From: Minisyncoccota bacterium
GTDB lineage: Bacteria; Patescibacteriota; Minisyncoccia; Phycocordibacterales; UBA2100
Assembly: GCA_035708165.1 (NCBI GenBank)
Contig: DASSSZ010000001.1
Coordinates: forward strand, 89,772 to 153,771
Direction of reading: 5' to 3'
Length of the DNA stretch: 64,000 bases
Shown: positions 1 through 64,000 of the stretch, one piece after another
Layout: each line of letters begins with the position of its first letter
Position numbering within the stretch: the first letter of the stretch is position 1
Notes under the pieces: model-generated
What the model saw: only the letters and a program-made list of their open reading frames with translations
The model's database searches: none
What the model was told of the DNA's origin: nothing
Made by a program: the position numbers and the translations under genes

Positions 1-1
1 G

Positions 2-289
2 ATCGGCATGCCCCTGCAGGTGGACTCCGTCTTCCTCTACTCGCTCGGCAAGAGCACCTTCGATCTCACGAAGCAGGACCTGCAGTCCGATTCGCCGTAT
101 AACACGTACGTCAATAAGGGCCTGCCTCCGACGCCCATAGACAACCCCTCGCTCTCGTCCATCAAGGCAGCGCTCGACCCTATCGACACGGGCGCCCTGT
201 TCTACCTCGCGGACAATAACGGCGTGACGCACTACAGCAAGACGTACGCGCAGCACCTCGAGTTCAAGGCTGAGTACCTCGGGCCGTAA
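2..289 (+). CDS. mltG: Endolytic murein transglycosylase MltG/YceG family, C-terminal fragment (5' end lies outside the window)
   Basis: Open frame from the window edge. C-terminal motifs NTYVNKGLPPTPIDNPSLSSIKAAL and FYLADNNGVTHYSKTYAQH are typical of YceG/MltG. Confidence 0.7.
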   Translation: MGMPLQVDSVFLYSLGKSTFDLTKQDLQSDSPYNTYVNKGLPPTPIDNPSLSSIKAALDPIDTGALFYLADNNGVTHYSKTYAQHLEFKAEYLGP

Positions 290-374
290 TGTGGTACTGT
301 ACGTATGGGTAGCACGGTCCGTTCGTAGCTCCCTCCACGTCACAACTTGGGTACGGCCGTGCTACCCACTATCC

Positions 375-407
375 GCGCGCTGCTTCGGGCAGCGCGCTTT
401 CATTTTG
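375..407 (+). terminator. Rho-independent terminator after mltG
   Basis: 9-bp GC stem GCGCGCTGC/GCAGCGCGC with loop TTCGG, followed by TTTCATTTTG. Confidence 0.6.
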
Positions 408-431
408 CCGCGGGTCGCGTAGAGTATGCGC

Positions 432-1472
432 ATGGCGAAGGGGGAGAAGGTATTCGTCGGGCTCTCCGGCGGCGTGGATTCGGCGCTTTCGGCCGCGCTT
501 CTCATCGAGCAGGGCTACGACGTCACGGGCGTGTTCATCAAGATCTGGCAGCCCGCGTTCACGCGCTGCACCTGGAAGGAAGACCGGCTTGCCGCCATGC
601 GCGTCGCGGTCGCGCTCGGGATCCCATTCGCGACGCTCGATCTCTCCGACGAGTACGAACGCGAAGTGATCGGCCGCATGCAGGCGGATTACCGGGCTGG
701 TCGCACGCCGAATCCCGACGCGCTGTGCAACCGCTTCATCAAGTTCGGCGCATTCCGGCGCTTCGCCGCGCTCCATGGCGCGGACCTCGTCGCGACCGGG
801 CACCATGCGCAGATCGAGAAGGGGAGCGGACGCCTCCTGCGCGGCGCCGACCCCGGGAAGGACCAGGCGTACTTCCTCTGGCAGCTCACGCGCGACGACC
901 TCCTGCACGCCCTGATGCCGATCGGCGGGATGACGAAGCAGGCAGTGAGGGAAGCGGCGCGCACGCGCGGCATCCCTGTCGCCGAGAGGCCGGACAGCCA
1001 GGGATTGTGCTTCGTCGGCGATATCGATATGCATGGGTTCCTCTCGGAGCTCCTCGCCCCTGCCCCCGGCATGGTGCTCGATGCCGCTGGCGCAATGATC
1101 GGCACGCATGACGGGGCAGCGCTCTACACGCTCGGAGCGCGGCATAAGTTCCGGATCACGGACCCGGACGCCGCGCCCGCGCCGCTCTATGTCATCGCGA
1201 CGGATGTTTCCGCCAATACGATCACTGTCGCGCCGAGCGCAACAGGAGCGATGCGCCGCGATGTCGCGCTGCTCGAGACGAACTGGTGCTCCGGGACAGC
1301 GCCGCAAGGCGGGCGCTATCTGGCGGAGGTGCGCTACCACCAAGAGCCGCAGGGCTGCACCCTCGAAGGCTCGCGCGTCATCTTCGATCTGCCGCAGCTC
1401 GCAGTGCCTGGGCAGTCGCTCGTGCTCTACGACGGCGCTGCATGCCTCGGCGGCGGCATCATCAGTGCATAG
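432..1472 (+). CDS. mnmA: tRNA-specific 2-thiouridylase MnmA
   Basis: The N-terminal PP-loop VFVGLSGGVDSALSAALL and the overall MnmA-like sequence. Start chosen at the ATG 6 nt after TAGAGT (leaderless pattern); an alternative ATG lies at 426. Confidence 0.85.
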   Translation: MAKGEKVFVGLSGGVDSALSAALLIEQGYDVTGVFIKIWQPAFTRCTWKEDRLAAMRVAVALGIPFATLDLSDEYEREVIGRMQADYRAGRTPNPDALCNRFIKFGAFRRFAALHGADLVATGHHAQIEKGSGRLLRGADPGKDQAYFLWQLTRDDLLHALMPIGGMTKQAVREAARTRGIPVAERPDSQGLCFVGDIDMHGFLSELLAPAPGMVLDAAGAMIGTHDGAALYTLGARHKFRITDPDAAPAPLYVIATDVSANTITVAPSATGAMRRDVALLETNWCSGTAPQGGRYLAEVRYHQEPQGCTLEGSRVIFDLPQLAVPGQSLVLYDGAACLGGGIISA

Positions 1473-1500
1473 CCGCATCGATGCGGTATCATACTCGCAT

Positions 1501-1872
1501 ATGCGCATGCGGATCCTGCAGGCCGTGCTCATCGTGATCGCGCTCGCGATCGTCGGCGGTGCGTCATTCGCGCTGAAAGGGAGCGGCGGCGCCGCGGTCA
1601 CGGTGAACGACTCGTACGAAGGCGGCATCCATCACGTACGCGGCACGGTACCCGTCCCTCCCTCATGCGCAGGAGTCGCCGTCTCGGCCACGGTCGTCGA
1701 CGGCACCGCGCATCTCGCATTCACGCCGGATTATGCTCCGGGCGCGAACGGCGCCTGCACGACCGTGACCGCGCCGCGCCCATACGAGACAAGCTTCAGC
1801 GGAGCACCCGCGCGCGCGTACGAGGCGACCGTCGAGGGACAGCCGGTCCCGGTGCGCATCATCAGCTCATGA
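1501..1872 (+). CDS. Small membrane-anchored hypothetical protein (N-terminal TM helix plus ~95-aa domain with 2 Cys), translationally coupled to the downstream nuclease gene
   Basis: Internal ATG of ORF 1108..1872 directly after the mnmA stop. It is preceded by the perfect palindrome CCGCATCGATGCGG and a TATCATACT -10-like box. The hydrophobic N-terminus is ILQAVLIVIALAIVGGASFAL. Its stop overlaps the next start (ATGA). Confidence 0.5.
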   Translation: MRMRILQAVLIVIALAIVGGASFALKGSGGAAVTVNDSYEGGIHHVRGTVPVPPSCAGVAVSATVVDGTAHLAFTPDYAPGANGACTTVTAPRPYETSFSGAPARAYEATVEGQPVPVRIISS

Positions 1873-2702
1873 GCAGGGAATTGCGGGTCATCAAGGCGGA
1901 CGGTGAGGAAGAGACCTTCGATCCGAGCAAGCTCGAAGCATCGCTCGCGCGGGCAGGCGCCTCGAGCGCAGCGCGCGCGCATATCATCGCGCACATGATG
2001 AAGGCGCTTGAACCTGCGCCGCTCACCACCTCTGAGATCTACCGGCGCGCGTTCGAGCTCCTGAAGAAACGCGAGGGCGCGCCGGTGGCCGCACGGTACT
2101 CCATCAAGCGCGCCATCTTCGATCTCGGGCCATCCGGCTACCCGTTCGAGCAGTTCTTCGCGGAAGTCATGCGCAGCCACGGCTGGCAGGCGCGCCATAG
2201 CGTGATCCTCACGGGCAGGTGCGTCACGCACGAGGTGGACGTTCTCGCGAAGAAGGGCGGCAAGCGCATCGGCATCGAAGCGAAGTTCCACAATACGCCC
2301 GGCATCAAGACCGATGTGAAGGATGCGCTCTATGTCCGCGCGCGGTACCAGGACCTCGCGGAAGCGACCGATCCCGACGATCACGTGGACCAAGGATGGC
2401 TCGTGACGAACACCCGCTTCACCGAAGATGCGATCCGCTACGGCGAGTGCGCCGGCCTCCCCATGATCTCGTGGGACTACCCGCGCCGCGGCAACCTCCT
2501 CGAGCTCATCGAGGAAGGGCAGGTGCACCCGCTGACGGCGCTCACCACGCTTTCGCCCTCGGAGAAGCAGCGGCTGCTCGACAGCCGCATCGTGCTGTGC
2601 CGCGCCGTGGGCGGCAGCAGCCAGCTGCTCCGCGAGCACGGCGTGAAGCCGCAGCGCATACCGGAAATCCAGGATGAAGCCCGCAAGCTCTGCGGGGCAT
2701 AA
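1869..2702 (+). CDS. ATP-cone domain fused to a restriction-endonuclease-like (Mrr-type PD-(D/E)XK) nuclease domain
   Basis: The N-terminal RVIKADGEEETFDPSKLEASLARAG matches the NrdR-type ATP-cone. The C-terminal HEVDVLA...RIGIEAKF gives a D...(D/E)xK motif of the Mrr_cat type. The ATGA overlap with the upstream ORF suggests an operon. Confidence 0.65.
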   Translation: MSRELRVIKADGEEETFDPSKLEASLARAGASSAARAHIIAHMMKALEPAPLTTSEIYRRAFELLKKREGAPVAARYSIKRAIFDLGPSGYPFEQFFAEVMRSHGWQARHSVILTGRCVTHEVDVLAKKGGKRIGIEAKFHNTPGIKTDVKDALYVRARYQDLAEATDPDDHVDQGWLVTNTRFTEDAIRYGECAGLPMISWDYPRRGNLLELIEEGQVHPLTALTTLSPSEKQRLLDSRIVLCRAVGGSSQLLREHGVKPQRIPEIQDEARKLCGA

Positions 2703-2757
2703 GGGCGGCTGGCGAGGCGTTTGACACCCCTCGCTCGGTGCGTCATCATACCTGCAT

Positions 2758-3357
2758 ATGAACGCACCATTCTGGAAGTCACCTATCCTGTGGGGAATTA
2801 TCGGTTTCATTATCGGGATCCTGATCGGCATGGCTATCGGATGGCGCTGGGCGGATAGCGTCATGAGCGCTGCCGGCACGACCGGCAGCAATACGCAGGC
2901 GACGAGCACGTCCGGGAGCAGCACCGGCACCTCCGGCATGACCGAGGGCACGGGCACGCAATCCACGAGTACGCCCGGCACGCAGGCGTCAAGCAGCACC
3001 GCGGAGGGCGGCGCAGCGCATATCTCAGTGAATGATCAGCCGGCCGGCATGGCCGCCACCGTCTCGTCCGTCACGCTCCCGGCCGCCGGCTGGGTCGCCG
3101 TGCATGAGCTCGGCGAGGACGGCGTGCTTGGCAACGTGCTCGGCGCCGCATGGCTGCCGGCTGGCACCCACGCGGACGCGATCGTTACCCTGCTGCGCGC
3201 GACCAAGCCTGATCAGCAGTACGCGATCGTCCTCTACACCGATAACGGCAACAAGCAGTTCGATCTTCACGCTGACACGCCGATCGCCGGCTCGAACGGC
3301 CAGCCGGTCACGGCGACCTTCACCGCGACCACGCCGGTCGCCCCTGCGGGCCAGTAG
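2758..3357 (+). CDS. Membrane-anchored hypothetical protein with S/T/G-rich linker and C-terminal beta-rich domain
   Basis: N-terminal TM helix ILWGIIGFIIGILIGMAIGW. Low-complexity TSGSSTGTSG linker. Canonical TTGACA -35 box upstream (2733-2738). Confidence 0.5.
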   Translation: MNAPFWKSPILWGIIGFIIGILIGMAIGWRWADSVMSAAGTTGSNTQATSTSGSSTGTSGMTEGTGTQSTSTPGTQASSSTAEGGAAHISVNDQPAGMAATVSSVTLPAAGWVAVHELGEDGVLGNVLGAAWLPAGTHADAIVTLLRATKPDQQYAIVLYTDNGNKQFDLHADTPIAGSNGQPVTATFTATTPVAPAGQ

Positions 3358-3365
3358 CCCTCGCT

Positions 3366-3872
3366 ATGGATGCGCTCAGCCATCTCGCTGATCCGAACCT
3401 GATCATCTTCGGGAAGCTCGCTCTTGCGGCGCTCCTCGGCATGATCATCGGCACTGAGCGCACCACGGCAGGCAAGGGGGCAGGGACGCGCACGTTCTCC
3501 CTGGTGAGCCTCGGCTCCTGCCTCTTCATGACGATCAGCTACACGATCGACAACCAGTTTCTCGGCTACGTGAACTTCGATCCGATGCGGGTCGCTGCAG
3601 GCATCATTACCGGCATCGGCTTCCTCGGCGCAGGCCTTATCGTCTTCCAGGAGCACCGTCTCCAGGGGCTCACGACGGCAGCCGGCCTCTGGGTCGTCGC
3701 CGGCCTCGGCATGGCCGTCGGAAGCGGGATGTACCTCGTCGCGATCTTCGCGACCGCGCTCATCGTGATCGTCTTCACGGCGGTCTGGTTCCTCGAGAAC
3801 CGCATCAAGCAGTGGCTGAATTACCACGAACAGCCCTCGCTCGACCCGCGAATCCCGGGCGAGGAGATCTAG
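3366..3872 (+). CDS. MgtC/SapB family membrane protein
   Basis: Multi-TM protein with the MgtC-like motifs GIITGIGFLGAGLIVF and TTAAGLWVVAGLGMAVG. It starts 9 nt after the preceding gene. Confidence 0.7.
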   Translation: MDALSHLADPNLIIFGKLALAALLGMIIGTERTTAGKGAGTRTFSLVSLGSCLFMTISYTIDNQFLGYVNFDPMRVAAGIITGIGFLGAGLIVFQEHRLQGLTTAAGLWVVAGLGMAVGSGMYLVAIFATALIVIVFTAVWFLENRIKQWLNYHEQPSLDPRIPGEEI

Positions 3873-3918
3873 CAGACGGCCCCTCGCGGGGCCGTCTGCA
3901 TCTCTGTATACTGAAGCC

Positions 3919-4695
3919 ATGTCCTCGTTCTATACGCCGGACCGCGATCCCCGATGGAACTATGGCGGAGCAAAATGGAGGCTCTCCCGCTCGAAGATCG
4001 AGCTTTTCCTCGAATGCCCGCGCTGCTTCTGGCTTGATAACAAGCTCGGCACGGCACGCCCGAGGGGCCCGGGATTCACGCTCAACATCGCGGTCGACGC
4101 GCTTCTCAAGAAGGAGTTCGATGCGTACCGCGCGAAGGGGACCGCACATCCCCTGATGGCGCGCTACGGCATCGCTGCCGTGCCCTTCCGGCATGCGGAC
4201 CTGGATCGCTGGCGCGAAAATTTCGAAGGGATCGAGTACCGGCATCCGGCGAGCGGCCTCCTGGCCTGCGGCGCTGTCGATGATGTATGGATCGATCCGG
4301 CAGGCGAACTCATCGTGGTCGATTACAAGGCGACATCAAAGGACGGTGACATCAAGGCCCTGGAGGACTCGCCCTGGGCAGCCCAGTATCGCCGGCAGCT
4401 CGGCGTCTACCAATGGCTCTTGCAGCAGAACGGATTCACCGTCTCGAAGCGAGGGTACTTCGTGTACGCGAACGCACGCTCGGACAAGGAGGCGTTCGAC
4501 AGCAGGCTCGAATTCGATGTGACGATCGTGCCGTGCGACGGCGACACGACATGGATGGAAGCCACGCTCGTCGCCATCAGGCAGACGCTCGATTCCGATA
4601 TCATTCCGGCTGCCGGGACGAGCTGCGATTTCTGCCAATACCGGGACGCCGCTGGCAGGAAGCTCCGCTCATACGCCATGAAGGCACATGCATGA
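3919..4695 (+). CDS. PD-(D/E)XK nuclease family protein (Cas4/RecB-like, probable 4Fe-4S cluster)
   Basis: N-terminal CPRCFW Cys, C-terminal Cys triad (C...SCDFC) and a VVDYK core motif. The TATACT -10 box is 6 nt upstream of the ATG. Confidence 0.6.
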   Translation: MSSFYTPDRDPRWNYGGAKWRLSRSKIELFLECPRCFWLDNKLGTARPRGPGFTLNIAVDALLKKEFDAYRAKGTAHPLMARYGIAAVPFRHADLDRWRENFEGIEYRHPASGLLACGAVDDVWIDPAGELIVVDYKATSKDGDIKALEDSPWAAQYRRQLGVYQWLLQQNGFTVSKRGYFVYANARSDKEAFDSRLEFDVTIVPCDGDTTWMEATLVAIRQTLDSDIIPAAGTSCDFCQYRDAAGRKLRSYAMKAHA

Positions 4696-4975
4696 TATGA
4701 AAAGCGACTTCGCAGAACGCGTGCGCGCCGTAGTGCGGGCGATCCCGCAGGGCGAGACCATGACATACGGGCAGGTAGCGGCAGCGGCCGGGCATCCGGG
4801 CGCTGCGCGCGCCGTAGGCTCGATCATGAGACGCAATTACGATCCGAGCGTCCCGTGCCATCGCGTCATCCGCGCCAACGGGACGCTCGGCGAGTATAAC
4901 CGCGGCGGCCCGGAGGAGAAGCGCCGGAAGCTCATAGCGGAAGGCGTGCCCTTCGAGAGTGGGGATAACTCGTGA
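4688..4975 (+). CDS. Minimal MGMT-family protein (methylated-DNA-protein-cysteine methyltransferase DNA-binding domain with PCHRV active site)
   Basis: TYGQVAAAAG...PCHRVIRANG is the Ogt C-domain signature. It overlaps the upstream nuclease gene by 8 nt. Confidence 0.7.
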   Translation: MHDMKSDFAERVRAVVRAIPQGETMTYGQVAAAAGHPGAARAVGSIMRRNYDPSVPCHRVIRANGTLGEYNRGGPEEKRRKLIAEGVPFESGDNS

Positions 4976-5028
4976 CAAACACCCGTTCCCGTGGTATAGT
5001 CTTTGCAGGAGGATCCAGGAGGACGGCT

Positions 5029-5337
5029 ATGACCTGCAGTGGCTCGTTCAGGGGGGACGTGATCCCGCTCAACCGCCATCCCTACATGTTGAGCCGTGCA
5101 GCGCACGGCTTCCCGATGCGAGATATCGCGCGCAAGAGCTCGTTGGGCTTCTTCGAGAGCCTGATCGACGCCTCGTCCGGCGATGATCTCTTGATGCTGC
5201 TCCTGCTCATGCAGGATCGCGCCCGCTCGCTGCGGCATCCGACCTTCGGGAGCGACGCGTCGCTTCTCGAGCAGGATGACCGCGACATGCTCGCGCTTCG
5301 CATCGCCGATCGGCAGCAGAGGCTGCACGAGGAGTAA
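5029..5337 (+). CDS. Hypothetical protein (102 aa)
   Basis: Internal ATG of ORF 4972..5337. It is preceded by an extended -10 TGGTATAGT and two GGAGG SD motifs. No recognisable domain. Confidence 0.4.
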   Translation: MTCSGSFRGDVIPLNRHPYMLSRAAHGFPMRDIARKSSLGFFESLIDASSGDDLLMLLLLMQDRARSLRHPTFGSDASLLEQDDRDMLALRIADRQQRLHEE

Positions 5338-5374
5338 TCCTCGTGCAGCCTCCCTTTTTGCTATACTGGAGGCA

Positions 5375-6052
5375 ATGGCAGGCGCGGCGGTGCGGATCGA
5401 GCCCTCATGGAAGGAAGCGCTCGCGGGAGAATTCGACCAGGGCTACTTCCGCGCACTCACCCAATTCGTACGGGAGGAGTACCAGCATGCGATCATCTAT
5501 CCTCCGCCTCGCGACATCTTCCGTGCCTTCGAGCTCGCGCCATTCGATGCGGTCAAGGTCGTGATCCTCGGGCAGGATCCGTATCACGGGCCCGGGCAGG
5601 CGAACGGGCTATGCTTCGCCGTAGGCGCGGACGCGGCGCTGCCGCCATCGCTCCAGAACATCTTCAAGGAGATCGAGTCCGATCTCGGGAAGCCGCTGCT
5701 CCATCGGACGGGCGATCTTGCGCGCTGGGCCGCGCAGGGCGTGCTCCTGCTCAACGCGACGCTGACCGTCCGCGCAAGGAGCGCCGGTTCGCACCAGGGG
5801 AAAGGCTGGGAGGAATTCACCGATGCTGCCATCAAGGCGCTCTCCGAGCGGCGCGCGCACCTGGTCTTCATCCTCTGGGGGAACTACGCGAAGAAGAAAG
5901 GCGCGCACATCGACCGCAACAAGCATCTCGTCATCGAGTCGGCGCACCCGTCGCCCTTCGCCGCACGCTACGGCTTCTTCGGCAGCAAGCCGTTCAGCAG
6001 GGCAAACGCATACCTCGAAGCCCACGGGGAGCAGGCGATCGATTGGCTCTAG
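5375..6052 (+). CDS. ung: Uracil-DNA glycosylase (family 1)
   Basis: The motifs VVILGQDPYHG, GLCFAV and LLLNATLTV, plus HPSPFAA, are Ung signatures. TATACT lies 7 nt upstream of the ATG. Confidence 0.85.
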   Translation: MAGAAVRIEPSWKEALAGEFDQGYFRALTQFVREEYQHAIIYPPPRDIFRAFELAPFDAVKVVILGQDPYHGPGQANGLCFAVGADAALPPSLQNIFKEIESDLGKPLLHRTGDLARWAAQGVLLLNATLTVRARSAGSHQGKGWEEFTDAAIKALSERRAHLVFILWGNYAKKKGAHIDRNKHLVIESAHPSPFAARYGFFGSKPFSRANAYLEAHGEQAIDWL

Positions 6053-6086
6053 GCGCGCATCACCTCAGACGTGCTACAGTACGCGG

Positions 6087-7895
6087 ATGAAGAAGACGGA
6101 CAGCAAGGCCAGGAAGGGGAGTGCGCACGGTTTCAGGACCGCATGGGACTTATCGCTTTTCTACGCGCATCCGAGCGATCCCATGATCGAGAAGGACGCG
6201 AAGCGCATCGAGCGCGCGTACGAGGCGTTCGAGAAGAAGTACCGCGGCACGAAGGAGTACCTCAAGGGCGGCGCGGCGCTGCGTGCGGCGCTCAAGGATT
6301 ACGAGAAGCTCTACGTGACGCTGGACGGCGGCAAGCCCGCGCTCTACTTCGCGTACCGCAAGGAGCTCGATGGCGCCGATAGCGCATCCGAGGCGCGCAT
6401 GCGCCAGCTCGACGACCGCTTCACCAAGGCCGGCAACCGCGTGCAGTTCTTCGAGCTCTCGCTCGGGAAGATCCCCGTAGCCCGCAAAAAAGCGATCCTC
6501 GCCGATCCCGCGCTCGCGCGCTACCGGCGCGAGCTCGCGCACATCTTCGAGACAGCCGCGCATGATCTCAGCGAGCCCGAGGAGAAGATCATGTCGCTCA
6601 AGGCTGCCACGGCGCGCGGCATGTGGGTCTCCGGCGTGGATACGGCCGTCAACAAGCAGATGGTGAAGCGCGGCAAGAAAGAGATCCCTGTCAACGAAGC
6701 CATCAATCTCATCCCGTCCATCCCGAACCAGAAGGAGCGCCATGCGCTCTGGGACAGCACCATGGACGCGCTCGATCGCGTGAGCGACTTCGCGGAAAGC
6801 GAGCTCAATGCGGTCCTGACCGATAAGAAGATCAATGACGAGCTGCGCGGCTACAAGGAGCCGTACGAGGCGACCGTGCTCGCATACGAGAACGATCCGG
6901 CCGTCGTGCGATCGCTCATCGAGACAGTGACTGGCGCATTCCCGATCAGTCAGCGGTTCTACGCGCTGAAGAAGAAGCTCGCGAAGCTTCCGGAGATGCG
7001 TTACGCCGATCGCGGCATCTCGATCGGCAAGGTCGCGAAGAAATTCTCGTTCGAGGACTCGGTCGCGATCGTGCGCGATGCGTATGCCTCGATGAACCCG
7101 GAGTATGCCGCGATCCTCGATTCCTACCTCGCGCGCGGTCAGATCGACGTCTACCCCAGGCAGGGAAAGAGCGGCGGTGCCTACTGCTCGAGCGCATTCG
7201 GCAATCCCACGCTCGTCCTGCTCAACCACGTGGACGAGCCGCGCTCGCTCATGACGATCGCGCACGAGATGGGGCATGCGATCCACGCCGAGCGCGCCAA
7301 GAGCCAGCCGCCGCTCTACCAGGGACACTCGATCTCCGTCGCCGAGACGGCGAGCACGTTCTTCGAAGGCGTCGTCTTCGAGCGGCTGCTCGAGGGCCTT
7401 TCGCCGAAGGAGCGCATGATCATGCTCCACGACCGGCTGCAGGACGAGATCGCGACGATCCAGCGGCAGATCGCGTTCTTCAATTTCGAGCTCGCGCTGC
7501 ATACGCGCGTTCGCACGGAAGGCTGGGTCCCGAAGGCGGAGATCATGCGCATGCTGAACGAGGAGTGCGCGCGCTATCTCGGGAAGGCAGTCAAGATGCA
7601 GGAGCGCGACGGGCTCTTCTTCGTCGCCGTCAGCCACTTCCGCAACCCGTTCTACGTCTACTCGTACGCGTACGGCCAGCTCATCAGCAAGGCCCTCCTC
7701 GCGCGCGTGAAGGAAGACCCTGCGTATATCATGAAGGTGGACGAATTCCTCCGCGCGGGCGACTCGAAGAAGCCTGAGCAGATCTTCAAGGACATCGGCA
7801 TCGAGGTCGGGCCTGCGCTCTTCGCCGATGGGCTCGCGGCGATGGAGCGCGATATCGCTGAGCTCGAGCGACTTGCGAAGGCCGTGAATCGATAG
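6087..7895 (+). CDS. pepF: Oligoendopeptidase F (M3 family)
   Basis: The HEMGH zinc motif and overall M3B similarity. Start chosen at MKKTDSK, 6 nt after TGCTACAGT. Confidence 0.75.
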   Translation: MKKTDSKARKGSAHGFRTAWDLSLFYAHPSDPMIEKDAKRIERAYEAFEKKYRGTKEYLKGGAALRAALKDYEKLYVTLDGGKPALYFAYRKELDGADSASEARMRQLDDRFTKAGNRVQFFELSLGKIPVARKKAILADPALARYRRELAHIFETAAHDLSEPEEKIMSLKAATARGMWVSGVDTAVNKQMVKRGKKEIPVNEAINLIPSIPNQKERHALWDSTMDALDRVSDFAESELNAVLTDKKINDELRGYKEPYEATVLAYENDPAVVRSLIETVTGAFPISQRFYALKKKLAKLPEMRYADRGISIGKVAKKFSFEDSVAIVRDAYASMNPEYAAILDSYLARGQIDVYPRQGKSGGAYCSSAFGNPTLVLLNHVDEPRSLMTIAHEMGHAIHAERAKSQPPLYQGHSISVAETASTFFEGVVFERLLEGLSPKERMIMLHDRLQDEIATIQRQIAFFNFELALHTRVRTEGWVPKAEIMRMLNEECARYLGKAVKMQERDGLFFVAVSHFRNPFYVYSYAYGQLISKALLARVKEDPAYIMKVDEFLRAGDSKKPEQIFKDIGIEVGPALFADGLAAMERDIAELERLAKAVNR

Positions 7896-7932
7896 CATAG
7901 TGGAGCGAGCGGCAGGGGGAAAGGACAGGCAG

Positions 7933-8139
7933 ATGCATCGTGCATACAGGGCTATCAGCAACCATGCCGTATCGCTCATCGCGGGCGTGCTCTACGGGAT
8001 CGTCGGGTACGCCGCGACAGCGCTGCTGCTCCCGCACGCCACGCTTCTCGGAGCGATGGCCGGCATCATCATCGGCATCCTCCTGGGAGCGCCATTCGAC
8101 CTCTCCGGGAGGATCAGCCGGTCAGAGCGGGACCGCTAG
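7933..8139 (+). CDS. Small 2-TM membrane protein, hypothetical
   Basis: ATG preceded by a GGGGGAAAGGA SD-like element. Two hydrophobic helices. A terminator follows. Confidence 0.35.
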   Translation: MHRAYRAISNHAVSLIAGVLYGIVGYAATALLLPHATLLGAMAGIIIGILLGAPFDLSGRISRSERDR

Positions 8140-8153
8140 CCACGCACCACGAA

Positions 8154-8188
8154 GGCCGGAGCGAGCACTCGCCCCGGCCCTCTTTTTA
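8154..8188 (+). terminator. Rho-independent terminator
   Basis: Hairpin GGCCGGAGCGAG-CA-CTCGCCCCGGCC followed by CTCTTTTTAT. Confidence 0.55.
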
Positions 8189-8217
8189 TGAGAGCGGGCC
8201 ATGCTATACTCGCCACC

Positions 8218-10113
8218 ATGAACGCGAACGAGATCCGCCAGAAGTTCCTGGATTTCTATGCTGCGCGCGGCCACGCCGTGATCCCGTCGGCCTCGCTCGT
8301 CCCGCAGAACGATCCGACGACGCTCTTCACAAGCTCCGGCATGCAGCCATTGGTCCCGTATCTCCTCGGCAAGGAGCACCCGGAAGGCAGCCGGCTCGCC
8401 GATTCGCAGAAGAGCTTCCGCAGCAACGACATCGAGGAGGTGGGCGACAACCGGCACACCACCTTCTTCGAGATGCTCGGCAACTGGTCCTTGGGCGACT
8501 ACTTCAAGGCGGAGCAGCTGCCGTGGATCTTCGAGTTCCTCACCGCAGAGGTCGGCCTCGACCCGGCGAAGCTCTTCGTGACCGTCTACTCAGGTTCGGC
8601 TGACGGGGCGATCCCGAAGGATGAGGAGGCGATCGCCATCTGGCAGAAGCTCTTCGCCGGCAAGGGCATCGAGGCGGCAGTGGCCGATATGGTCACCGAG
8701 GAAGCGGGCGCCCTGCGCGGCATGCGAGATGGCGAGCGCATCTTCGCCTATCGCGATAAGAACTGGTGGAGCCGCGCCGGCGCGCCGGACGCCATGCCGG
8801 CAGGGGAGCCGGGCGGGCCCGATTCCGAGATTTTCTACGATTTCGGCACCCCGCACGACCCCGCATTCGGCGCAGAGTGCCATCCCAATTGCGATTGCGG
8901 CCGGTTCCTTGAGATCGGCAATTCGGTCTTCATGCAGTACGTGAAGCGGGAAGACGGCACGTTCGGCCAGCTGCCGAAGCGGAATGTGGATTTCGGCGGC
9001 GGGCTCGAGCGCATCGCGACAGCCAAGGACGGCGACCCGGACGTCTTCACCTCGTCGCTCTTCGCGCCGCTCTTCGCTGCGATCGAGCGCCAGGGCGGCG
9101 TCGCATACGCGACGGCAGCGCTGCGCGAACGGCGCGCGCTGCGCATCGTCGCCGACCATCTGCGCGCGGCAGTCTTCCTCATCCATGACGGCGTCCTGCC
9201 GAGCACGACCGATCAGGGCTATTTCGTGCGCCGCCTGCTGCGTCGCGCGATCCGCTACGGGGAGCAGGTCGGCGTGACCGGCCTCGCCGCGCTCGTCCCT
9301 GCGATCGTCGGCGCCTACGAAGGCTACATCACGCTCGCCGAGCCTGCGCACGATATCGAAGCGGCCGTGCGCGAGGAGGAGGAGCGCTTCCGCGCCACGC
9401 TCACGCGCGGCATGCGCGAGTTCGAGCGCCTCGCCGCTGCAGACATCTCCGGTCGCGATGCATTCATCCTCTTCTCGACCTACGGATTCCCGCTCGAGCT
9501 CACGCAGGAGCTCGCGGCGGAGCGCGGCATCGGCGTCGATGAAGCCGGATTCAAGGAAGAGATGGGCAGGCATCAGGAGGAATCGCGCGCCGGCAGCGAG
9601 CAGAAGTTCAAAGGCGGGCTCGCAGATGCTTCGCAGGAGACAACGCGGCTCCATACCACGCACCACCTGCTTCTCAGGGCGCTCCAGATGGTCCTCGGGC
9701 CGGATGTGCACCAGCGCGGCAGCAACATCACGGCAGAGCGCCTGCGCCTCGATTTCTCATACGGCGAGAAGATGACGGACGAGCAGAAGCGCGAGGTAGA
9801 GCGCATCGTGAACGAGAAGATCGGCGAAGCGCTGCCGGTCACGCGCTCGATGCTCCCCAAGGAGGAGGCCGAGAAGCTGAACGCGGAGCACGAGTTCGGG
9901 GCCAAGTACCCGGACACGGTCTCCGTCTACTCGATCGGCCCGCGAGGCGCGACGCAGGATGCCCCGCGCTTCGCGGAAGCATTCTCGATCGAGTTCTGCG
10001 GCGGCCCGCACGTCTCCAATACGAGCGAGATCGCCGAGTCCGGCCGCTTCCGGATCGCCAAGGAAGAGGCATCATCCGCTGGCGTGCGCCGGATCAAAGG
10101 CGTACTCGAGTAG
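8218..10113 (+). CDS. alaS: Alanine--tRNA ligase, short form lacking the C-terminal C-Ala domain
   Basis: Class II catalytic core with N-terminus MNANEIRQKFLDFY...GH and the editing-domain motif HTTHHLL...H. It stops right after the editing domain (631 aa). The TGCTATACT -10 box is 7 nt upstream. Confidence 0.85.
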   Translation: MNANEIRQKFLDFYAARGHAVIPSASLVPQNDPTTLFTSSGMQPLVPYLLGKEHPEGSRLADSQKSFRSNDIEEVGDNRHTTFFEMLGNWSLGDYFKAEQLPWIFEFLTAEVGLDPAKLFVTVYSGSADGAIPKDEEAIAIWQKLFAGKGIEAAVADMVTEEAGALRGMRDGERIFAYRDKNWWSRAGAPDAMPAGEPGGPDSEIFYDFGTPHDPAFGAECHPNCDCGRFLEIGNSVFMQYVKREDGTFGQLPKRNVDFGGGLERIATAKDGDPDVFTSSLFAPLFAAIERQGGVAYATAALRERRALRIVADHLRAAVFLIHDGVLPSTTDQGYFVRRLLRRAIRYGEQVGVTGLAALVPAIVGAYEGYITLAEPAHDIEAAVREEEERFRATLTRGMREFERLAAADISGRDAFILFSTYGFPLELTQELAAERGIGVDEAGFKEEMGRHQEESRAGSEQKFKGGLADASQETTRLHTTHHLLLRALQMVLGPDVHQRGSNITAERLRLDFSYGEKMTDEQKREVERIVNEKIGEALPVTRSMLPKEEAEKLNAEHEFGAKYPDTVSVYSIGPRGATQDAPRFAEAFSIEFCGGPHVSNTSEIAESGRFRIAKEEASSAGVRRIKGVLE

Positions 10114-10171
10114 CAGCCTTCGTGCCTGCCATCCACAGGCGCGCTTCAGCAAAGCAGGCGATACTGCAAGC

Positions 10172-10810
10172 ATGAAGTACGTCTATATCGCGCGGCATGG
10201 CGAGAGCGATGCGAATATCGGGAACGTCTTCCAGGGGCCGCATTCGGCCCTGACCGCGAAAGGCAGGGAGCAGGCGGCGCTCCTCGCCACGCGCGCCGCA
10301 CGGCTGCCGATCGAGGCGATCATCGCGAGCCCGTGGACGCGGGCGCGCGCTACGGCTGAAGCGATCAGCGAGCGCATCGGCATTCCTGTCGAATACTCCG
10401 ACCTCTTCACCGAACGGCGCAAGCCCGACATCCTCGAGGGCAAGGAGTTCGGCGACCCGCAGTACCAGCCGCTCTATGACGAATGGTCTGCCAGCCTCTT
10501 CGCGGATGACGCTCCCGCGGTGGATGGCGGGGAGAATTTCGCCGCGATCATCGAGCGTGCCGATCGCGCGCTCGCGCACCTCGAGGCGCGGCCCGAGCGC
10601 CATATCTTCGTCGTCTCGCACGGATTCTTCACCCGCGTGCTCGGTGCCCGCGCGATCCTCGGCGATATGCTGACGGGCCCGCACCTCGAAGCCTTCACAC
10701 GCACGCTGCGCAACGATAACACTGGCATCACGACATTCTCGCTCGATGATGCGTGGCGTATCGCGACCTGGAACGACCGCACGCACCTCGCGGAGCTCGA
10801 GACGGACTGA
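10172..10810 (+). CDS. Histidine phosphatase family protein (phosphoglycerate-mutase-like)
   Basis: The RHGESDAN motif at the N-terminus and a downstream His in VVSHG. Confidence 0.7.
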   Translation: MKYVYIARHGESDANIGNVFQGPHSALTAKGREQAALLATRAARLPIEAIIASPWTRARATAEAISERIGIPVEYSDLFTERRKPDILEGKEFGDPQYQPLYDEWSASLFADDAPAVDGGENFAAIIERADRALAHLEARPERHIFVVSHGFFTRVLGARAILGDMLTGPHLEAFTRTLRNDNTGITTFSLDDAWRIATWNDRTHLAELETD

Positions 10811-10860
10811 CTGTGCATATGCGCGCTCCGCTTTTCGCGGCACGCCTTTATAATGGCAGC

Positions 10861-12033
10861 ATGCATCTCCTTCCGCTCACCTCGAAGCGCGGCGGATCCG
10901 TCCATCTGGGGCTCGATATCGGCAGCGGCGGCGCAGCGACGGCTGTCATTGCTGTCCGCGAAGGCGCTCCCGCACGCGTGCTCGCGAGCACGCGTGTCAC
11001 GCTTCCGTTCGAGGATCGGACGAGCGCGCAGCACGCCGCCGCAGTGAGGACGGCCCTCGCCGATGCCGGCCACGCCGTACGCGATACGTACGCGAAGCTG
11101 CCGGTTTTCGCAGAATCAGGGCCCATCACGCGAGCATTCGCCGTCTTCCATGCCCCATGGGGAGAGAGCGCGACGCGCGATTCGCTCGTCTCCTTCACTG
11201 CGCCGACTCGCATCACGCCAGCGCTCCTCGAGAAAGCGGCGCGGGAATCGGCCGGCCGGGAGAAGGCGGGAGCGGCGCGCACGATCCTCGAACAGGCGAT
11301 CGTGCATGTGGAGCTGAACGGCTATACGACGGCGTTCCCGGCAGGGAAGATCGCGCGGAGCCTGCGCGTGATCACGCTCGAGAGCACGGTGCCTGCTGAC
11401 TTCCTCGCGCATGCGAAGGAGCTCGCGGGCACGCTGGCGCCCGATGCGCCCTTCGTCGCGCATTCGGCGGCGTACGAGTACGATGCCATCGTGCATGAGC
11501 GCGCTCCTGCGGGAGCGGGCTACGCATTCCTCGATATCGGGAGCGAGGCGAGCGCCTGCTATTGCGTACGCGACGGCGCGATCGCGGAGCAGGCCACGGT
11601 CGCTGCCGGGACGCGTTCGCTGATGCGGCACGCGAGCGGGGAAGGGGCGCGCACAGCAGACGAGCTCCTTTCGCTTATCGGCATGGCCATCGAAGGGAGC
11701 GCGAATGATGCCGCGCGCAGCGAAGTCGCGGCGGCGCTCGCGGCGGCGGAGCCGAACGTCATGCGCGCCTTCGGGGAGGCGTTCTCCGGGCTCACGGCGC
11801 GCGAGCGCATGCCCGCCTCGCTCGTGATCGCCATCCACCCGAAGCTCGCCGCCTGGGCGACCGCCTTCTTCGGACGGCTTGATTTCAGCCAGTTCACGGA
11901 GACCGGCAGGCCGTTCACGGTGGAAGTCATGACGCCGCGCGTGCTCGCCGAGTACATGGCGTTCGGCCAAGGCGTCGCCCCGGATGCCGGCGTCGCAGCG
12001 CTCGCCGCCCTTGTGCACATCAGGAATGCGTGA
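10861..12033 (+). CDS. Actin-like ATPase (ASKHA superfamily; FtsA/PilM-like)
   Basis: Phosphate-1 motif VHLGLDIGSGGAATAV and phosphate-2/adenosine motif AFLDIGSEASACYCV...AAG. TATAAT lies 6 nt upstream. Confidence 0.55.
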   Translation: MHLLPLTSKRGGSVHLGLDIGSGGAATAVIAVREGAPARVLASTRVTLPFEDRTSAQHAAAVRTALADAGHAVRDTYAKLPVFAESGPITRAFAVFHAPWGESATRDSLVSFTAPTRITPALLEKAARESAGREKAGAARTILEQAIVHVELNGYTTAFPAGKIARSLRVITLESTVPADFLAHAKELAGTLAPDAPFVAHSAAYEYDAIVHERAPAGAGYAFLDIGSEASACYCVRDGAIAEQATVAAGTRSLMRHASGEGARTADELLSLIGMAIEGSANDAARSEVAAALAAAEPNVMRAFGEAFSGLTARERMPASLVIAIHPKLAAWATAFFGRLDFSQFTETGRPFTVEVMTPRVLAEYMAFGQGVAPDAGVAALAALVHIRNA

Positions 12034-12059
12034 CCCGGAGACGGTGGTATACTGCCTTC

Positions 12060-13409
12060 ATGACACGCGAGTACTTCCAAGACATCATGCCGCCAGAAGA
12101 CGAAACCCCTGAACCGAGCCGCGAACCGACCCACCAGCAGCCCCGAAGCATCCGTAATATCGCTCCCTCCGCCGCACGGCCGCGCACCTCGCGGCAGAAT
12201 GCCGCTGCCGGGATGCCTCGCCAGCGCACCCGCGGCGCCTCAGGCGGCACATTCGCGCTCTGGGCGATCGGAGCCGTCGTAATCGTCGTGCTCGGCTTCC
12301 TCGTATCCACGCTTTTCCGCAAGACGACCGTCACGGTCGTCCCGCACCAGCACACGGTCGTCTTCGATGAATCGACCGTCTATACCGCATACCCGCAATC
12401 GGATCAGAACGCGCCTGCAGGCAGCCTCACCTATACGACCGATTCGCAGACGCTCTCGGCCACGACTTCAGTGACCGCGAGCGGCACGGAGCAGGTATCC
12501 GTCCCCGCGTCCGGCACGATCACTATCTATAACAGCTACTCAGCCTCGCCGGTCCGCCTCGTGACGAATACGCGGTTCGAGACGCCGGACGGCAAGGTTT
12601 TCCGCATCCACGCGCCGATCACCATCCCGGGGAAGAGCGGCGCCACGCCTGGCTCGATCACCGCGACGGTCTATGCCGACCAGCCAGGCGCGGAGTACAA
12701 CATCGGCCCGGTCGACCGCTTCACGCTGCCCGGCCTCGAAAGCTCGCCCGATATGCACGCAGGCATCTACGCCCATTCGGCAAGCGCCATGACGGGCGGC
12801 TTCGTCGGCACGCGCCCGGCCATCAGCGATACGGCGAAGACGGCCGCGCAGCAGCAGCTCGAGAGCCAGCTGCGCGCGAAGGTCGCTGCGGCGTACGCGA
12901 GCTCGACGGCTGGCTACGCGCTCACGAACCTCGCGTCCATCTCCTTCTCGGCGCTCTCGGTCGAATCCGCAAGCGATGGGAGCGCGACCGTCTCGGAGTC
13001 CGCGAATGTCATCGTGCCGATCCTGCCGCGCATCCAGCTCGATTCATTCCTCGCGTCGCAGACCAGCGCCACTACGGGAAGCGGCAGCGTGACCATCGCC
13101 GACCCCTCGACCTTCTCCTTCACCCTCGCGAGCTCGACCGCGACCGGCACGCAGTCCCTCGGCAGCGATCCGATCGATTTCTCGCTGACCGGCACCGCGG
13201 GCTTCGTCTGGAACGTGGATACCGGCGCGCTCGCTAATGATCTCGCCGGCAAGAATAAGGCCGCATTCCAGGCGATCGTGAAGGGTTACGCCTCGATCGA
13301 TTCCGCCACGGCGAGCGTCTATCCGCTCTGGAGCCAGTCGTTCCCGACGGATCCTACGGCCATCAAAGTGGTCGTTACGGCCCCCAAGACGGCAGCCGCA
13401 GCCCAATAG
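12060..13409 (+). CDS. Bitopic membrane protein, hypothetical (cytoplasmic disordered N-tail, 1 TM, large S/T-rich beta-rich ectodomain)
   Basis: TM helix FALWAIGAVVIVVLGFLVSTLF. TGGTATACT lies 6 nt upstream of the ATG. It immediately follows the actin-like ATPase gene. Confidence 0.5.
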   Translation: MTREYFQDIMPPEDETPEPSREPTHQQPRSIRNIAPSAARPRTSRQNAAAGMPRQRTRGASGGTFALWAIGAVVIVVLGFLVSTLFRKTTVTVVPHQHTVVFDESTVYTAYPQSDQNAPAGSLTYTTDSQTLSATTSVTASGTEQVSVPASGTITIYNSYSASPVRLVTNTRFETPDGKVFRIHAPITIPGKSGATPGSITATVYADQPGAEYNIGPVDRFTLPGLESSPDMHAGIYAHSASAMTGGFVGTRPAISDTAKTAAQQQLESQLRAKVAAAYASSTAGYALTNLASISFSALSVESASDGSATVSESANVIVPILPRIQLDSFLASQTSATTGSGSVTIADPSTFSFTLASSTATGTQSLGSDPIDFSLTGTAGFVWNVDTGALANDLAGKNKAAFQAIVKGYASIDSATASVYPLWSQSFPTDPTAIKVVVTAPKTAAAAQ

Positions 13410-13410
13410 C

Positions 13411-13439
13411 TTGACCGCCCGGTCGCCTGTTGGTAGTAT
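13411..13439 (+). promoter_or_regulatory. Canonical sigma70-type promoter for the infA to rplQ operon
   Basis: TTGACC, a 17-nt spacer, then TAGTAT. A leader of ~20 nt precedes the infA ATG. Confidence 0.55.
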
Positions 13440-13459
13440 ATGGCCTCGAGCGCTTTGCT

Positions 13460-13666
13460 ATGGCGGATGAACCAACGACAGAGGGTATTGTTGAGGAGGC
13501 TCTCCCCAACACGCTCTTCCGCGTCCGCCTGAATTCCGATGAGCTCGTGCTCGCGTATCTCGCGGGCAAGATGCGCGTGCACCGGATCAAAGTGCTCGTA
13601 GGGGATACCGTCCTCGTGCAGCTCGACCCCTACGGCGGACGGGCGCGCATCACCCGGCGTCTCTAA
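13460..13666 (+). CDS. infA: Translation initiation factor IF-1
   Basis: [12 protein letters not shown]...GKMR...I.VL.GD.V.V.L.PY is the S1-like IF-1 fold (68 aa). Confidence 0.8.
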
Positions 13667-13704
13667 TAATTTCCCGCGCTCATCGCGTTTTCATTTTTTC
13701 ATCT

Positions 13705-13830
13705 ATGAAGGTCAAGGCTTCCGTCAAGAAGATGTGCAAGGACTGCAAGATCGTCCGCCGCAACGGGCGCGTGTCAGTCGTGTGCAGCAACCTCCAGAAC
13801 GGCGGTCGCCACAAGCAGCGCCAGGGTTAA
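13705..13830 (+). CDS. rpmJ: 50S ribosomal protein L36
   Basis: [27 protein letters not shown] is a zinc-ribbon L36. It is too short for the ORF track. It sits between infA and rpsM as usual. Confidence 0.8.
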
Positions 13831-13857
13831 TCCTCGTTCCAATCCACTACCACTACT

Positions 13858-14238
13858 ATGCGTATTTCAGGCATCACGATTCCGGATTCGAAGCGGCTCG
13901 AGATCGGGCTGACCGCCGTGTACGGCATCGGCCGTCCGCGCGCAGCGAAGATCCTCGCCGACGCCGGCGTGGATGGCGGCATGAAGCCGACCGACCTCAC
14001 GGAGGCGCAGGAGATCGCGATCCGCACGGCCGTGGAGTCATTCACGATCGAGGGAGAGCTCAAGCGCGAAGTGAGCGCGAGCATCAAGCGCCTGAAGGAT
14101 ATCAATAGCTACCGGGGCTCCCGGCATGCCAAGCGCCTGCCGGCGCGCGGCCAGCGCACGAAGACCAATTCGCGCTCGGTCCGTGGCAACGTCCGCAAGA
14201 CGATGACCTCCGGCCGCCGCAAGGTTGAGAAGAAGTAA
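13858..14238 (+). CDS. rpsM: 30S ribosomal protein S13
   Basis: MRISGITIPDSKRLEIGLTAVYGIGR is the S13 signature. Confidence 0.9.
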   Translation: MRISGITIPDSKRLEIGLTAVYGIGRPRAAKILADAGVDGGMKPTDLTEAQEIAIRTAVESFTIEGELKREVSASIKRLKDINSYRGSRHAKRLPARGQRTKTNSRSVRGNVRKTMTSGRRKVEKK

Positions 14239-14240
14239 CC

Positions 14241-14675
14241 ATGGGAAAGAAGCGAATCGTCAAGAAGCAGGGATCGTCCGTCAACAGCGGCATGAAGGCT
14301 CGCGCGCTTGCGCGCGCGCCGAAGCGCAAGCTCGAGACCGGCACGCTCCATATCCAGGCCACCTTCAATAACACGAAGGCGCTCGTCTCGGACAGCCAGG
14401 GGAATGCAGTCGCCTGGTCGTCCTCGGGCGCGCTCGGGTTCTCCGGCGCGAAGAAGGGCACGCCGTTCGCTGCAGCGAAGGTCGGCGAGCTCCTGGGCGA
14501 CAAGGCTCTGCAGATGGGCATGAAGTCCGCCACCGTCGTCATCCGCGGCGTCGGCGCCGGCCGCGAGTCGGTGCTCCGCGCCTTCTCGGGGAAGGGGATC
14601 GAGATCACGCGCATCACCGATGACACGCCGATCCCGCACAACGGCCCGCGTCCCGCGAAGCCTCGTCGCATCTAA
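14241..14675 (+). CDS. rpsK: 30S ribosomal protein S11
   Basis: GTLHIQATFNNT...VAWSSSG is the S11 signature. Confidence 0.9.
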   Translation: MGKKRIVKKQGSSVNSGMKARALARAPKRKLETGTLHIQATFNNTKALVSDSQGNAVAWSSSGALGFSGAKKGTPFAAAKVGELLGDKALQMGMKSATVVIRGVGAGRESVLRAFSGKGIEITRITDDTPIPHNGPRPAKPRRI

Positions 14676-14695
14676 TACCAGCCGCAAGAACTACT

Positions 14696-15313
14696 ATGCT
14701 TCAGATCAAGTCCAAGTATAAGATCGCTAAGCGCCTCGGCGCTGCCGTGTTCGAGCAGACGCAGAGCCAGCGCTATGCGCTCTCCGAGGCGCGCACCCAG
14801 AAGGCGAAGCGCCGCCGCCGCAACCCTTCGGACTATAGCCGCCAGCTGACGGAGAAGCAGAAGGTCCGCTACACCTACGGCCTTTCCGAGCACCAGTTCG
14901 CACGCTACGTGAAGGAGGCGATGGCGAAGGCTGATCCGATGGCAGCGCTCTATAAGACGCTCGAGTCGCGCCTCGACAACGTGGCCTACCGCCTCGGGCT
15001 CGCCCCGACGCGCCGCGCCGCGCGCCAGATGGCGTCGCACGGCCATTTCCTCGTGAACGGCACGCGCATGACCGTGCCGTCGCACCAGATGGAGCCGGGC
15101 GATGTCCTCGCGATCCGCGAGGGCAGCAAGGAGTCGCCGCTCTTCGCGAAGAAGGGCGAAGGCGAGGAGGGACAGGGCGGCTACCGGCCGGCTCCGGCAT
15201 GGGCTGCCTTCGATTTCGGCAGCATGACCGGTTCCATCACGGGTGTCCCGCAGTTCGTCCCGGGCGAGGGCCTGCTCGATTTCCAGGTCGTGTTCGAGTA
15301 CTACAGCCGCTAA
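14696..15313 (+). CDS. rpsD: 30S ribosomal protein S4
   Basis: The YTYGLSEHQFARY S4 domain and position in the operon. Confidence 0.9.
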   Translation: MLQIKSKYKIAKRLGAAVFEQTQSQRYALSEARTQKAKRRRRNPSDYSRQLTEKQKVRYTYGLSEHQFARYVKEAMAKADPMAALYKTLESRLDNVAYRLGLAPTRRAARQMASHGHFLVNGTRMTVPSHQMEPGDVLAIREGSKESPLFAKKGEGEEGQGGYRPAPAWAAFDFGSMTGSITGVPQFVPGEGLLDFQVVFEYYSR

Positions 15314-15371
15314 GCTGCGCAGTCAGGACGCTTTACAAGAAACGCTTTTTTTATTACAGTACCAAACGCAT

Positions 15372-16358
15372 ATGTCTGACCTCCACATCACGCTGCCCAG
15401 CAAGCCCCGCGTCATCTCCGAGGACGGCGCGACCGGCGTTTACGAGATCGATGGCCTCTACCCGGGCTACGGCTACACGCTCGGCAACTCGCTCCGCCGC
15501 ATCATCCTCTCGTCGCTGCCGGGCGCTGCGATTACGCAGGTCAAGATCGAGGGCGTCGAGCATGAGTTCTCCGCTATCGACGGCGTCGAGGAGGACGTGG
15601 TGACGCTCCTCCTCAACCTCCGCAAGGTTCGCCTTTCCATCAACTCGGACGAGCCGCAGGTGCTCACCCTCGATATCAAGGGTCCGAAGTCGGTCACGGC
15701 CGCGGACATCAAGCTCCCGGGCCAGGTCGAGATCCTCAATCCTGAGCAGCACATCGCCGAGGTCACCGGCAAGGTGAACCTCTCGATCGAGATCCAGGCC
15801 GAGCGCGGCTTGGGGTATGTCTCGAAGGAGAACCTTCAGAAGGATCGCGTCGAGATCGGCACCATCGCGCTCGATGCGGTGTTCAGCCCCATCCGCCGCG
15901 TGAACTACGAGGTGGAGAACATGCGCGTCGGCGACCGCACGAACTACAACCGCGTGCGCTTCACGATCGAGACGGATGGCACGCTGACCGCGCGCGAGGC
16001 GCTGGAGAAGTCCATCGACATGATGATCCATCAGCTGAAGGCCATCGTCGGCTTCAAGGAGGAAGAGGAGATCGAGGTCCCGTCATCCATCCCGTCCGAG
16101 ACGATCGCCTCCGAGGCGTACGCCGCCGCGGCCGAGCCGAACATGGACGCCGATACCGAGGTCTTCAAGACGCGCGTGAGCGAGCTCAACCTCAGCACGC
16201 GCGTGGAGGCTGCGCTCGATGGCGCATCCATCCGCACCGTGGGCGGGCTCGTCCGCAAGCGCGAGGAGGACTTGCTCGCGATCGAGGGCCTCGGCCAGAA
16301 GGGCCTGCAGGAGATCAAGCGCGCGCTCTCGAACTTCGGTCTCACGCTCCGTTCCTAA
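15372..16358 (+). CDS. rpoA: DNA-directed RNA polymerase subunit alpha
   Basis: The RpoA N-terminal domain LGNSLRRIILSSLPGAAIT, plus the alpha-CTD at the C-terminus. Internal ATG of ORF 15243..16358. Confidence 0.9.
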   Translation: MSDLHITLPSKPRVISEDGATGVYEIDGLYPGYGYTLGNSLRRIILSSLPGAAITQVKIEGVEHEFSAIDGVEEDVVTLLLNLRKVRLSINSDEPQVLTLDIKGPKSVTAADIKLPGQVEILNPEQHIAEVTGKVNLSIEIQAERGLGYVSKENLQKDRVEIGTIALDAVFSPIRRVNYEVENMRVGDRTNYNRVRFTIETDGTLTAREALEKSIDMMIHQLKAIVGFKEEEEIEVPSSIPSETIASEAYAAAAEPNMDADTEVFKTRVSELNLSTRVEAALDGASIRTVGGLVRKREEDLLAIEGLGQKGLQEIKRALSNFGLTLRS

Positions 16359-16379
16359 TCCTATCCCGCCACTCCTATC

Positions 16380-16733
16380 ATGCAGCATCACAAGAAAGGT
16401 CGCACGTTCGGTCGTCTCCAGAAGCAGCGTACTGCGCTCCTGCGCGGTCTTGCACGCGACCTGATCCTCAACGGCGTAATCACCACGACTGTCGCGAAGG
16501 CCAAGGAGGTCCGCCCGTTCGCGGAGCGCCTCATCACGAAGGGGAAGACCGACAGCGTTGCCACGCGCCGCTTCCTCGCGAGCGAGCTCGGCAATGCGGA
16601 TGATGCGGTCGCGGCGATCGTCACGGATGTCGCCCCGAAGTACAAGGAGCGCATGGGGGGCTATACGCGCATCATCAAGCTTGGTAAGATTGGCGCGCGC
16701 TCGGCCGATATGGCGAAGATCGAGCTCGTCTAA
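16380..16733 (+). CDS. rplQ: 50S ribosomal protein L17
   Basis: MQHHKKGRTFGR...RGLARDLI is L17. Confidence 0.9.
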   Translation: MQHHKKGRTFGRLQKQRTALLRGLARDLILNGVITTTVAKAKEVRPFAERLITKGKTDSVATRRFLASELGNADDAVAAIVTDVAPKYKERMGGYTRIIKLGKIGARSADMAKIELV

Positions 16734-16737
16734 GACT

Positions 16738-17097
16738 ATGGATACCGCAACTGACACCTATACTATCGACGCTTCGGGAAAGCGCATCGGCCGCATCGCC
16801 TCGGAGGCTGCGCGCGCCTTGATGGGCAAGCACAAGCCGAGCTATATGCCGAATGCATTCCCGACCACGCACGTGACCATCACGGGCGCGAACAGCCTCG
16901 ACATCTCCGATAAGAAGGCGAGCACGAAGCTCTATAAGCGCTACTCGGGCTACCCGGGCGGCCAGACGCTGACGCCCCTTTCGAAGATCGTCGCCGATAA
17001 GGGCGCGGCCGAGGCGCTGCGCCACGCGATCCGCGGCATGCTCCCGGCGAACAAGCTCCGCGCACGCCGCCTTAAGCTCCTCACGATCGAGGGCTAA
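16738..17097 (+). CDS. rplM: 50S ribosomal protein L13
   Basis: The MDTATDTYTIDASGKRIGRIASEAARALMGKHK L13 start. Internal ATG of ORF 16558..17097. Confidence 0.85.
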   Translation: MDTATDTYTIDASGKRIGRIASEAARALMGKHKPSYMPNAFPTTHVTITGANSLDISDKKASTKLYKRYSGYPGGQTLTPLSKIVADKGAAEALRHAIRGMLPANKLRARRLKLLTIEG

Positions 17098-17108
17098 CCG
17101 ATTTCATT

Positions 17109-17510
17109 ATGGCTACTCAAGACACCACCCGTTACTTCGAAGCAGTCGGCCGCCGCAAGACGGCGAGTGCGCGCGTCCGCATCACGCCGGCCAAGAGCGA
17201 GGCGATCGTCGTCAACGACAAGGCGATCGCGGAATATTTCCCGCTCGATGAGTCCGCGAAGATCGCTCGCGAGTCGCTGACCGATGCCGGTGCCACGTTC
17301 TCCGTCTCCGTCCACGTCATGGGCGGCGGCCACAAGTCGCAGGCAGAGGCGATCCGCCTCGGCATCGCCCGCGCCCTCGTGAAGTACGACGGCGAGAAGC
17401 GCGGCCAGTTGAAGCAGGCGGGCTTCCTCAAGCGCGATGCGCGTACCAAGGAGCGCAAGAAGTTCGGGCTCCGCGGCGCCCGCCGTGCTCCGCAGTGGTC
17501 AAAGCGTTAG
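17109..17510 (+). CDS. rpsI: 30S ribosomal protein S9
   Basis: GRRKTASARVR ... GGGHKSQAEAIRLGIARAL is S9. Confidence 0.9.
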   Translation: MATQDTTRYFEAVGRRKTASARVRITPAKSEAIVVNDKAIAEYFPLDESAKIARESLTDAGATFSVSVHVMGGGHKSQAEAIRLGIARALVKYDGEKRGQLKQAGFLKRDARTKERKKFGLRGARRAPQWSKR

Positions 17511-17513
17511 AAG

Positions 17514-17545
17514 AAAGGCTCCGCAAGGAGCCTTTCTTCGTTCTG
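17514..17545 (+). terminator. Rho-independent terminator after rpsI
   Basis: AAAGGCTCC-GCAA-GGAGCCTTT followed by CTTCGTTCT. Confidence 0.7.
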
Positions 17546-17616
17546 GCCAGAGCATTGCTCATGCCGGCTGAGCGCGCTCCATGGAAGCCATGGAGCGATT
17601 TTGCTATACTCGGCCC

Positions 17617-18210
17617 ATGAGCATGAAGAAAGGCCGGGCAGATGACGAGGATGTCATCGACATCGAGGCTGGGGCAGGGACGGATCGCGACGCGGACACC
17701 GATGAGGAGGCGACCGACCTCGCCTCGGCGATGAAGAAGATCAAGAAGCTGCGCGACGAGCTTGCGAGGGCACAGGCGGAGCGTCAGGAGTACCTGGACG
17801 GCTGGCAGCGCCTGCGTGCCGACGTCGCGAACAGCAAGAAGGATGACGCCGCGCGCGCCGCGCGCGAGAAGCAGGCAGCCGAAGCCGCGCTTATCGAGGA
17901 GATCCTGCCCGCATTCGATGCGTATGACATGGCGCGCGCGGCTGCCGGCTGGCAGGCAGTGGATGCGACCTGGCGCGCGGGCATCGAGCAGATCTTCAGC
18001 CAGCTCGAGAATGCGCTCCTCGCACGCGGCGCATCGCGCTTCGGAGCAATCGGCGAGCACTTCGACCCGCACCTGCACGAGGCAGTGGCGGAAGTGTCGC
18101 CTGAGAAGAAGGAGCAGGAAGGCACGATCATCGCGGTGCTCCGGAGCGGCTGGAAGCTGGGCGACACCGTACTGCGCCCCGCGCACGTGACCGTCGCGCA
18201 CGCGGAGTAG
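17617..18210 (+). CDS. grpE: Nucleotide exchange factor GrpE
   Basis: Coiled-coil N-terminus with the C-terminal GrpE fold (EILPAFD...GTIIAVLRSGWKLGDTVLRPA). TGCTATACT is 6 nt upstream of this ATG. Confidence 0.85.
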   Translation: MSMKKGRADDEDVIDIEAGAGTDRDADTDEEATDLASAMKKIKKLRDELARAQAERQEYLDGWQRLRADVANSKKDDAARAAREKQAAEAALIEEILPAFDAYDMARAAAGWQAVDATWRAGIEQIFSQLENALLARGASRFGAIGEHFDPHLHEAVAEVSPEKKEQEGTIIAVLRSGWKLGDTVLRPAHVTVAHAE

Positions 18211-18313
18211 CCCGCGTGGGCAGGGCGCGCCTGCAGGATATCCGCAGCCACCTGGGGCCGCGGACAGGCCGGCGTCGCGAACACTGCCGCTCAGCCCCGC
18301 CGCTTTGCGTTCA

Positions 18314-18351
18314 TGCTCCTGTAATCTTTACAGCTGTAAGATTTACAGGAG
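18314..18351. promoter_or_regulatory. 38-bp near-perfect palindrome (putative operator, copy 1) overlapping the -35 region of the PaaX-like gene
   Basis: GCTCCTGTAATCTTTACAG|CTGTAAGATTTACAGGAGC, AT-rich in a GC-rich genome. A TATAGT -10 box lies 12 nt downstream. Confidence 0.6.
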
Positions 18352-18418
18352 CAGCGAGGGCGGCTATAGTAATGGGACATACGAGAGAGGCGGCAGCACG
18401 CCTGAAGGGAATGACGGT

Positions 18419-19027
18419 ATGGCAAAGACGCAATTCAAAGGCATCAAGACCCTCGCCGAGTACAGGCGCGGCGAGCTGACGAAGGACATCCTCCGGCTCG
18501 TAGGGGCAGGCGTGAAGCTGGGTGCGATCGTCACCGCACCTAATCTCGCCCAGGTCATCGACTATCTCGACCCGAAAGGGCGGAACGAACGGAACCGCAT
18601 CTGGAAAGCGATCAAGTACCTGGAGAGCAAGGAACGGGTGCGCATCGTCGAGAAGGACGGTACGCAGATCCTCATCCTGACGCACCAAGGCAAGCAGAAG
18701 CTCGATGAGGTGATGATCTGGGAACTCGAGATCAGGCCGCCGCGCCGGTGGGATAAGAAGTGGCGCCTCGTCATGTTCGACTTCCCGGAGCACCGCACCA
18801 CTGCGCACCAGTCGTTCCGGCAGCGCCTGCTCGAGCTCGGCTTCCAGATGTACCAGCAATCCGTGCTCATCTACCCGCACGAGTGCCGCGACGAGGTGCA
18901 GGCGATCGCGCACTGGTTCCACGTAGGGGATCGCGTGCGGTATGTGGTGGCGACGGAGATCAATGACGCGCGCCGCTACGCGAAGGCGTTCCATCTGCTC
19001 GAGGATCATTTGACGAACGGAACGTGA
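18419..19027 (+). CDS. PaaX-family winged-helix transcriptional regulator (short form, 202 aa)
   Basis: WDKKWRLVMFDFPE...RQRLLELGFQMYQQSVLIYP matches the PaaX middle domain WDGKWLLLL...QLIWQGFGALAPSLMASP. An N-terminal wHTH is present. An SD-like GAAGGGA lies upstream. It is positioned between grpE and dnaK. Confidence 0.6.
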   Translation: MAKTQFKGIKTLAEYRRGELTKDILRLVGAGVKLGAIVTAPNLAQVIDYLDPKGRNERNRIWKAIKYLESKERVRIVEKDGTQILILTHQGKQKLDEVMIWELEIRPPRRWDKKWRLVMFDFPEHRTTAHQSFRQRLLELGFQMYQQSVLIYPHECRDEVQAIAHWFHVGDRVRYVVATEINDARRYAKAFHLLEDHLTNGT

Positions 19028-19048
19028 GGAATACAATGAACCCGTCAC

Positions 19049-19088
19049 TGCTCCTGTAAATCATACAGCTGTAAGATTTACTGGAGCA
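19049..19088. promoter_or_regulatory. 40-bp palindrome (putative operator, copy 2) upstream of dnaK, in inverted orientation relative to copy 1
   Basis: TGCTCCTGTAAATCATACAG|CTGTAAGATTTACTGGAGCA. The flanks CATGCTCC show the two copies are mutually inverted. Confidence 0.6.
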
Positions 19089-19158
19089 TGCGAAGCGACG
19101 GTAGCGAACGCTACGGACACTACTTACGCAATCACATACCCGCTAACGAATACTCACT

Positions 19159-21042
19159 ATGGCTAAGATCCTAGGAATCGACTTGGGCACGACGAATTCC
19201 GCGATGGCGATCATAGAGCGCGGCGAGCCCGCGATCATCGAGAACGCGGAGGGCAACCGCACGACGCCGTCCATCGTCGCGATCAGCAAGACCGGCGAGC
19301 GGCTGGTCGGGGTCGCGGCCAAGCGCCAGGCGGTTACGAACCCGAAGAGCACCATCTATGGCATCAAGCGCTTCATGGGGCACCGCGCGAGCGAGGCTGC
19401 CATTCAGAAGGATAAGGGGCTCGTCCCGTACGAGATCAAGGAGGGGCCGGACGGCGGCGTGCTCGTGCACTTGGGCGATACGGACTACCGCCCTGAGGAA
19501 GTCTCTGCCATGATCCTCGGCAAGCTCAAGGCGGACGCTGAAGCGAAGCTCGGCGAGCCCATCACGGAGGCAGTCATCACCGTTCCTGCGTATTTCAATG
19601 ACAGCCAGCGCAAGGCGACCAAGGATGCCGGCAAGATCGCAGGCCTCGACGTGAAGCGCATCATCAACGAGCCGACGGCCGCTGCGCTCGCGTACGGCTT
19701 CAACAAGAAGAAAGACGAGAAGATCGCCGTCTTCGACTTCGGCGGCGGCACCTTCGACATCTCGGTCCTCGAAGTGGGCGACGACGTCATCGAGGTGAAG
19801 TCCACCGACGGCGACGCGCACATGGGCGGCCGCGATATCGACCAGGCGATCGTGGAGTGGATCATCACCGAATTCAAGAAGGATTCCGGAGTAGACGTCA
19901 GCAAGGACGCGCTCGCGCTCCAGCGCCTCGACGAAGCGGCGGAGAAGGCCAAGATCGAGCTCTCGACCACGCAGGAGACCGAGATCAACATCCCCTTCAT
20001 CACCTCGACTGCGGAGGGCCCGCAGCACCTCCTGCTGAAGTTCTCGCGCGCCAAGCTCGAGGAGATCGCGGCTCCGTTCATCGACAAGGCGCTCGAGATC
20101 ACCAAGCGCGCCGTCGAGGCATCGCCGTTCGAGAAGGGCGATATCAATGAGATCGTGCTCGTCGGGGGCCAGACTCGCATGCCGGCCATGCAGAAGCGCG
20201 TCGAGGAATTCTTCGGCAAGAAGCCGCACATGGGCGTGAACCCGGATGAAGTCGTGGCAGTCGGCGCCGCGATCCAGGGCGGCATCCTGCAGGGCGATGT
20301 CAAGGACATCCTCCTGCTCGATGTCATCCCGCTTTCGTTCGGCATCGAAACGATGGGCGGCGTCGCGACGAAGCTGATCGAGCGCAACGCCACGATCCCT
20401 ACCAGCAAATCGCAGGTCTTCTCGACCGCAGCAGACAATCAGACCAGCGTGGAGATCCATGTCGTGCAGGGCGAGCGCGCGATGGCTGCTGATAACAATT
20501 CGCTCGGCCGCTTCATGCTGGACGGCATCGCGCCGGCGCCCCGCGGCATGCCGCAGATCGAAGTCTCGTTCGATATCGATGCGAACGGCATCCTCTCGGT
20601 CAAAGCGAAGGATAAGGGGACCGGCAAGGAGCAATCCATCCGCATTGAGGCGAGCAGCGGACTCTCCGACGCCGATATCGAGCGCATGAAGCAGGATGCG
20701 GAGACGCATGCCGAAGAGGATAAGAAGAAGCATGAGGCCGCAGAGGTCAATAACGCTGCCGACCAGCTCGTCTACACCGCAGAGAAATCCCTCACGGAGC
20801 ACGGCGAGAAGGTCGGGGAAGACGTGCGGAAGGACGTCGAGGAGAAGGTCAGCGCCGTGAAGAAGGCGCGCGAAGGGTCCGACCTCGATGCCATCAAGGC
20901 CGCGACCGAAGCACTCTCCGGCAGCCTCTCGAAGATCGGCGAAGCGGTGCAGAAGGCCGCACAGCAGCAGCAGCCGGAGCAGGGGAATGCGAATGGCAAT
21001 CCGGAGAGCGCTTCCGGCGACGGCGAGCAGGGGCAGCAATAG
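19159..21042 (+). CDS. dnaK: Molecular chaperone DnaK (Hsp70)
   Basis: The [17 protein letters not shown] and VGGQTRMP motifs. 627 aa. Confidence 0.95.
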
Positions 21043-21122
21043 CCGATTCCGACCATCCGCAGGCACCGAGACGCTTCGTGCGCCTCTTTGCGTTTACCCG
21101 TATCCGGGCGGATAATGCAGCG

Positions 21123-22376
21123 ATGCAGGATCGCCTCCTTTTCGAGCGGACGATGCTCGGCAACGGCACAGCGCTCTATTCGCACGCGATGGACGCGCCG
21201 CTCTTCTCGCTCCATGTGCTGATCCCAGTCGGGAGCGTCCATTCGCACGACGGCAACTCCGGCGGCCGGCACGGCGTCACGCACTTCCTCGAGCACATGA
21301 CGTTCATGCGCTCTGAGCGCTACCCGGAGCTGCGCTCGTTCGACCGCCTCGCTGCGGAGCAGGGCGCCTTGCTCAATGCATACACCGCACCGTACTACAC
21401 GAGCATCTACGTCCAAGCGCCCGTGGCCGCTGAGCGCATGATCGTCGAAGGAATCGCGAGCATGCTGTTCCAGCCGATCTTCGACGAGGGTGATATCGCG
21501 ATCGAACGCGGCGTGGTCGGCAATGAGCGGGATCAGCGCAAGTACTTCCCGGGAACGACGGAGCTCGGGCGCTACATCGATCACGAGTGGATGCACGACG
21601 AGCACTTCACGAAAGAGCAGCTCTTCGGCAGTGATGCTGATCTAGCCGCGATGACCCCAGTGCAGCTCTCGCGCTTTCATGATAATTACTGGAACGAAAG
21701 CGTGCGCATCGTCGCCGCAGGTGGGCATGATCCGCATATCATCGCGGAGGCATTCGGGAGCACGGCAGCTCCCTCCAGCAGGCTGATGGAGCAATCGATA
21801 CCGCTCTCCTGGGGGAGGCGGGAGTACCACGAGAAGCAGTTCAGGGACCTCGATTCGCCGATCCTCTTCATCGGCGGTCTCACGTCATCCTACGATCTCA
21901 TGAGCGATCTGCGGCTCACGTTCATCTTGGGATTCCTCACGAATCCGTCGCATGGCCCGATCTACGATTGGCTGCGCAATCAGAAGGGATGGACCTACGG
22001 CGTCTCCGCAGGGTCGGAAACGGATCGGGACCGCTTCAGCTGGCTATTCCGGATGCCGCTCAATGATGTCACGGCTGTCCGCGAGATCCGCGCAGAATTC
22101 ATGGAACGCGCTCGAACGGCCCTTGCTGACGAAGCGCACATCCGCGCGCATGCAGCGCGCGAGCTGAATCGGAACGTCTTCAATTTCCAGACAGCCGATA
22201 CGCGCGCGGAGACCGCCGTCACCATGCTTACGCACACCGGGACCATCAGCTCGGAGGCGGAGCTCGTCGCGATACTCGAGTCCATGACCGCCGAATCACT
22301 CCTTGGCGCCTTCGACGAGCATTTCGCGCCAGAACGGGTCGGCGAATTCCTCGCGCTGCCGATGGCACAGGGGTAG
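21123..22376 (+). CDS. M16 family (pitrilysin/insulinase-like) zinc peptidase
   Basis: The inverted zinc motif HFLEHM (HxxEH). It lies between dnaK and dnaJ. GATAAT is 6 nt upstream. Confidence 0.7.
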
Positions 22377-22423
22377 GGGAGCGTGTCGTTGTATTCCCCC
22401 GCGAGGCTCGTATAATGCCAAGC

Positions 22424-23491
22424 ATGAAGGACTACTACCAGATCCTGGGCGTCGCGAAGAACGCCTCAGAAGAGGAGATCAAGAAGGCGTTCCGGAAGCT
22501 CGCGCACCAGTACCACCCGGACAAGCAGGGTGGCGATGAAGCCAAGTTCAAGGAGGCGAGCGAGGCGTACGCCGTCCTTTCAGACAAGAAGAAGCGGGCC
22601 GAATACGATGCCTATGGCAGGACGTTCAGCGGCAGCGGCAGTGCAGGCGCGAACCCGTTCGGGGCCGGCTTCGATTTCTCCGGCTTCGAGGGTTTCCAGC
22701 AAGGCTTCGAGGGCATGGACTTCGGCGACATCTTCAGCGATCTCTTCGGCGGCGGGCGCGGGCAGCGCCAGAAGCGCGGCCGCGACATCTCGATCGATAT
22801 CGAGCTCCCGTTCCGCGATGCGATCTTCGGCACGGAGCGCCGCGTCCTCATCACCAAGCAGGCTGTCTGCAGCACATGCAAGGGCTCCGGCGCCGCGCCT
22901 GGCAGCGAGACGGTGACCTGTTCGCTATGCACCGGCTCCGGCACCATCAAGGAGACGCGCCAATCGATCCTCGGCAGCTTCACGAGCGTCCGCGAATGCC
23001 CGGAGTGCTACGGACGCGGGACGGTTCCCGAGGTAAAGTGCCGCGATTGCGGCGGCGTAGGCGTGCGACGCGAGGAGCAGGAGATCCGCGTGCAGATTCC
23101 GGCCGGTATCCAGAACGGCGAGATGATCCGCCAGCCGCAGCAGGGCGAGGCAGTGCCGGGCGGCGCCTCGGGCGACCTCTACATCAAGATCCACGTCCAG
23201 CCGGATCGCACCTTCACGCGCGAAGGGAATAACCTTGCGATGACGCTCTCCGTGAAGCTCACGGATGCGCTCCTCGGCGCGACCTACGCTGTGGAGACGC
23301 TCGACGGCACCGAGCAAGTGAAGATCCCTGCCGGCGTCTCGCATGGCGACGTGCTGCGCATCAAGGGCAAGGGCGTGCCTGCCGCGACTGGCCGCGGCGA
23401 CCTCATGCTGCGCATCGCCGTGCCGCTCCCTAAGAAGCTCTCCCGCAAGGCGAAGCAGGCAATCGAAGAGCTCCGCGAGCAAGGCCTCTAG
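22424..23491 (+). CDS. dnaJ: Molecular chaperone DnaJ
   Basis: The J-domain KDYYQILGV...HPDK, a G/F region and four CxxCxG zinc-finger repeats. TATAAT is 7 nt upstream. Confidence 0.9.
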
Positions 23492-23562
23492 GGAGTCCGA
23501 GTTATCCAGAGCCACCCCGTACGGGGCGGCTTGCGTATGCATGCCGGCGCTATACTAGGGCT

Positions 23563-24045
23563 ATGGATTTCGGCATATTCTCGGTCGTCCCGATGGACTT
23601 CCTGATATTCTTCATCGCCTGGGTCGTGCTTTCCGTCGTGGCGCTGCAAGGCGGCCGCGGGGAAGTGCTCTCCATGATGCTGGGCGCATTCGTCGGCGTC
23701 GCCGTCTTCGATTACGCGCAGAAGGCGTTCTGGCTTTCCGGGATCATCGCGCCCTATGTCGCCGTGCCGCGTGATGCCGCCATCGGCCTCGCCATCCTCA
23801 TCATCCTCAGCTACCTCGTCATTCGCATGCTGATGCTCCCGTACGGGAGCGATCTGATCGGATCGCCATCGCAATCGGCCGTCATCGGCTTTCTCTGTAC
23901 GGCTATCATCTTCTCGATCTGGGTCGCGGCCCCATCCACGGATGCGATCTGGCACTTCGGCTCGCTGTTCCAGACGATCTTCTCGCCGATGTACGCCTTC
24001 TGGTGGATCGTCGGCTCCTTCGGCTTGCTGGCACTCTTCGGGTAG
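23563..24045 (+). CDS. CvpA-family integral membrane protein
   Basis: Four TM helices. ALQGGRGEVLSMMLGAFVGVAVFDY resembles CvpA LIRGFVREALSLVTWGCAFFVA. TATACT is 6 nt upstream. Confidence 0.55.
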   Translation: MDFGIFSVVPMDFLIFFIAWVVLSVVALQGGRGEVLSMMLGAFVGVAVFDYAQKAFWLSGIIAPYVAVPRDAAIGLAILIILSYLVIRMLMLPYGSDLIGSPSQSAVIGFLCTAIIFSIWVAAPSTDAIWHFGSLFQTIFSPMYAFWWIVGSFGLLALFG

Positions 24046-24268
24046 GCCGCAATGAAAGCAGCTGCGTTTGCAGCAGCTCCAGCCATGCGTTTGACGACCC
24101 CGCTTCCGGGAGGGGGTGGCGCATTTCTCGTGCGATCTGCTGTCCCCAGATGCGCTCATTTCATGGCGAAGTACGTGGCACAATGAAGCTGTAGATGCCT
24201 CCTATCTTTGCACATATGGAATCGGATACTTCCATTCCTGCCTCATCGAATCAGGCGCATCGGGTCAG

Positions 24269-25897
24269 ATGGTAGCCTTTCGCTCACAATCACATTACAC
24301 CGCTGCGATGCTTGCGATCCTCGGCGGCATACTGCTCGGTGCCGGCGATCGGATACCTGCGTTGTGGTTCCTATCGCTGTTCGGATTCTTCCCGCTTACG
24401 ATGCTTCTCGCTCGCGGGAAGAGTATCCGCTCCGTGTTCGGCTGGTTCCTGCTAGCCGGATTCTGCGCATACGGGCTTTCGCTCAATGCGCTTTTCTGGG
24501 ATTCGCTTCCGCTTACCTGGCTTGGCGTTTCCGGTATCTCAGGTGTTCTCATCATCGCGATCGTCTGGCTCTTTTCCGTAGTGATATTCATGGTTCCTTT
24601 CTCAGCGCTGCTCACGCTTGCATGGCGGCTTTCTGACGCTTCGCGCCTTGCGCTCGTCGTGGTGCCGAGCGCGTACGTCCTCGGCGACTGGGCGGGGGCG
24701 TGGCTCTTCAGCATCGTCAATTACGGTCCGTTCGGGCTGTTGGGACCGAATTTCACGATGGGTTCGCCTGCCTATCAATTAGCTGCGAATGGAGCCCTGC
24801 TGCAGCTCGCGTGGCTTGGCAGCCTTTATGCTCTCGGCTTCGCGCAAGCATTCGCTGGCGTGGCGCTTTATCGGATCTGGGTCGGGCGCAGGCAGGAGCG
24901 GATCGCGCTCATCTCCATCATCATTCTCGCGCTCATTCTCATTGGCGCAGGGAGCTGGTGGTTCGCGACCGGACATGCTGCGGAGACAGGGAAGCCTTTG
25001 CGGGTCGCGCTTGTCGGAGTGTACGAGCCTTCGATCCTTGCGCCGACTCCTGCGCAGACCGAGGAGAAGTACGCGACGCTCTCGCGGATCATGGCTGCCA
25101 TCCCCGCGACATCGACTGACATTATCGCGTTACCTGAAGATTCGCGCTTCCTGCTCGAATGGCACGCCACGCATGATGCCGGTCCGCTCATTCCGGTCGG
25201 CAATGCGCAAGCGGCTGACTATATAGACTCTTCGAGCGAACGCGAGCACGGCACGCTCTACTCTCGTACTGAGTATTATCGCGCATCCTCTGACACGTCG
25301 GCATACAGCTACAAGCAGTTCCTCATGCCATTAGGTGAAGAGCACCCGTATCTCTATCAAGTAGTAGGGCGGCTGATCGGGCAGGCCGGTGTCGTGGATA
25401 CGCTGCTCTCAGTACGCGGCTTCGCGACCAAGCCGCTCTCCGGCCCGGTGCTGCTCCATGGCGTCCCTGTCGCTGCGCTCCTTTGTTCGGAGGGGATGAG
25501 TCCTACCTTATACGCCGAAGAGGCGCGCCTCGGCGCATCGGCCTTCTTCAATCTCGCGTCGCATACATGGTTTCATGAATCCCGCACCATGCACGGTATC
25601 GCGCTATGGAATAGCAAGGTGCGCGCGGTCGAAAGCCGGCGATGGTATGCGCGGCCGGCCGATGATTCTCCGTCTTTCATCCTTGATCCGTACGGTCGCG
25701 TCACGGCAATGAGCCGGTGGGGGCAGGATGGCGTGATATACGGCACGATATTTGCGAGGGAGGATAGCACCCCGTATGACGCTCTGGGGCAATGGGTGCT
25801 TCTTGTACCGCTCGCGATGCTTCTCCTGCCATCTGCAGCGGCAGCCCTCAAGCGATTGCGGATGCGCATGCGCAAGCGTACGATGCGGGCGGAGTAG
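24269..25897 (+). CDS. lnt: Apolipoprotein N-acyltransferase-like protein (polytopic N-terminus plus C-N hydrolase domain)
   Basis: An N-terminal multi-TM region followed by a nitrilase-superfamily domain with the E (ALPEDS), K and C (LLCSEG) triad. The start is uncertain (24116 GTG or 24269 ATG). Confidence 0.6.
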   Translation: MVAFRSQSHYTAAMLAILGGILLGAGDRIPALWFLSLFGFFPLTMLLARGKSIRSVFGWFLLAGFCAYGLSLNALFWDSLPLTWLGVSGISGVLIIAIVWLFSVVIFMVPFSALLTLAWRLSDASRLALVVVPSAYVLGDWAGAWLFSIVNYGPFGLLGPNFTMGSPAYQLAANGALLQLAWLGSLYALGFAQAFAGVALYRIWVGRRQERIALISIIILALILIGAGSWWFATGHAAETGKPLRVALVGVYEPSILAPTPAQTEEKYATLSRIMAAIPATSTDIIALPEDSRFLLEWHATHDAGPLIPVGNAQAADYIDSSSEREHGTLYSRTEYYRASSDTSAYSYKQFLMPLGEEHPYLYQVVGRLIGQAGVVDTLLSVRGFATKPLSGPVLLHGVPVAALLCSEGMSPTLYAEEARLGASAFFNLASHTWFHESRTMHGIALWNSKVRAVESRRWYARPADDSPSFILDPYGRVTAMSRWGQDGVIYGTIFAREDSTPYDALGQWVLLVPLAMLLLPSAAAALKRLRMRMRKRTMRAE

Positions 25898-25919
25898 AGT
25901 CGGAACAGGAAGGGATGCA

Positions 25920-26642
25920 ATGGCTCGAATCGATGGCATTCCGCCGAGCCCGCTTCGACGGGTGCTCGGCGGAATCGGACTGTATACGGTTGCCACTGCG
26001 ATCGGATGCGCGGTACGGATTCTTGAGGCGTGCGGAAGGGTGCGAGTCGAGGGGCGGGGGCGCGCGCTATGCGTGCTTGCACGCGGAAACGCCATTATCG
26101 CTGCGAATCATCCGTCAGCGCTTGAGACCTGCGTCATTCCGGTCCTGTTCTGGCCGCATTCGCTCGCTGCTCCGAGGCTGTACCCTTGGAGTATCGCGCG
26201 ACGCGATCTATTCGCGCCGTTCTTTGCAGGACTATTCCGCTGCATTGCCATCGAGCCCGGCCACGGGGCGGTGAAAGCAAACCGTATCGCATGCCGCGCG
26301 ATGGGCGCAGCGCTCGAATGCCGGGACGTGCTCGTCATCTATCCTGAAGGAACGCGCACATGCGGCAGCACCGGCAGGGAATGCCGCAACGCACGCGTTA
26401 TCGCGCCGTTTGCGAGCGATATAGTCGTGCGACTCGCGCGAATGCATGGATCGGTCATCGTGCCGGTGTATGTCGATTTCGGCGAGGTACGCGAGAAGCT
26501 CTCGTTTCTCTCCTGCCTGCGGCGCGTGCTCTTTCAGGAAAGGCTGGTCATCTCATTCGGTGAGCCGTATGCGCTTTCGGGCGCTTCAAGCCGGATTCAG
26601 GATCATCAATGGATGCTTCGTGAGCTGATGTTCTCAGCGTAG
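25920..26642 (+). CDS. Lysophospholipid acyltransferase (PlsC-like 1-acyl-sn-glycerol-3-phosphate acyltransferase family)
   Basis: The NHPSALE (Hx4D/E-like) motif and the YPEGTR motif. Confidence 0.6.
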   Translation: MARIDGIPPSPLRRVLGGIGLYTVATAIGCAVRILEACGRVRVEGRGRALCVLARGNAIIAANHPSALETCVIPVLFWPHSLAAPRLYPWSIARRDLFAPFFAGLFRCIAIEPGHGAVKANRIACRAMGAALECRDVLVIYPEGTRTCGSTGRECRNARVIAPFASDIVVRLARMHGSVIVPVYVDFGEVREKLSFLSCLRRVLFQERLVISFGEPYALSGASSRIQDHQWMLRELMFSA

Positions 26643-26654
26643 GCATGCAGGAAG

Positions 26655-26682
26655 GCCGGCGATTGCGCCGGCCTTTTTATTG
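26655..26682 (+). terminator. Rho-independent terminator
   Basis: GGCCGGCG-ATTG-CGCCGGCC followed by TTTTTATT. Confidence 0.75.
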
Positions 26683-26819
26683 CAGGCTCGGTTACGAGAA
26701 TGCCCGGATCAGGCACTATCCGGGGATAGGATGCCGCGCAAATGATCCGAGAGCGGTTCACAGTTATCAACAATCGATCTCGTGCACGAGAAAACGAAAA
26801 CGGTTTTCGTATACACTAT

Positions 26820-27959
26820 ATGCATATGAGTCGCGATACATCACCTCTGGCGCGCGATGCCCATCTGATCAGGTGGATCCTCGCGCTCATCGCGATCATC
26901 ATCGTCGGCACGGTCTTCTTCGGCGGCTATAGCGGATTGCAGCGGCTCTTCGGGGTTTCAGGAGCGGCGCCGCAGGCGAGCACCGCACCCGCTGACCTCA
27001 CAGGAGCGCTCGTGCTCTCGGTCGGCATGACCTCGGCATCGACGGGCCAGAGCGTAATGGCTCCGCTTTTGATCTGGGCAGCGACGGGAGCGAGGGAATC
27101 GATCCAGGCTGATCAGCTCGGAAGCGGTCCTGCGATCGCATTCCAATACAGCATTTCGCGCGACTCGAACTCAGCTGTTTTCCTGGCGACACCGATTATC
27201 GGGACGGGCGCAGACATGCACACCGCGCAGGAGACGCCCTCGATCTACCGCGCCGATACGTCCGCCGTCACTGATTCGTCAAGCCTGACTGCAGCGCTGC
27301 AGGCAGCTGCGTCCGTAGCCGATCCTACCAGCACCGACTACTTCCGCGAATTCCCTGTCATCGCCCCGAGCACAGCGATCCTATACTCCTCGCTTCCGAG
27401 GAGCGCATACCTGCAATCCAGCACCACGCTCGGCTCGCTCGACGCCGACGCATGGAACATCGACATGCTCGATCCGTCCGGCGCGAAGACGACAGTGGCG
27501 ACCGGGCTGTACCCGAAGTGGGTCGATGCGACCCATTTCGCATTCCTCAAGGATGACGGCATCTACGTGCATGACCTTGCGAGCGGGTCCGATACGAAGG
27601 TCTGGAATCTCACGCGCCCTGCTACCGCCACGATGGGTTTCGATGTGTCCGATGACGGGCAGTTCGCGGCCGTGACCGATCCTGCTGACGGATCAGTCCA
27701 GGTGATCCGAGCCCTCAACTGGCCCGGCGGCATCCTCTCGACCTTCGCGACGCTGCCGATCACGGCGACTAATCCGGTCCTCTCGCCCGATGATCACTAC
27801 CTTGCCATGGTGGCGCTCCAACCGGGCGGTTCCGACCCAGAGAGTCCGCTCATTCCGACACTCGAGTATTATTCGCTCACGACGCAGCAGTTCCTCCCGC
27901 AGTCGCTCGTTTTCGATCCTACTACGACTACGGCGATTTATCTGACGGATTGGAGGTAA
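26820..27959 (+). CDS. Membrane-anchored PD40/WD40-like beta-propeller protein (TolB-like repeats)
   Basis: TM helix WILALIAIIIVGTVFFGGY, then the PD40-like blades WVDATHFAFLKDDG and LSPDDHYLAMV. The start is ambiguous (ATG 26820 or 26826). Confidence 0.5.
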   Translation: MHMSRDTSPLARDAHLIRWILALIAIIIVGTVFFGGYSGLQRLFGVSGAAPQASTAPADLTGALVLSVGMTSASTGQSVMAPLLIWAATGARESIQADQLGSGPAIAFQYSISRDSNSAVFLATPIIGTGADMHTAQETPSIYRADTSAVTDSSSLTAALQAAASVADPTSTDYFREFPVIAPSTAILYSSLPRSAYLQSSTTLGSLDADAWNIDMLDPSGAKTTVATGLYPKWVDATHFAFLKDDGIYVHDLASGSDTKVWNLTRPATATMGFDVSDDGQFAAVTDPADGSVQVIRALNWPGGILSTFATLPITATNPVLSPDDHYLAMVALQPGGSDPESPLIPTLEYYSLTTQQFLPQSLVFDPTTTTAIYLTDWR

Positions 27960-27974
27960 TGATTTTCATTCGCT

Positions 27975-29306
27975 ATGACTCACATGCTTTCACAACTGCG
28001 CATCTTCGTTCCTTTTGCAACCGCAACTGCCATTCTGGCAGTCGGCCTCCTTTTCATCCTCCCGCATTCGATCGCATCCGCGTGCGGAAATCCTGGCGGA
28101 TGCAGTCTGACTTCTCCGAGTAGCAACGGGCCGGGCGGAAGCCAATATGACGGACCTCCAATCGGTCCAGCAGGAGGTCTGGCCGCAAATAGCGGCGGGA
28201 CAGGTAGTTTCATGGGTGATTTATATAATATGTCACCATCCGATCCTCAGTGGGGGGTGACCGGAGTTACGTCATCTCACGTTTTGGGCGCTGGAAATAC
28301 TGCCGATGTGGTTGGTTCTACGTGCAGCGGCTGCACCTCTCAAACCTTCTCCTACTCCAACGGCAACGGCACCTACAGCACCATCACCACCTTTTCCCAA
28401 AGCAACATATCAGGCAGCGGCAACCATGGCGGCAACCATGGCGGCACCCCTCCGGGCAGCGGGAGCTGTCCTGTCGGGACGACGCGCCAATCGAATGGCT
28501 CGTGCGTGCCGACTTTGCCAGGAGGTGGTACCCCGGTTCCAGGCAGCTGCCCAGCAGGCACGACCCTGCAATCGAACGGGACCTGCGTGCCGACCACCCC
28601 GAATTCATTCTGCTTCTTCGGCTACACTCTGACCGGGCAGCCATGCGATCCCGGCGTTACGAAGCCTCCCGTCTGTCCTCTCGGCTACACGATGCTCCCG
28701 AACGGTTCGTGTCAGCCAGCGGAATGGGGGACGTGCCAGATCAATTACTCGCTCCTCAATGGCTCCTGCGTACCGCCGGTCGGCGGATCTCCCAAGCCGC
28801 CATCATGCCCTTCGAACGAGACGCTCCAGCCGGACGGCACATGCATCCCATATCAGGGCGCAACGTGCAGCGCGCTCACCATCGGGCAGAACGGCGGGTA
28901 TTGCCCCACGGGCACTTATCCGTACCTCGGCCACTGCTATCCGCAGAATCAGTGCCGGACTGGCAGCACGAATCACAACTTCAATGCGGTCACGTGCTAC
29001 GGCATGCCCGTCCTCAGCTGCACCGGGGGGACACAGACGGCTCCCGCAAAGCCGGCCGTATCGATCAGCGCCAAGCCTGCTCTCGTCCGCACGGGCGAAT
29101 CCACGACCCTTTCGTGGAACGGCATCAACGCGGCAGAGTGCACGATCTCCGGCACTGATGGATTCCTCTCGCACGAGATCGCCGGGACAGCGACCATCAA
29201 CGATGTTACTGACCGTCGTGTCTATACCATCACGTGCGACAACGGCGGCCCGTCCGTCTCAGCCTCGACGACCGTGAGCATCCTGCCGGTCTGGCAAGAG
29301 ATCTAG
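27975..29306 (+). CDS. Secreted/cell-surface cysteine-rich tandem-repeat protein with C-terminal Ig-like domain
   Basis: Signal-anchor LRIFVPFATATAILAVGLLFIL. It has about 7 tandem CPxGTT(L/R)QSNGxC(V/I)P two-Cys repeats and GNHGGNHGG. The C-terminal ~90 aa are beta-rich. Confidence 0.55.
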   Translation: MTHMLSQLRIFVPFATATAILAVGLLFILPHSIASACGNPGGCSLTSPSSNGPGGSQYDGPPIGPAGGLAANSGGTGSFMGDLYNMSPSDPQWGVTGVTSSHVLGAGNTADVVGSTCSGCTSQTFSYSNGNGTYSTITTFSQSNISGSGNHGGNHGGTPPGSGSCPVGTTRQSNGSCVPTLPGGGTPVPGSCPAGTTLQSNGTCVPTTPNSFCFFGYTLTGQPCDPGVTKPPVCPLGYTMLPNGSCQPAEWGTCQINYSLLNGSCVPPVGGSPKPPSCPSNETLQPDGTCIPYQGATCSALTIGQNGGYCPTGTYPYLGHCYPQNQCRTGSTNHNFNAVTCYGMPVLSCTGGTQTAPAKPAVSISAKPALVRTGESTTLSWNGINAAECTISGTDGFLSHEIAGTATINDVTDRRVYTITCDNGGPSVSASTTVSILPVWQEI

Positions 29307-29325
29307 AAGGGCTTCAGTATGAAAA

Positions 29326-29357
29326 GGCCGCGAGTATGCTCGCGGCCTTTCTGCGTT
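29326..29357 (+). terminator. Rho-independent terminator
   Basis: GGCCGCGAG-TATG-CTCGCGGCC followed by TTTCTGCGTT. Confidence 0.7.
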
Positions 29358-29471
29358 CATGGCCATTAATCACAGCCAGTCCTGGTGGTGATCGTGTCGA
29401 TGTTCCTGCCACACGCAAAGGGTGGGGATGCGTGCCCATCTTCCGAAATCCACATGTGCAGGAACTTGCGA

Positions 29472-29526
29472 TTGCAGGATTTTCATTTTGTAGTAAAATT
29501 CGTCACAGTACTGAACCTTGAGGAGG
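29472..29526 (+). promoter_or_regulatory. Canonical sigma70 promoter plus strong Shine-Dalgarno for the thioester-reductase gene
   Basis: TTGCAG, a 16-nt spacer, TAAAAT, then GAGGAGG 4 nt before the ATG. The region is AT-rich. Confidence 0.55.
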
Positions 29527-29530
29527 ACCA

Positions 29531-30679
29531 ATGAGGACGACAGTATTGCTTACCGGCGCTACCGGCGCACTCGGTTCGGTGCTCCTTGAGCGCCTGACCA
29601 GGAAAGGATATCGCGTTATCTGCCCAGTCCGCACCAGCCCGGGCCAGCACCCGAGCGAGCGGATCCGCGGATACCAGCGCGACCAAGTCATTGCGATACG
29701 TGGAGATATTACGGCGAGCCAATGCGGTGTCAGCGAGAGCGATATCGCGCAATGGAAGAACGAGATCGATTCGTTCATCCACAATGCCGCTTCTATCAGC
29801 TTCACGAAACCCGATGAAACCAATCGGACGAATATCGGGGGCGTCGTGAATGCCCTTGAGCTAGCTGAGCGCCTCGGCATCCGCCAATTCAGGCACATCA
29901 GCACTGCGTATATCGCAGGAACTGCCGATGCGTTCACTGAAGACGATCTGCTGATCGGACAGCAGTGGCGGAACGGGTATGAGCATACGAAGTACGTGGG
30001 CGAGACGATGGTGCAAGCCTGGGGATTGAATCATCCTGACTTGCGCTATGAAATCTACCGCCCATCGATCCTCATTGGAGAGAAGGACGGGACCACGCGA
30101 ACGTGGGATGCGTATTTCGGGTACTTCAAGCCGATCGCACAGACCGCACGGACACTTGTGTCTCGTACCACTGGCTTGCCGCCGGGAGCAGGGCGCACGC
30201 ATGATGGGTCTATCGGTCTCCCGATAGCGCTTATCGCTTCTCCCGCTACGACGCTTAATCTGGTACCCATCAGCTGGGCTGCGGATATGATCGCGAGTCG
30301 GATCGGAATGGAGGCGGCGAACAGCCGGTTCCACTTCGTCCATTCGCATCCACCGCGTGTCCAGGATGTCATCAGATGGTCGCTCGAAGCACTCGGTGTT
30401 TCCGGCGTCTCGGTCGTAGGAACTGAACAGGAACGGCATTCGTTCATCGCGCTCCAGCACCCGCTCATCCGGAAGCTTCAGCGGCAGGTTGACCGAATCC
30501 TGAGCCAGTATGCTCCGTATACGACCCACGAGGCTCGCTTCAGCTCCGTGGTGACGTCCCTCAAGATGGGGGATGACTTCCGTGCGCCTCCCGCTATCGA
30601 CCGTGATTACCTGCATCGACTGATGCGGTATGCAACCGATTCGGATTGGGGTGCATTGAAGACAGTGCCGGCAGAATAA
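29531..30679 (+). CDS. SDR-family NAD(P)-binding thioester reductase / fatty acyl-CoA(ACP) reductase-like protein (NAD_binding_4 type)
   Basis: The Rossmann motif LLTGATGALGSVLLERL and the catalytic YEHTK (YxxxK). 382 aa with a C-terminal substrate domain. Confidence 0.65.
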   Translation: MRTTVLLTGATGALGSVLLERLTRKGYRVICPVRTSPGQHPSERIRGYQRDQVIAIRGDITASQCGVSESDIAQWKNEIDSFIHNAASISFTKPDETNRTNIGGVVNALELAERLGIRQFRHISTAYIAGTADAFTEDDLLIGQQWRNGYEHTKYVGETMVQAWGLNHPDLRYEIYRPSILIGEKDGTTRTWDAYFGYFKPIAQTARTLVSRTTGLPPGAGRTHDGSIGLPIALIASPATTLNLVPISWAADMIASRIGMEAANSRFHFVHSHPPRVQDVIRWSLEALGVSGVSVVGTEQERHSFIALQHPLIRKLQRQVDRILSQYAPYTTHEARFSSVVTSLKMGDDFRAPPAIDRDYLHRLMRYATDSDWGALKTVPAE

Positions 30680-30695
30680 GGCACACATCTGAAAA

Positions 30696-30718
30696 GGCGC
30701 GGCTTCCGCGCCTTTTCC
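30696..30718 (+). terminator. Rho-independent terminator
   Basis: GGCGCGG-CTT-CCGCGCC followed by TTTTCC. Confidence 0.7.
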
Positions 30719-30739
30719 ATTTCCTGCTATCATTCATGC

Positions 30740-32380
30740 ATGCTGCTGAGCATGCCGCTCTTCGCTCTTTCCGGCATCTGCATCGCCGCCTCGAGCGGCG
30801 TCATGGCATTCATCATGTTCCTGGTGGGGAGCAGCAAGCTCCATCGGCTCTGGGGGTGTTTCTGCATCTCCGTATTCTTATGGGGCCTCGGCGCCTATTT
30901 CATCGGGACCGCCGCAGGTCCCGAGCAGGCAGATCTCTGGTGGCGCATCGCGCATATCGGCGTCGCTTTCATCCCGACACTCTTCCTCCATTTCACATAC
31001 GCCTTTCTCAGCCTCAAGCGACCGCGTACGCTCATTATTTTCTACTTCATTTCGTTCGCGTTCAGTGTGCTTGCGCTCTTTTCGAACGATCTCATCGCAA
31101 ACATGCGCTTCGTCTTCGGTGAGTTCTATTATGACTCGCCGCCAGGTGTGCTATATCCGCTCTTCACCGCATTCTTCTTCGGCACAACCATCTTCAGCCA
31201 TTTCCTCCTGTACCAGGCATACCGGGATGGCACACTGAGTGAGGCGACCCGATTGCAGCGGGCCCGCATCCGCTATTTCTTCCTGGGGATGCTCATCAGC
31301 TTCGCAGGCGGGAGCCTGAGCTTCCTGCCGGTCTATGGGCTCGATATCTATCCCATCACGAACTTCGCAGTGATCCTGTATCCGATCGTCATCGGGTATG
31401 CCATTCTCAAGCTGCAGCTCTTCGATATCAGGGTCGCGGCAGCACAAGGCCTCACCGTCCTGCTCTGGATTTTCGTCGGCATTCGGCTCGCGCTTTCGAC
31501 CGACACCAGAGAAGCATGGATCAATGGGACGCTGCTTGTGGCGGTCATTTTCCTCGGCATCTTCCTCATCCGCAGTGTGAATAAAGAAATCGAGACACGC
31601 ATCCGGGCACAGAAGCTCGCGAATGATCTCGAGCATGCGAACGAGCGCTTGCGCGAGCTCGATAAGCAGAAGACGGAATTCGTCTCGATCGCCGCGCACC
31701 AGCTGCGCACGCCGATTACTGCCATCAAAGGCTACTCCTCGCTCATCCTCGAAGGCTCGTACGGCAAGCTCACGAAGAAGCTCGCGGAGCCGCTGCAGAC
31801 CATCTACGACTCGAGCGATCGCATGGCCGATACGATCGACGACTTCCTCAATGTCTCGCGTATCGAACTCGGCCGCATGGAGTACCACATGGAGCCGTTC
31901 GATCTCGCGCACGCGGTGGAGCAGACGGTCGATACGTTCCAGCTCACAGCCAAGCAGAAAGGACTCGATCTCACATATATGACGGACGAGTGCGCGCACG
32001 AATCGCACACGGTCAATGCCGATCCGGCCAAGATCCAGCACGTCATCAACAATCTCATCGACAATGCGATCAAGTACACGCTGAAGGGGAGCGTCGCCGT
32101 CCGGCTCTCGTGCGACACTGTCAATCACATGGCGAAAGTCTCGGTCACGGATAGCGGGGCAGGAATCCCGAAGGAAGCGCTCTCGAAGCTCTTCGAAAAG
32201 TTCGTCCGTGCCAAGAACGCGAACAGCGTGAATGTCTCGGGGTCCGGGCTCGGCCTCTACGTGGCGAAGCAGATGATCGTCGCGCATCAGGGCCGGATCT
32301 GGGCCGAATCGGAGGGGGTGGGGAAGGGCGCGACCTTCTCCTTCGAGCTGCCCCTCATGGACGGGAGCGCCACAGCGTGA
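30740..32380 (+). CDS. Sensor histidine kinase with N-terminal 7-TM receptor domain (orphan; no adjacent response regulator)
   Basis: About 280 aa of 7 TM helices, then HisKA (SIAAHQLRTPITAI) and HATPase_c (DNAIKYT...GSGLGL). Confidence 0.8.
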   Translation: MLLSMPLFALSGICIAASSGVMAFIMFLVGSSKLHRLWGCFCISVFLWGLGAYFIGTAAGPEQADLWWRIAHIGVAFIPTLFLHFTYAFLSLKRPRTLIIFYFISFAFSVLALFSNDLIANMRFVFGEFYYDSPPGVLYPLFTAFFFGTTIFSHFLLYQAYRDGTLSEATRLQRARIRYFFLGMLISFAGGSLSFLPVYGLDIYPITNFAVILYPIVIGYAILKLQLFDIRVAAAQGLTVLLWIFVGIRLALSTDTREAWINGTLLVAVIFLGIFLIRSVNKEIETRIRAQKLANDLEHANERLRELDKQKTEFVSIAAHQLRTPITAIKGYSSLILEGSYGKLTKKLAEPLQTIYDSSDRMADTIDDFLNVSRIELGRMEYHMEPFDLAHAVEQTVDTFQLTAKQKGLDLTYMTDECAHESHTVNADPAKIQHVINNLIDNAIKYTLKGSVAVRLSCDTVNHMAKVSVTDSGAGIPKEALSKLFEKFVRAKNANSVNVSGSGLGLYVAKQMIVAHQGRIWAESEGVGKGATFSFELPLMDGSATA

Positions 32381-32415
32381 TTTGAGAAGGCGGCTCAATC
32401 TGGTAACATTTCAAT

Positions 32416-33363
32416 ATGTCAGACGCTAAGAAACGGCTCCTTTCGGGCGTCAAGCCGACCGGCAGGCCGCATATCGGCAATTACTTCGGCGCGATGAAGC
32501 AGTTCGTCGACCTTGCCGGAAGCCACGAGAGCTTCGTCTTCGTCGCGGATTACCATGCGCTCAACTTCGTGCAGGACGGGAGCGAGATGCGCCAGCTCAT
32601 CATCGGCCTCGTGAAGGACTATCTCGCGATCGGGCTCGACCCGGCGCAGGTGACGCTTTTCAAGCAGTCCGACGTGAGCGAGCATGCGGAGCTCGCGTGG
32701 ATCTTCGATACCATCACCACGATGCCGTACCTCATGCGGGCGCATGCATTCAAGGACGCGGAAGCCAAGAGCAAGGAGATCAGCGTCGGCACCTTCAACT
32801 ACCCGATGCTCATGGCGGCCGACATCCTGCTCTATGATGCTGATGCAGTCCCGGTAGGGCAGGACCAGAAGCAGCATATCGAGTATGCGCGCGATACGGC
32901 GGAGAAATTCAACCGCATCTTCGGCGAGACCTTCGCGCTCCCGGAAGAGATCATCCCTGAGGCGGTCGCTACCGTGCCCGGGACCGACGGGCGCAAGATG
33001 AGCAAGAGCTACGGCAACACCATCCCGCTCTTCGGAAGCCGGGAGGAGATCGAGAAGGCCGTGATGGGCATCGTGACTGACTCCGCGGCCGGCCGGCCGG
33101 CGAATGTCTACGCCATCCATGCGCTCCTCAAGCCGCAGGCGGAGCTCGAGTCGCTCTATGCAGCGAACGAGGGGAGTTACAAAGCCCTCAAGGAAGCCCT
33201 GATCGAGGACTTGGACGCATTCATCGCTCCGCTGCGCGAGAAGCGCGATGCGATCTCCGATGAGGAGGCGATCAGCGTGCTCTCGGAAGGTGGCAGGAAA
33301 GCGAAAGCCATCGCATCCGCGAAGATGGCGGACGTCCGCCGGAAGATCGGCGTTACCCTCTAA
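32416..33363 (+). CDS. trpS: Tryptophan--tRNA ligase
   Basis: The HIGN motif (PTGRPHIGNYFG) and KMSKS (KMSKSYGN). 315 aa. Confidence 0.9.
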   Translation: MSDAKKRLLSGVKPTGRPHIGNYFGAMKQFVDLAGSHESFVFVADYHALNFVQDGSEMRQLIIGLVKDYLAIGLDPAQVTLFKQSDVSEHAELAWIFDTITTMPYLMRAHAFKDAEAKSKEISVGTFNYPMLMAADILLYDADAVPVGQDQKQHIEYARDTAEKFNRIFGETFALPEEIIPEAVATVPGTDGRKMSKSYGNTIPLFGSREEIEKAVMGIVTDSAAGRPANVYAIHALLKPQAELESLYAANEGSYKALKEALIEDLDAFIAPLREKRDAISDEEAISVLSEGGRKAKAIASAKMADVRRKIGVTL

Positions 33364-33375
33364 TCCTTTCACACC

Positions 33376-34737
33376 ATGACCCGCACCCTTATCGGCGAGC
33401 TCGCAGCGCATATCGGCGAGGCAGTCAGCATCGAAGGTTCCGTCGATGTCGCGCGCAATCAGGGCAAGATGGCATTCTTCGATTTCCGCGACCGTACCGG
33501 GACGGTGCAGGGCGTCGTCTTCGGCAAGCCGGACGTGCTCGCGATCGCGCAGGCGCTGCGGCAGGAGTGGGTCGTGCGCATCGCGGGAGTGGTGAACGAG
33601 CGTCCGGAGAAGATGCGGCGGGACGTGCCGAACGGGTCCATCGAGCTCGAGATTACGGCGATCGAGGTCCTGGCCGAGGCTGATGCCATGCCATTCGACA
33701 CGGATGCCGAGCTCAATATCGATACGATGATGGATAACCGCCCGCTCACGCTGCGCCGCCCGCGCGAGCGCGCGATCTTCCGCATCCAGGCCGAGATCGT
33801 CCGCGCCTACCGCGACTTCCTCAATGGCGAAGGCTTCACGGAGTTCCAGGCGCCGAAGTTCGTCGGCGATGACGCCGAAGGCGGCGGCAATGTCTTCCGC
33901 GTCGAGTACTTCAAGGACAAGAGCGCCTACCTCGCGACGAGCCCGCAGCTCTATAAGCAGATCATGGTCGGCGTCTTTGAGCGCGTGTTCGCGGTCGGCA
34001 ACGTCTTCCGCGCGGAGAAGCACGCCACCACGCGCCACCTCAACGAGTACACCTCGCTCGATATCGAGATGGGCTTCATCGAGGATCATACGACCGTGAT
34101 GGCGCTCGAGGAGCGCTTCATGCGCTTCCTCGCAGAGAGGCTACGGGAGCGCTGCGCAGCGGACTTCGCCGCCCTGGGTGCCGAGATTCCGCGATTTGCA
34201 GATTCCGAGATTCCGCGATTGAAGCTCCGCGAAGCGCAGGCGCTCATCAGCAAGGAAACGGGCGTGGATTGCACCGCAGAGCCCGATCTCGAGCCGGAGC
34301 ACGAGCGCTGGCTCTGCGAGTGGGCGAAGAAGGAGCACGGAAGCGATTTCGTCTTCATCACGCACTATCCCGTCTCGAAGCGCCCGTTCTACACCTACGA
34401 GGACGAAGCGGATCCCGGCTTCACCAAGAGCTTCGACCTGCTCTTCCGCGGCGTGGAGATCACGACCGGCGGCCAGCGCGAGCACCGGTACGATGAGCTC
34501 ATCAGGAAGCTGGAAGCGAAGGGTCTCAAGCCGGAGAATTTCCAGTTCTACCTCATGGCCTTCAAGTACGGCATGCCGCCGCACGGCGGATGGGGGATGG
34601 GCCTCGAACGCCTGACGCAGAAGCTCATCGGGCTCGACAACGTCAAGGAAGCGACGCTCTTCCCGCGCGATATGAACCGCATCGACGTCCTGCTCTCCAC
34701 GGCGGACGTGCCGGCCGAGTCGGGCGAGACCGATTAG
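33376..34737 (+). CDS. aspS: Aspartate--tRNA ligase, short archaeal/type-2 form (likely non-discriminating)
   Basis: An OB-fold anticodon-binding N-terminus plus class II motifs (FRVEYF, GGWGMGLERL). 453 aa with no GAD insertion. Confidence 0.85.
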   Translation: MTRTLIGELAAHIGEAVSIEGSVDVARNQGKMAFFDFRDRTGTVQGVVFGKPDVLAIAQALRQEWVVRIAGVVNERPEKMRRDVPNGSIELEITAIEVLAEADAMPFDTDAELNIDTMMDNRPLTLRRPRERAIFRIQAEIVRAYRDFLNGEGFTEFQAPKFVGDDAEGGGNVFRVEYFKDKSAYLATSPQLYKQIMVGVFERVFAVGNVFRAEKHATTRHLNEYTSLDIEMGFIEDHTTVMALEERFMRFLAERLRERCAADFAALGAEIPRFADSEIPRLKLREAQALISKETGVDCTAEPDLEPEHERWLCEWAKKEHGSDFVFITHYPVSKRPFYTYEDEADPGFTKSFDLLFRGVEITTGGQREHRYDELIRKLEAKGLKPENFQFYLMAFKYGMPPHGGWGMGLERLTQKLIGLDNVKEATLFPRDMNRIDVLLSTADVPAESGETD

Positions 34738-34780
34738 CCGCGCGTGACGCCCCGCACGCAGCACGCGGTATACTAAGCGC

Positions 34781-35500
34781 ATGGCCGCCGCATTCAGCGT
34801 CCGCACCAGGAGCTACGAAGGCCCGCTCGATCTCCTCCTCACCCTCATCCAGGAGCGGAAGCTCTACATCAACGAGATCGCGCTCGCGGCAGTGACCGAT
34901 GCGTACCTCTCGTATCTCAGCGAGCACACTGAGCACCCGATGGCGGAGACGGCTGAGTTCGTCGCTATTGCCGCGACGCTCCTCCTCATCAAGTCGCGCT
35001 CGCTCCTGCCGTCGATGCAGCTCACCGAGGACGAGGAACAGGATATTTCCGAACTCGAGCGGCGGCTCCGCCTCTACCGCATCTTCCGGAGCGCGAGCCG
35101 CGCGCTCGGACGGCGGTTCAACGCGGCGCCGCTCCTGCCGTCCCGCTACCGGCCGCTCGAGCCGATCCGCTTCCGGCCGGGCGATGCCACCCTTGAGGCG
35201 CTGCACGCGGCAGCGCGCTCGCTCCTCGAGACGCTGCCCTCGGCTGCATTCCGGCCGGAAGTCCGGATCGCGGCGACGATGAGCATCGAGGAAGCCGTCG
35301 AGAAGCTCCAGGAGCGTATCCGCAGGACTGCGCGGATGCTCTTCAGCGAGATCCGGGCGGGCGGCAGCAAGGCCGATGTCATCGTGCATTTCCTCGCCCT
35401 CCTCGAGCTCATCAAAGGCGGCATCGTATCCGCAGAGCAGCAGGGGACGTTCGATGATATCGTGGTCGTTACTGATACGATAGAGACGCCATCCTATTGA
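34781..35500 (+). CDS. scpA: Segregation and condensation protein A
   Basis: The GPLDLLLTLIQERKLYINEIAL ScpA signature. TATACT is 6 nt upstream. Confidence 0.8.
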   Translation: MAAAFSVRTRSYEGPLDLLLTLIQERKLYINEIALAAVTDAYLSYLSEHTEHPMAETAEFVAIAATLLLIKSRSLLPSMQLTEDEEQDISELERRLRLYRIFRSASRALGRRFNAAPLLPSRYRPLEPIRFRPGDATLEALHAAARSLLETLPSAAFRPEVRIAATMSIEEAVEKLQERIRRTARMLFSEIRAGGSKADVIVHFLALLELIKGGIVSAEQQGTFDDIVVVTDTIETPSY

Positions 35501-35501
35501 T

Positions 35502-36191
35502 ATGCCGATCCATCCCAACACGACCCAGCTCCTGCCCGATGCGCCGCTCGATGCGCGTATCGAGGCGCTCCTCTTCGCGACCGGGAGCGCCATCAGCCGG
35601 GCCGCGCTCGCACGGCAGCTCGGCTGCGACACTGCCACCCTCGACGCGGCACTCGAAGCGCTCGTAGCGCGGCTTGCGGGAACCGGGCTCGCCCTCATCG
35701 AGACGGAGCGCGCTGTCTCGCTCGCCACGGCACCTGCCGTCGCGGATACGCTCGCGAGCATGCGCCGCTCGCAATTCGACGGCGATCTCGGCCAGGCCGG
35801 GCTCGAGGTGCTCGCGATCATCCTCTACCGGCAGCCAGCGACTCGTGCGGCCATCGATTACATCCGCGGCGTCAATTCCGCGGCTACGATCCGCGCACTT
35901 ACCATGCGCGGCCTGATCGAGCGTGCGGCAGGGAAGGGGAGCGACGATTCCGCGACCTACCGGGTCACGCCGGCGGCGCTCGCGCACCTCGGTGTCATGC
36001 ACGAGAGCGACATTCCCGAGTACGCGGCCGTCCGCGCCGAGCTCGATGCGTTCGAAGCGCGAGCCGAGCGCGCGACGGACGGCGAGCCGGAATCGGATGC
36101 GCCGGAGGGCGAGGATGGGAAGACAGGCGCGGGCGAGGATGCTACCATGCCAGGGTCTCATGCCGCCGATCCTGCCGACACCGCCGCGTAA
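35502..36191 (+). CDS. scpB: Segregation and condensation protein B
   Basis: The EALLFATGSAISRAALARQLG winged-helix ScpB signature. It directly follows scpA. Confidence 0.8.
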   Translation: MPIHPNTTQLLPDAPLDARIEALLFATGSAISRAALARQLGCDTATLDAALEALVARLAGTGLALIETERAVSLATAPAVADTLASMRRSQFDGDLGQAGLEVLAIILYRQPATRAAIDYIRGVNSAATIRALTMRGLIERAAGKGSDDSATYRVTPAALAHLGVMHESDIPEYAAVRAELDAFEARAERATDGEPESDAPEGEDGKTGAGEDATMPGSHAADPADTAA

Positions 36192-37143
36192 GCCCTCGAG
36201 GGGCCCGGTCATTGCCGGGCTCGCTCTCGCGTTGCTCGTGTGCGGCGGCGCGATCGGCGCGGCCGGCCTCTTCGCGAGCGTCAGCTCGCATGGCCGCGCG
36301 CAAGTCGCCGCGGCAGCCGCTGCCGTGCCCGCGAACGACCCCTTTGCGGATATCTCGCTTACGGCGAAGTCGGCGTTCGTCTACGACGTGAAGACGGGGC
36401 AGATCCTCTATGCGAAGAACGCGGAGACCCCGATGGCGCTCGCCTCGGTGACGAAGGTGATGATGGCGATCGTGGCCGAGGAAGAGCTCGGTCCGGACGC
36501 GACCGTGACCATCACCGATTCAGCGATCGCCCAGGACGGGGATAGCGGCCTCTTCGCCGGGGAGCAGTGGCGCATGGAGGATCTGCTCCACTTCACGCTC
36601 ATCATGTCGAGCAACGACGGCGCCGAAGCGCTCGCCGAAGCTGCCGCAAAGAAGATCGAGGCGCAGTTCCCTGAGGCGCCGCGGGATACCCCGGCCGCAG
36701 CAGCGATCTGGATGATGAACCGGAAGGCCAAGGAGCTCGGGCTCACGCAGACCTTCTATGTGGATAGCAACGGGCTCGACGTCAGCACCTCGATGGCGGG
36801 CGCCTACGGCTCCGCCCGCGATATCGCCGTCCTCTTCGCCTACGCGATCGCGCACGATGCAAGCGCGTTCGAGAACACGACGAACCAGACGGAGACATTC
36901 ACGAGCCTCTCCGGCTACACGCATACCGCGTACGCGACCAACGAATCCATCGGGGATATCCCCGGCCTTATCGCAGGGAAGACCGGCTTCACGGACCTCG
37001 CCGGCGGGAACCTCGTGATCGCGTTCGATTCCTCGATCGGCCATCCCGTCGTCGTAGTGGCGCTCGGCTCGACGGAAGACGGCCGTTTCAGCGATGTGGA
37101 GGCGCTCGCGAAGGCCGCCCGGGAGGAGATCGCGCAGGAATAA
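36160..37143 (+). CDS. D-alanyl-D-alanine carboxypeptidase (S11 family, DacA-like) with N-terminal membrane anchor
   Basis: The SxxK (SVTKVM), SxN (SSN) and KTG motifs. It overlaps the scpB 3' end by about 30 nt. Confidence 0.7.
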   Translation: MPPILPTPPRKPSRGPVIAGLALALLVCGGAIGAAGLFASVSSHGRAQVAAAAAAVPANDPFADISLTAKSAFVYDVKTGQILYAKNAETPMALASVTKVMMAIVAEEELGPDATVTITDSAIAQDGDSGLFAGEQWRMEDLLHFTLIMSSNDGAEALAEAAAKKIEAQFPEAPRDTPAAAAIWMMNRKAKELGLTQTFYVDSNGLDVSTSMAGAYGSARDIAVLFAYAIAHDASAFENTTNQTETFTSLSGYTHTAYATNESIGDIPGLIAGKTGFTDLAGGNLVIAFDSSIGHPVVVVALGSTEDGRFSDVEALAKAAREEIAQE

Positions 37144-37187
37144 TACGGGCAGGGCGGCGCCAGGGAGCGTGCTATACTGCTGCCAAT

Positions 37188-38261
37188 ATGGATGTCCCGA
37201 ACATCGTGAAGGTCATCACGCCGGCGGTGGCAGCCTTCGTGATCGGCATTGCCGGGACGCCGCTCCTGACTCATTATCTCTATGCCTACAAGGCCTGGAA
37301 GAAGAAGCCGGGCAAGGTGGCGCTCGACGGGACGGAAGCGACCGAATTCAACCGTCTCCATGGCCACAAGGACGGCGACGAGAACCACACCCCGCGCCTC
37401 GGGGGCATCGTCATCTGGGGCAGCGTGACCATTACCATCATCGGCGTCTGGCTCCTCGCCCGGCTCTTCCCGATGACCGCGCTCGGGAAACTCGATTTCT
37501 TCAGCCGCAGCCAGACATGGATCCCGCTCATGACGCTTCTCGTCGGCGCGATCGTCGGCTTCTTCAATGACATCCTCGATATCCGCGGCATCGTGCACGG
37601 GCTCAAGCTGCGGCATCGCATCGGCATCATCACCGTGCTCTCGCTCTTCATCGGCTGGTGGTTCTGGGCCAAGCTCGGCATCATCGGGGTCTCCATCCCG
37701 TTCGATGGCGTGCTCTATCTCGGCTGGCTCATCATCCCGTTCTTCGTGCTGGTCTCGATCGCGCTGTACGCCTCCGGCGTGATCGACGGCATCGACGGGC
37801 TCTCGGGCGGCGTGTTCGCCTCGATCTTCGCCAGCTACGCGATCATCGCTTTCAGCCAGCAGCAGATCGACCTCGCCGCGTTCGCGGCGACGGTCGCCGG
37901 CGGCATCCTCGCGTTCCTCTGGTTCAATATCCCGCCAGCTCGCTTCTACATGACCGAGACCGGCACGATGGGCCTCACGCTCACGATCGCGGTCCTCGCG
38001 TTCATGACCGATTCGATCGCCGACGGAATCGGCATCTCCGTCCTGCCGATCGTGGGGGGCCTCCTCGTGGTGACCGTCGCATCCAATATCCTGCAGATCC
38101 TCTCCAAGCGCATCCTGGGACGAAAGCTCTTCCGTATCGCGCCGCTGCATCACCATTTCGAGGCCATCGGCTGGCCCGGCTACAAGGTGACGATGCGCTA
38201 CTGGGTGCTCTCGATCGTCCTTGCCTTCGCCGGCGTCATCCTCGCGATCATTGCCTCTTAA
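37188..38261 (+). CDS. mraY: Phospho-N-acetylmuramoyl-pentapeptide transferase
   Basis: Polytopic protein with MraY motifs (HGHKDGDENHTPRLGG...DGIDGL). TGCTATACT lies upstream. Confidence 0.85.
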   Translation: MDVPNIVKVITPAVAAFVIGIAGTPLLTHYLYAYKAWKKKPGKVALDGTEATEFNRLHGHKDGDENHTPRLGGIVIWGSVTITIIGVWLLARLFPMTALGKLDFFSRSQTWIPLMTLLVGAIVGFFNDILDIRGIVHGLKLRHRIGIITVLSLFIGWWFWAKLGIIGVSIPFDGVLYLGWLIIPFFVLVSIALYASGVIDGIDGLSGGVFASIFASYAIIAFSQQQIDLAAFAATVAGGILAFLWFNIPPARFYMTETGTMGLTLTIAVLAFMTDSIADGIGISVLPIVGGLLVVTVASNILQILSKRILGRKLFRIAPLHHHFEAIGWPGYKVTMRYWVLSIVLAFAGVILAIIAS

Positions 38262-38267
38262 GGCCGT

Positions 38268-39386
38268 ATGGTCCGCTTGCGCACGCACATCGACCGGCAG
38301 CTCGCGCTGATCCTGCTTGCGATCGTCGTGCTCGGCCTCGTCATCTTCTTCTCCGCCGCTCTCGGACAGCTCGCGCGGACGGACCAGCCCATCACGACGA
38401 TCCTCTTCAGCCATCTCGTGCTCGGCGTAGGGATCGGCACCGTGCTCCTCCTCATCGCGGCGAGGGTGCCATACCGGCTGTACAAGAAAGCGGCGCCGTA
38501 CTTCTACGGCGGCTCGGTGCTGCTGACCGCGCTCACGCTCATCCCTGCGCTCTCGCTCTCGACAAAGGGCGCCTCCCGCTGGCTCATCATCGGCCCGCTC
38601 TCCGTGCAGCCTTCTGAGTTCCTCAAAATCGGCGTCATTGCGCTGCTCGCCTGGTATCTCACGACCTACCGCACGAAGCTGCGGGATTGGCGCTACGGGC
38701 TCGGCGGCTATCTTGCCATCCTTGCAGTCCCGGCGCTCCTGCTGCTCAAGCAGCCGGATACCGGCACGCTCGGCGTGATCGCGTTCACGACGCTCGCGAT
38801 GTTCTGGGCGGCAGGGGCGCAGTGGCGCCAGCTCGGCGCGCTCGCCGCGATCGGCATCGTGCTCCTCGCAGGGTTGGCGCTGGTGCGCCCGTACGTCCTG
38901 GAGCGCGTGACGACATTCCTGCACCCGAACGCGAACGGGCAGACGAGCGGATATCAGATCCAGCAGTCGCTGATCGCGATCGGCTCGGGCGGCATCACCG
39001 GACGCGGGCTGGGGCAGGGAATCCAGAAATTCTCGTACCTGCCTGAGCCGATGTCCGACTCAATCTTCGCGGTTGCCGGGGAGGAATTCGGCTTCATCGG
39101 CTGCCTCGTCATCGTCGGGCTCTTCGCTGCCTTCGCCATGCGCGGCTACCGCATCGCCACGCGCACGCCGGACCGCTTCGGCGCCCTCCTCGCGGTCGGC
39201 ATCGTGACCTACATCGCCGGCGAGGCGTTCATCAATATCGGGGCGATGCTCGGCATCCTGCCCCTGACGGGAATCCCGCTCATCTTCATCAGCCACGGCG
39301 GCTCCGCGATGCTGGTGGCGCTCGCGTCCGCGGGCGTGCTCCTCAATATCTCGAGCGCAGTGCGGCACGCCCCGGGCGAGGAATAG
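38268..39386 (+). CDS. ftsW: SEDS-family peptidoglycan glycosyltransferase (FtsW/RodA)
   Basis: 10-TM SEDS protein with motifs SEF.K and GEEFGFIG. It sits between mraY and murG. Confidence 0.75.
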   Translation: MVRLRTHIDRQLALILLAIVVLGLVIFFSAALGQLARTDQPITTILFSHLVLGVGIGTVLLLIAARVPYRLYKKAAPYFYGGSVLLTALTLIPALSLSTKGASRWLIIGPLSVQPSEFLKIGVIALLAWYLTTYRTKLRDWRYGLGGYLAILAVPALLLLKQPDTGTLGVIAFTTLAMFWAAGAQWRQLGALAAIGIVLLAGLALVRPYVLERVTTFLHPNANGQTSGYQIQQSLIAIGSGGITGRGLGQGIQKFSYLPEPMSDSIFAVAGEEFGFIGCLVIVGLFAAFAMRGYRIATRTPDRFGALLAVGIVTYIAGEAFINIGAMLGILPLTGIPLIFISHGGSAMLVALASAGVLLNISSAVRHAPGEE

Positions 39387-39433
39387 AGGCAAGGGAGGGC
39401 CATTCCGTGCTACACTGAAGCCATCATTCCGGT

Positions 39434-40573
39434 ATGAAGATCGTCCTGACAGGCGGGGGGAGCGGCGGGCATTTCTACCCGCTCATCGCGGTTGCCGAGC
39501 AGCTCCGCGCGCAGGCCGCGGAACGCAAGCTGCTCGATCCGGAGCTCATCTACCTGGGGCCCGAGCCCTTCGACCGCGAGGCGCTGATCGCGCAGGATAT
39601 CGCGTTCGCGAAGACGCCGGCCGGGAAGATGCGGCGCTATGCCTCCATCTTCAACGTCTTCGATGCATTCAAGACGCTCTTCGGCATCATCAAGTCCGTC
39701 TTCCAGCTCTACTCGCTCTACCCGGACGTCATCTTCAGCAAGGGCGGCTACGCCGCGTTCCCGACCATGGTCGCCGCGCGCGTCCTGCGCATCCCCGTCG
39801 TCATCCACGAATCGGATGCACATCCCGGGCGGAGCAACCTCTATGCGGCGAAGTTCGCTCGCGCGATCGGCATCGCGCACCCTGACGCCGCGCATGAGTT
39901 CCCGGAGCGGGTGCGCGATCGCATCGCGCTCGTCGGCAATCCGATCCGCCATGGTATCGAGCACCCGTCTCCTGCCGGCGGGCATGAGTTCCTGGATCTC
40001 CGCAATGACGTCCCGACACTCCTCGTCCTCGGCGGGTCGCAAGGCGCGCAGGCGATCAATGACACGATCATCGACGCCCTGCCGATCCTGGTCGAGCGCT
40101 ACAACGTCGTCCATCAGACCGGCAGCGCGCACCTCGAGGAAGTGAAGGGGCTCGCCCATGTGCGCCTGCGGGAAGGTCGATACGAGGAGCGCTACCGCGC
40201 CTACGGCCTTCTCAACGAGCTCGCGCTTCGCATGGCAGCCGGGATCGCGTCGCTCATCATCGCGCGCGCGGGCAGCGGGACAATCTTCGAGGTCGCGAGC
40301 TGGGGCATCCCGAGCATCCTCGTGCCGATCCCGGAGGACGTATCGCATGACCAGACCAAGAACGCATTCTCCTACGCGAGGAGCGGCGCGGCCGAGGTGA
40401 TGGAGCAGAAGAACCTGACCCCGCATCTCCTCATCGCGGAGGTGGATCGGATCATGGGCGATCCGGCGCTCCGGCAGCAGATGAGCGAAGCGGCGAAGGC
40501 GTTCGCGCGCCCGGACGCGGCTGCGAAGATCGCCCACGTCATCCTCGAGACGGCGCTCGAGCACGCGCAGTAA
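39434..40573 (+). CDS. murG: Undecaprenyldiphospho-muramoylpentapeptide beta-N-acetylglucosaminyltransferase
   Basis: The N-terminal GGGSGGHFYPLIAVAEQL motif and a GT28 C-terminal domain. Confidence 0.85.
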   Translation: MKIVLTGGGSGGHFYPLIAVAEQLRAQAAERKLLDPELIYLGPEPFDREALIAQDIAFAKTPAGKMRRYASIFNVFDAFKTLFGIIKSVFQLYSLYPDVIFSKGGYAAFPTMVAARVLRIPVVIHESDAHPGRSNLYAAKFARAIGIAHPDAAHEFPERVRDRIALVGNPIRHGIEHPSPAGGHEFLDLRNDVPTLLVLGGSQGAQAINDTIIDALPILVERYNVVHQTGSAHLEEVKGLAHVRLREGRYEERYRAYGLLNELALRMAAGIASLIIARAGSGTIFEVASWGIPSILVPIPEDVSHDQTKNAFSYARSGAAEVMEQKNLTPHLLIAEVDRIMGDPALRQQMSEAAKAFARPDAAAKIAHVILETALEHAQ

Positions 40574-40577
40574 GCAT

Positions 40578-41927
40578 ATGGCAGACGAGATCCGCACACG
40601 CATCGCCCCGTCGCCGACCGGGTATCTCCACTTCGGGACCGCGCGTTCGGCGCTATTCAATTACCTCTTCGCGAAGCAATCCGGCGGCATGTTCATCCTG
40701 CGTGTCGAGGATACCGACACGTCGCGCAACCGGCCCGAGTACGATGCCGATATCCTCGATTCGCTCAATTGGCTCGGGCTTGCAGCGGACCGGACCTTCC
40801 GGCAATCCGAGGCGCTCCCGGCGCACCAGGCGGCGTTGCGCGCCATGATCGAAGCCGATCGCGCCTACGTCTCGAAGGAGCCCGCCAAGGACGACCCGTC
40901 GCGAACCGTCGAAGTGATCCGGCTGCGCAACCCGGGGACGAAGATCACGTTCACCGACCTCATCCGCGGCGATATCACTTTCGACACCGGCGAGCTCGGC
41001 GATTTCGTCATCGCGCGCTCGATGAACGAGCCGCTCTACCACCTCGCGGTCGTCGTCGATGATCACGACGCCGGCATCACGCACGTCATCCGCGGCGAGG
41101 ATCACATCTCGAACACGCCGCGCCAGATCCTCATCCAGGAGGCGCTCGGCTACGCGCGGCCCCAGTACGCGCACATCCCGCTCATCCTCGCTCCGGACCG
41201 CAGCAAGATGAGCAAGCGCAAGCACGAGACCTCGCTGCTGCAATTCCGCGCGCGCGGCTACCTGCCGGAAGCCATGGTCAACTACCTCGCGCTCCTCGGG
41301 TGGCATCCCGACGATGACCAGGAGCTCTTCACGCTGCCGGAGCTCGTCTGCGCGTTCGACCTCTCCCGCATCCAGAAGGGCGGCGCCGTGTTCGACCCCG
41401 ATAAGCTCCGCTGGTTCAATAAGCAGTACTTGGGACAGAAGAGCGACGCCGAATTCGCATACGAAGCCGCCGCCGTCCTCAAGGAAGCGCTCGCCGCACG
41501 CGGCGTGGCGTGGCAGCAGGATACCGGCGAGCGCCTGGCACCCCTTCTGCGCGAGCGCGTGAGCGTCTGGGAGGACCTGCGCGCCGAAGCCGAGGCAGGG
41601 GAGTATGACTATTTCTTCGCGCCGCCCGCTCTCGACGCATCCATCCTGCCAGGCAAGCATGCGAGCGCACAGGAAGCTGCGGCGCACCTTTCGCACGCCG
41701 ATCAGCTCCTCAGCTCGCTCAGCCACGACGATTACGCCGCGGAGGTGATCAAGGAAGCGATCTGGCCGTATGCCGAGGAGCAGGGCAGGGGAGCCGTGCT
41801 CTGGCCGCTGCGCTATGCCCTCTCCGGACGCGAGCGCTCGCCTGATCCCTTCACGATCATCGCCGCCATCGGCGTCTCCGATGCGCGCGCGCGCATCAAG
41901 GCAGCGATATCGCTTCTGGTACAATAA
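40578..41927 (+). CDS. gltX: Glutamate--tRNA ligase
   Basis: The HIGH-type motif PSPTGYLHFGTARSA and the KMSKS motif (KMSKRKH). Confidence 0.9.
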   Translation: MADEIRTRIAPSPTGYLHFGTARSALFNYLFAKQSGGMFILRVEDTDTSRNRPEYDADILDSLNWLGLAADRTFRQSEALPAHQAALRAMIEADRAYVSKEPAKDDPSRTVEVIRLRNPGTKITFTDLIRGDITFDTGELGDFVIARSMNEPLYHLAVVVDDHDAGITHVIRGEDHISNTPRQILIQEALGYARPQYAHIPLILAPDRSKMSKRKHETSLLQFRARGYLPEAMVNYLALLGWHPDDDQELFTLPELVCAFDLSRIQKGGAVFDPDKLRWFNKQYLGQKSDAEFAYEAAAVLKEALAARGVAWQQDTGERLAPLLRERVSVWEDLRAEAEAGEYDYFFAPPALDASILPGKHASAQEAAAHLSHADQLLSSLSHDDYAAEVIKEAIWPYAEEQGRGAVLWPLRYALSGRERSPDPFTIIAAIGVSDARARIKAAISLLVQ

Positions 41928-41932
41928 GCGGC

Positions 41933-43153
41933 ATGTCCGCGATCCGTTTCCGATTGGCCGCCTCTGCCGCGCTGATTGCCTGCCTCATGCCGCTTGGCAT
42001 CGCGCGCGGAGCGCTTGCGGCAAGCGCGAGCGATATCACCTCGCAGATCGCGCAGCTGAACGCGAAGATCGCGCAGTACGAAGCAGAGATCAAGCAGGCC
42101 GGCGCCGATAAGAAGACGCTCCAAGCGGCGATCGATTCGCTCGACCTTTCGCGCAAGAAGCTGGAGTCGCAGGTCTCCCTCGTGCAGGCGCAGATCGCGA
42201 AGACGCAGGGCACCATCGACGATCTCGATCAGCAGATCAACGAGACCGAGGCCATCGTTGAGCAGGGCCAGCAAGGGCTCGCGGAGACGATCCGCGCAGT
42301 CGCGCAGGCCGATGACGACACGCTCGTCCTGCAGCTCCTCTCATCCGGGAGCCTGGCATCCGCATGGAGCAACTTCGACGCTGACGGCAGCGTCGAGGAT
42401 GCGATCCGTACGCAAGTCGACGCGCTCGAGCAGCAGGAGCTCACGCTCGCGACGCAAAAGACGCAGCAGGAGCGCCAGCAGGAGACGCTAGCCGACCAGC
42501 GCTCCTCCCTGAAGAGCCAGCAGGCGACGCTCGCGCAGACCGAGGCTTCGAAAGCGGACCTCCTGACCGAGACGGAAGGGAAGGAATCGAAATACGAGCA
42601 GCTGCTCGCTTCCGCGCAGGCGGAGCTCGCGAGCTTCTCGAAGTTCGCGCAGAATGCCGGCGGCTCGGGCATCGTCGGCGAGCAGACGGTCTGCGATGCC
42701 TGGGGCTGCTACTACAACCAGCGCGATGCCGCCTGGGGCACGATGGCGCTCGACGGGACCTCGTATAAGCTCGCGAGCGATGGCTGCCTCGTGACCGCGA
42801 TGGCGATGGTCATGACGCACTACGGCTACCGCGACGTGACTCCGATCACCATCAACAGCAACCCTTCCAACTTCGCCTCGTACGCCCCTGCGTACCTGCT
42901 CAATTCGATCGTCGTCGACGGGGTGACCGCGACGCGCACAACCGCGAGCATCGATGCGACGCTCGCGGGGGGCGACCCGGTCATCGTGGGGCTGCATGCC
43001 TACGGCGGTACGCACTTCGTCGTGCTCGTCTCAGGGAGCAAGGGGAACTACGTGATGCGCGACCCGTACATCTCGAACGGCAAGGACATCAGCTTCTCCG
43101 CGCACTACTCGATGGACGAGATCTACGAGGTAGGGAAGGTCGTCATCAGCTAG
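41933..43153 (+). CDS. Secreted coiled-coil protein with C-terminal papain-like cysteine peptidase domain (C39-like)
   Basis: A signal peptide, about 230 aa of coiled coil, then DGCLVTAMAMVMTHYG (catalytic Cys) and GGTHFVVLV (His). Confidence 0.6.
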   Translation: MSAIRFRLAASAALIACLMPLGIARGALAASASDITSQIAQLNAKIAQYEAEIKQAGADKKTLQAAIDSLDLSRKKLESQVSLVQAQIAKTQGTIDDLDQQINETEAIVEQGQQGLAETIRAVAQADDDTLVLQLLSSGSLASAWSNFDADGSVEDAIRTQVDALEQQELTLATQKTQQERQQETLADQRSSLKSQQATLAQTEASKADLLTETEGKESKYEQLLASAQAELASFSKFAQNAGGSGIVGEQTVCDAWGCYYNQRDAAWGTMALDGTSYKLASDGCLVTAMAMVMTHYGYRDVTPITINSNPSNFASYAPAYLLNSIVVDGVTATRTTASIDATLAGGDPVIVGLHAYGGTHFVVLVSGSKGNYVMRDPYISNGKDISFSAHYSMDEIYEVGKVVIS

Positions 43154-43154
43154 C

Positions 43155-44495
43155 ATGCAGGGAGGGAAGCGGACATACCGGGCATGTGCCCGTATCGCGG
43201 CAGCACTCTGCGCCATCCTGCTCGCCATGCCGGCCGCAGCATTCGCCGCTGCGGCCACCACGACGGCGAGCGGCATCCAGCAGCAGATCGATGATCACAA
43301 CGCACAGATCGCGCAGCTCAAGGCGCAGATCGCCCAGTATCAATCCGAACTCGACGCCACGACCGAGCAGAAGCAGACGCTTCAGAGCGCTCTCGATCAG
43401 CTCGACCTCTCGCGGCGCAAGATCAGCGCGCAGGTCTCCGTCGCGCAGAACCAGATCAGCGCGACGCAGCTCGAGATCACGCAGCTCGGCGGCACGATCG
43501 ACGATACGCAGGCTTCGATCGAGACGGAGAACGAAGGCCTCGCGCAATCGCTCCGCGCGCTCAATGAGAGCGACCGGGAGCCGCTCGCGCTCATGGTGTT
43601 CGGGGCCGATTCCCTGAGCGATATCTGGGAGGATGCGGACGCGATCGCGCAATTCGAGGATCACCTGCAGGCGCAGATCCAGACGCTCGCCGCGAACAAG
43701 GCGGATCTCGAGGACGCGAAGGCGAAGTCCGAGGCGAAGCAGCAGCAGCTCATCGCGGCGAAGAACGATCTCACGGATCAGGAGCACGCGCTCGACGTGA
43801 ACCGTTCGCAGCAGGCGGCGCTTCTCGCGCAGACGAAGGACAAGGAGTCGAATTACCAGCAGCTGATCGCGCAGAAGAAGGCCGCCGAAGCCCAATTCGA
43901 GGATGAGCTCACCGACCTCGAGTCGAAGCTCCAGTACACGCTCAATCCCGCGACCATCCCGACGCGCGGCACCGCTGTGCTCTCCTGGCCCCTGGACCAC
44001 ATCCGGGTCACGCAGTACTTCGGCGATACGGATTTCTCGCGGACGGGCGCCTACGACGGCAAGGGACACAACGGCGTGGACTTCGCCGCTGCGATCGGCA
44101 CGCCGGTCTATGCGGCGGCGGACGGCGTCGTCGCCGATACGGGCAACACCGACAAGGGCGGCTGCTACTCGTACGGCAAGTGGATCCTCCTGCAGTATCC
44201 GGACGGCCTCTCATCCATCTACGGCCATCTTTCCGAGATCGACGTCGCCCCGGGCCAGGCGGTCGCAGACGGCCAGCGGATCGGCTACTCGGGCTTTACC
44301 GGCTACGCGACGGGGCCGCACCTCCACTTCGGCCTCTTCGTCACTGATGCCGTGAAGGTCATGAACCTGGGGACCTGGTATGCGCAGGAGGGCGCGGATG
44401 ACACGACGCCGTGCGCGAAGGCGGGCGTCTCGATCCCGGTCGCCCCGCTCAACGGCTACCTCAACCCGCTCGACTATCTCCCGAAGCTCTCCTAG
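43155..44495 (+). CDS. Secreted coiled-coil M23 metallopeptidase (EnvC/LytM-like)
   Basis: A signal peptide, a coiled coil paralogous to the preceding gene, and the C-terminal M23 motifs HNGVDFAA and GPHLHFG. Confidence 0.75.
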   Translation: MQGGKRTYRACARIAAALCAILLAMPAAAFAAAATTTASGIQQQIDDHNAQIAQLKAQIAQYQSELDATTEQKQTLQSALDQLDLSRRKISAQVSVAQNQISATQLEITQLGGTIDDTQASIETENEGLAQSLRALNESDREPLALMVFGADSLSDIWEDADAIAQFEDHLQAQIQTLAANKADLEDAKAKSEAKQQQLIAAKNDLTDQEHALDVNRSQQAALLAQTKDKESNYQQLIAQKKAAEAQFEDELTDLESKLQYTLNPATIPTRGTAVLSWPLDHIRVTQYFGDTDFSRTGAYDGKGHNGVDFAAAIGTPVYAAADGVVADTGNTDKGGCYSYGKWILLQYPDGLSSIYGHLSEIDVAPGQAVADGQRIGYSGFTGYATGPHLHFGLFVTDAVKVMNLGTWYAQEGADDTTPCAKAGVSIPVAPLNGYLNPLDYLPKLS

Positions 44496-44529
44496 CCTCC
44501 GTGTCCTCGCGCGGCTTCCCCGCCGATAC

Positions 44530-44800
44530 TTGACATTTTCATATTTCATTGTGTTTGCTATTCATGCCGAGGCAGGGGAGTCAGGCGCTAGGGCATCGTC
44601 ATGGCTCTCTGTACGCGGCCTGAGAGGCCAGGCGGGGCCGATGGCGGCCTGTGGGGGCTGCGAGCCGTAGACGGCGCCGCAAAGGAGCGGCAAGCCTGAA
44701 GCCGGTGCCGGCGCGCCGAGCAAGAAGCGCGCACAAGAATGCAGAGCGATGAAGCGAAGGACATAGGAGCTCCTATGGCCGTTTTCTTTTTTCAGACGGG
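44530..44800 (+). ncRNA. Candidate small RNA or micro-ORF unit delimited by a TTGACA promoter and a palindrome with T-tract
   Basis: TTGACA at 44530-44535 in an AT-rich patch. The palindrome CATAGGAGCTCCTATG (44762-44777) is followed by GCCGTTTTCTTTTTTC. No conserved tmRNA, RNase P or SRP motifs were recognised. Confidence 0.3.
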
Positions 44801-44908
44801 AGGGAAGGGCTGCCCGAAGCATCATGCGGATCCATGGGCCATCCATGGCTGAATCGTTATCCCCATATTTCGCTTTACATATATTGTGCGAAGTTATAGC
44901 ATTTGAAT

Positions 44909-45892
44909 ATGACTCTCCGTAAAAGCACGACGCCTATCGCCGAATACGTCCTCCCCTTCCTCGATTACTGCGAAGTCGAGAAGGGATTGTCGAACAACAC
45001 GCAGCGCAATTACCAGCAGTACCTGAAGCTCTTCGTCGGCTGGCTCCAGTCGATCGGAAAGCCGGACCTGTTGCCGCACGAGCTGACTGCCGATCACATC
45101 TGGGACTACCGCCTCTATCTCGCCCGCACGTACAAGACGAAGGCTGGCGATTACCTCGGCAAGAAGTCTCAGAACTATTACCTGATCGCGCTTCGCGCGC
45201 TGCTCGACTTCCTGGCTGATAGGGACATCGAGACGCTCCCCTCCTCGAAGGTGAAGCTCGCGAAGCAGAAGGCGGAAGGCACGCTCGTCTTTCTCGACAT
45301 CAACGACGTGGAAGCGATGCTCGCCGTGCCGGACACGAAGACCACCGCCGGCATCCGCGATCGCGCGATCATGGAGCTGTTCTTCAGCTCAGGCATGCGC
45401 ATCTCCGAGCTGACGGCGCTCAACGTAGATCAGGTCTCCTTCCTCAAGGACGGGAGCACCACGCGCACCTACGAGCTTTCGATCATCGGCAAGGGCAAGC
45501 GCATCCGCACGATCTTCATCTCGCCGCGCGCGGCGCATTGGCTGCGTGCATATCTGGGAGCGCGCAAGGATATGGCGAAGCCGCTCTTCGTGAACCAGAA
45601 GCCGAAGAACAAGGAGGACGACCGCCGCCTCTCTCCCCGCTCGATCCAGCTCATGATCAGCAGGACGGCGATCCTCGCCGGCCTCTCGAAGAAAGTGACG
45701 CCGCACACGCTGCGCCATTCATACGCGACCGATCTCCTCGCCCACGGGGCGGATCTCCGTTCGGTCCAGGAGCTCTTAGGGCACCAGAACGTCGCCACGA
45801 CGCAGATCTACACGCACGTGACGAATAAGCGCCTGCGCGAGATCTACGAGAAGTACCACGGCAATGCAGACGGCGGCGCGCAACGGAGCTGA
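44909..45892 (+). CDS. xerC: Tyrosine recombinase XerC/XerD family
   Basis: N-terminal SAM-like domain, catalytic R...HxxR...Y (LRHSYATDLL...GHQNVATTQIYTHV). TATAGC is 8 nt upstream. Confidence 0.75.
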   Translation: MTLRKSTTPIAEYVLPFLDYCEVEKGLSNNTQRNYQQYLKLFVGWLQSIGKPDLLPHELTADHIWDYRLYLARTYKTKAGDYLGKKSQNYYLIALRALLDFLADRDIETLPSSKVKLAKQKAEGTLVFLDINDVEAMLAVPDTKTTAGIRDRAIMELFFSSGMRISELTALNVDQVSFLKDGSTTRTYELSIIGKGKRIRTIFISPRAAHWLRAYLGARKDMAKPLFVNQKPKNKEDDRRLSPRSIQLMISRTAILAGLSKKVTPHTLRHSYATDLLAHGADLRSVQELLGHQNVATTQIYTHVTNKRLREIYEKYHGNADGGAQRS

Positions 45893-45923
45893 GGGGAGAG
45901 GGCCTGCGGGTCCCCCTGCCCTG

Positions 45924-46520
45924 CTAGGAGCGCCACGGGATATCGAAGCGATAGAACTCCGGCAGGAGTTTCGTACCGTAGAGCAGCCGCGAGATGACTT
46001 CGGCATGGCAGAGCGCGCCCGTGAGCGCATTATGCGGCATCGGCTCTTCCGGGATGCCGCAGTAGACGAGGATCGCATCGAGGTCGAGCGCGGAGCGATG
46101 GCGTTCGGCATCGATGGGCGGCGTCTGCCCGCGCTTCACCATGTGCATCCAGCACAGCGAATGCGTATCGATCGTGCGGTACGCGAGGTCCCACGCATGG
46201 CTGGCGCGCTCGCACGCCGCTCTCGTGAAGTCGCGATCGAACGAGACGTTCTGCCCGGCGAGCGTGCGATCAGCGAACTGCTCGGACCACGCCATGAATT
46301 CGGCGATGAGCTCCCCTTCTGCCGGCTTCGCAGGGTCCGTGATCTCTTCCTGCGTGAAGCCGTTCACCTCGAGCGCCTCTTCCATGATATGCGCGCCGTC
46401 CCAGATGCGGCACTCCATATAGAACCGCGTAGCAGGATTCTCGAGCGAGAGCGCGCCCAAGGAGACGATCGAGTGCTTTTCGTAATTCGTGCCGGACGCT
46501 TCGACATCGATGACGAGCAT
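45924..46520 (-). CDS. DEDDh 3'-5' exonuclease (DnaQ-like, stand-alone)
   Basis: Exo I MLVIDVEASG, Exo III H-x4-D (HNALTGALCHAEV). TGCTACACT is 9 nt upstream of the start on the minus strand. Confidence 0.65.
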   Translation of the reverse strand: MLVIDVEASGTNYEKHSIVSLGALSLENPATRFYMECRIWDGAHIMEEALEVNGFTQEEITDPAKPAEGELIAEFMAWSEQFADRTLAGQNVSFDRDFTRAACERASHAWDLAYRTIDTHSLCWMHMVKRGQTPPIDAERHRSALDLDAILVYCGIPEEPMPHNALTGALCHAEVISRLLYGTKLLPEFYRFDIPWRS

Positions 46521-46540
46521 GACTCCCGCAGTGTAGCACG

Positions 46541-46831
46541 CTACTGCGCGAGCCCGGTGCAGTTGGCGGCTGGCGCATAGCCCGCATCCCTGGCAGCGGC
46601 TTCGGAGTCGAACCAGACGAGATTCGCGGCTGCGATCGACTTCGCTCCCCCGCACCACGGATAGTAGTAGACATGCCCATGCGCGCTCGCGACGAACTGC
46701 CCGCCCGGCGGGATGGCCGTGGGGTTCGTCGTGGTGGGAGCCATATGCATGGCGATGCCGCTCCCCTGCCCTGCCTCGGCCGTGACGGAAAGCCTACCTA
46801 GGCCGAACGCGCCGAAGCCCACGAGGAGCAT
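46541..46831 (-). CDS. Small secreted hypothetical protein with C-terminal Cys-containing domain (YYYPWCGG...C)
   Basis: Signal-like N-terminus, followed by the YYYPWCGGAKSIAAANLVWFDSEAAARDAGYAPAANC module. The start is uncertain because the longer GTG-initiated ORF would overlap rpmA. Confidence 0.35.
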   Translation of the reverse strand: MLLVGFGAFGLGRLSVTAEAGQGSGIAMHMAPTTTNPTAIPPGGQFVASAHGHVYYYPWCGGAKSIAAANLVWFDSEAAARDAGYAPAANCTGLAQ

Positions 46832-46946
46832 CGCCGCGATCACGAGCGCATCGGCCCCGGCCTGGCTATCGAGGGATCCGCGCGCCTGGGCCTTGATTCT
46901 CCTGCCGAATTCGCGTATACTTTCGCCCACATAGAGAGTATACCGT

Positions 46947-47225
46947 ATGGCACATCGCAAGGCTGGAGGAAGCGCTAAAAACCTCACTGATTCGAACGCT
47001 CAATACCTGGGCGTGAAGCTTTCGGACGGCATGGCCGCCAAGATCGGCTCGGTCATCGTCCGTCAGCGCGGCACCAAGATCGTCGCCGGAAAGAATGTCG
47101 GCGTCGGCAAGGATCACACCCTGTTCGCCCTCGTTGAGGGGCTGGTGCGCTTCGGCAGCGTCCGCAAGACTGATTTCACCGGCAAGGTCACGACCCGCAA
47201 GAAGGTCGACGTCCTTGCCGCCTAA
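46947..47225 (+). CDS. rpmA: 50S ribosomal protein L27
   Basis: [24 protein letters not shown] is the L27 signature. There is no rplU upstream. Confidence 0.9.
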
Positions 47226-47294
47226 GCCTCCTCTCCCCTTCGGAATGATTGCAGCCGCCCTCTGGGCGGCTGCATGCCTTCACCTCAATGACGG

Positions 47295-47723
47295 TCATCC
47301 CTGCGCCGTGACGAGGAGCGTCACGCTCGCTTTGGCCTTCCCGGCCGAAAGCGCGATCACGTGCTCGCCGAGCTCTTTGATCGGCTCTGCATGCGTGATC
47401 GCGGAAGCCGGCACGCCGATCGCTTCCGCGATCTTCGCCGCATCCAGCTTCTGGTAGAGATGCCCGGTCGGGTCCGCCTTGGCAGCTAGCTCGACTCGCG
47501 TGCCATCGAGCCCGCGCACGCGCGCCGCGAGCGCCTCGGCCGAGGCAGCATTCGCTGCTTCGCTCTCCGCCATCTTCGCCTTGATCGCGGCCACCTTGGC
47601 CGGCGTCGCCGCTTCTGCCAGGCCGCGCGGCAGCAGCATGTTCTGGGCGTAGCCGTCGGAGACTTCCTTCACCTCGCCGCGGCGGCCCTGCTTGGCGACA
47701 TCCTTGAGAAAAATCACCTGCAT
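47295..47723 (-). CDS. rplI: 50S ribosomal protein L9
   Basis: [36 protein letters not shown] is the L9 signature. TGCTAGACT is 6 nt upstream. Confidence 0.85.
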
Positions 47724-47774
47724 ACGGGCAGTCTAGCACACCAGCCGCCCTGCAGGAACGCCGGCGTGGATAGG

Positions 47775-49061
47775 CTACTTCCCAGTCTCGAGGTACTGGA
47801 CGGCGCGGTCCATCTGCGGATCCTTCCCGGCCCGCACGTCCTCGATCGTCGTGGTCGCGTAGATATCCGGCTCGATGCCCGTACGCTGGATCCACTCGCC
47901 TTTCGGCATGAGCCAGCGCGCGACGGTCACCTTGAGATCGGTATCGGCCGTGATCGGGATGAGCTCCTGCACGGACCCCTTGCCGAAGGTGTGCGTCCCG
48001 ATCAGGGTCGCGACGCCGTAATCATGCAGCGCTCCGGAGAGGATCTCGGCAGCCGACGCCGTGCCGGAATCGACGAGGATGACCATCTGCAGGTTCTGGT
48101 TCTTGAAGAGGTCGTAGCCGAGGCTGCGGTGCACGATCGGATCCTGCTTGCCGCCGTAATCCTCGGTGACGATGACCTGCCCCGCCGGCACGAACCAGCT
48201 CGCCATGTCCACTGCGGCGTCCAGGTAGCCGCCCGGGTTGCCGCGCAGGTCGAGGATCAGCTTGTGGTCGCCTGAGTTCACGAAATCGCGCAGGGCGCCG
48301 CGGAAGAGGTCTGCGGACTGCGAGGTGAAGCTCGCAAGCGAGATGACGAAGATGCCGCCGGGGAGCGCCTTGGTGTCGATGGTCGGGATATCGATCGTGC
48401 CGCGCGTGATGGAGATATCGACGGGCTTCGTCGCGCCCTGGTGAAGCACGGAGAGCGTGACCGTGGTCCCCGCCGGACCGCGGATGAGCTTCACGGCCGT
48501 ATCCACGTCCATGTTCTCCGTGCTCGTCGCATCGATCGCGAGGATCTTATCCTGCGCCTCGATGCCCGCCTTCGCGGCCGGCGTGTCCTTCAAGGGCGAG
48601 ACGACGGTGAGGACACCATCCACGATGTCGATCTCCATGCCGACGCCCTCGAAGGAGCCGCTGATGTCCTCCTGGAACGATGCAGCGTCGGTGGGCGGCA
48701 TGAAGACGGTGTACGGATCGCCGAGCGAGGCGACCATGCCTTCGATCATGCCCCACTCGCGCTGCTGCGGCGTCGTGGTCGAAGTGGTCGTCGTGCCGAG
48801 CGCCGCGGGGACGAACTTCTCATCGAGGATGTGCCAGACCTTCCACGCCGGACCGAAGTCGACGTCAGCCGGCTCGCTCTCATCCGCCGCGCCGAGCGCA
48901 TTGCCGACGGCCGCCGGAAGGTGCGCCGCCACGACCCCGCGATTCGTGCCGAGCGCCCAGCCGCCGGCGAACATCGCGAGCGCGAGCAGGATCCCGCCGA
49001 TCGCGGCAGCCGGCGCGCTGATCCCGCGCGAGCTCGTATGCCGCATGTCACGTTCATCCAT
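47775..49061 (-). CDS. ctpA: Carboxyl-terminal processing protease (S41 family) with PDZ domain
   Basis: N-terminal TM, PDZ region and the S41 catalytic motifs (LRGNPGG, DSGTASAAE). Start chosen at MDERDM. Confidence 0.8.
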   Translation of the reverse strand: MDERDMRHTSSRGISAPAAAIGGILLALAMFAGGWALGTNRGVVAAHLPAAVGNALGAADESEPADVDFGPAWKVWHILDEKFVPAALGTTTTSTTTPQQREWGMIEGMVASLGDPYTVFMPPTDAASFQEDISGSFEGVGMEIDIVDGVLTVVSPLKDTPAAKAGIEAQDKILAIDATSTENMDVDTAVKLIRGPAGTTVTLSVLHQGATKPVDISITRGTIDIPTIDTKALPGGIFVISLASFTSQSADLFRGALRDFVNSGDHKLILDLRGNPGGYLDAAVDMASWFVPAGQVIVTEDYGGKQDPIVHRSLGYDLFKNQNLQMVILVDSGTASAAEILSGALHDYGVATLIGTHTFGKGSVQELIPITADTDLKVTVARWLMPKGEWIQRTGIEPDIYATTTIEDVRAGKDPQMDRAVQYLETGK

Positions 49062-49152
49062 AGCCTGTCTAGTATGCCATACATCCCTGCCACGCACGAA
49101 TCCCCATGCGCCGAGCGTTCCCGCAATCCTGCCACGGTATACTGAAGCTACG

Positions 49153-50064
49153 ATGATGCAGCGCTATACGCACCACGGGCTCACGTGGATCGACCTCGAG
49201 ACGCCCACGCGCAATGAAGTGCGCGAGCTCGTGGACGAGTTCGGCATCGACTCGCTCGTCGCGGACGAGCTCTTGCTGCCGACAGCGAAGCCGCGGTTCG
49301 AGCGGCATGAGAACATGCTCTATCTCATCCTGCACTTCCCTGCCCTACACCATACGCACCACTCCGCCGAGCAGGAGATCGACTTCGTCGTCGGCAAGGA
49401 GTTCATCATCACGACCCGCTACGACATGATCGATCCGCTGCACAAGTTCTCGAAGACGTTCGAGGTCGGCGAGATGACGGGCACGAGCGGCATCGGCGAC
49501 CACGCCGGCTACATCCTCTACTTCATCCTGCGGAGCCTCTACGTCGCCGTGGATCACGAGGTGGAGTACGTGCGCACGTCGCTGCACGATATCGAAGAGC
49601 AGGTCTTCGAGGGCCGCGAGAAGGAGATGGTCGCCGCTATCTCCCATGCCGGGCGCGATCTCCTTGCGCTGCGGCAAGCCGTCGAGCCGCATCGCGACAT
49701 GCTGCAGGAGATGGAGATCGCCGGCCGCGCCTTCTGGGGCGACACCTTCGCCCCCTACCTGCGCGGCATCGTGAACGAGTACTACCGCGTGCACAATCAC
49801 ATCATGCGCAATACCGAGTCGCTGCATGAGCTGCGCGAGACGAACAATTCCCTCCTCTCGACGAAGCAGAACGAGATCATGAAGACGTTCACCATCATGG
49901 CGTTCGTCACGTTCCCGCTCATGCTCGTCACGAGCGCATTCGGCATGAACACCGTGCACACGCCGATCATCGGCGCGCCGTTCGATTTCTGGATCGTCAT
50001 CGGCATCATGCTCGGCTCGACAATCGGGCTGTACCTCTTCTTCAAGCTCAAGAAGTGGCTCTAG
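49153..50064 (+). CDS. corA: Magnesium/cobalt transporter CorA
   Basis: The C-terminal FGMN motif and two TM helices. TATACT is 9 nt upstream. Divergent from ctpA. Confidence 0.8.
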   Translation: MMQRYTHHGLTWIDLETPTRNEVRELVDEFGIDSLVADELLLPTAKPRFERHENMLYLILHFPALHHTHHSAEQEIDFVVGKEFIITTRYDMIDPLHKFSKTFEVGEMTGTSGIGDHAGYILYFILRSLYVAVDHEVEYVRTSLHDIEEQVFEGREKEMVAAISHAGRDLLALRQAVEPHRDMLQEMEIAGRAFWGDTFAPYLRGIVNEYYRVHNHIMRNTESLHELRETNNSLLSTKQNEIMKTFTIMAFVTFPLMLVTSAFGMNTVHTPIIGAPFDFWIVIGIMLGSTIGLYLFFKLKKWL

Positions 50065-50118
50065 CCTTTCGGGCAAAGCCGGGCGGCCTGCGGCCGTATC
50101 GGCTATAATGACGCCATC

Positions 50119-51672
50119 ATGGCCTGGTTCTCGGAGCCCGACAGCAGCACGCCGCGCGCCGCGAAGCACGCGGAGCGCCCCGTTACCCTGCACAACACGA
50201 TGGGCAACGCGGACGAGCCGTTCGCGTCCGCCCGGCCCGGCGCGCCGGTGCGCATGTATCACTGCGGCCCGACCGTCTACGGACCTGCGCACATCGGGAA
50301 CCTGCGCTCCTATGTCTTCGCCGATATCCTGCGGCGGACGCTCGAGTACAACGGCTTCTCAGTGAAGCAGGTCATCAATATCACCGACGTCGGGCACCTC
50401 TCGTCGGATGCGGACGAGGGCGAGGACAAGATGACGAAAGGCCTCAAGCGCGAAGGGCTCGCGGTGAGTCTCGAGAACATGCGCCTTCTGGCCGGCCGGT
50501 ACGAGGAGCGCTTCAAGCAGGATCTCGCCACGCTCGATATCGAGACGGCGGGCACGCAGTTCCCGCGTGCGAGCGAGCATATCGCGCCGATGATCGCGAT
50601 GATCCAGACGCTCGAGCAGAAAGGCTATACGTACAAGACGAGCGATGGCATCTACTACGATACGTCCCGCTTCCCTGAGTACGGCAAGCTCGGCGGGATC
50701 GATGTCGCCGCGCTGAAGGAAGGCGCCCGCATCGAAGCGAACGTGGAGAAGAAGAATCCTGCCGATTTCGCGCTCTGGAAATTCGATGATGCGCTCGGCT
50801 TCGAGAGCCCCTTCGGCAAGGGCTTCCCGGGCTGGCATATCGAATGCTCCGCCATGTCGCGCGTCGCCTTGGGCGAGCAGCTCGATATCCATACCGGCGG
50901 CATCGATCACATCCCTGTCCACCACAATAACGAGATCGCGCAATCTGAAGCCGCGACCGGCAAGAAGCCGTTCGCGCGGATCTGGATGCATAACGCGTTC
51001 ATCACCATTGACGACGAGAAGATCGCCAAGTCGCTCGGCAATGCGATCGACCTCGACGAGCTCCCGAAGCATGGCATCCACCCGCTCGCACTGCGCTACT
51101 ACTACCTCGGCGCGCACTATCGCACGCCCGTCAATTTCTCCTGGGCGGCGCTCAAGAGCGCGCAGCAAGCCCTCCTGCGCCTCCATTTCCTCTTCGACCA
51201 GATGCCGGTGAATGCTGCGGCCGAACCGATCATGGCGTACCAGCAGCGCTTCCACGAGCGGATCAACGCGGACCTCGATACGCCGGGGGCGCTCGCGATC
51301 GCCTGGGAGCTCGTGAAGGATACGTCCTTCCCTGCCCCGGCGATCCGCGCGACGCTGCTCGATTTCGATACGGTGCTCGGCCTCTCGCTCGGCGCGCCGG
51401 ATGCGCAGCTCGCGCGTCTCATCATCGCCGAGTTCGGCGAGATCGTCCCGGCCGAGAAGCTCTCGAAGACGGTCGCGGATCTCATCACCGCGCGCGAGGA
51501 GGCGCGGGGCGCCAAGGATTGGACGAAAGCGGATGCCTTGCGCGCGCAGGTCCTGCAGCTCGGCTACGCGCTTGAGGACACGCCGGCAGGCCCGCGCGTC
51601 CTGCGCAAGGAGATCGTCGAGCAGGAAGAGCGCGAGGCGGATACGGAAAGCGACCCCGAAGGGTCGCTGTAA
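50119..51672 (+). CDS. cysS: Cysteine--tRNA ligase (with ~45-aa N-terminal extension)
   Basis: The HIGH motif (PTVYGPAHIGN), the KMSKS motif (KIAKSLGN) and the zinc-binding Cys. TATAAT is 9 nt upstream. Confidence 0.85.
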   Translation: MAWFSEPDSSTPRAAKHAERPVTLHNTMGNADEPFASARPGAPVRMYHCGPTVYGPAHIGNLRSYVFADILRRTLEYNGFSVKQVINITDVGHLSSDADEGEDKMTKGLKREGLAVSLENMRLLAGRYEERFKQDLATLDIETAGTQFPRASEHIAPMIAMIQTLEQKGYTYKTSDGIYYDTSRFPEYGKLGGIDVAALKEGARIEANVEKKNPADFALWKFDDALGFESPFGKGFPGWHIECSAMSRVALGEQLDIHTGGIDHIPVHHNNEIAQSEAATGKKPFARIWMHNAFITIDDEKIAKSLGNAIDLDELPKHGIHPLALRYYYLGAHYRTPVNFSWAALKSAQQALLRLHFLFDQMPVNAAAEPIMAYQQRFHERINADLDTPGALAIAWELVKDTSFPAPAIRATLLDFDTVLGLSLGAPDAQLARLIIAEFGEIVPAEKLSKTVADLITAREEARGAKDWTKADALRAQVLQLGYALEDTPAGPRVLRKEIVEQEEREADTESDPEGSL

Positions 51673-51689
51673 CGGTTCGCAGCTTCGTA

Positions 51690-51845
51690 TCAGCTGCAAA
51701 GGGGAATCCCCGTATAGGCCAAGAGGATGATTCCGGCAAAGCCGGCCGCGATGCACCAGCGCATGGTACGCTCGGGGTTCCGGTCCATAGCATCGAGCAC
51801 GCGCGCGAGCGCGTTATCGCGCCGTGCGCTGCGGAAATCGTACAT
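51690..51845 (-). CDS. Small hydrophobic protein (51 aa), hypothetical
   Basis: GGAGG is 6 nt upstream of the ATG. The C-terminal TM segment is CIAAGFAGIILLAYTGIPL. It lies immediately downstream of leuS. Confidence 0.3.
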   Translation of the reverse strand: MYDFRSARRDNALARVLDAMDRNPERTMRWCIAAGFAGIILLAYTGIPLCS

Positions 51846-51889
51846 GGCAGCCTCCTGCTGTGTCTTGGGCAAGGGTATGCCTCTTTCCG

Positions 51890-54346
51890 CTACTCCGCAA
51901 GCACGAAATTGACCAGCCGGTTCGGCACGACGATCGTCTTCCCGATCGTCTTCCCTTCGATCCATTTCCCTGCCGCCGCCTTCGCCGCATCCGTGACGGT
52001 CGCCGCATCAGCGTCGCGCTCGACCGTCGCTGTCCCGCGCGTCTTGCCGTCCACCTGCACCGCGATCGTGGCTGTCTCCTGGACGAGCTTCGACTCGTCG
52101 TACGACGGCCACACGGAGCGGTGGATGCTTCCTTCGTGCCCCGAACGCTCCCAGAGCTCCTCGGTCATATGCGGCGCGAACGGCGCGAGCAGCTTGAGGA
52201 GCGCAGCCCACTGCGCGCGGCCGACCGCACCCTCCTTCTCGGCTGCATTGAGGAAGATCATCATCTGGCTCACGGCCGTATTGAACTTGAACGCCTCGAT
52301 ATCATCGCCAACTTTCTTGATGGTCTGATTGAGGAGCGGCTCGAGCGCCGGCGAATCATCTTCCGCCACCTTGTCCGCGAGCTTCCAGATGCGCTCGATG
52401 AAGCGCTGCGCGCCTTTGATGGAATCGGTGCTCCACGCGATCGTATTCTCGAAGGGGCCCATGAACATCTCGTATGTCCGGAACGCGTCCGCGCCGTACT
52501 CGGCCACGACATCGTCCGGATTGATCACGTTGCCGTAGCGCTTGCTCATCTTGCGGCCGTCCTCCGCGAGGATGAACCCGAGGAACTCGAGCCGCGCGAA
52601 CGGCTCCTCCGTCGAGACGACCCCGATATCGTAGAGGAACTTATGCCAGAAGCGCGCATAGATGAGGTGCCGCACGGCGTGGTCGCCGCCGACATAGACA
52701 TCCACCGGCGCCCAATGCTTCTCCTTCTCTGGCGCGACGAGGTACGCGTCATCGTGCGGATCCATGAAGCGCAGGTAGTACCAGGACGAACCTGCCCACT
52801 GCGGCATGGTGTTCGTCTCGCGCTTCGCGGGGCCGCCGCAGATGGGGCAGGTCGTGTTCACCCACTCGGCGATCGTCGCGAGCGGCGATTCGCCGGTGCC
52901 CGAAGGCTCATAGCTCTCCACTTCCGGCAAGAGGACCGGCAGCTGGTCCTCCGGCACCGGCACGGCGCCGTGCTCCGGGCAATGGATGATCGGGATGGGC
53001 TCGCCCCAGTAGCGCTGGCGGCTGAAGACCCAGTCCTTGATCTTATAGGTCGTCGCGAGCCGACCGCCGACCTTCTCGGTGATGGCCGCCTTCGCCTCCT
53101 CGCTCGGCATTCCGGTGAATGCGCCGGAATCGACCAGGAGGCCCGGCCCGGTGAAGAGGAACTCGGGCGTATCGAGCGCGCCTGCATGGGGCGACGGCTC
53201 GACGACAGTCCGGATCGGCAGGCCGAATTTCTTGGCGAACTCGTGATCGCGCCCGTCGTGCGCAGGGACCGCCATGATGGCGCCTGTGCCATAGCCGCCG
53301 AGGACGTAATCAGCGACGAAGAGCGGAATCTCCTCACCATTCGCCGGATTGATCGCCATGACGCCCTCGAGCCGGACGCCGGTCTTCTCCTTCCCTTCCG
53401 CGGCGCGTTCGATCTCATCCTTCGCGGCAGCGGCTTCCACGTACGCGCGCACGTCGCGCGCATTCGGAAGCACGCCCTCGTGCGCGGCATCGAGCGCGAG
53501 CGTCACCCATGGGTGCTCGGGCGCGAGCACGAGGTACGTCGCGCCGAAGAGCGTATCGGGCCGCGTCGTGAAGACGGTGATGTGCGCCTTCTCGCCGGCT
53601 GGGCCGCGGTTCTCATTGAGCGCAGGGTCGTCGAACCGCAGGTCGAAGTCGATCTCCGCGCCCTCCGAGCGGCCGATCCAGTTGCGCTGCGCTTCCTTGA
53701 TGTGCTCCGGCCATTCGAGCGTGTCCAGGTCCGCGAGCATGCGGTCCGCGTATGCCGTGATCTTGAGGACCCACTGCGGCAGCTTCTTCTTCTCGATGAC
53801 CGAGCCGCAGCGCTCGCATGTGCCGTCCGGCTCCAGGTCCTCGTTCGCGAGACCGGTGAGGCACCCGGGGCACCAGTTGATCGGCTCGTCGCTCTCGAAC
53901 GCGAGCCCGTGCTTGTAGAGCTGCAGGAATATCCACTGCGTCCACTTATAGAACGAGGGATCAGTCGTATTGATCTCGCGGCTCCAGTCGTAATCGAAGC
54001 CGATATGCGCGAGCTGCGCCTTGAAATTGGCGATGTTCTTCTCCACCGCGATCCGCGGATGCACCTTGTGCTTGAGCGCGAAATTCTCCGCCGGCAATCC
54101 GAACGCGTCCCAGCCCATGGGGTGCAGCACGTCGAACCCGTGCATGCGCTTGAAGCGGCTGTAGATGTCTGTCGCGATGTAGCCTTTCGGATGTCCTACG
54201 TGCAGCCCTTCGCCCGAGGGGTACGGGAACATATCGAGCACGTACGCCTTCGGCTTCGCCGGATCATCCGTCGTGCGGTAGATGCCCTCCTGGGCCCAGC
54301 GTTCCTGCCATTTCTTCTCGATCGCCGCGTGGTCGTACCGTTCCAT
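51890..54346 (-). CDS. leuS: Leucine--tRNA ligase
   Basis: The HIGH motif (PYPSGEGLHVGHPKGY), the CP1 editing domain and the KMSKS motif (KMSKRYGN). Start chosen at MERYDH. TGCTACGCT is 6 nt upstream. Confidence 0.9.
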   Translation of the reverse strand: MERYDHAAIEKKWQERWAQEGIYRTTDDPAKPKAYVLDMFPYPSGEGLHVGHPKGYIATDIYSRFKRMHGFDVLHPMGWDAFGLPAENFALKHKVHPRIAVEKNIANFKAQLAHIGFDYDWSREINTTDPSFYKWTQWIFLQLYKHGLAFESDEPINWCPGCLTGLANEDLEPDGTCERCGSVIEKKKLPQWVLKITAYADRMLADLDTLEWPEHIKEAQRNWIGRSEGAEIDFDLRFDDPALNENRGPAGEKAHITVFTTRPDTLFGATYLVLAPEHPWVTLALDAAHEGVLPNARDVRAYVEAAAAKDEIERAAEGKEKTGVRLEGVMAINPANGEEIPLFVADYVLGGYGTGAIMAVPAHDGRDHEFAKKFGLPIRTVVEPSPHAGALDTPEFLFTGPGLLVDSGAFTGMPSEEAKAAITEKVGGRLATTYKIKDWVFSRQRYWGEPIPIIHCPEHGAVPVPEDQLPVLLPEVESYEPSGTGESPLATIAEWVNTTCPICGGPAKRETNTMPQWAGSSWYYLRFMDPHDDAYLVAPEKEKHWAPVDVYVGGDHAVRHLIYARFWHKFLYDIGVVSTEEPFARLEFLGFILAEDGRKMSKRYGNVINPDDVVAEYGADAFRTYEMFMGPFENTIAWSTDSIKGAQRFIERIWKLADKVAEDDSPALEPLLNQTIKKVGDDIEAFKFNTAVSQMMIFLNAAEKEGAVGRAQWAALLKLLAPFAPHMTEELWERSGHEGSIHRSVWPSYDESKLVQETATIAVQVDGKTRGTATVERDADAATVTDAAKAAAGKWIEGKTIGKTIVVPNRLVNFVLAE

Positions 54347-54425
54347 AGGGCTAGCGTAGCACGCGCCCCATGACGCGAAAAGAGCCCGTAAGCGGGCTCT
54401 TTTCTGCGGAGCGATCGATGGATTC

Positions 54426-55367
54426 CTAGCGAGGAGTCGTACTCGCGCGCGTCGGGTACAGCTGCGGATCAATAGTCCGGGTGAAGCAGGTCTTGCCGGC
54501 GCCATGCCACCAGGTGTCCTGCATGAGGTCGGAGCCGTAGCCAGCCATGAGGCCCGAGAGGTCTGCCGCGTTCGCCTGCGCCTCGGCATCGAAGGTCGCG
54601 CACAGCTCGAACGAGTGCGGCCCCTCGACCGAATAGCCGTACGGCTGGCTCGTCTCGGGATCGGTCGGCGCCATGAAGCCGCTGATCGAGTCGTTGAGCG
54701 CGCTCAGCGTCTGCGGCATCTCGCCCTTGCTCTGCCAGTACTGCACCACCTGGTACTGGATCTGCTGGAGATCGTTCACGCGATCGGCATCCAGCCGGTA
54801 CTGCCGCACCTGCCCCGGCGTACCCATGATGAGGATGCCGGAGATGATCGTCGCGAGGGCGAGGACGCCGGCGCCGATCGCCACGGCACGGGCGCGCTTC
54901 GGCTGCGCGATCCAGTAGCCGCGCAGATCAGCGAAGAAGTGCAGGAAGCCGCCGATCGCCACGAGAAGGACGATCAGGACCTTCAGCACGAACCGGATCG
55001 TCACCTCGCCGCCGAGGTAGGTGTTGACGAGGGTCACGAGGTCGATCGCGACCGTCACGCCTGCGATGAACAGCGTGAGCGTGAGCGCCCAGCGGCGCAC
55101 CCAGAGATCTTTCTTTGCCGGCTCCGCGAGGATGTCGCGGCGGATGAGCGCCGAGAGGCCGAGGAAGGTCGGGAAGAGCACCAGCAGGGATGCGATCGAG
55201 AAGCGGATGAGCGTGGAGTACGGATCCACGTATGCGCTCGTGATATCCGGGAACGCGCGGTTAATGTACTGGAACATGAGCGCCAGGAAAGAGAAGACGC
55301 TCACGTAGAGCGCGATCATCGCGCCGGCCCAGAGGAAGAAATCTTTCGGGGTGACTTTCATATGCAT
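54426..55367 (-). CDS. Polytopic membrane protein with C-terminal soluble domain, hypothetical
   Basis: Five to six TM helices. The start is ambiguous (55391, 55367 or 55361). Confidence 0.5.
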   Translation of the reverse strand: MHMKVTPKDFFLWAGAMIALYVSVFSFLALMFQYINRAFPDITSAYVDPYSTLIRFSIASLLVLFPTFLGLSALIRRDILAEPAKKDLWVRRWALTLTLFIAGVTVAIDLVTLVNTYLGGEVTIRFVLKVLIVLLVAIGGFLHFFADLRGYWIAQPKRARAVAIGAGVLALATIISGILIMGTPGQVRQYRLDADRVNDLQQIQYQVVQYWQSKGEMPQTLSALNDSISGFMAPTDPETSQPYGYSVEGPHSFELCATFDAEAQANAADLSGLMAGYGSDLMQDTWWHGAGKTCFTRTIDPQLYPTRASTTPR

Positions 55368-55428
55368 ATGACTGGCGGGTAATGCATTCATTGTACCAGC
55401 GCTGGCGTCGGCGGCCAGCGCGCGGGCG

Positions 55429-56529
55429 CTAGCTGTGCAAGAACTCCATCACGTCGCCATCTTCGACGATGTACTCCTTCCCTTCCGTGCGCAGCGCACC
55501 CTTCTCGCGCGCCGCCGCCCAGGAGCCAGCCGAGAGCAGCGCGTCCCAGCGGATGACATTGGCGCGGATGAACTTATCGCGGAAATCAGTGTGGATCCCC
55601 GCGCCCGCCTCGGGTGCCGTCGAGCCGCGAGAGACGGTCCACGCACGCGTCTCGTCTTCGCCCGTCGTGAAGAACGAGATGAGGTCGAGGATCTCATACC
55701 CCTTGCGGATGAGGTCGTTCACGCCGTCATCCATCACGCCGAGCTCGCGGCGGAATTCGGCGCGCTCGTCCTCGTGCACGTCCGAGAGCTCGTGCTCGAC
55801 GCCGGCATCCACGGTCACGAACGGCGCGCCCTGCTCATCGAAGAAATTCTTGAGGACGCGCCAGCGCTCGAGGCCTTCTTCCGCCACATTCACCGCGCCG
55901 CTCTTCCTGTTGAGGACGTAGAGGATCGGCTTCATGGTCAGGAGGTGCATCCCCTTCACGAGCGCGGACTCCGTGTCAGAGAGGTCGCAGGCACGCGCCA
56001 TGCGTCCGCTCTCGAGCGTCCCCCGGATGCGCTCGAGCACTGCCTTCTCGGCGATCGCTTCCTTATTGCCGGAGCGTGCATCGCGCTCAAGGCGCTCGAG
56101 CCGCTTCCCCACGCTCTGCATATCGGCGAGGACGAGCTCGAGGTTGATGACCTCGATATCATGCAGCGGGTCCACCTCGCCGGCCACGTGGATGATGTCC
56201 GGGTCGTCGAAGACGCGGACGACCTCGGCGATCGCATCCACTTCGCGGATATGCGAGAGGAACTGGTTGCCCAGCCCTTCGCCCTCCGATGCGCCAGCGA
56301 CCAGGCCCGCGATGTCCACGAATTCGACTGCTGCAGGGATGGTCTTCGCGGAATGCGAGAACGCCGAGAGCTGCGAAAGGCGGCTATCGGGGACGGATAC
56401 GACGCCGACGGACGGGTCGATCGTCGCGAAAGGGTAATTCGCGATGAGCACGCCCTTTTTCGTGAGCGCGTTGAACAGCGTGGATTTCCCCACGTTCGGC
56501 AGACCCACGATTCCTATCGAGAGGCTCAT
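55429..56529 (-). CDS. ychF: Ribosome-binding ATPase YchF
   Basis: The G1 motif GIVGLPNVGKSTLFNAL, a TGS C-terminal domain and YchF coiled-coil insertion. TATACT is 8 nt upstream. Confidence 0.9.
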   Translation of the reverse strand: MSLSIGIVGLPNVGKSTLFNALTKKGVLIANYPFATIDPSVGVVSVPDSRLSQLSAFSHSAKTIPAAVEFVDIAGLVAGASEGEGLGNQFLSHIREVDAIAEVVRVFDDPDIIHVAGEVDPLHDIEVINLELVLADMQSVGKRLERLERDARSGNKEAIAEKAVLERIRGTLESGRMARACDLSDTESALVKGMHLLTMKPILYVLNRKSGAVNVAEEGLERWRVLKNFFDEQGAPFVTVDAGVEHELSDVHEDERAEFRRELGVMDDGVNDLIRKGYEILDLISFFTTGEDETRAWTVSRGSTAPEAGAGIHTDFRDKFIRANVIRWDALLSAGSWAAAREKGALRTEGKEYIVEDGDVMEFLHS

Positions 56530-56612
56530 GAAAGAAGAGTATACGCGAGAGCGCCGCAGATCGGAATGAGACTCGCGGCGGGATTTCTAAACCCGCAACA
56601 TTATCCAGACGT

Positions 56613-56634
56613 GGAAAAGGCGCCCGAAGGCGCC
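56613..56634 (-). terminator. Rho-independent terminator (minus strand)
   Basis: GGCGCC-TTCG-GGCGCC followed by TTTTCC on the minus strand. Confidence 0.5.
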
Positions 56635-56802
56635 TTCTCCATGTACCCGACTCCATGTACCTGACATGGCTCCGAAGGGCTATATCAAGTACATGGAATC
56701 GAGTACGAGGAAACCTTACCCTATCAGGGACTTGCACGCAAGTACGTAATATTGCGTAATAATCCGCCTCCCCCTGCGGCTGGATGCCCCGCATGGGCGC
56801 GA

Positions 56803-57039
56803 TCAGTTCTTCGTATGCGGCGCGATCGCCTTGAGCTCCGCTTCGTGCCGCTTCGCAACTGTCATCATCGCCAGCATCTGATTGCCGCCGTTCTTCTTCA
56901 TCTCCTCTTGTGCTTCCTCTGCGATCGTCATCAGGAGATCGGGGTGCTCATCCACCATGCGCATCGCGGCATCCTGCTGGTCGCGCGGAAGCTTCTTGAT
57001 CTGCGCTTTCATCATCTGCTTCATCAGGAATTGTTTCAT
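56803..57039 (-). CDS. Methionine-rich small helical protein (78 aa), hypothetical
   Basis: 12 Met in 78 aa. TGCTATACT is 6 nt upstream of the ATG. Divergent from marR. Confidence 0.45.
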   Translation of the reverse strand: MKQFLMKQMMKAQIKKLPRDQQDAAMRMVDEHPDLLMTIAEEAQEEMKKNGGNQMLAMMTVAKRHEAELKAIAPHTKN

Positions 57040-57129
57040 CGCTCGAGTATAGCACGAGGTCCGGACGGCATGCAGATGTGAACAGTAAATAGTTGATATT
57101 GCAACAATGAGATGCTATCCTGGCTCCGT

Positions 57130-57591
57130 ATGGCATCCGGCACTGATCCGCGGACACGGGAGCTCCTGCGTCTCATCCACCAGACCGTCTTCATGTTCGA
57201 CCGCGCAGCGGACCACCAGCTGCGCGAGCGTTCGCTCGGGACCTTCCCGCAGTTCCTGATCATGACCGCGATCGACCGCTTCCCCGGCCTGACGCAGCAG
57301 AAGATCGCGGCATTCCTCCATGTGACGCCGGCTGCGGTGAGCCGCATGCTCGATACGCTCGTCGAAGCGGGTTACGTGAGCCGTACCGATAAGCTCGGCA
57401 GCCGGCGCGCGCATGCCGTCGCTCTGACCGCCGCCGGACGGCGGCGCTTCGAGCGGATGGACGCGTTGGTCTCGAGCCAGGCGGCGATCGTGACAGCAAC
57501 GGTCCCGCGCGCGGAGCTGGAAGCGACGCTGCGCACGCTCCACGCGCTGCACGAGACGGTTGCCGAGGCATGCGTCCCGCATCACGGATAG
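57130..57591 (+). CDS. MarR-family transcriptional regulator
   Basis: The wHTH LTQQKIAAFLHVTPAAVSRMLDTLVEAGYVSR. TGCTATCCT is 8 nt upstream. An alternative start lies at 57112. Confidence 0.75.
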   Translation: MASGTDPRTRELLRLIHQTVFMFDRAADHQLRERSLGTFPQFLIMTAIDRFPGLTQQKIAAFLHVTPAAVSRMLDTLVEAGYVSRTDKLGSRRAHAVALTAAGRRRFERMDALVSSQAAIVTATVPRAELEATLRTLHALHETVAEACVPHHG

Positions 57592-57617
57592 CCTTTATAC
57601 TATAAATCACCTACTCC

Positions 57618-59246
57618 ATGGATCTCACCCGCTTCTTCGGCCGTATCACCTGGCGCACGCGCACCGTCGTCGGCGCCGTGCTCATCGTGATCGTCCTTCT
57701 CGCTGCTTTCGTCTATGCCATGCATAGCCGCGGCGATGCTGCCGCTGATACGACCGCGAACCAGACGCCGCTGGTCTCGGTCGCGTCCGTCTCTTCCCTT
57801 GCCGAGAGCGGCACCTCGTTCTCCGTCATCGGCACGGTGCAGTCGGAGACCGAGGCGAGCGTGCTCACGCAGGGCGCGGGCGAGGTCACGCACGTCTACA
57901 AGCAGCTGGGCGACAGCGTCTCGGCGGGCGCGGTCATCGCCGAGCTCGACAACGCCAGCCAGCGCGCAGCCGTCACGCAGGCGCAAGGCGCCGTCGCCGC
58001 GGCGGAAGCGAGCCTCTCGAAAGTCGAAAGCGGCGCACGCACGCAGCAGCGCACGATCGCGGAAGCGAGCGATGCCTCGGCGAAGGCCGCGGCTGGCAAC
58101 GCGGTCGCCTCGGCCTACGCCGCCATCGAGGACACCGTGACGCACACGGCCGATCCGATGTTCTCTAATCCGAACACCACGGACCCGTCGATCGCGTTCA
58201 CCAGCACCGAATCGCAGCTCGTCGTGAACGCCGAGAACGAGCGCCAGCAGCTCGCCGCGCTCCTCGCCAAGGGGCAATCGGCTGCAGACGGGCTTGGCAG
58301 CACGAGCGATTCCGCCGCGCTTCACGCCGCCATCGCAGCTGCGCAGTCGGACGTGCGGGAGACGCGCGATTTCTTTGATACCCTCATCGGCGCCCTGAAC
58401 GCAGCCGTGCCGTCGCAGTCCGTCTCGACGACGCAGATCGCGACATGGGAAGCGGGCGCGAGCACGGCACGCAGCACGCTCACCGGCACGCTCTCGGCGC
58501 TTACCTCGGCCGATGCCGCCCTCACCACGGCCGACGAGACCCTCTCGCAGACCAACGAGGGCGCGCAGCCGCAGGATACTGCCGCGGCGCAAGCGGCCGT
58601 GATGCAGGCACAAGGCGGGCTCGCCGCAGCGCAAGCTGCGCTCGAGAAGACCATCGTCCGCGCACCCATCTCCGGCACGATCAATGCCATCAGCATCACG
58701 CAGGGCGACTATGTGTCGAATTTCGAGAACGTCGTCACGATCGCGAATAATCATGCGCTCGAGATCGTCGCGAACGTGACAGAGGCGGATGCCAAGCGGC
58801 TCACCGCCGGGCAACCGGTCACCATCGACGGCTCCGCGGCAGGCACGGTCACGCGCATCGCCCCGGCGATCGATCCTTCGACGAAGTCCATCCAGGTGAA
58901 GATCGGCGTCACCGAAGGCGCCGACGCGCTCACGAACGGCGAGTCGGTCACGGTCACCTTCCCGGAGTCCGAGACGCAGGCGGCTGCGAGCCAAGGCCCT
59001 GCGACTATCCCCATCATCGCGGCGAAGATCCTTCCCACCGGGCCGGTCGTCTTCACCGTGAGCGCGGATGATACGCTCGTCGCGCATCCGATCTCGTTCG
59101 GTCCGATCCTCGGCGACCGTGTCACGGTCACCGAGGGGCTTACCCCGGATATGGCCATCGTCACGGACGCCCGCGGGCTGTTCGAAGGCGAGAAGGTCGA
59201 GGTCGCGACCGGCTCGGCGCCGGCTGCAACGACCACCGCGCAATAA
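57618..59246 (+). CDS. Efflux RND transporter periplasmic adaptor subunit (membrane fusion protein)
   Basis: N-terminal TM, long coiled-coil hairpin, then the lipoyl/beta-barrel motifs (IVRAPISGTI, VANVTEAD). Confidence 0.8.
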   Translation: MDLTRFFGRITWRTRTVVGAVLIVIVLLAAFVYAMHSRGDAAADTTANQTPLVSVASVSSLAESGTSFSVIGTVQSETEASVLTQGAGEVTHVYKQLGDSVSAGAVIAELDNASQRAAVTQAQGAVAAAEASLSKVESGARTQQRTIAEASDASAKAAAGNAVASAYAAIEDTVTHTADPMFSNPNTTDPSIAFTSTESQLVVNAENERQQLAALLAKGQSAADGLGSTSDSAALHAAIAAAQSDVRETRDFFDTLIGALNAAVPSQSVSTTQIATWEAGASTARSTLTGTLSALTSADAALTTADETLSQTNEGAQPQDTAAAQAAVMQAQGGLAAAQAALEKTIVRAPISGTINAISITQGDYVSNFENVVTIANNHALEIVANVTEADAKRLTAGQPVTIDGSAAGTVTRIAPAIDPSTKSIQVKIGVTEGADALTNGESVTVTFPESETQAAASQGPATIPIIAAKILPTGPVVFTVSADDTLVAHPISFGPILGDRVTVTEGLTPDMAIVTDARGLFEGEKVEVATGSAPAATTTAQ

Positions 59247-59249
59247 CGT

Positions 59250-62200
59250 ATGCTCTGGCTCTGGAATTTCTTCCTCGAGCGGCGCCAGTTCAGCTATATG
59301 CTGATCGGCACGCTCATCTTCGCCGGCGCATTCGCCGTGTTCGCCATACCGAAGGAGAACTACCCCGCGATCACTATCCCCTACGGGATCGTCGTCACGC
59401 TCCTGCCTGGTGCGTCCGCAGCGGATGTGGAAACGCTTGTCACGGATAAGCTCGAGGACCAGATCTCGAACCTTTCGAACCTCGATACCGTGACCAGCCA
59501 GTCCATGAACGGGGTCTCGGAGATTACCGTGCAGTTCGATGCGAACGCTGATATCACGACCTCGATCCAGGATCTGCGCGACGCCGTGGCGCAAGCCGCA
59601 GGCGACCTGCCGAGCGACGCGACGACGCCCACCGTCACCAAGCTCAATTTCGAGGATCAGCCGGTCATCGTGGCATCGGTCGTGAGCGACCTTCCCCAGA
59701 CGGAGCTCTCGGCGCTCGGCACCAAGGTCTCCGACCAGCTGAAGGCTCTCTCCGGCGTCTCCAAGGTGGATGTGACCGGTGTCCCGGATCGCCAGGTCAG
59801 CGTCATCGTGAGCAAGCAGGCGCTCGCGCAGCACGGCCTCTCGCTCTCCGATGTCACGCAGGCGATCGCCGGCAGCAACACCGCGCTGCCCGCAGGCACT
59901 ATCACCATGGATGGCGTCAACTATGACGTGAACTTCAAGGGCGGGCTCACCGATCCTGCCGAATTGCAGGACGTGACCGTGGGCACGTCCGGCGGCGCGC
60001 CGATCTACCTGCGCGATATCGCGCTCATCTCCGATGGCCTCGCGCCGGCATCCACGTACTCGCGCGTCTCCATCGCAGGCGAACCGAGCAACCAGGCGAT
60101 CACGTTCGACGTCTACAAGCAGTCCGGCGCAAGCATCCAGGGCGTCGCCGATGAGGCGCGCCAGGAGCTCGCAGCCCTGCAGGAAGACGGCGGGCTGCTT
60201 GCCGGCGCCAAGGTCTTCGTCGCTCCTTCCACCGACCAGGGCGCGCAGGTGAGCCAGTCGCTCGGCGATCTCACTAAGACCGGATTCGAGACGGTGCTCC
60301 TCGTCCTCCTCATGCTCTTCCTCACGATCGGCTGGCGCGAGTCCATCGTTGCAGCGCTCTCGATCCCGCTCTCGTTCGTGATCGCGTTCGTCGGCCTCTA
60401 CGCCACGGGCAACACCCTCAACTTCATCTCCCTCTTCGCGCTCATCCTCGCGGTCGGCATCCTCGTGGACTCGGGCATCGTCGTCACGGAAGCCATCCAC
60501 GCACGCATGCGCATCTACCACGATCCGATGAAAGCGGCGAAGCATGCGCTCGCCGACTACGCGTGGCCTCTGATCGCCGGGACCATGGTCACGGTCGCCG
60601 TGTTCGCGCCCCTGTTCTTCATTTCCGGCATCGTGGGGCAATTCATCGCTGGCATCCCGTATACGCTCATCTTCGTCTTGCTCGCCTCTATCTTCGTCGC
60701 GCTCGGCATCGTGCCGCTGATCGCGATCCTCTTCAGCGCCTCGGACCGGCATAATCGTCTCGAGCAGCTCCAGGAGCGCTACACCGACCGCATCACCGAG
60801 TGGTACAAGCGCATGCTCGGCCGCCTTCTCGCGAGCCGCCGCGCGCAGAACTGGTTCCTCTCCGGCATCGCTGCCCTCTTCGTGATCTCGCTCTTCCTGC
60901 CGATGACAGGCCTCGTACAGTCCATCTTCTTCCCGCAGGACGATAGCGACTACGTGATCGTTTCCATCGAGAAGCCGCAGGGCACCGTGCTCGCCACGAC
61001 CGATCTCGCAGTGCGCGAAGTGGAAGAGCTCCTGTACCAGGACAAAGAGATCGCCTCCTTCCAGACGACCGTGGGCGCCGGCAGCGCGCTCGGCGGGTTC
61101 GGCGGCGGCGGCATGAGCGGCAACGAGGCGAACATCACGGTCAACCTCAAGAAGCCGCGCGACGTCACGAGCACGCAGGAAGTCGCCCGGCTCCAGCATC
61201 TGCTCGCGCCCGTCAAGGATGCGACCATCCAGGTCACGCAGCCGTCCGAAGGACCTTCGACCGGCGCCCCGATCCAGATCGAGCTCAAGGGCAGCAATCT
61301 CGACGATCTCGTCACTGCGGCGGATAAGGCCGAGGCGCTCCTCGCTTCGATCCCGCACACGGTGAACGTCGATTCCTCGACCAAGAGCACCGGCACCGAG
61401 CTCGACCTCACGATCGACCGCGCGAAAGCCGCTGTGCTCGGCGTCTCGCCGCTCACGATCGCGCAGACGCTCCGCACGGCCATCAACGGCACGAAGGCGA
61501 CCACGATCAACGAGCCCGGCCAGGATATCGACGTCATCGTGCAGCTCGACCTCAATTCGAACTACACCTCGGCTGCCGATACGGCGGACGCCACGCTCGA
61601 TGCAGTGAAGAACATCCAGGTGCCGACGACGCACGGCACCACGGTCCTCCTCGGTTCCGTCCTCTCCGATGCGCTCGCGCCTTCGAATGCGACCATCGCG
61701 CATAAGGACAAGGTGCGGCTGGAGACCGTCTCCGCGTATCCGGACGACACGACGACCGCTGGCGTCATCGTGGCGGAGTTCCAGAAGAAGGCAGCGTCGC
61801 TCGACCTCCCGGCCGGCGTCACCATCGATTACGGCGGCGAGAGCGAGGACATCGGGACGTCGTTCACGCAGATGTTCGTCGCGCTCCTCGCGGGCTTCGC
61901 CCTGATGTTCATGATCCTGGTGCTCGCGTTCAACTCGTTCCGCTACACCTTCTACCTGCTGATGATCGTGCCGCTCTCCCTCATCGGCGTGCTCGACGGC
62001 CTCGCGCTGACCGGCCAGCCGCTCTCCTTCCCTTCCATGCTGGGCTTCATCGCGCTCGGCGGCGTCATCATCAATCACGCGATCATCCTCATGGACTCGA
62101 TGATCCGGCATCTCGCCGCTTCGCCTGAGACCCCGATCGAGGACATCGTCATCGACTCGGCAGCAACGCGCTTGCGTCCTATCGCGCTCACCACGATCGC

Positions 62201-62432
62201 GACCGTGCTCGGCATGATCCCGCTCTCGGGCTCGAGCGCCATGTGGAGCCCGCTCGCGTTCACCATCATGTTCGGCCTCTCGTTCGCGATCGTCCTCACG
62301 CTCGCGCTCATCCCGACCATCTTCTATCGCTCGGTCGTGCGGAAGCGCGCGAAGCAGGCGGGCATCTGGGAGCGCCGCCATCCGCTGCGCGCCATCGGCC
62401 GCCTCATCGCGCGCCCGTTCCGCCGCTCCTAG
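59250..62432 (+). CDS. Efflux RND transporter permease (AcrB/HAE family)
   Basis: 1060 aa with 12 TM helices and two large periplasmic loops. It directly follows the adaptor gene. Confidence 0.9.
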   Translation: MLWLWNFFLERRQFSYMLIGTLIFAGAFAVFAIPKENYPAITIPYGIVVTLLPGASAADVETLVTDKLEDQISNLSNLDTVTSQSMNGVSEITVQFDANADITTSIQDLRDAVAQAAGDLPSDATTPTVTKLNFEDQPVIVASVVSDLPQTELSALGTKVSDQLKALSGVSKVDVTGVPDRQVSVIVSKQALAQHGLSLSDVTQAIAGSNTALPAGTITMDGVNYDVNFKGGLTDPAELQDVTVGTSGGAPIYLRDIALISDGLAPASTYSRVSIAGEPSNQAITFDVYKQSGASIQGVADEARQELAALQEDGGLLAGAKVFVAPSTDQGAQVSQSLGDLTKTGFETVLLVLLMLFLTIGWRESIVAALSIPLSFVIAFVGLYATGNTLNFISLFALILAVGILVDSGIVVTEAIHARMRIYHDPMKAAKHALADYAWPLIAGTMVTVAVFAPLFFISGIVGQFIAGIPYTLIFVLLASIFVALGIVPLIAILFSASDRHNRLEQLQERYTDRITEWYKRMLGRLLASRRAQNWFLSGIAALFVISLFLPMTGLVQSIFFPQDDSDYVIVSIEKPQGTVLATTDLAVREVEELLYQDKEIASFQTTVGAGSALGGFGGGGMSGNEANITVNLKKPRDVTSTQEVARLQHLLAPVKDATIQVTQPSEGPSTGAPIQIELKGSNLDDLVTAADKAEALLASIPHTVNVDSSTKSTGTELDLTIDRAKAAVLGVSPLTIAQTLRTAINGTKATTINEPGQDIDVIVQLDLNSNYTSAADTADATLDAVKNIQVPTTHGTTVLLGSVLSDALAPSNATIAHKDKVRLETVSAYPDDTTTAGVIVAEFQKKAASLDLPAGVTIDYGGESEDIGTSFTQMFVALLAGFALMFMILVLAFNSFRYTFYLLMIVPLSLIGVLDGLALTGQPLSFPSMLGFIALGGVIINHAIILMDSMIRHLAASPETPIEDIVIDSAATRLRPIALTTIATVLGMIPLSGSSAMWSPLAFTIMFGLSFAIVLTLALIPTIFYRSVVRKRAKQAGIWERRHPLRAIGRLIARPFRRS

Positions 62433-62489
62433 CCCGGCTCGCCGACAAGCTCGCCGTTCGACTCCCGGCAGGATCTGCAAATGGCAAGC

Positions 62490-62514
62490 GGCCCAAGAGT
62501 TTCGCTCTTGGGCC
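62490..62514. terminator. Bidirectional hairpin between RND operon and tRNA-Glu
   Basis: GGCCCAAGAG-TTTCG-CTCTTGGGCC perfect 10-bp stem. T-rich flanks are weak on both strands. Confidence 0.45.
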
Positions 62515-62523
62515 GGTCATTTG

Positions 62524-62595
62524 TGACCCTACCGGGAGTCGAACCCGGATTACCGCCGTGAGAGGGCGATGTCCTAACCATTAGACGATAGGGCC
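62524..62595 (-). tRNA. tRNA-Glu (anticodon CUC)
   Basis: Cloverleaf folded by hand. Acceptor GGCCCTA/TAGGGTC, D-arm GTCT-AATGGTTA-GGAC, anticodon arm TCGCC-CTCTCAC-GGCGG, T-arm CCGGG-TTCGACT-CCCGG. Discriminator A. CCA is not encoded. Confidence 0.8.
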
Positions 62596-62638
62596 GAACG
62601 CGAAGGATTATAAAACAAACATGCCGGAAATGGAAGCG

Positions 62639-64000
62639 CTACGCATGCAGCCCGACCTGGTGGTCGTAAAGCTCGCGGTAGACGCCGCCTTCGATCGCGA
62701 TCAGCTCTTCGTGCGTCCCCTGCTCGACGATCCTGCCGTCCTTGAGGACGAGGATCCGGTCCGCCTTCCGTACCGTCGAGAGCCGGTGCGCGATGATGAA
62801 TGTGGTGCGGCCGGCCATCAGCTCCTCGAGCGCTCCCGTGAGCGCCCGCTCCGTGCGCGCGTCGAGCGCGCTCGTCGGCTCGTCGAGGATGAGGATCCGC
62901 GGGTTGCGCAGGGCTGCGCGTGCCACGGCAAGCCGCTGCTTCTGCCCTACGGAGAGCTTCACGCCCCGCTCGCCGACCACCGTCTCGTATCCCTTCGGGA
63001 GCCGCTCGATGAACTCGCCTGCCTGCGCGATCGCGACTGCCCGCGCCACCTGCTCGTCGGATGCCCCGAATGAGCCGTAGGCAATATTCATCCGGATGGT
63101 GTCATTGAAGAGCGCGACCTCCTGCGGCACCATGGCCGTCTGTGCGCGGTACTCCGCGAGGTTCAGCCGGCGCGTGTCGATGCCATCTATCGCCACCTTC
63201 CCTTCGCTCGGGAAGTAGAAGCCGAGCAGGAGGCCGATGATGGTGCTCTTGCCGCCGCCAGACGCTCCCACGAGCGCGATCGTCTCTCCTTCCTTGGCAT
63301 GGAACGTGATATCGCGGAGCACCGGCGATTCCGCATCGCCGTAGCGGAACGTGACGCCTTCGAACGAGACGTCGCCGCCGAGCGCCGGCAACGGCTGCGC
63401 GCCTTCCGGCTCGTACGCCTCGAGCGGCTGGGACATGATCTGGTCGTGGTAACGGGTCGCCGCGATGAGGCCGTTCTGGATCTGCTGCCAGCCGTAGCCG
63501 AAAGAGACGAAAGGCCCCAGGAACATCAGGGCATACCCGTTGAAAGCGACCAGCTGGCCGATCGTAAGCGCGCCCTCCGAGACGAACATGATCGACGCGC
63601 CGAGCACGATCCCCTGCACCAGGAGCACGATCACGCGCTGGTAGAGGCCCGTGAAGCTCCAGATGCGCTCCACGTGCATCCAGCGCGCGAAGGTCTCGCC
63701 CATCCAGTCGCGCCGCGCCTTCTCTTCCTCGTACCCTTCCGTCGCGAACGCCTTCACCGTATCCACGTGTTCTGCCGCTGCGGCGGCATCGCCCCAGGAG
63801 CGGTTCCAGCGCGCATGCGCATCCCGGTATGCCGCCGCCTGCCCGCGCACCACCTGCCAGAGCATCATGCAGTACGCGAGCGCCCCTGCGACGAGGACCC
63901 ACGCGAGCAGCGGATTGATCGTGAAGGCGAACGTGATCCCGACAGCGACCGCGAGGAGCTGCGGAGAGATGTCCGTGATCGAGCGGATCGTCGCGGTGCA
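62639..64000 (-). CDS. ABC transporter permease/ATP-binding fusion (exporter type), 5' end outside window
   Basis: NBD Walker A GASGGGKST, signature LSVGQKQR and Walker B ILILDE. The frame remains open upstream of the first Met to the window edge through TM segments. Confidence 0.85.
   Translation of the reverse strand, partial: CTATIRSITDISPQLLAVAVGITFAFTINPLLAWVLVAGALAYCMMLWQVVRGQAAAYRDAHARWNRSWGDAAAAAEHVDTVKAFATEGYEEEKARRDWMGETFARWMHVERIWSFTGLYQRVIVLLVQGIVLGASIMFVSEGALTIGQLVAFNGYALMFLGPFVSFGYGWQQIQNGLIAATRYHDQIMSQPLEAYEPEGAQPLPALGGDVSFEGVTFRYGDAESPVLRDITFHAKEGETIALVGASGGGKSTIIGLLLGFYFPSEGKVAIDGIDTRRLNLAEYRAQTAMVPQEVALFNDTIRMNIAYGSFGASDEQVARAVAIAQAGEFIERLPKGYETVVGERGVKLSVGQKQRLAVARAALRNPRILILDEPTSALDARTERALTGALEELMAGRTTFIIAHRLSTVRKADRILVLKDGRIVEQGTHEELIAIEGGVYRELYDHQVGLHA

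Follow-up and report, generated by a model that had tools for sequence, protein, structure and literature searches.

Close to half of the genes in a 64,000-nucleotide stretch of patescibacterial DNA (the window, our term for the whole stretch analysed) carry a promoter-like box immediately ahead of their start codon. The hexamer TAnnnT lies 5–10 nt before the start in 27 of 60 curated genes, or in 31 when four near-misses are included, and the consensus of these start-linked boxes is TGnTATACT. Leaderless transcription from extended -10 promoters is, with high probability, the best reading of the boxes. The identity, position, and enrichment of the motif are evident, as are its promoter-like flanks, the absence of Shine–Dalgarno (SD) signals, and the conservation of the layout in a Patescibacteria clade. 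A sequence-only reading of the same DNA had counted about 28 of about 60 genes, in agreement with our tally, and each of its 13 quoted examples proves correct to the base, with box, spacer, and gene as stated.

Placement of the motif in the window and in related loci

TATACT occurs 19 times in the window against 3.8 expected, and 12–13 of these 19 sites have an ATG 6–9 nt downstream that opens a long, high-GC3 ORF. With 6 copies where 0.25 would be expected, the exact nonamer TGNTATACT is enriched 24-fold. The motif is AT-rich, and the genome is GC-rich (a high-GC Patescibacteria genome). Among the 27 genes, the spacer is 6 nt in 15 and 7, 8, or 9 nt in 4 each. Genes and near-misses are given below with coordinates, strand, box (preceded by any -35 hexamer and its spacing), spacer, and start codon.

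417..434 (+) mnmA: GCGTAGAGT, 6 nt, ATG 432; terminator hairpin 375-397 upstream
1484..1503 (+) hypothetical membrane protein: CGGTATCAT, 8 nt, ATG 1501
2721..2760 (+) DUF7282 gene: TTGACA-17-CATCAT, 8 nt, ATG 2758; near-miss -10, perfect -35
3904..3921 (+) PD-(D/E)XK nuclease gene: CTGTATACT, 6 nt, ATG 3919; -33 kcal/mol hairpin immediately 5' of box
5359..5377 (+) UDG-family gene: TGCTATACT, 7 nt, ATG 5375; terminator T-tract enters box
6072..6089 (+) pepF: TGCTACAGT, 6 nt, ATG 6087
8202..8220 (+) alaS: TGCTATACT, 7 nt, ATG 8218
10157..10174 (+) histidine phosphatase gene: GGCGATACT, 6 nt, ATG 10172; near-miss
10846..10863 (+) hypothetical 390 aa: CTTTATAAT, 6 nt, ATG 10861
12045..12062 (+) hypothetical 449 aa: TGGTATACT, 6 nt, ATG 12060
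17602..17619 (+) grpE: TGCTATACT, 6 nt, ATG 17617; terminator 17575-17597 and T-tract adjoin box
21108..21125 (+) M16 peptidase gene: GCGGATAAT, 6 nt, ATG 21123; near-miss
22408..22426 (+) dnaJ: TCGTATAAT, 7 nt, ATG 22424
23548..23565 (+) hypothetical 160 aa: CGCTATACT, 6 nt, ATG 23563
26809..26828 (+) hypothetical 377 aa: GTATACACT, 8 nt, ATG 26826
30725..30742 (+) histidine kinase gene: TGCTATCAT, 6 nt, ATG 30740; terminator-like hairpin upstream
32382..32418 (+) trpS: TTGAGA-16-TGGTAACAT, 6 nt, ATG 32416
34766..34783 (+) scpA: CGGTATACT, 6 nt, ATG 34781
37170..37190 (+) mraY: TGCTATACT, 9 nt, ATG 37188; predicted transcript start, A at -3
41917..41935 (+) DUF3450-like gene: TGGTACAAT, 7 nt, ATG 41933; box overlaps gltX stop codon
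44874..44911 (+) xerC/integrase: TTTACA-17-TAGCAT, 6 nt, ATG 44909
46518..46538 (-) dnaQ-like exonuclease gene: TGCTACACT, 9 nt, ATG 46520
46928..46945 (-) hypothetical 129 aa: CGGTATACT, 6 nt, GTG 46930; gene uncertain, only non-ATG candidate of the class
47721..47738 (-) rplI (bL9): TGCTAGACT, 6 nt, ATG 47723
49059..49079 (-) S41 peptidase gene: TGGCATACT, 9 nt, ATG 49061; near-miss
49135..49155 (+) corA: CGGTATACT, 9 nt, ATG 49153
50101..50121 (+) cysS: GGCTATAAT, 9 nt, ATG 50119
54344..54361 (-) leuS: TGCTACGCT, 6 nt, ATG 54346; terminator hairpin upstream
56527..56546 (-) ychF: GCGTATACT, 8 nt, ATG 56529; product opens MSLSIGIVGLPNVGKS
57037..57054 (-) Met-rich 78-aa gene: TGCTATACT, 6 nt, ATG 57039
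57093..57132 (+) marR: TTGATA-17-TGCTATCCT, 8 nt, ATG 57130; divergent from Met-rich gene

TAnnnT is built into the definition of this class, and independent evidence therefore comes only from flanking features and placement. A codon-usage coding-potential score, which picks starts blind to the motif, provides a non-circular test: among the 2,166 ATG triplets of the window, 54 have TAnnnT at a spacer of 5–9, and 21 of the 54 are precisely the start that the score selects, where about 1.5 would be expected (binomial P = 6.7e-19). The window is syntenic with Parcubacteria/Paceibacteria genomes and is neither actinobacterial nor deinococcal. Across 80 related loci (1,225 genes), with starts set mechanically at the first ATG of each ORF, 37% of genes have the -10 motif at spacer 6–9, compared with 8% at 16–19 and 12% at 1–4, and 5% have an SD. 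E. coli, passed through the same pipeline, shows no -10 positional peak.

These controls refute chance, or the composition of AT-rich intergenic DNA, as the source of the pattern, and we give that explanation almost no weight. AT content is higher in intergenic than in coding DNA, TAnnnT is easily matched, and the whole-window count of TAnnnT-N5-9-ATG stands only modestly above the shuffle mean (54 vs 36); the sharp peak in relatives, its absence from E. coli, the nonamer enrichment, and the match with independently chosen starts all speak against it. It is also very unlikely that the boxes are real promoters of genes whose true starts lie downstream, behind ordinary leaders, the coincidence with an ATG having been produced by re-assignment of starts. 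The sequence-only reading did choose starts using the motif, and a second in-frame ATG lies close by at grpE (17623), corA (49156), and mnmA (426/432). Against this, the motif-blind start is identical in 21 genes, and the peak in relatives arises under the mechanical first-ATG rule. The motif-linked starts are further backed by the canonical N-termini of DnaJ, LeuS, YchF, AlaS, bL9, MnmA, and TrpS, which begin at these ATGs, and by tblastn alignments to relatives that begin at residue 1 (e.g., the 449-aa hypothetical, ATG 12060), while cysS offers no alternative start codon upstream of its conserved N-terminus. Pfam matches agree with the gene names of the quoted examples.

Promoter-like anatomy and proposed mechanism

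In several features the motif acts like a sigma-70 extended -10 box. TGn precedes 14 of the 27 boxes and 33% of motif matches in relatives; in the start-anchored logo of the 27 genes, T occupies -3 in 16 and G occupies -2 in 20. The same logo holds no -35 signal, and relatives show a weak TT 22–23 nt 5' of the box, at the point where 17-nt spacing would put the beginning of a -35 hexamer. The commonest spacer, 6 nt, matches the canonical distance from -10 box to transcription start, and the -1 position, ahead of the A of the start codon, is a pyrimidine in 23 of 27 genes. Pyrimidine then A is the preferred transcription-start dinucleotide.

Placement relative to neighboring genes is uneven. 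The motif is found at 1 of 15 genes with an upstream gap below 16 nt (the DUF3450-like gene, ATG 41933) vs 26 of the 45 others, and in relatives at 7–21% of short-gap genes vs 53% of those with gaps of 16–100 nt. Genes preceded by an intergenic gap of 16 nt or more are likely the first genes of transcription units, and about 58–67% of them have the leaderless layout. A strong hairpin lies within 48 nt ahead of the box in 10 of 27 leaderless-class genes vs 1 of the 33 remaining genes; at grpE and the UDG-family gene, the terminator T-tract merges into TGCTATACT. Terminators were located for about one-third of the class, and the terminator scan showed no enrichment overall.

The latter numbers leave room for mixed expression, in which a gene is served both by its own leaderless promoter and as the distal part of read-through transcripts, with two initiation routes. 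We consider this possible though doubtful. Many leaderless-class genes lie 26–80 nt behind a same-strand gene, and transcription from upstream may reach some of them as well. On read-through RNA, however, their ATGs would have no SD and mostly no U at -1 (13 of 27 have C). Mixed expression is compatible with the promoter reading, which it qualifies rather than contradicts.

For the preferred reading, leaderless transcription, we propose sigma-70-type extended -10 promoters of the form TGnTAnnnT without a conserved -35. At a spacer of 6–7 nt, RNA polymerase would initiate at the A of the ATG; at 8–9 nt (8 genes), the transcript would start 1–3 nt before the ATG and would not be strictly leaderless. 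With boxes so placed, the mRNA would have no leader, or only a vestige of one, ahead of its start codon, and the ribosome and initiator tRNA would take the 5'-terminal AUG without SD pairing. Some of the remaining genes would be coupled to the preceding gene (overlap or 1–15 nt gap), and others would have short or long SD-less leaders that are A-rich and G-poor with U at -1. Where the transcripts begin, and how ribosomes load onto them, is what we infer from DNA features. The earlier proposal, by which transcripts of about half of the genes begin at the ATG or no more than 3 nt away from it, is supported by every sequence-level test applied: the extended -10 anatomy, the spacer, the -1 pyrimidine, the terminators, the absence from operon-internal genes, and conservation.

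Leadered genes and scarcity of SD signals

The sequence-only reading had contrasted the leaderless genes with a minority bearing a classical promoter, a leader, and a strong GGAGG SD, and had suggested that this dual layout may mark genes that are differently regulated or horizontally acquired. Genes outside the leaderless class include the following:

4972..5031 (+) SD-led leadered exception: GTGACA-17-TATAGT; GGAGG at 5008 and 5018, ATG 5029
13411..17510 (+) infA-rpmJ-rpsM-rpsK-rpsD-rpoA-rplQ-rplM-rpsI operon: promoter TTGACC-17-TAGTAT (13411-13439)
18342..18421 (+) PaaX-like gene: TTTACA-17-TATAGT, leader ~43 nt, ATG 18419
19010..19161 (+) dnaK: TTGACG-16-TACAAT, leader ~115 nt, SD absent, ...gaatactcactATG
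29520..29533 (+) SD-led exception, SDR/NAD_binding_4 gene: GAGGAGG, 4 nt, ATG 29531
39408..39436 (+) murG: TGCTACACT, 17 nt, ATG 39434; short leader with T at -1, SD absent from functional distance
46893..46949 (+) rpmA (bL27): TTGATT-17-TATACT, 25 nt, ATG 46947; short leader, SD absent

This alternative is mostly SD-less. Only 3–4 of the 60 genes have an SD, and 29–30 of the 33 non-leaderless genes lack one, including dnaK and the whole infA-rpsI operon. The four genes credited with a strong GGAGG divide: those at 5029 (two GGAGG) and 29531 (GAGGAGG) have it, whereas infA follows a ~14 nt leader without SD and the PaaX-like gene has only a weak GAAGGG in its leader. None of the starts in the infA-rpsI operon has an SD, and their upstream regions are G-poor with mostly T at -1; inside the operon, TTTACA-17-TACAGT (15332-15360) lies 11 nt ahead of rpoA. 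Upstream pairing with the anti-SD is at background level: mean energies are -2.0 kcal/mol for leaderless and -2.8 for other genes, against a random background of -3.0, while the E. coli control gives -6.2 vs -2.35. The 3' end of the 16S rRNA lies outside the window; the double GGAGG at 5029 suggests that SD pairing may still work here. The only plausible candidate for horizontal acquisition is the SDR gene at 29531, which sits in a low-GC stretch (24-30.7 kb) with poor codon scores.

The context of leadered genes is A-rich and G-poor with T at -1 (64% of such starts in the window), and T stands at -1 in 87–94% of ribosomal-protein and dnaK orthologue starts. Orthologues of window genes retain their class. 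The -10 at 5–10 nt recurs in 45/51 orthologues of alaS (88%), 37/38 of the 390-aa hypothetical (97%), 66/76 of grpE (87%), 21/25 of trpS (84%), and 11/13 of corA (85%), and the -10 is retained in 29/42 of the 449-aa hypothetical (12060), 40/63 of dnaJ, and 8/9 of the 160-aa hypothetical (23563). The S41 peptidase gene, a near-miss in the window, has TAnnnT in 3/3 orthologues. For the leadered infA, rpsM, rpsK, rplQ, and rpsI, only 8–17% of orthologues have a -10 at 5–10 nt.

These patterns bear on whether TAnnnT, rather than being a promoter, could act in translation on leadered mRNAs, as a ribosome-binding or enhancer element of non-SD type in the "group B"/Bacteroidetes style. A clade without SD signals needs another translation signal, and an AT-rich element in a GC-rich genome would reduce local mRNA structure. 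Such an element would be expected at operon-internal genes too, yet just 1 of 15 short-gap genes has it, as do just 8–22% of ribosomal-protein gene orthologues. The differing context of leadered genes and the promoter features of the boxes (TGn, the weak -35 TT at 17-bp spacing, adjoining terminators) also oppose it, and we regard this explanation as highly improbable.

Known systems and lineage

The layout resembles GeneMarkS-2 "group C", the leaderless-rich genomes that include Mycobacterium tuberculosis, M. smegmatis, Streptomyces, Corynebacterium, and Deinococcus deserti (PMC6028130, citing Cortes 2013, Shell 2015, and de Groot 2014). There, a Pribnow box lies 6–8 nt from the start codon of operon-first genes, and 25–50% of transcripts are predicted to be leaderless; in D. 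deserti, transcription and translation starts were both mapped for 262 genes, of which 167 are leaderless (PMC6028130). Shared features are the TAnnnT-type -10, a weak or absent -35, mostly AUG starts, and operon-first placement. Leadered and internal genes of group C have SD-type ribosome-binding sites, whereas their window counterparts mostly lack them (SD in 3–4 of 60). The phyla rich in group C genomes are Actinobacteria and Deinococcus-Thermus, with a few Proteobacteria and Firmicutes also included (PMC6028130); the window, as Patescibacteria, falls outside the phyla named. In Haloferax volcanii, leaderless transcripts predominate and the majority of leadered ones have no SD motif (PMC3986360), which parallels the large leaderless share and SD-less leadered genes of the window. 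This organism differs in being an archaeon: its initiation factors are archaeal, and its promoter is a TATA/BRE element ~26 nt upstream, unlike the bacterial extended -10 described here.

The CCTCCT anti-SD is present in just 48% of Parcubacteria 16S genes, and SD helices are probably not formed in the anti-SD-less subgroup (Tsurumaki et al. 2022, PMC9297842). This loss matches the missing SD in the window and the 80 loci, seen here upstream of genes; that study covered rRNA and ribosomal proteins, with mRNA upstream regions and promoters outside its scope. We found no paper describing a leaderless layout in Patescibacteria. The layout type is already known from group C, so the novelty lies in its occurrence in another phylum, and it is this lineage, missed by the sequence-only reading, that raises the finding above routine. 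U at -1 favors initiation through quadruplet pairing with initiator tRNA A37 (Hollerer & Jeschek 2023, PMC10018350, citing Esposito 2003). In E. coli, this is a modest modulation atop SD (PMC10018350); in the SD-less Patescibacteria clade, U at -1 would be a dominant, near-invariant start-site signal.

The extended -10 box and gene starts

The hexamer TATACT occurs 19 times in the window against 3.8 expected, and TGNTATACT 6 times against 0.25 expected. At 12-13 of the 19 TATACT sites, an ATG lies 6-9 nt downstream and opens a long open reading frame (ORF) with GC3 above 0.78. Genes were called with a codon log-odds model, which learned from the long ORFs of the window itself, is blind to upstream sequence, and calls about 61 genes. 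On both strands of the window, TAnnnT stands at a spacer of 5-9 nt before 54 of 2,166 ATG triplets; 21 of these 54 are the exact coding-potential start of a called gene, where about 1.5 are expected (binomial P = 6.7e-19), and five more fall within a few codons of one. In the curated table, TAnnnT at a spacer of 5-10 nt precedes 27 of 60 genes, here termed leaderless; the spacer is 6 nt in 15 of them and 7, 8, and 9 nt in 4 each, and the start codon is ATG in 26 and GTG in 1. There are 4 near-misses: GATACT with 6 nt at 10172, GATAAT with 6 nt at 21123, TGGCATACT with 9 nt at 49061, and TTGACA-17-CATCAT with 8 nt at 2758. The motif architecture is confirmed as real. The examples quoted in an earlier sequence-only reading are right in box, spacer, and gene, and Pfam backs every gene name.

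The motif is largely confined to genes that do not closely follow another. It precedes 1 of 15 window genes with a gap of less than 16 nt to the preceding gene and 26 of the 45 others; among relatives, it precedes 7-21% of short-gap genes versus 53% of genes with gaps of 16-100 nt, and ribosomal-protein operon orthologues carry it in 8-22% of cases.

Protein evidence places the starts at the motif-linked ATGs. Canonical N-termini begin there in DnaJ, YchF (MSLSIGIVGLPNVGKS), AlaS (MNANEIRQKFLDFY), bL9 (MQVIFLKDV), LeuS, MnmA, and TrpS, and tblastn alignments to related loci run from residue 1 for alaS, hyp449 (a hypothetical protein of 449 aa), dnaJ, trpS, scpA, corA, rplI, ychF, and the dnaQ-like gene. 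For cysS, the conserved block has no start codon before it other than the motif-linked ATG. The longest-ORF start differs from the assigned start in 16 of the 27 leaderless genes. Structure in the first 36 nt after starts is lower than in internal segments; this holds for leaderless and other starts alike, so it does not discriminate between the classes. One start is ambiguous, that of the D-Ala-D-Ala carboxypeptidase gene (dac, 36104-36162): ATG 36115 has GGAGG 6 nt upstream, within the 3' end of scpB, and ATG 36160 is preferred by coding potential, with homologue alignments that begin only at residue 61.

Promoter-like anatomy of the motif

Aligned by their hexamers, the 27 leaderless genes give a logo reading TGnTATACT, with T at -3 in 16 genes, G at -2 in 20, and 0.7-0.8 bit of information at each of these two positions. 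A TGn precedes the hexamer in 14 of the 27 window genes and in 33% of the matches in relatives. No conserved -35 element is found among the 27 promoters, the -35 region of the anchored logo holding zero information; relatives show a weak TT 22-23 nt upstream of the box, which is where a -35 hexamer starts at 17-nt spacing. Classical -35/-10 pairs occur chiefly at leadered genes. The leaderless set thus has the form of sigma-70 extended -10 promoters, in which TGn joins TAnnnT and the -35 is dispensable. The commonest spacer, 6 nt, equals the canonical distance from -10 box to transcription start. A pyrimidine occupies -1 before the A of the start codon in 23 of 27 genes, and a purine lies 7 nt past the box in 4/4 spacer-9 genes, for which 3-nt leaders are therefore predicted; both fit the sigma-70 start dinucleotide, pyrimidine (-1) and purine (+1), expected 6-8 nt after the hexamer.

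Hairpins of -20 kcal/mol or stronger lie within 48 nt before the box in 10 of 27 leaderless genes, versus 1 of the 33 others. A terminator scan found no overall enrichment of intrinsic terminators in the window: only the hairpins directly upstream of boxes stand out. At grpE and UDG, the terminator stem and T-tract continue directly into TGCTATACT. Together, these features fit a promoter rather than a ribosome-binding element.

Some arrangements are unusually compact. In the fusions of terminator and promoter, the T-tract supplies with its final bases the extended -10 box's TG (TTTTGCTATACT), and the end of one transcript and the start of the next would lie within about 25 nt. Divergent promoters also stand back to back, 16-91 nt apart, at three sites.

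Fused and divergent promoters in the window
5319-5367; terminator-promoter fusion, GC-rich hairpin and then T-tract
17575-17610; terminator-promoter fusion, GC-rich hairpin and then T-tract
46893-46949; both strands; divergent pair rpmA/hyp129 (hypothetical protein, 129 aa), TATACT on each, 16 nt apart
49059-49155; divergent pair S41 peptidase/corA
57037-57132; divergent pair Met-rich gene/marR

A separate element occurs around the PaaX-like gene, which is located between grpE and dnaK. The 15-bp palindrome CTGTAA-N3-TTACAG forms two pairs of adjacent copies and occurs nowhere else in the window (0 expected); the 160 related loci hold no exact copy.

Palindrome pairs
18319-18348; overlaps the -35 of the PaaX-like gene promoter
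19054-19083; dnaK leader, just past the dnaK promoter (19010-19037)

These palindromes probably serve as operators for the PaaX-like protein, which would be a candidate repressor of chaperone genes.

Lineage and conservation in relatives

Window GC is 64%, with a stretch of 58-60% at 24-32 kb. A Deinococcus or Actinobacteria origin, suggested by the GC content and the motif, is ruled out by the GrpE loci and by synteny. A GrpE search of 185,579 species genomes returned Patescibacteria metagenome-assembled genomes (MAGs) for all of the best 80 loci, at 51% identity or less, with Kaiserbacteria, Nomurabacteria, Paceibacterota, and Parcubacteria among them. The gene order alaS-hyp-hyp-infA-ribosomal protein genes-rpoA-...-grpE-dnaK-dnaJ is common to 50-80 of the 80 loci, in which the best identities are 73% for RpoA, 78% for DnaK, and 65% for AlaS. 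The rplM product (uL13) is short, at 119 aa, and rplI (bL9) is present; Parcubacteria have a short uL13 and keep bL9, which is lost in Saccharibacteria and Microgenomates (PMC9297842). By markers, gene order, and ribosomal proteins, the window falls within the Parcubacteria/Paceibacteria. Its GC is unusually high for a Patescibacterium: related loci span 31-62%, the top value being that of L080, a locus from a soil MAG.

The genome and metagenome collections searched hold no relative above about 50-78% protein identity, and the window's DnaK has no record in the assembly index. No relative close enough for promoter footprinting was found, the best matches being GrpE at 51% in genomes and CysS at 57% in metagenomes; we therefore compared orthologues at the level of the clade. 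Starts in relatives were set mechanically, at the first ATG of every composition-called ORF.

Signals upstream of starts (percentage of genes)
80 GrpE-linked loci (1,225 genes); TAnnnT at spacer 6-9, 37%; at 16-19, 8%; at 1-4, 12%; SD 4-mer at 4-10, 5%
E. coli, 50 kb (48 genes); TAnnnT at spacer 6-9, 4%; at 16-19, 2%; at 1-4, 12%; SD 4-mer at 4-10, 42%

The spacer peak appears in all GC bins of the GrpE-linked loci, from 31% to 58%, and orthologues hold to their start class. The box lies at 5-10 nt in most orthologues of leaderless genes (alaS 88%, hyp390 97%, hyp449 69%, grpE 87%, dnaJ 63%, trpS 84%, corA 85%, hyp160 89%; hyp390 and hyp160 encode hypothetical proteins of 390 and 160 aa) and in few of leadered genes (infA 17%, rpsM 15%, rpsK 12%, rplQ 11%, rpsI 8%, aspS 16%).

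The CysS-linked metagenome loci (L081-L160) were dropped as a replicate, being a mixed set, and they serve as an internal contrast. Some contigs are leaderless-type with few Shine-Dalgarno (SD) sites (for example L083-L087, L113, L125, and L136), and others are SD-type and show no peak of -10 boxes (for example L105, L137, L143, and L153). Since the contigs split in this way, the spacer test can tell the two types apart; the split suggests a sharp lineage boundary between them.

The sequence-only reading had proposed that transcription of about half of the genes starts at the ATG or within a few nucleotides of it. Promoter anatomy, position, and conservation uphold the core of that proposal, and from them we strongly infer that transcription begins at the ATG.

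Starts without a Shine-Dalgarno site

The same reading had described, as the alternative to leaderless starts, a minority of genes with a classical promoter, a leader, and a strong GGAGG SD. That account of the other genes needs correction, for most have no SD. A site at working distance is found only at 5029 (two GGAGG), 29531 (GAGGAGG), and 7933 (AGGA), and possibly at the alternative dac start, 36115: 3-4 of 60 genes. The first two had been pointed out correctly. For the infA operon and the PaaX-like gene, the claimed classical -35/-10 promoter with a leader is present and the claimed strong GGAGG is not. No SD precedes dnaK or any gene of the infA-rpmJ-rpsM-rpsK-rpsD-rpoA-rplQ-rplM-rpsI operon. 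GGAGG is not enriched in the whole window (145 copies versus 166 expected), nor is the anti-SD complement enriched 4-13 nt upstream of window starts, as it is in classical SD-led genes. Mean duplex energies of the 20 nt upstream with the anti-SD lie at background in the window; the E. coli control gives a strong signal.

Anti-SD duplex energy (mean)
Window, leaderless genes; -2.0 kcal/mol
Window, other genes; -2.8 kcal/mol
Window, random 20-mers; -3.0 kcal/mol
E. coli, 55 annotated starts; -6.2 kcal/mol
E. coli, random 20-mers; -2.35 kcal/mol

A third class of genes has short leaders without an SD.

Short SD-less leaders
infA; about 14 nt
murG; TGCTACACT, then 17 nt
rpmA; TATACT, then 25 nt
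rpoA; TACAGT, then 11 nt

The stretch at 24000-30700 has 58-60% GC, poor codon scores, and three large hypothetical proteins that match no Pfam family. Its SDR/NAD_binding_4 gene has GAGGAGG at 29520, among the window's only strong SDs. The stretch looks horizontally acquired.

What marks the remaining starts is the preceding base. T stands at -1 in 21 of the 33 non-leaderless window genes (64%), compared with 5% of internal in-frame ATGs and 10% of all ATG triplets (P ~1e-14 to 1e-16). In the GrpE-linked loci (L001-L080), it precedes 62% of 768 non-leaderless genes, reaching 87-94% in orthologues of rpsD, rpoA, rplQ, rplM, rpsI, and dnaK; the comparison sets give 26% (E. coli) and 34% (SD-type loci). 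From -2 to -8, A is frequent and G scarce. A U at -1 pairs with A37 of the initiator tRNA and gives a modest boost to initiation in E. coli (PMC10018350). Such pairing could be a main, SD-independent determinant of start sites here.

In Actinobacteria and Deinococcus, leaderless initiation from a -10 box some 7 nt ahead of the ATG is textbook knowledge. GeneMarkS-2 defines a group C with a Pribnow box at a distance of 6-8 nt to the start and a predicted leaderless share of 25-50% of transcripts, a group said to be frequent in Actinobacteria and Deinococcus-Thermus (PMC6028130). The window resembles group C in promoter architecture: a Pribnow-like box is localised about 6-8 nt before many likely first genes of operons, in the window and in the 80 related loci, and is scarce upstream of operon-internal genes. 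It differs in that the remaining genes lack the SD-type ribosome-binding site of group C, an SD 4-mer preceding only that 5% of the relatives' genes. In this respect it is like the archaeon Haloferax volcanii, where most leadered transcripts likewise lack an SD (PMC3986360). The mechanism is of a known kind, in a new lineage. Our full-text literature search, incomplete in coverage and leaving novelty unproven, found no description of leaderless genes in Patescibacteria or their subgroups.

On the ribosomal side, Tsurumaki et al. (2022) reported that only 48% of the 16S genes of Parcubacteria carry the anti-SD motif, and considered that SD helices probably do not form; mRNAs lay outside that study (PMC9297842). 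The subgroup whose 16S rRNA lacks the CCUCCU anti-SD is the one without uL1, the rplA product. Neither the window nor any of the 160 related loci holds an rRNA, and the window holds no rplA. A joint reading, to which we give about an even chance, is that a Patescibacteria clade is largely without SD initiation, that about 40% of its genes are leaderless, that the rest start by U(-1), and that this explains the anti-SD loss. The clade would comprise Parcubacteria/Paceibacteria, with Kaiserbacteria- and Nomurabacteria-like genomes of 31-64% GC among them, and would have largely abandoned SD initiation. The leaderless share would be transcribed from extended -10 promoters; in leadered and operon-internal genes, the AUG would be picked through an unstructured, G-poor leader and a near-invariant U at -1, with U(-1) and AUG read by four-base pairing with A37 of the initiator tRNA. 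SD-less mRNAs would then be the mRNA-side counterpart of the 16S anti-SD loss. No paper found by the search states SD abandonment and U(-1) selection jointly.

For how mRNAs are read in the half of Parcubacteria noted to lack the anti-SD, the window and the 80 loci offer a concrete answer that can be tested. Many starts in such genomes would be misplaced by gene callers that presuppose an SD or take the longest ORF, and the expression tools now under construction for Patescibacteria would have to be built on leaderless or U(-1) designs in place of SD cassettes.

Follow-up and report, generated by a model that had tools for sequence, protein, structure and literature searches.

What does a protein do in which an ATP-cone is joined to a Mrr-type nuclease, and does the small membrane protein encoded directly before it belong to the same system? 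An earlier note on this DNA had proposed a putative nucleotide-sensing nuclease, possibly a defence or stress-response effector partnered with the membrane component. We analysed the locus within the window, the whole stretch of 64 kb in which it lies, and among its relatives. The nuclease gene is called gene X and the small upstream gene ORF-A throughout.

Domain architecture of gene X

Gene X comprises three predicted domains, which are located in the window as follows.

1869..2702, + strand: gene X, 277 aa, AF1548/COG1787 family; ATP-cone, Mrr-type PD-(D/E)XK nuclease and (HhH)2-like domain
1884..2114, + strand: ATP-cone domain, aa 6-82 (PF03477)
2124..2468, + strand: Mrr-type PD-(D/E)XK nuclease domain, aa ~86-200 (PF04471)
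2148-2150, 2238-2240, 2277-2279 and 2283-2285, + strand: catalytic codons E94, D124, E137 and K139
2481..2699, + strand: C-terminal helical domain, aa ~205-277, AF1548-like_C, (HhH)2-like

The earlier note had described this ORF as an ATP-cone joined to a Mrr-type nuclease, and had named a profile search and a structure prediction as checks. Both bore the description out. In Pfam, the ATP-cone profile PF03477 matched with 30.0 bits (cut-off 25.8) over profile positions 2-84 of 88, and Mrr_cat PF04471 matched aa 89-194 with 34.5 bits (cut-off 21); the match of AF1548-like_C (PF22357) was weak, at 14.9 bits and below its cut-off of 23.9. The motifs quoted in that note, RVIKADGEEETFDPSKLEASLARAG, H-E-V-D and I-E-A-K, are all present in gene X. 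A protein identical to gene X is held by NCBI under the label 'restriction endonuclease [Candidatus Paceibacterota]'.

The AF2 model of gene X (pLDDT 97, pTM 0.92) shows the three domains forming one rigid body, and its best fold match is 1Y88 (Foldseek E 2.4e-16, TM 0.82), whose sequence alignment with gene X also covers the C-terminal region. In the Foldseek comparisons, the cone part matched the cones of NrdR and NrdB, with an rmsd of 2.0-2.4 A to NrdR, and the nuclease part resembled the Mrr-like domains of AspBHI and MspJI as well as NucS (2vld), Can2 and Cdn1. When the C-terminal domain was modelled alone, its best match was again 1Y88, followed by the N-terminal domains of Rad51/RadA (~58 residues superposed at rmsd ~1.8 A, E-values not significant); the predicted domain thus resembles an (HhH)2-like domain of the Rad51/RadA DNA-binding type. 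This assignment is to be read with those E-values and with the moderate confidence of the 76-residue model (pLDDT 74.5). The C-terminal domain, the upstream gene mnmA and the PDB relative 1Y88 are all three absent from the earlier note.

Conservation of residues and family membership

Residue conservation was assessed in 109 representatives sharing 34-56% identity. E94, E122, D124, E137, K139, R159, D162 and N181 were invariant, and the cone residues K9, G12, F17, K21, S25 and T54 were conserved in at least 90%; H121 shows little or no variation even between very distant members. The same catalytic and cone columns were at least 90% conserved across CPR bacteria, Bacteroidota and Archaea. The family profile of gene X aligns to residues 50-127 of E. 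coli NrdR, its ATP-cone, with the VxK...F..xK motif kept, and K9 and K21 of gene X are taken by us to correspond to K9 and K21 of NrdA. Loss of the catalytic triad, which by the earlier note would have spoken against a nuclease, was not observed, E94/D124/E137/K139 being invariant in the 109 sequences. Since an ATP-cone is joined to a Mrr-type nuclease whose catalytic set is intact and invariant, a putative 'nucleotide-sensing nuclease' is a fair molecular description of the protein.

By sequence similarity, gene X belongs to the AF1548/COG1787 family, which is spread over CPR bacteria, Bacteroidota, Chlamydiota and Archaea and forms more than 1000 clusters at 50% identity. The sequence of 1Y88, the crystallised AF1548, matched aa 96-276 of gene X with 33% identity (phmmer E 3.7e-31; family profile E 4.4e-53), and D124/E137/K139 of gene X align with the predicted catalytic D38/E51/K53 of AF1548. 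A 265-aa metagenome-assembled protein that is 99% identical to AF1548 (P0391) also carries the ATP-cone, and the crystallised 199-aa gene model appears to have missed this N-terminal domain. AF1548 has been placed in the Mrr_cat group of PD-(D/E)XK enzymes (PMC3424549), and its name 'restriction endonuclease' is a prediction only (PMC1821046). The literature searched contained no characterisation of the AF1548/COG1787 family or of a combination of ATP-cone and Mrr-type nuclease; a Prochlorococcus preprint mentions COG1787 only generically.

ORF-A and the region upstream of gene X

The region upstream of gene X contains the following features.

426..1472, + strand: mnmA, tRNA 2-thiouridylase (Pfam tRNA_Me_trans, E 2.7e-64)
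1473..1486, no strand: CCGCATCGATGCGG, a perfect palindrome of 14 bp lying after the mnmA stop and ahead of the -10-like box
1487..1495, + strand: -10-like element TATCAT / CATACT, 5-8 nt before the ORF-A ATG
1501..1872, + strand: ORF-A, 123 aa; N-terminal transmembrane helix (aa ~5-25) and a ~95-aa domain; its stop overlaps the gene X start (ATGA)

The 123-aa membrane-anchored ORF and its ATGA overlap with gene X were found as previously described. ORF-A is a genuine conserved gene with 20 homologues, and the alignment of the 21 copies gave the common motif RD..G.H.LSG.V.VP..C...F.TW..P...C...PR.F...FAP..G..F, the copy in the window being the most divergent. No match of ORF-A was found in Pfam, NCBIfam or PADLOC. 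It lies between mnmA and gene X in 15 of the 51 mnmA-linked loci, all 15 within a clade of at least 58% identity, and one divergent copy is carried by locus L046. Judged from these sequences, ORF-A is a clade-specific local add-on that is dispensable, and its absence from three loci of the same clade is a loss. The membrane partnership proposed earlier therefore finds no support in co-occurrence, most homologues being without ORF-A (present in 15/51). ORF-A as an obligate partner of gene X is ruled out by the same count, and no domain was found in it. The earlier note had held that its reading would fail if homologues lacked the membrane gene and sat in housekeeping contexts with a known function; ORF-A is indeed not retained and the contexts are of the housekeeping kind, but no known function emerges from them. 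A looser membrane link is seen in other lineages, where close coupling of gene X to one or another membrane transporter gene is frequent.

The palindrome reported as abutting a -10 box is present directly after the mnmA stop codon and its sequence is unique in the window, but nothing marks it out and relatives do not conserve it. Perfect palindromes of 14 bp occur 20 times in the window, compared with 11.8 +/- 3.5 times in shuffled sequence, so that one at 1473-1486 is unremarkable. In 16 related loci, the corresponding stretch between the genes was without the palindrome, which also has no T-tail and gives an RNA fold no better than that of shuffles (z = 0.03). An operator or terminator was rejected on these grounds (not rarer than chance, not conserved, no T-run, fold z = 0.03), and the palindrome is probably functionless. 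The -10 box has fared better: a TAnnnT hexamer stands roughly 5-11 nt before the position of the ORF-A ATG in ~13 of the 17 related loci listed. No consensus -35 was found upstream of ORF-A. A leaderless transcript is suggested by the conserved -10-like box, and the element is the probable promoter of such an ORF-A/X transcript. The motif ATCATACnnGCATATG is seen again at 2745-2760, ahead of the following gene; its 2 occurrences compare with 0.19 expected.

Gene order around gene X

On the downstream side, gene X is followed by a conserved array (2758..4975) and then by a UDG gene, as assigned with Pfam.

2758-3357, + strand: DUF7282 membrane protein
3366-3872, + strand: MgtC
3919-4695, + strand: stand-alone Cas4-like PD-(D/E)XK nuclease
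4688-4975, + strand: mini-Ogt with PCHRV
~5375-6052: UDG, following the array

Immediately upstream and on the same strand as gene X, mnmA was found in 51 of the 63 loci with enough flank, and it often overlaps gene X where ORF-A is missing. Downstream, among the 47 mnmA-linked loci with at least 2.5 kb of sequence on that side, the Cas4-like gene was present in 35, Ogt in 30, MgtC in 21 and DUF7282 in 12. Over the 51 loci, identity to the relatives was 51.0% for gene X and 48.9% for MnmA. Gene X is single-copy within the window and of native composition, its GC3 of 0.86 being like that of alaS, gltX and cysS; ribosomal-protein and tRNA-synthetase-type genes were recognised in the window from translations read by eye. 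Gene X looks like a housekeeping gene of Paceibacterota-type CPR bacteria that is single-copy and passed on by vertical descent. Within one phylum, the stable position beside mnmA may be due to inheritance and not to function.

Gene contexts in other lineages

Outside the mnmA-linked CPR type, association with nucleotide catabolism was seen in only ~6 of ~27 loci. In Bathyarchaeia, an R15P isomerase gene (IF-2B family), an AMP phosphorylase gene and gene X follow one another with overlaps, and the AMP phosphorylase is bona fide (TIGR03327 617 bits, cut-off 535). A cluster common to Pontibacter, Criblamydia, Cyclobacterium and the metagenome loci L066 and L082 runs, in its full order, from X through a beta-CASP nuclease and an archaeal-type NMP phosphorylase to PRPP synthetase and sometimes PPK2; L066 and L082 hold only part of the X/beta-CASP/NMP phosphorylase/PRPP synthetase cluster. 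The best NCBIfam matches of the beta-CASP neighbour are RNases (aCPSF1, Cas14-type), well below cut-offs. The 64-kb window contains none of the genes for AMP phosphorylase, beta-CASP, PRS and PPK2.

Transporter genes form a second group of neighbours. Type IIA P-type ATPases adjoin X in L066, L082 and L095, CorA in L099, MscS in L100, and an APC permease with a Usp domain in L102; in L101 the neighbour is AMP phosphorylase. The AF1548 gene itself follows an MscS channel gene, not mnmA. The P-type ATPases next to X have their best scores as Ca2+-type IIA or Cu+-type IB pumps and not as MgtA, which weakens a Mg2+-specific link through them. Several archaeal contexts of X showed no theme. In Geoglobus, a canonical Hjc (PF01870) is encoded separately, 2 kb away from the X gene, and some family members are labelled 'Holliday junction resolvase' by JGI.

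Distribution among mobile elements and defence genes

Relatives of gene X were found neither in the phage collection nor in 2.9 M IMG/VR contigs, and two copies of the family occurred among 72,556 plasmids. Viral structures (BFVD) matched gene X in single domains only. Neither the window protein nor ORF-A had a significant PADLOC match (best E 0.024); family members gave weak domain-level matches to CARF_PDDEXK and the ZorD nuclease domain. No adjacent DNA methyltransferase was present in the window or the annotated loci, and in the loci inspected none of the neighbours that could be identified was a defence gene. In L094, one Methyltransf_24 gene lies ~2 kb away on the opposite strand. A defence island was rejected, given no PADLOC model, no phage or IMG/VR relatives and 2/72,556 plasmids.

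Proposed function of gene X and alternatives

For gene X, the domain architecture, the intact invariant residues, the breadth of the family and the synteny are established, and it is nearly absent from mobile elements. The explanation we prefer, at a probability of about 0.5, is that gene X encodes a cytoplasmic, metal-dependent DNA endonuclease gated by adenine nucleotides, which would act in the turnover, salvage or repair of nucleic acids and would not serve in restriction or against phages. Binding of ATP versus dATP, or of other adenylates, at the N-terminal ATP-cone would switch the enzyme, probably through a change of oligomeric state or domain packing analogous to that in NrdR and the ribonucleotide reductases. 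The C-terminal (HhH)2-like domain may hold duplex DNA without sequence specificity. Gene X is probably co-transcribed with mnmA or, in this clade, with ORF-A from the leaderless promoter, and its role would be a controlled turnover of nucleic acid in which the breakdown, salvage or repair of DNA (or of nucleic acid generally) is tied to the cell's adenylate/dNTP state. We infer the ligand, the gating mechanism, the substrate (DNA or RNA), the direction of regulation and the physiological role. In favour of the proposal are also the nucleotide-metabolism clusters of other lineages and the DNA-repair neighbours in CPR bacteria; against it are the small share of loci with such clusters (~6 of ~27), their absence from the window and the archaeal contexts without a theme. 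The recurrent coupling to P-type ATPases, CorA, MscS, the APC permease with Usp and MgtC, all cation transporters and channels or other membrane proteins, is left unexplained by this proposal.

The defence or stress effector envisaged in the earlier note gives way to a syntenic core gene beside mnmA, of native composition, with nearly no mobile copies and no PADLOC model. A nuclease of anti-phage defence or abortive infection, unleashed when infection perturbs the ATP/dATP pools and possibly acting with the membrane protein, is the least probable of the readings considered here, although a sensor domain joined to a PD-(D/E)XK nuclease is the layout of the effectors Can2, Cdn1 and Cap4, which are among the fold matches, and although the weak PADLOC matches of family members (CARF_PDDEXK, ZorD nuclease domain) and the two plasmid-borne copies point the same way. 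The stable mnmA synteny, the native composition and a conservation equal to that of a housekeeping enzyme argue otherwise, as do the family's absence from phage and viral collections, the lack of a significant PADLOC match for either protein of the window, the neighbourhoods without identified defence genes or an adjacent DNA methyltransferase, and the lack of ORF-A in most family members. The array of the CPR loci, in which X stands with a Cas4-like exonuclease (35/47), Ogt (30/47) and UDG, raises instead the question of DNA repair or recombination, with X as a structure-specific endonuclease whose ATP-cone permits cutting only while enough dNTP/ATP is available for repair synthesis. In favour are the closeness of the nuclease fold to the repair endonuclease NucS (2vld) and the likeness of the C-terminal domain to the DNA-binding domain of Rad51/RadA, and the JGI label on some members would fit as well. 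We nevertheless consider this reading unlikely: such co-location in one phylum may be inherited gene order, no repair genes stood beside X in the Bacteroidota, Chlamydiota and archaeal contexts examined, the window protein has no Hjc Pfam match, and the separate Hjc of Geoglobus indicates that X is not the archaeal resolvase there.

To our knowledge, the only characterised ATP-cone protein apart from the ribonucleotide reductases is the repressor NrdR, and gene X might by analogy be a sensor of ATP/dATP (or Mg-ATP) that binds DNA or partners and controls neighbouring transporter or nucleotide-metabolism genes. X is often first or last in operons, overlapping or abutting the next gene, and the cargo is variable with a common theme (P-type ATPases, CorA, MscS, APC permease with Usp, AMP phosphorylase and, in CPR bacteria, MgtC). 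However, E94/D124/E137/K139 together with H121/E122 are invariant or nearly so over deep divergence, which fits an enzyme and not a fold for binding only; gene X has no sequence-specific DNA-binding domain, no conserved operator was found, and the local palindrome is not conserved. A regulator is hence quite unlikely. A nuclease directed at RNA, which would cut rRNA or tRNA under energy or Mg2+ stress, feed NMPs to AMP phosphorylase and free Mg2+, would suit the tRNA enzyme gene mnmA adjoining X in CPR bacteria, the beta-CASP neighbour with its sub-threshold RNase-like NCBIfam matches, the Mg2+-related neighbours MgtC and CorA, and the NMP substrates of AMP phosphorylase (PMC6389311). It is very unlikely, as both the Mrr-type core and the (HhH)2-like domain are of kinds usual in DNA enzymes, gene X has no RNA-binding domain, and the adjacent P-type ATPases are Ca2+-like or Cu+-type and not MgtA-type.

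Implications of a gated nuclease

The ATP-cone is the classic allosteric switch of dNTP synthesis, with characterised roles in the ribonucleotide reductases and NrdR, and Paceibacterota-type CPR bacteria depend on scavenged nucleotides. We put forward, as a tentative proposal that we hold with some doubt, that the AF1548 family is a third functional class of ATP-cone proteins, an adenylate/dATP-gated endonuclease of universal type that would serve core salvage in CPR bacteria and elsewhere feed AMP phosphorylase and be wired to cations. If this were true, the enzyme would start a controlled breakdown of nucleic acid: in CPR bacteria unable to make nucleotides it would belong to core salvage, and in other lineages it would feed the AMP-phosphorylase (pentose-bisphosphate) route and be wired to Mg2+/Ca2+ homeostasis, a wiring of which the recurring translational coupling with genes for P-type ATPases, CorA, MscS and MgtC is a hint. 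A nuclease under the control of an ATP-cone would bring the switch known from the synthesis of DNA precursors to bear on the destruction of nucleic acid as well. Limited metabolic capacities and the presence of the AMP nucleoside pathway have been reported for Paceibacterota-type CPR bacteria (PMC5113843, PMC6389311). Since the family is large, conserved, syntenic and widespread in them, its function could bear directly on the supply or rationing of nucleotides in these ultra-small symbionts. Culturable Bacteroidota members and a solved partial structure make the question experimentally tractable, and that the 1Y88 construct appears to lack the regulatory domain is useful for anyone revisiting that structure.

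Comparison with known systems

An Hjc-type resolvase is an unlikely identity for gene X, since the window protein does not match the Hjc profile (PF01870) and Geoglobus has a separate Hjc by X. Can2/Card1, Cdn1 and Cap4 follow the same logic as gene X, a small-molecule sensor fused to a PD-(D/E)XK nuclease. The sensor is CARF or SAVED in Can2/Card1/Cap4 and an ATP-cone in gene X, however, and only the nuclease domains align; unlike those effectors, gene X has a housekeeping context with no CRISPR, CBASS or other signalling genes nearby. With E. coli Mrr, MspJI and AspBHI it has the Mrr_cat type of catalytic domain in common. The ATP-cone takes the position of their Mrr_N/SRA-like reader, and Pfam detected no reader of modified DNA, the matches of gene X comprising ATP-cone, Mrr_cat and two weak families only. 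Mrr-type restriction enzymes are patchily distributed, whereas gene X is core and syntenic.

AF1548 (1Y88) is a direct homologue, with the nuclease core, the catalytic D/E/K and the C-terminal helical domain as in gene X; it is archaeal and, unlike gene X, its crystallised construct of 199 aa is without the ATP-cone. NrdR shares that cone (rmsd ~2.2 A), and in it loading with ATP or with dATP/ATP switches between oligomers unable and able to bind DNA, respectively (PMC9110341). No RNR genes were found near gene X. NrdR carries an N-terminal Zn-ribbon, which gene X lacks, its cone starting at residue 6; the output of NrdR is a DNA-reading ribbon, whereas that of gene X is a catalytically intact nuclease.

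Genomic context of gene X

Gene X, which encodes an ATP-cone, an Mrr-type PD-(D/E)XK nuclease domain and a putative (HhH)2-like C-terminal domain, lies in the following run of features:

426-1472, + strand: mnmA (Pfam tRNA_Me_trans, E 2.7e-64), stop codon TAG at 1470-1472
1473-1486: perfect 14-bp palindrome CCGCATCGATGCGG, directly after the mnmA stop and followed by TATCATACT
1501-1872, + strand: ORF-A, a small membrane-anchored protein of 123 aa, ATG at 1501 and TGA at 1870-1872
1869-2702, + strand: gene X, 277 aa, its ATG overlapping the ORF-A stop as ATGA
3919-4695: stand-alone Cas4-family PD-(D/E)XK nuclease (PDDEXK_1; PADLOC Cas4, E 1e-10)

The Cas4-like gene is followed by a gene for a 95-aa Ogt with a PCHRV motif and then by UDG. 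Core genes read by eye elsewhere in the window include ribosomal proteins, rpoA, infA and tRNA synthetases, and the GC3 of X (0.86) equals that of alaS, gltX and cysS in the window. The sole RNA gene found in the window by ARAGORN and Rfam was tRNA-Glu(CTC) (62523-62595, - strand). Two adjacent ORFs with signal-peptide-like N-termini, 41933-43153 (~406 aa) and 43155-44495 (~446 aa), resemble each other in their coiled-coil-like starts (…IAQLNAKIAQYEAEIKQ… and …IAQLKAQIAQYQSELD…); they may be tandem paralogues.

Collection scans yielded 91 X loci, from 11 GTDB genomes and 80 metagenome contigs. Upstream sequence of 1.3 kb or more was available for 63 loci; in 51 of them (locus L009 was counted by hand) mnmA directly precedes X on the same strand, often overlapping X or ending within 60 nt of it. 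The typical CPR array reads mltG, mnmA, (ORF-A), X, (DUF7282 membrane protein and/or MgtC), Cas4-like PD-(D/E)XK nuclease, mini-Ogt, (UDG). Of the 47 mnmA-linked loci whose downstream sequence was long enough, 35 have the Cas4-like gene after X, 30 have Ogt, 21 MgtC and 12 DUF7282. The Cas4-like neighbour is a solo gene: on plain inspection of the loci, neither cas genes nor repeat arrays were noticed. Across the mnmA-linked loci, the mean identity of X was 51.0%, versus 48.9% for MnmA. The mnmA linkage, the shared array, the MnmA-like conservation, the GC3 and the core-gene surroundings are characteristic of a housekeeping gene passed on by vertical inheritance.

ORF-A and the upstream intergenic region

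ORF-A had no match in Pfam, NCBIfam or PADLOC. Common to its homologues are a TM helix at the N-terminus and a domain of ~100 aa with the motif RD..G.H.LSG.V.VP..C...F.TW..P...C...PR.F...FAP..G..F, the window copy being the most divergent. Since X starts 0-6 nt past the ORF-A stop in most ORF-A-bearing loci, the operon is real where ORF-A is present. The earlier note had proposed a membrane partner for the nuclease; ORF-A is not a family-wide partner of X, as only 15 of the 51 mnmA-linked loci carry it in the interval from mnmA to X. These 15 all belong to the clade whose X shares at least 58% identity with that of the window; L018, L023 and L028, of the same clade, have lost ORF-A, and one divergent copy occurs in L046.

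The palindrome, also singled out by the earlier note, did not retain its significance. CCGCATCGATGCGG occurs once in the window and is 1 of 20 perfect 14-bp palindromes there, compared with 11.8 +/- 3.5 in dinucleotide-preserving shuffles (~1.7-fold over; 1.5% of shuffles reached 20). It was absent from 16 of 16 related intergenic regions, carries no T-run and has no folding advantage over shuffled sequence. Other 14-bp palindromes lie, for example, at 5251, 6527, 10978, 33086-33101 and 41882, and many are GC-rich and intragenic.

When the mnmA/ORF-A intergenic regions of related loci L001-L030 were compared, about 13 of 17 relatives proved to carry a TAnnnT hexamer ~5-11 nt ahead of the ORF-A start codon. 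The motif ATCATACnnGCATATG occurs at 1488-1503 and again at 2745-2760 (2 matches vs 0.19 expected), ahead of two consecutive transcription units, and the promoter TTGACA-17-CATCAT was also found before the next gene, in the 2745-2760 region. The TAnnnT box would be a conserved promoter giving leaderless or near-leaderless mRNAs. Because ATCATACnnGCATATG precedes two units and the relatives keep the box, the data suggest that this lineage commonly makes leaderless mRNAs.

Domains, conserved residues and predicted structure of X

The main observations of the earlier note, an ATP-cone joined to an Mrr-like domain and an ATGA overlap with ORF-A, were largely confirmed. Pfam profiles placed the ATP-cone at aa 6-82 (30.0 bits, cut-off 25.8) and Mrr_cat at aa 89-194 (34.5 bits, cut-off 21), with a weak AF1548-like_C match at aa 234-274; no NCBIfam model and no significant PADLOC match was found. 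One PDB relative was recovered, 1Y88 (AF1548 of Archaeoglobus fulgidus; E 3.7e-31, aa 96-276).

Conservation was assessed in an alignment of 109 relatives (34-56% identity). G87, G90, F93, E94, G116, E122, D124, E137, K139, R159, D162, N181 and P221 were invariant, and K9, G12, F17, K21, S25, T54 and H121 were at least 90% conserved; the conserved columns were also kept when 40 sequences from across CPR, Bacteroidota and Archaea were aligned. The catalytic triad, whose loss the earlier note had named as grounds for refuting its reading, is thus intact: D124, E137 and K139 align with D38, E51 and K53 of AF1548, which are predicted to be catalytic. Judged from these alignments, purifying selection on the active site is strong. 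The cone of the family profile aligns with E. coli NrdR residues 50-127, with the VxK...F..xK signature kept.

An AlphaFold model built on the 109 diverse relatives was very confident (pLDDT 97, pTM 0.92), which implies that the three domains pack as a single rigid body. Foldseek ranked 1Y88 first in the PDB (E 2.4e-16, TM 0.82); next came the Mrr-like catalytic domains of AspBHI and MspJI, then NucS, which is a repair nuclease, and Can2 and Cdn1, which are ligand-gated nucleases. The N-terminal part resembled the NrdR and NrdB ATP-cones (rmsd 2.0-2.4 A). A separate model of aa 202-277 (pLDDT 74.5) also matched 1Y88 best; its next matches were the (HhH)2 domain with which Rad51/RadA bind DNA at their N-terminus (~58 residues at rmsd ~1.8 A) and BAF. 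Since the E-values are non-significant for so short a domain, the predicted (HhH)2 likeness is a lead, not proof.

Gene contexts outside CPR

On plasmids of Pontibacter actiniarum and Criblamydia sequanensis, X heads a shared cluster in the order X, beta-CASP MBL hydrolase, thymidine-phosphorylase-family protein (~500 aa) and PRPP synthetase, with a P-type ATPase nearby. Phosphoketolase, glycogen phosphorylase and acetate kinase genes also lie near the Criblamydia cluster. In Cyclobacterium the cluster recurs and continues with PPK2 and a P-type ATPase, and metagenome loci L066 and L082 hold parts of it only. As the cluster is common to unrelated phyla and plasmids, it suggests a horizontally moving module of adenylate or nucleotide catabolism. 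In Bacteroidota the phosphorylase is an archaeal-type NMP phosphorylase; for the beta-CASP protein, the RNases aCPSF1 and Cas14 score best, though well below their cut-offs. In a Bathyarchaeia genome, X overlaps the end of a genuine AMP phosphorylase gene (TIGR03327, 617 bits vs cut-off 535), itself preceded by a gene of the IF-2B family, to which ribose-1,5-bisphosphate isomerase belongs. The phosphorylase and the isomerase are the enzymes with which the AMP/pentose-bisphosphate route of nucleotide degradation begins in archaea, CPR and DPANN (PMC6389311, PMC5113843).

Tight coupling of X to membrane transport genes is a second recurrent theme across distant lineages. Type IIA (Ca2+-like) P-type ATPases overlap X in L066 (3672-7176), L082 (3378-6855) and L095 (808-4282), and Cu-type pumps are coupled to it in L096-L098. 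X is overlapped by CorA in Ferroglobus (L099 4958-6786) and by MscS in Archaeoglobus (L100 5193-6798); an APC permease with a Usp domain lies 2 nt from X in Geoglobus (L102 3722-6807), and MgtC lies downstream in CPR. Other loci outside CPR showed no context theme.

Proposed role of X

ATP-cones bind ATP or dATP and act through changes in oligomeric state or domain arrangement. NrdR with ATP forms a dodecamer unable to bind DNA, and with dATP/ATP a DNA-binding tetramer (PMC9110341). By analogy, the adenylate/dATP state may set whether X protomers assemble productively on DNA, which the (HhH)2-like domain would hold. The analysis establishes an intact Mrr-type active site, a canonical ATP-cone with its conserved lysines, a modelled rigid three-domain body and core-gene behaviour; at the molecular level the label of nucleotide-sensing nuclease probably stands. 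The most likely role is controlled nucleic-acid turnover. CPR rely on scavenged nucleotides; such turnover could serve salvage there and feed the AMP-phosphorylase route elsewhere.

The main rival, that X is a DNA-repair nuclease, is itself unlikely; a regulatory function is quite doubtful, and an RNA nuclease more doubtful again. Anti-phage defence, raised as a possibility by the earlier note, appears the least probable of all. By tblastn, no relatives were found in 50,697 phage records and only 2 in 72,556 plasmids, and a degenerate X motif had zero matches in 2.9 million IMG/VR contigs, the same motif having retrieved at least 588 metagenome relatives. Predicted viral structures gave single-domain matches only (TM-score <=0.39). 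Against PADLOC, family members showed only weak domain-level similarity, to the CARF_PDDEXK and ZorD nuclease domains, and no methyltransferase or defence gene adjoins X, either in the window or in those loci that were annotated. A Methyltransf_24 gene lies ~2 kb from X on the opposite strand in L094.

The X family and AF1548

Exhaustive HMMER scanning of 1.84 billion representatives recovered 1087 clusters (50% identity) when the threshold was E <= 1e-3, of which 424 passed E <= 1e-30; among the best 150 matches listed, nearly all were 266-311 aa long and covered the query end to end. An NCBI protein of a Candidatus Paceibacterota MAG matches the window X exactly, and close relatives come from Kaiserbacteria and other Parcubacteria. 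A large Bacteroidota branch (Pontibacter, Adhaeribacter, Sporocytophaga, Flavobacterium, Cyclobacterium, Saprospiraceae), a copy in Chlamydiota and an archaeal branch (Archaeoglobi, Bathyarchaeia, Korarchaeota, Aenigmarchaeota, Nanoarchaeota, Altiarchaeales) also belong to the family.

X is one more member of a large family already present in databases and with a partial crystal structure, and in that sense no discovery. Our literature search turned up neither experimental work on a family member nor a paper that discusses an ATP-cone nuclease. No nuclease controlled by an ATP-cone has been characterised so far, and the cross-domain context yields testable hypotheses. AF1548 was predicted to be a restriction endonuclease in the GOS paper (PMC1821046), and 1Y88/COG1787 was assigned to the Mrr_cat group of PD-(D/E)XK enzymes by Steczkiewicz et al. 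(PMC3424549). The crystallised 1Y88 chain comprises 199 aa without an ATP-cone, whereas a 99%-identical relative of 265 aa (P0391; locus L100 6001-6798) has one, so that the deposited AF1548 gene model apparently begins at too late a start codon and misses the regulatory domain.

What the first reader, a model, noticed from the sequence alone, without database searches (positions are those of the whole stretch)
18300..19160. PaaX-family regulator bracketed by two inverted AT-rich 40-bp palindromes inside the grpE-dnaK locus: candidate novel heat-shock repressor/operator replacing HrcA/HspR
Seen in sequence: a 202-aa wHTH protein sits between grpE and dnaK. Its middle domain (WDKKWRLVMFDFPE...LGFQMYQQSVLIYP) aligns with the PaaX signature WDGKWLLLL...WQGFGALAPSLMASP. 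No hrcA or hspR gene, no CIRCE (TTAGCACTC-N9-GAGTGCTAA) and no HAIR element is present anywhere in the heat-shock cluster. A ~44-bp element of form CATGCTCC(T/A)GTAAATCTTACAGCTGTAAGATTTACAGGAGCAG occurs twice, in mutually inverted orientation. Copy 1 (18314-18351) overlaps the -35 region of the regulator's own TATAGT promoter. Copy 2 (19049-19088) lies upstream of dnaK. Each copy is itself a near-perfect palindrome with 20-bp half-sites (TGTAA...TTACA), as expected for a dimeric wHTH operator. Both copies are strikingly AT-rich in a 67%-GC genome. This regulator gene, unlike most neighbours, has a leader with an SD. Inference: this is an autoregulated repressor (or activator) controlling dnaK-M16 peptidase-dnaJ and itself, a heat-shock control circuit not matching any described family (HrcA/CIRCE, HspR/HAIR, CtsR, RheA, sigma32).
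Basis: partly seen in the sequence, partly recalled or inferred. Interest (0 to 1): 0.75.

Follow-up and report, generated by a model that had tools for sequence, protein, structure and literature searches.

The report
Palindrome-bracketed PaaX-like regulator beside dnaK
In an uncultivated candidate-phyla-radiation (CPR) bacterium, a small DNA-binding protein gene sits just upstream of the chaperone gene dnaK and is flanked by two copies of a conserved 40-bp palindrome that overlap its own promoter and the dnaK promoter, so it is probably a previously undescribed repressor of dnaK, although the same palindrome also turns up at unrelated places.

Summary
Gene X (18419-19027, 202 aa) is a winged-helix plus Cas2-like (PaaX_M) protein that lacks the PaaX C-terminal domain. 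Two 38-40-bp palindromes (18314-18353, 19049-19088) bracket it and are the only copies in 64 kb. In all 14 related Kaiserbacteria-like loci examined, X lies upstream of dnaK (adjacent in 13). In 12 of these 13 non-redundant relatives two copies of the palindrome bracket X. Copy 1 supplies the -35 (TTTACA) of the X promoter. Copy 2 begins 6-12 nt after the -10 of a conserved TTGACN-16-TAnnnT promoter that reads into dnaK. This fits an autoregulated repressor of dnaK, analogous in logic to HspR or HrcA but from another protein family.

Three results go against a simple heat-shock regulon. The palindrome is absent upstream of groES in one genome shown to carry the palindrome. Eleven of 16 metagenomic loci carrying it are elsewhere: lemA-htpX twice, otherwise unrelated genes, and once in frame inside a mutY-like gene. 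A 33%-identical paralogue that is not next to dnaK is bracketed by its own, different palindrome with similar spacing. Bracketing is therefore probably a family trait. A REP-like mobile-element reading is not excluded.

The parts
17581..18210 (+). grpE. The likely true start is ATG 17618, directly after a TATACT -10 box.
   Evidence: Pfam GrpE, E = 1.9e-32. Sequence read. grpE lies upstream of X in most relatives.
18314..18353 (.). Palindrome copy 1 (c1), the putative autoregulatory operator. Its right arm contains the -35 hexamer of the X promoter.
   Evidence: The orthologous copy ends 24-25 nt before the X start codon in 7 of the 13 related loci.
18342..18370 (+). Predicted X promoter: -35 TTTACA (18342-18347), 17-nt spacer, -10 TATAGT (18365-18370).
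   Evidence: Promoter scan. The same TTTACA-17-(TGn)TAnnnT arrangement was read by eye in relatives. The strict scan confirms it in the window and in only 3 of the 11 relatives tested.
18419..19027 (+). Gene X: 202-aa winged-helix (about residues 19-87) plus Cas2-like/PaaX_M domain (115-178). It has no PaaX C-terminal domain.
   Evidence: Pfam PF20803, 66.8 bits. TIGR02277 scores 29.6 against a cutoff of 264.6, and TIGR01573 cas2 scores 29.8 against 24.5. AlphaFold2 model has pLDDT 86. Best Foldseek matches are PaaX 8A39 and Rv0674 3KFW, then Cas2 chains.
19010..19037 (+). Predicted dnaK promoter: -35 TTGACG (19010-19015, inside the last codons of X), 16-nt spacer, -10 TACAAT (19032-19037).
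   Evidence: TTGAC(T/G)-16-TAnnnT is present upstream of copy 2 in 12 of 13 non-redundant loci. This includes one locus where the promoter is displaced 60 nt from the X stop, and this window, where the -35 is in another reading frame.
19049..19088 (.). Palindrome copy 2 (c2), the putative dnaK operator. It covers roughly +4 to +44 of the predicted dnaK transcript.
   Evidence: It starts 6-12 nt after the -10 box in 12 loci. In L015 an extra gene separates X from dnaK and the palindrome stays next to dnaK.
19159..21042 (+). dnaK
   Evidence: Pfam HSP70, E = 6.9e-244.
21078..22376 (+). M16 peptidase gene between dnaK and dnaJ. It is present only in this genome among the loci examined.
   Evidence: Pfam Peptidase_M16 and M16_C. 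It is absent from L002, L003 and L027.
22415..23491 (+). dnaJ
   Evidence: Pfam DnaJ, DnaJ_C and DnaJ_CXXCXGXG.

Best explanation
X is a short PaaX-like DNA-binding protein. It consists of an N-terminal winged helix-turn-helix and a Cas2-like dimerisation domain, with no ligand-binding C-terminal domain. It binds the 38-40-bp palindrome that flanks its gene on both sides.

Bound at copy 1, it occludes the -35 of its own promoter, giving negative autoregulation. Bound at copy 2, it sits on the transcription start region of a strong sigma-70-type promoter whose -35 lies in the last codons of X. There it blocks transcription of dnaK-(M16 peptidase)-dnaJ.

Release of X would de-repress the chaperone operon and X itself, as in the HspR/HAIR and HrcA/CIRCE circuits. 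The release signal is unknown. Candidates are chaperone titration by unfolded proteins or intrinsic thermolability.

What is shown:
- The domain architecture.
- The conserved pairing of the gene with the palindromes.
- The conserved promoter/palindrome geometry.

What is inferred:
- That X binds the palindrome.
- That the effect is repression.
- That the stimulus is heat or proteotoxic stress.
For: Protein architecture:
- Fold and family: PaaX_M at 66.8 bits. The AlphaFold2 model (pLDDT 86) shows an H-H-H-beta-hairpin winged helix followed by a beta-alpha-beta-beta-alpha-beta fold. The best structural matches are the repressor PaaX (8A39, E = 2e-5) and Rv0674.

Synteny:
- In all 14 related loci examined, X lies upstream of dnaK; it is adjacent in 13, and one gene is inserted in L015. 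Their X proteins are 49-63% identical to the window protein. grpE is sometimes unlinked, as in L008 and L009.

Conservation of the palindrome:
- Both copies are present in 12 of the 13 non-redundant relatives. Mean column conservation is 0.76 inside the palindrome against 0.39-0.43 in the flanks.

Promoter geometry:
- The dnaK promoter TTGAC(T/G)-16-TAnnnT ends 6-12 nt before copy 2 in 12 of 13 loci. This holds whether the -35 lies in the FDLL codons, in a different reading frame (this window), or 60 nt beyond the stop codon (L010).
- The -35 TTTACA of the X promoter lies inside the right arm of copy 1, 17 nt from a (TGn)TAnnnT box. In most relatives the start codon follows 6-7 nt after the -10 box.
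- In L015 only the dnaK-proximal palindrome survives.

Cognate pairing of protein and site:
- The paralogue P0086 has a different recognition helix and a different bracketing palindrome.
- L007 and L008, which have ERKRIW(D/S) instead of ERNRIWK in the recognition helix, have altered outer arms.

Against an RNA hairpin:
- Mismatches between the arms are not G-U biased. There are 9 G-U type, 19 A-C type and 52 other.

Other heat-shock controls and a second stress target:
- There is no CIRCE, HAIR or HrcA in the window.
- The palindrome lies upstream of lemA-htpX in two different genomes.
Against: - No binding or expression data exist.
- groES-groEL in a genome carrying this palindrome family (L028) has no copy.
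- Of 11 non-X sites, none overlaps a core promoter. Their distance to the lemA promoter differs by about 16 bp between two genomes. Repression at those sites is therefore not explained.
- Non-X sites are mostly perfect palindromes. They share genome-specific inner bases with the X-linked sites. One was inserted in frame into a mutY-like gene and is absent from closer homologues. Copying is a more natural source of such sites than de novo operator evolution.
- The paralogue in L004 has a downstream copy facing a convergent gene, so copy 2 is not intrinsically an operator of a downstream gene.
- 38-40 bp is long for a single winged-helix dimer.
- Three further Paceibacteria lemA-htpX loci have no palindrome. 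It is unknown whether those genomes encode X.
Confidence: 0.55

Rival explanations
1. REP/RAYT-like system. The palindrome is a small dispersible repeat that is copied to new places in the genome. X is its cognate element-associated protein, a winged helix for recognition plus a Cas2-like, possibly nucleolytic, domain. X is bracketed by two copies in the way RAYT genes are bracketed by REPs. The overlap with the dnaK promoter would be secondary.
For: - Bracketing by inverted copies at similar spacing occurs in two subfamilies that are only 33% identical, each with its own palindrome.
- Eleven of 16 metagenomic loci with the palindrome are away from X. These copies lie 19-57 nt after stop codons, and one pair of identical loci lies between convergent genes.
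- There is an in-frame insertion in a hypervariable loop of a mutY-like gene. It is shared by two relatives and absent from others that are 69-76% identical.
- Non-X copies are perfect palindromes with genome-specific inner bases.
- In the window, 8 of 10 bases of the flanks immediately adjoining the two copies also match in inverted orientation.
- The Cas2-like domain keeps Cas2 sequence motifs. An invariant Asp follows beta-1 and the QxSV motif is present.
Against: - Copy number is low. There are two in the 64-kb window, both at X, and about one non-X site in roughly 130 kb of related sequence held here.
- X is single-copy and its position has been fixed across proteins only about 50% identical.
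- It has no HUH/Y1 transposase domain or any Pfam nuclease domain other than the Cas2-like one.
- It has no PHROG family match and no relatives on viral contigs.
- The precise and conserved promoter geometry at both copies argues for selection on regulation.
- PaaX, the closest solved relative, is a repressor.
Confidence: 0.15
2. Self-contained autoregulatory or insulating cassette. X binds both bracketing sites only to control and insulate its own gene, by a repression loop or roadblock at the 5' and 3' ends. This would be the ancestral family architecture. dnaK is simply the next gene, and its expression is not meaningfully controlled by X.
For: - The same bracket, with spacing similar to that in the relatives, occurs in a paralogue whose downstream neighbour is convergent.
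- Copy 2 begins 18-24 nt after the X stop codon in most loci.
- The family is large, with 1289 clusters at 50% identity at E <= 1e-10, and its members are nearly all 180-200 aa.
- The one distant member examined lies in a different gene neighbourhood, which suggests that members need not share a target.
Against: - The dnaK promoter is placed so that copy 2 covers its start site in 12 of 13 loci.
- The promoter and palindrome moved together in L010.
- In L015 the copies beside X are lost but the dnaK-proximal copy is kept.
- The X-dnaK adjacency is conserved even where grpE is lost.
Confidence: 0.15
3. RNA-level element. The palindromes act as transcribed hairpins: 3' stabilisers or terminators of grpE and X, a 5' stem-loop on the dnaK mRNA, or a thermosensor. 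They would act independently of X binding to DNA.
For: - Both copies fold into stable hairpins (-28.2 and -22.8 kcal/mol, z about -5).
- Copy 2 is predicted to be the 5' end of the dnaK mRNA.
- All intergenic copies lie shortly after a stop codon.
- Double changes that keep the two arms symmetric occur at several positions. Examples are GTAAAT/ATTTAC versus GTAATT/AATTAC in L022, and the two copies in L004.
Against: - Arm mismatches show no G-U preference: 9 G-U type against 19 A-C type and 52 other.
- Many X-linked copies have 4-9 mismatches in 19 pairs.
- Copy 1 lies upstream of the predicted X transcription start.
- No U-tract follows the copies in this genome. Canonical GC-rich terminators with U-tracts are used elsewhere, for example after rpsI at 17514-17543 and in L019.
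- The primary sequence of the outer arms and centre is conserved across genomes far beyond what a structure alone needs.
- No Rfam family matches.
Confidence: 0.1

Closest known systems
PaaX (E. coli phenylacetate catabolon repressor; PDB 8A39) and PaaX-like Rv0674 (3KFW)
   Same: - It has an N-terminal winged helix followed by the Cas2-like central domain (PF20803).
- These two are the best structural matches.
- PaaX is a repressor that binds a palindromic operator (established knowledge of PaaX).
   Different: - X is 202 aa against about 305-316 aa for PaaX.
- It lacks the C-terminal domain that senses the effector phenylacetyl-CoA.
- It scores 29.6 bits against the TIGR02277 cutoff of 264.6.
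- The N-terminal half has no Pfam match at all.
- There are no paa genes nearby. The neighbours are grpE and dnaK.
- The Cas2-like domain keeps Cas2 motifs. From my recollection of the E. coli PaaX sequence, PaaX has lost them; this was not tested here.
HspR/HAIR (Streptomyces, Helicobacter, Deinococcus) and HrcA/CIRCE
   Same: - The circuit logic is the same: a regulator gene embedded in the grpE/dnaK/dnaJ cluster.
- Inverted-repeat operators overlap its own promoter and the dnaK promoter.
- An operator lies at the transcription start, as CIRCE does (established knowledge of both systems).
   Different: - The protein family is unrelated: not MerR-type and not HrcA.
- The operator sequence and size differ: a 38-40-bp continuous palindrome against 9+9 bp with a 9-bp spacer (CIRCE) or 7+7 bp with a 7-bp spacer (HAIR). 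Neither CIRCE nor HAIR is present.
- groESL carries no copy in the one genome shown to have the palindrome (L028).
- The inducing signal is unknown.
REP elements and their RAYT transposase-like genes
   Same: - A single-copy gene is flanked by two inverted copies of a roughly 35-40-bp palindrome.
- The palindrome also occurs dispersed, mostly just after stop codons.
- Copies are homogeneous within a genome.
   Different: - There is no HUH/Y1 domain.
- There are only a few copies per genome rather than tens to hundreds.
- The copies at the gene are integrated into conserved promoters.
Cas2 (CRISPR adaptation)
   Same: - It has the ferredoxin-like fold.
- It carries beta-1/alpha-1 sequence motifs (TIGR01573 at 29.8 bits, and PADLOC Cas2 models at E = 4e-8).
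- NCBI names the protein 'CRISPR-associated endonuclease Cas2'.
   Different: - It is fused to a winged helix.
- No CRISPR array or Cas1 was seen in the 64 kb (Pfam scans).
- The database name is very likely a misannotation.

Membership tests
PaaX family (TIGR02277 / PF07848 + PF20803 + PF08223) | Central Cas2-like domain PaaX_M (PF20803) above the gathering score | tested here: met
   66.8 bits against a cutoff of 24, residues 109-182.
PaaX family (TIGR02277 / PF07848 + PF20803 + PF08223) | N-terminal PaaX winged-helix DNA-binding domain | tested here: inconclusive
   No Pfam hit for residues 1-114 at E <= 0.05. The AlphaFold2 model nevertheless shows a winged helix, and Foldseek aligns 188 columns with PaaX 8A39.
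PaaX family (TIGR02277 / PF07848 + PF20803 + PF08223) | C-terminal effector-binding domain PaaX_C and full-length equivalog score | tested here: not met
   The protein ends at residue 202 and has no PaaX_C hit. TIGR02277 scores 29.6 against a cutoff of 264.55.
PaaX family (TIGR02277 / PF07848 + PF20803 + PF08223) | Genomic association with paa (phenylacetate) catabolic genes | tested here: not met
   The neighbours are rpsI, grpE, dnaK, an M16 peptidase and dnaJ. No paa genes were found among the ORFs scanned.
HrcA/CIRCE | HrcA protein domains and the CIRCE element TTAGCACTC-N9-GAGTGCTAA | tested here: not met
   X has no HrcA hit. The window has no CIRCE match at up to 3 mismatches. In L028 there is none at up to 5 mismatches, including upstream of groES.
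HspR/HAIR | MerR-type HTH repressor and HAIR inverted repeat CTTGAGT-N7-ACTCAAG | tested here: not met
   There is no MerR hit. One HAIR-like match with 3 mismatches lies at 27861, which equals the chance expectation of 1.09.
HspR/HrcA-type circuit (functional analogy only) | Regulator gene inside the dnaK cluster, with its inverted-repeat operator at its own promoter and at the dnaK promoter | tested here: met
HspR/HrcA-type circuit (functional analogy only) | Heat- or chaperone-dependent release from DNA, and operators at other heat-shock genes | not testable with these tools
   There are no expression or binding data. The palindrome is absent at groES and present at lemA-htpX in two genomes.
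Cas2 (CRISPR-Cas adaptation module) | Cas2 fold and sequence motif | tested here: met
   TIGR01573 scores 29.8 against 24.5, over only 36 residues. PADLOC Cas2_II gives E = 4e-8. Foldseek matches Cas2 chains at E about 1e-2.
Cas2 (CRISPR-Cas adaptation module) | Adjacent cas1 and a CRISPR array | tested here: not met
   There is no repeat-spacer array in the 64 kb. No Cas1 was found among the scanned ORFs, and none appears in the related loci.
REP/RAYT | Gene flanked by inverted copies of a palindromic repeat that is also dispersed in the genome | tested here: met
   However, only a few copies per genome are inferred.
REP/RAYT | HUH/Y1 transposase (IS200/IS605-like) catalytic domain | tested here: not met
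   There is no such Pfam hit. No His-hydrophobic-His motif appears among the conserved columns.

The most novel reading that the evidence does not exclude
The roughly 190-aa winged-helix plus Cas2-like proteins form a large family, mostly in CPR bacteria. The novel reading is that each member forms a self-contained cassette with its two bracketing palindromes. The palindromes can be copied to new loci, including in frame into genes. This would be a new, non-HUH counterpart of REP/RAYT systems built on a Cas2-derived domain, and one lineage would have been co-opted to gate the dnaK promoter.
Probability: 0.12. Interest if true: 0.85.

Novelty: new variant of a known kind. Interest (0 to 1): 0.62.

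Why it matters
- Almost nothing is known about transcriptional control in candidate-phyla-radiation bacteria. They cannot be grown alone, and no canonical heat-shock regulator was seen at this locus.
- A conserved, sequence-defined regulator/operator pair at dnaK gives a directly testable circuit. The protein is small, the site is a defined 40-mer, and the promoters have E. coli-like consensus.
- It would add a fourth protein family to the short list of dnaK-operon repressors.
- It corrects a widespread database name ('Cas2').
- It assigns a first functional hypothesis to a family of more than 1000 sequence clusters.
- The dispersed, perfectly symmetric copies and the family-wide bracketing raise a second question: whether a Cas2-like domain takes part in spreading palindromic repeats.

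Tried and rejected
- CIRCE and HAIR searches gave nothing beyond chance.
- Rfam scans of the window and of 11 palindrome loci found only tRNAs.
- The RNA-hairpin signature test found no excess of G-U type mismatches.
- The search for a canonical regulon found no palindrome upstream of groES in L028, L029 or L032. It also found none at lemA-htpX in three further Paceibacteria. It is unknown whether those genomes encode X, so this is uninformative about conservation.
- A scan of viral contigs for relatives of X found none. There were no PHROG matches.
- Neither the window nor any fetched locus holds a second paralogue.
- Literature searches for PaaX with dnaK/grpE, for Cas2-like PaaX, and for HrcA in Patescibacteria or CPR found nothing relevant.
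- The sequence search against PDB was marginal (8A39 at E = 0.39). Only the fold search was informative.
- The afdb50 fold library was unavailable.
An alignment query would have been better.
- I considered a nested 10-15-bp sub-palindrome inside each arm (two dimers side by side). It holds in the window and some genomes but not in others such as L022, so I dropped it.


Full report
**1. The observation**

The region was read directly. Two near-identical elements lie at 18314-18353 and 19049-19088.
- They are 88% identical as direct copies. As an inverted pair they extend to 49 nt at 86% complementarity. This is the longest inverted repeat in the whole window.
- Each is itself a palindrome with 19-20-nt arms.
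- A 36-nt consensus with up to 3 mismatches matches only these two places and none of 100 shuffles. A looser scan allowing up to 9 mismatches in 26 specified positions still finds no third copy in 64 kb.
- The copies are 40% G+C in a window of 58-68% G+C.

Between them lies an ORF at 18419-19027 encoding 202 aa. It is flanked by grpE upstream and by dnaK, an M16 peptidase gene and dnaJ downstream. Only the start codon (18419) and the G+C figure (about 64%, not 67%) needed correction.

**2. The protein**

- Pfam gives PaaX_M, 'PaaX protein central Cas2-like domain', at 66.8 bits for residues 109-182. It gives nothing else above threshold. Residues 1-114 have no Pfam match at all.
- NCBIfam gives the PaaX equivalog far below its cutoff (29.6 against 264.6). 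It gives cas2 just above its cutoff, but over only 36 residues.
- PADLOC Cas2 models also match the beta-1/alpha-1 stretch.
- An AlphaFold2 model built on 55 homologues has pLDDT 86. It shows three helices and a beta-hairpin (a winged helix, residues 19-87), a linker helix, and a beta-alpha-beta-beta-alpha-beta domain (115-178).
- The best Foldseek matches against PDB are PaaX of E. coli W (8A39, E = 2e-5, 188 columns) and the PaaX-like Rv0674 (3KFW). Cas2 chains follow for the C-terminal half, and PadR/ArsR-type winged helices for the N-terminal half.

X is therefore a truncated PaaX-like protein. It has the DNA-binding and dimerisation domains but not the effector-binding C-terminal domain.

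The identical protein is in NCBI as 'CRISPR-associated endonuclease Cas2 [Candidatus Paceibacterota bacterium]'. No CRISPR array or cas1 is present in the window (and the Pfam scans), so that name is very likely a misannotation.

**3. Relatives and synteny**

- Homologues at 46-81% identity are all from Kaiserbacteria, Parcubacteria or Paceibacterota metagenome bins.
- In L001, L002, L003, L007, L010 and L027 the order is rpsI-grpE-X-dnaK-(small ORF)-dnaJ.
- In L008 and L009, grpE is separated or absent, but X still sits directly upstream of dnaK.
- The M16 peptidase gene between dnaK and dnaJ is peculiar to this genome.
- An exhaustive profile-free search finds 2520 clusters (at 50% identity) at E <= 1e-3 and 1289 at E <= 1e-10. 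Nearly all listed members are 180-200 aa. Only 7 clusters reach E <= 1e-30.
- The dnaK-linked proteins are therefore one small branch of a large family of short PaaX-like proteins.

**4. The palindromes are conserved cognate sites**

- Twelve of the 13 non-redundant related loci have one copy upstream of X and one downstream. Only the divergent L015 lacks the copies beside X.
- The consensus is (T)GCTCCnGTAAATnnnnCAATTGnnnnATTTACnGGAGC(A). The window has CAGCTG at the centre.
- Over 24 sites from 12 genomes, mean column conservation is 0.76 inside the palindrome against 0.39 and 0.43 in the 20-nt flanks.
- Copy 1 ends 24-25 nt before the X start codon in 7 of the 13 related loci (gaps range 18-48 nt where a copy is recognisable). 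Copy 2 starts 18-24 nt after the X stop codon in 10 of 13.

**5. Promoter geometry**

The consensus promoter scan of 17400-19300 finds exactly two sites against 0.4 expected. They are TTTACA-17-TATAGT at 18342-18370 and TTGACG-16-TACAAT at 19010-19037.

The X promoter:
- It takes its -35 from the right arm of copy 1.
- In relatives the same TTTACA is followed after 17 nt by (TGn)TAnnnT. In most relatives the start codon follows 6-7 nt later, so X is leaderless there.
- The strict scan confirms this promoter in the window and in 3 of the 11 relatives tested, because the -10 boxes are weak and of the extended TGn type.
- In the window a leader of about 42 nt is predicted.

The dnaK promoter:
- TTGAC(T/G)-16-TAnnnT is present in 12 of 13 non-redundant loci. 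Its -10 box ends 6-12 nt before copy 2.
- This is not a by-product of coding constraint. In most relatives the -35 lies in the codons for the C-terminal F-D-L. In the window it lies in an 8-residue C-terminal extension and in another reading frame. In L010 the whole promoter-plus-palindrome unit sits 60 nt beyond the stop codon.
- Copy 2 therefore covers about +4 to +44 of the dnaK transcript, the classical position of a repressor operator.
- In L015 an extra gene of about 270 codons separates X from dnaK. The copies next to X are gone, and the one remaining palindrome lies 53 nt upstream of dnaK.

**6. DNA site or RNA hairpin?**

- Both copies would fold as RNA (-28 and -23 kcal/mol).
- Among the 80 mismatched arm positions in 24 sites, only 9 are G-U type. 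Nineteen are A-C type and 52 are other.
- Copy 1 often has a degenerate left arm but an intact right (-35) arm.
- Copy 1 lies upstream of the predicted start of the X transcript.
- No U-tracts follow the copies here. Ordinary GC-rich terminators with U-tracts are used nearby, for example after rpsI at 17514-17543.
- Rfam has no match.
- The primary sequence is conserved far more than a structure alone would need.

I therefore prefer a protein-binding DNA site.

The recognition helix (residues 55-70, RNERNRIWKAIKYLES) is almost invariant. The two loci that have ERKRIW(D/S) instead (L007 and L008) are the ones with altered outer arms, CTCGAGTAAAT and GCTGACAAAAAT. This is suggestive but rests on only two cases.

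**7. The regulon test**

One exact-pattern scan of the metagenome collection returned 16 loci. Five are X/dnaK loci. Eleven are elsewhere.

The eleven non-X loci:
- L024 and L026 lie upstream of lemA-htpX (M48 protease). They come from two different genomes with the same local gene order (rplU, an EamA-like gene, then the palindrome) and with different inner palindrome bases.
- The others lie after lepA and before dnaG, after atpC and before a secreted 659-aa protein, after obg and before a 90-aa ORF, before a small secreted ORF and topA, and before holB-frr-rseP.
- L018 and L023, which are identical, lie between convergent genes.
- One locus is unclear.

None of these copies overlaps a recognisable core promoter. 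At lemA the palindrome centre is about 79 bp upstream of the leaderless start in one genome and about 95 bp in the other.

One copy (L014) lies in frame inside a mutY-like glycosylase gene.
- Alignment with 14 homologues shows that the roughly 20-residue segment it encodes sits in a hypervariable loop.
- The segment is shared with one relative (P0089) and absent from others that are 69-76% identical.
- In P0089's contig (L028) the copy is partly decayed. The nearby groES-groEL has neither the palindrome nor CIRCE.
- Two further Paceibacteria groES regions and three lemA-htpX regions also lack it. Whether those genomes encode X is unknown.

From the ratio of X-linked to non-X matches (6 to 11) I estimate about four non-X copies per genome. 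The roughly 130 kb of related sequence held here gives about one non-X copy per 130 kb, and this density depends on a genome size I do not know. Either way the numbers suggest a small number of non-X copies per genome, not a high-copy repeat.

**8. A family trait**

The distant paralogue P0086 (Doudnabacteria, 33% identical) lies among pentose-phosphate and sugar-metabolism genes. It is bracketed by its own, different palindrome.
- The upstream copy is ACCCATTTGTGCCATGGCACAAATAGGT and ends 22 nt before the start codon.
- The downstream copy is ACCTAAATGTGCCATGGCACATTTAGGT and starts 23 nt after the stop codon.
- The two copies have inverted asymmetric extensions.
- Its downstream neighbour is convergent, so that copy cannot be an operator for a downstream gene.
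- The two copies differ from each other at the same positions in both arms.

This ties protein and palindrome together as cognate pairs: a different recognition helix goes with a different site. It also shows that 'gene bracketed by two palindromes' predates the link to dnaK.

**9. Interpretation**

The best reading (confidence 0.55) has three parts.
- X binds its palindromes and represses its own promoter through copy 1.
- In the Kaiserbacteria-like lineage the 3' copy has been built into the dnaK promoter, so that X also represses dnaK-dnaJ.
- The logic is like HspR or HrcA, but the protein belongs to the PaaX-like family and lacks a ligand domain.

The signal is not known. Heat or unfolded-protein sensing is inferred only from the target.

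Several features are not explained by a plain operator model: the perfect symmetry of the dispersed copies, the genome-specific inner bases they share, the in-frame insertion, and the family-wide bracketing. All of these fit a REP/RAYT-like relationship between protein and repeat (0.15).

Two further rivals remain.
- The bracket serves only X's own gene (0.15).
- The palindromes act as RNA hairpins (0.10).

**10. Comparison and novelty**

- X works like HspR/HAIR or HrcA/CIRCE but is not a member of either. Their protein domains and operators were tested and not found.
- It shares two of three domains with PaaX. It fails the full-length model, the C-terminal domain and the genomic context, so it should be called PaaX-like, not PaaX.
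- It has a Cas2-like fold but is not part of a CRISPR system.
- No paper in the searched library connects these proteins with dnaK.

I rate it a new variant of a known kind of circuit. There is a modest chance (about 0.12) that the family represents something more unusual.

Noticed in passing
L004 5943-5978 and 6600-6635 (gene at 6001-6576): A Doudnabacteria paralogue of X (33% identical, not near dnaK) is bracketed by two inverted copies of a different 28-bp palindrome. The spacing from its start and stop codons is similar to that at the related dnaK-linked loci. Its downstream neighbour is convergent.
   Followed up: partly
L014 796-833; L028 10497-10534: The palindrome lies in frame inside a mutY-like adenine glycosylase gene, in a loop that varies from about 5 to about 45 residues among Kaiserbacteria homologues. 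Other homologues carry different, unexamined insertions at the same spot.
   Followed up: partly
L024 851-888; L026 1160-1197: A perfect copy of the palindrome lies between an EamA-like gene and the lemA-htpX (M48 protease) operon in two different genomes. It is upstream of the core promoter rather than on it, at distances that differ by about 16 bp.
   Followed up: partly
window 57112-62432: A MarR-family regulator gene is followed by HlyD-type membrane-fusion and AcrB-type RND pump genes. An RND efflux system is unexpected in a CPR bacterium, which is thought to lack an outer membrane.
   Followed up: no
window 21078-22376: An M16 (insulinase-like) peptidase gene is inserted between dnaK and dnaJ. 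The related loci have dnaK-dnaJ directly or with a small unrelated ORF between them.
   Followed up: partly
window 23563-24045: A 160-aa ORF with no Pfam match follows dnaJ. ORFs of 161-163 aa occupy the same position in L002, L003 and L027, so it may belong to the conserved cluster.
   Followed up: no
window 17514-17543 and 17600-17620: A canonical intrinsic terminator (GC-rich stem, GCAA loop, T-rich tail) follows rpsI. grpE then appears to be leaderless, with a TATACT box 6 nt before ATG 17618, so the 17581 start listed for the ORF is probably too long.
   Followed up: no
L008 3620-3760; L018 2230-2270: Purine-rich runs of the type GGGGA(A)AGATGGGGA follow the palindrome in the L008 dnaK leader. 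They also follow it in L018, where no gene follows.
   Followed up: no
window 19004-19027: The window's X has an 8-residue C-terminal extension (EDHLTNGT) not seen in relatives. This extension carries the -35 hexamer of the dnaK promoter, in a different reading frame from the FDLL codons that carry it elsewhere.
   Followed up: yes
window 3919-4695: A PD-(D/E)XK nuclease gene with a weak Cas4-like match (E = 0.0025) lies in the window. There are no other cas genes and no CRISPR array.
   Followed up: no
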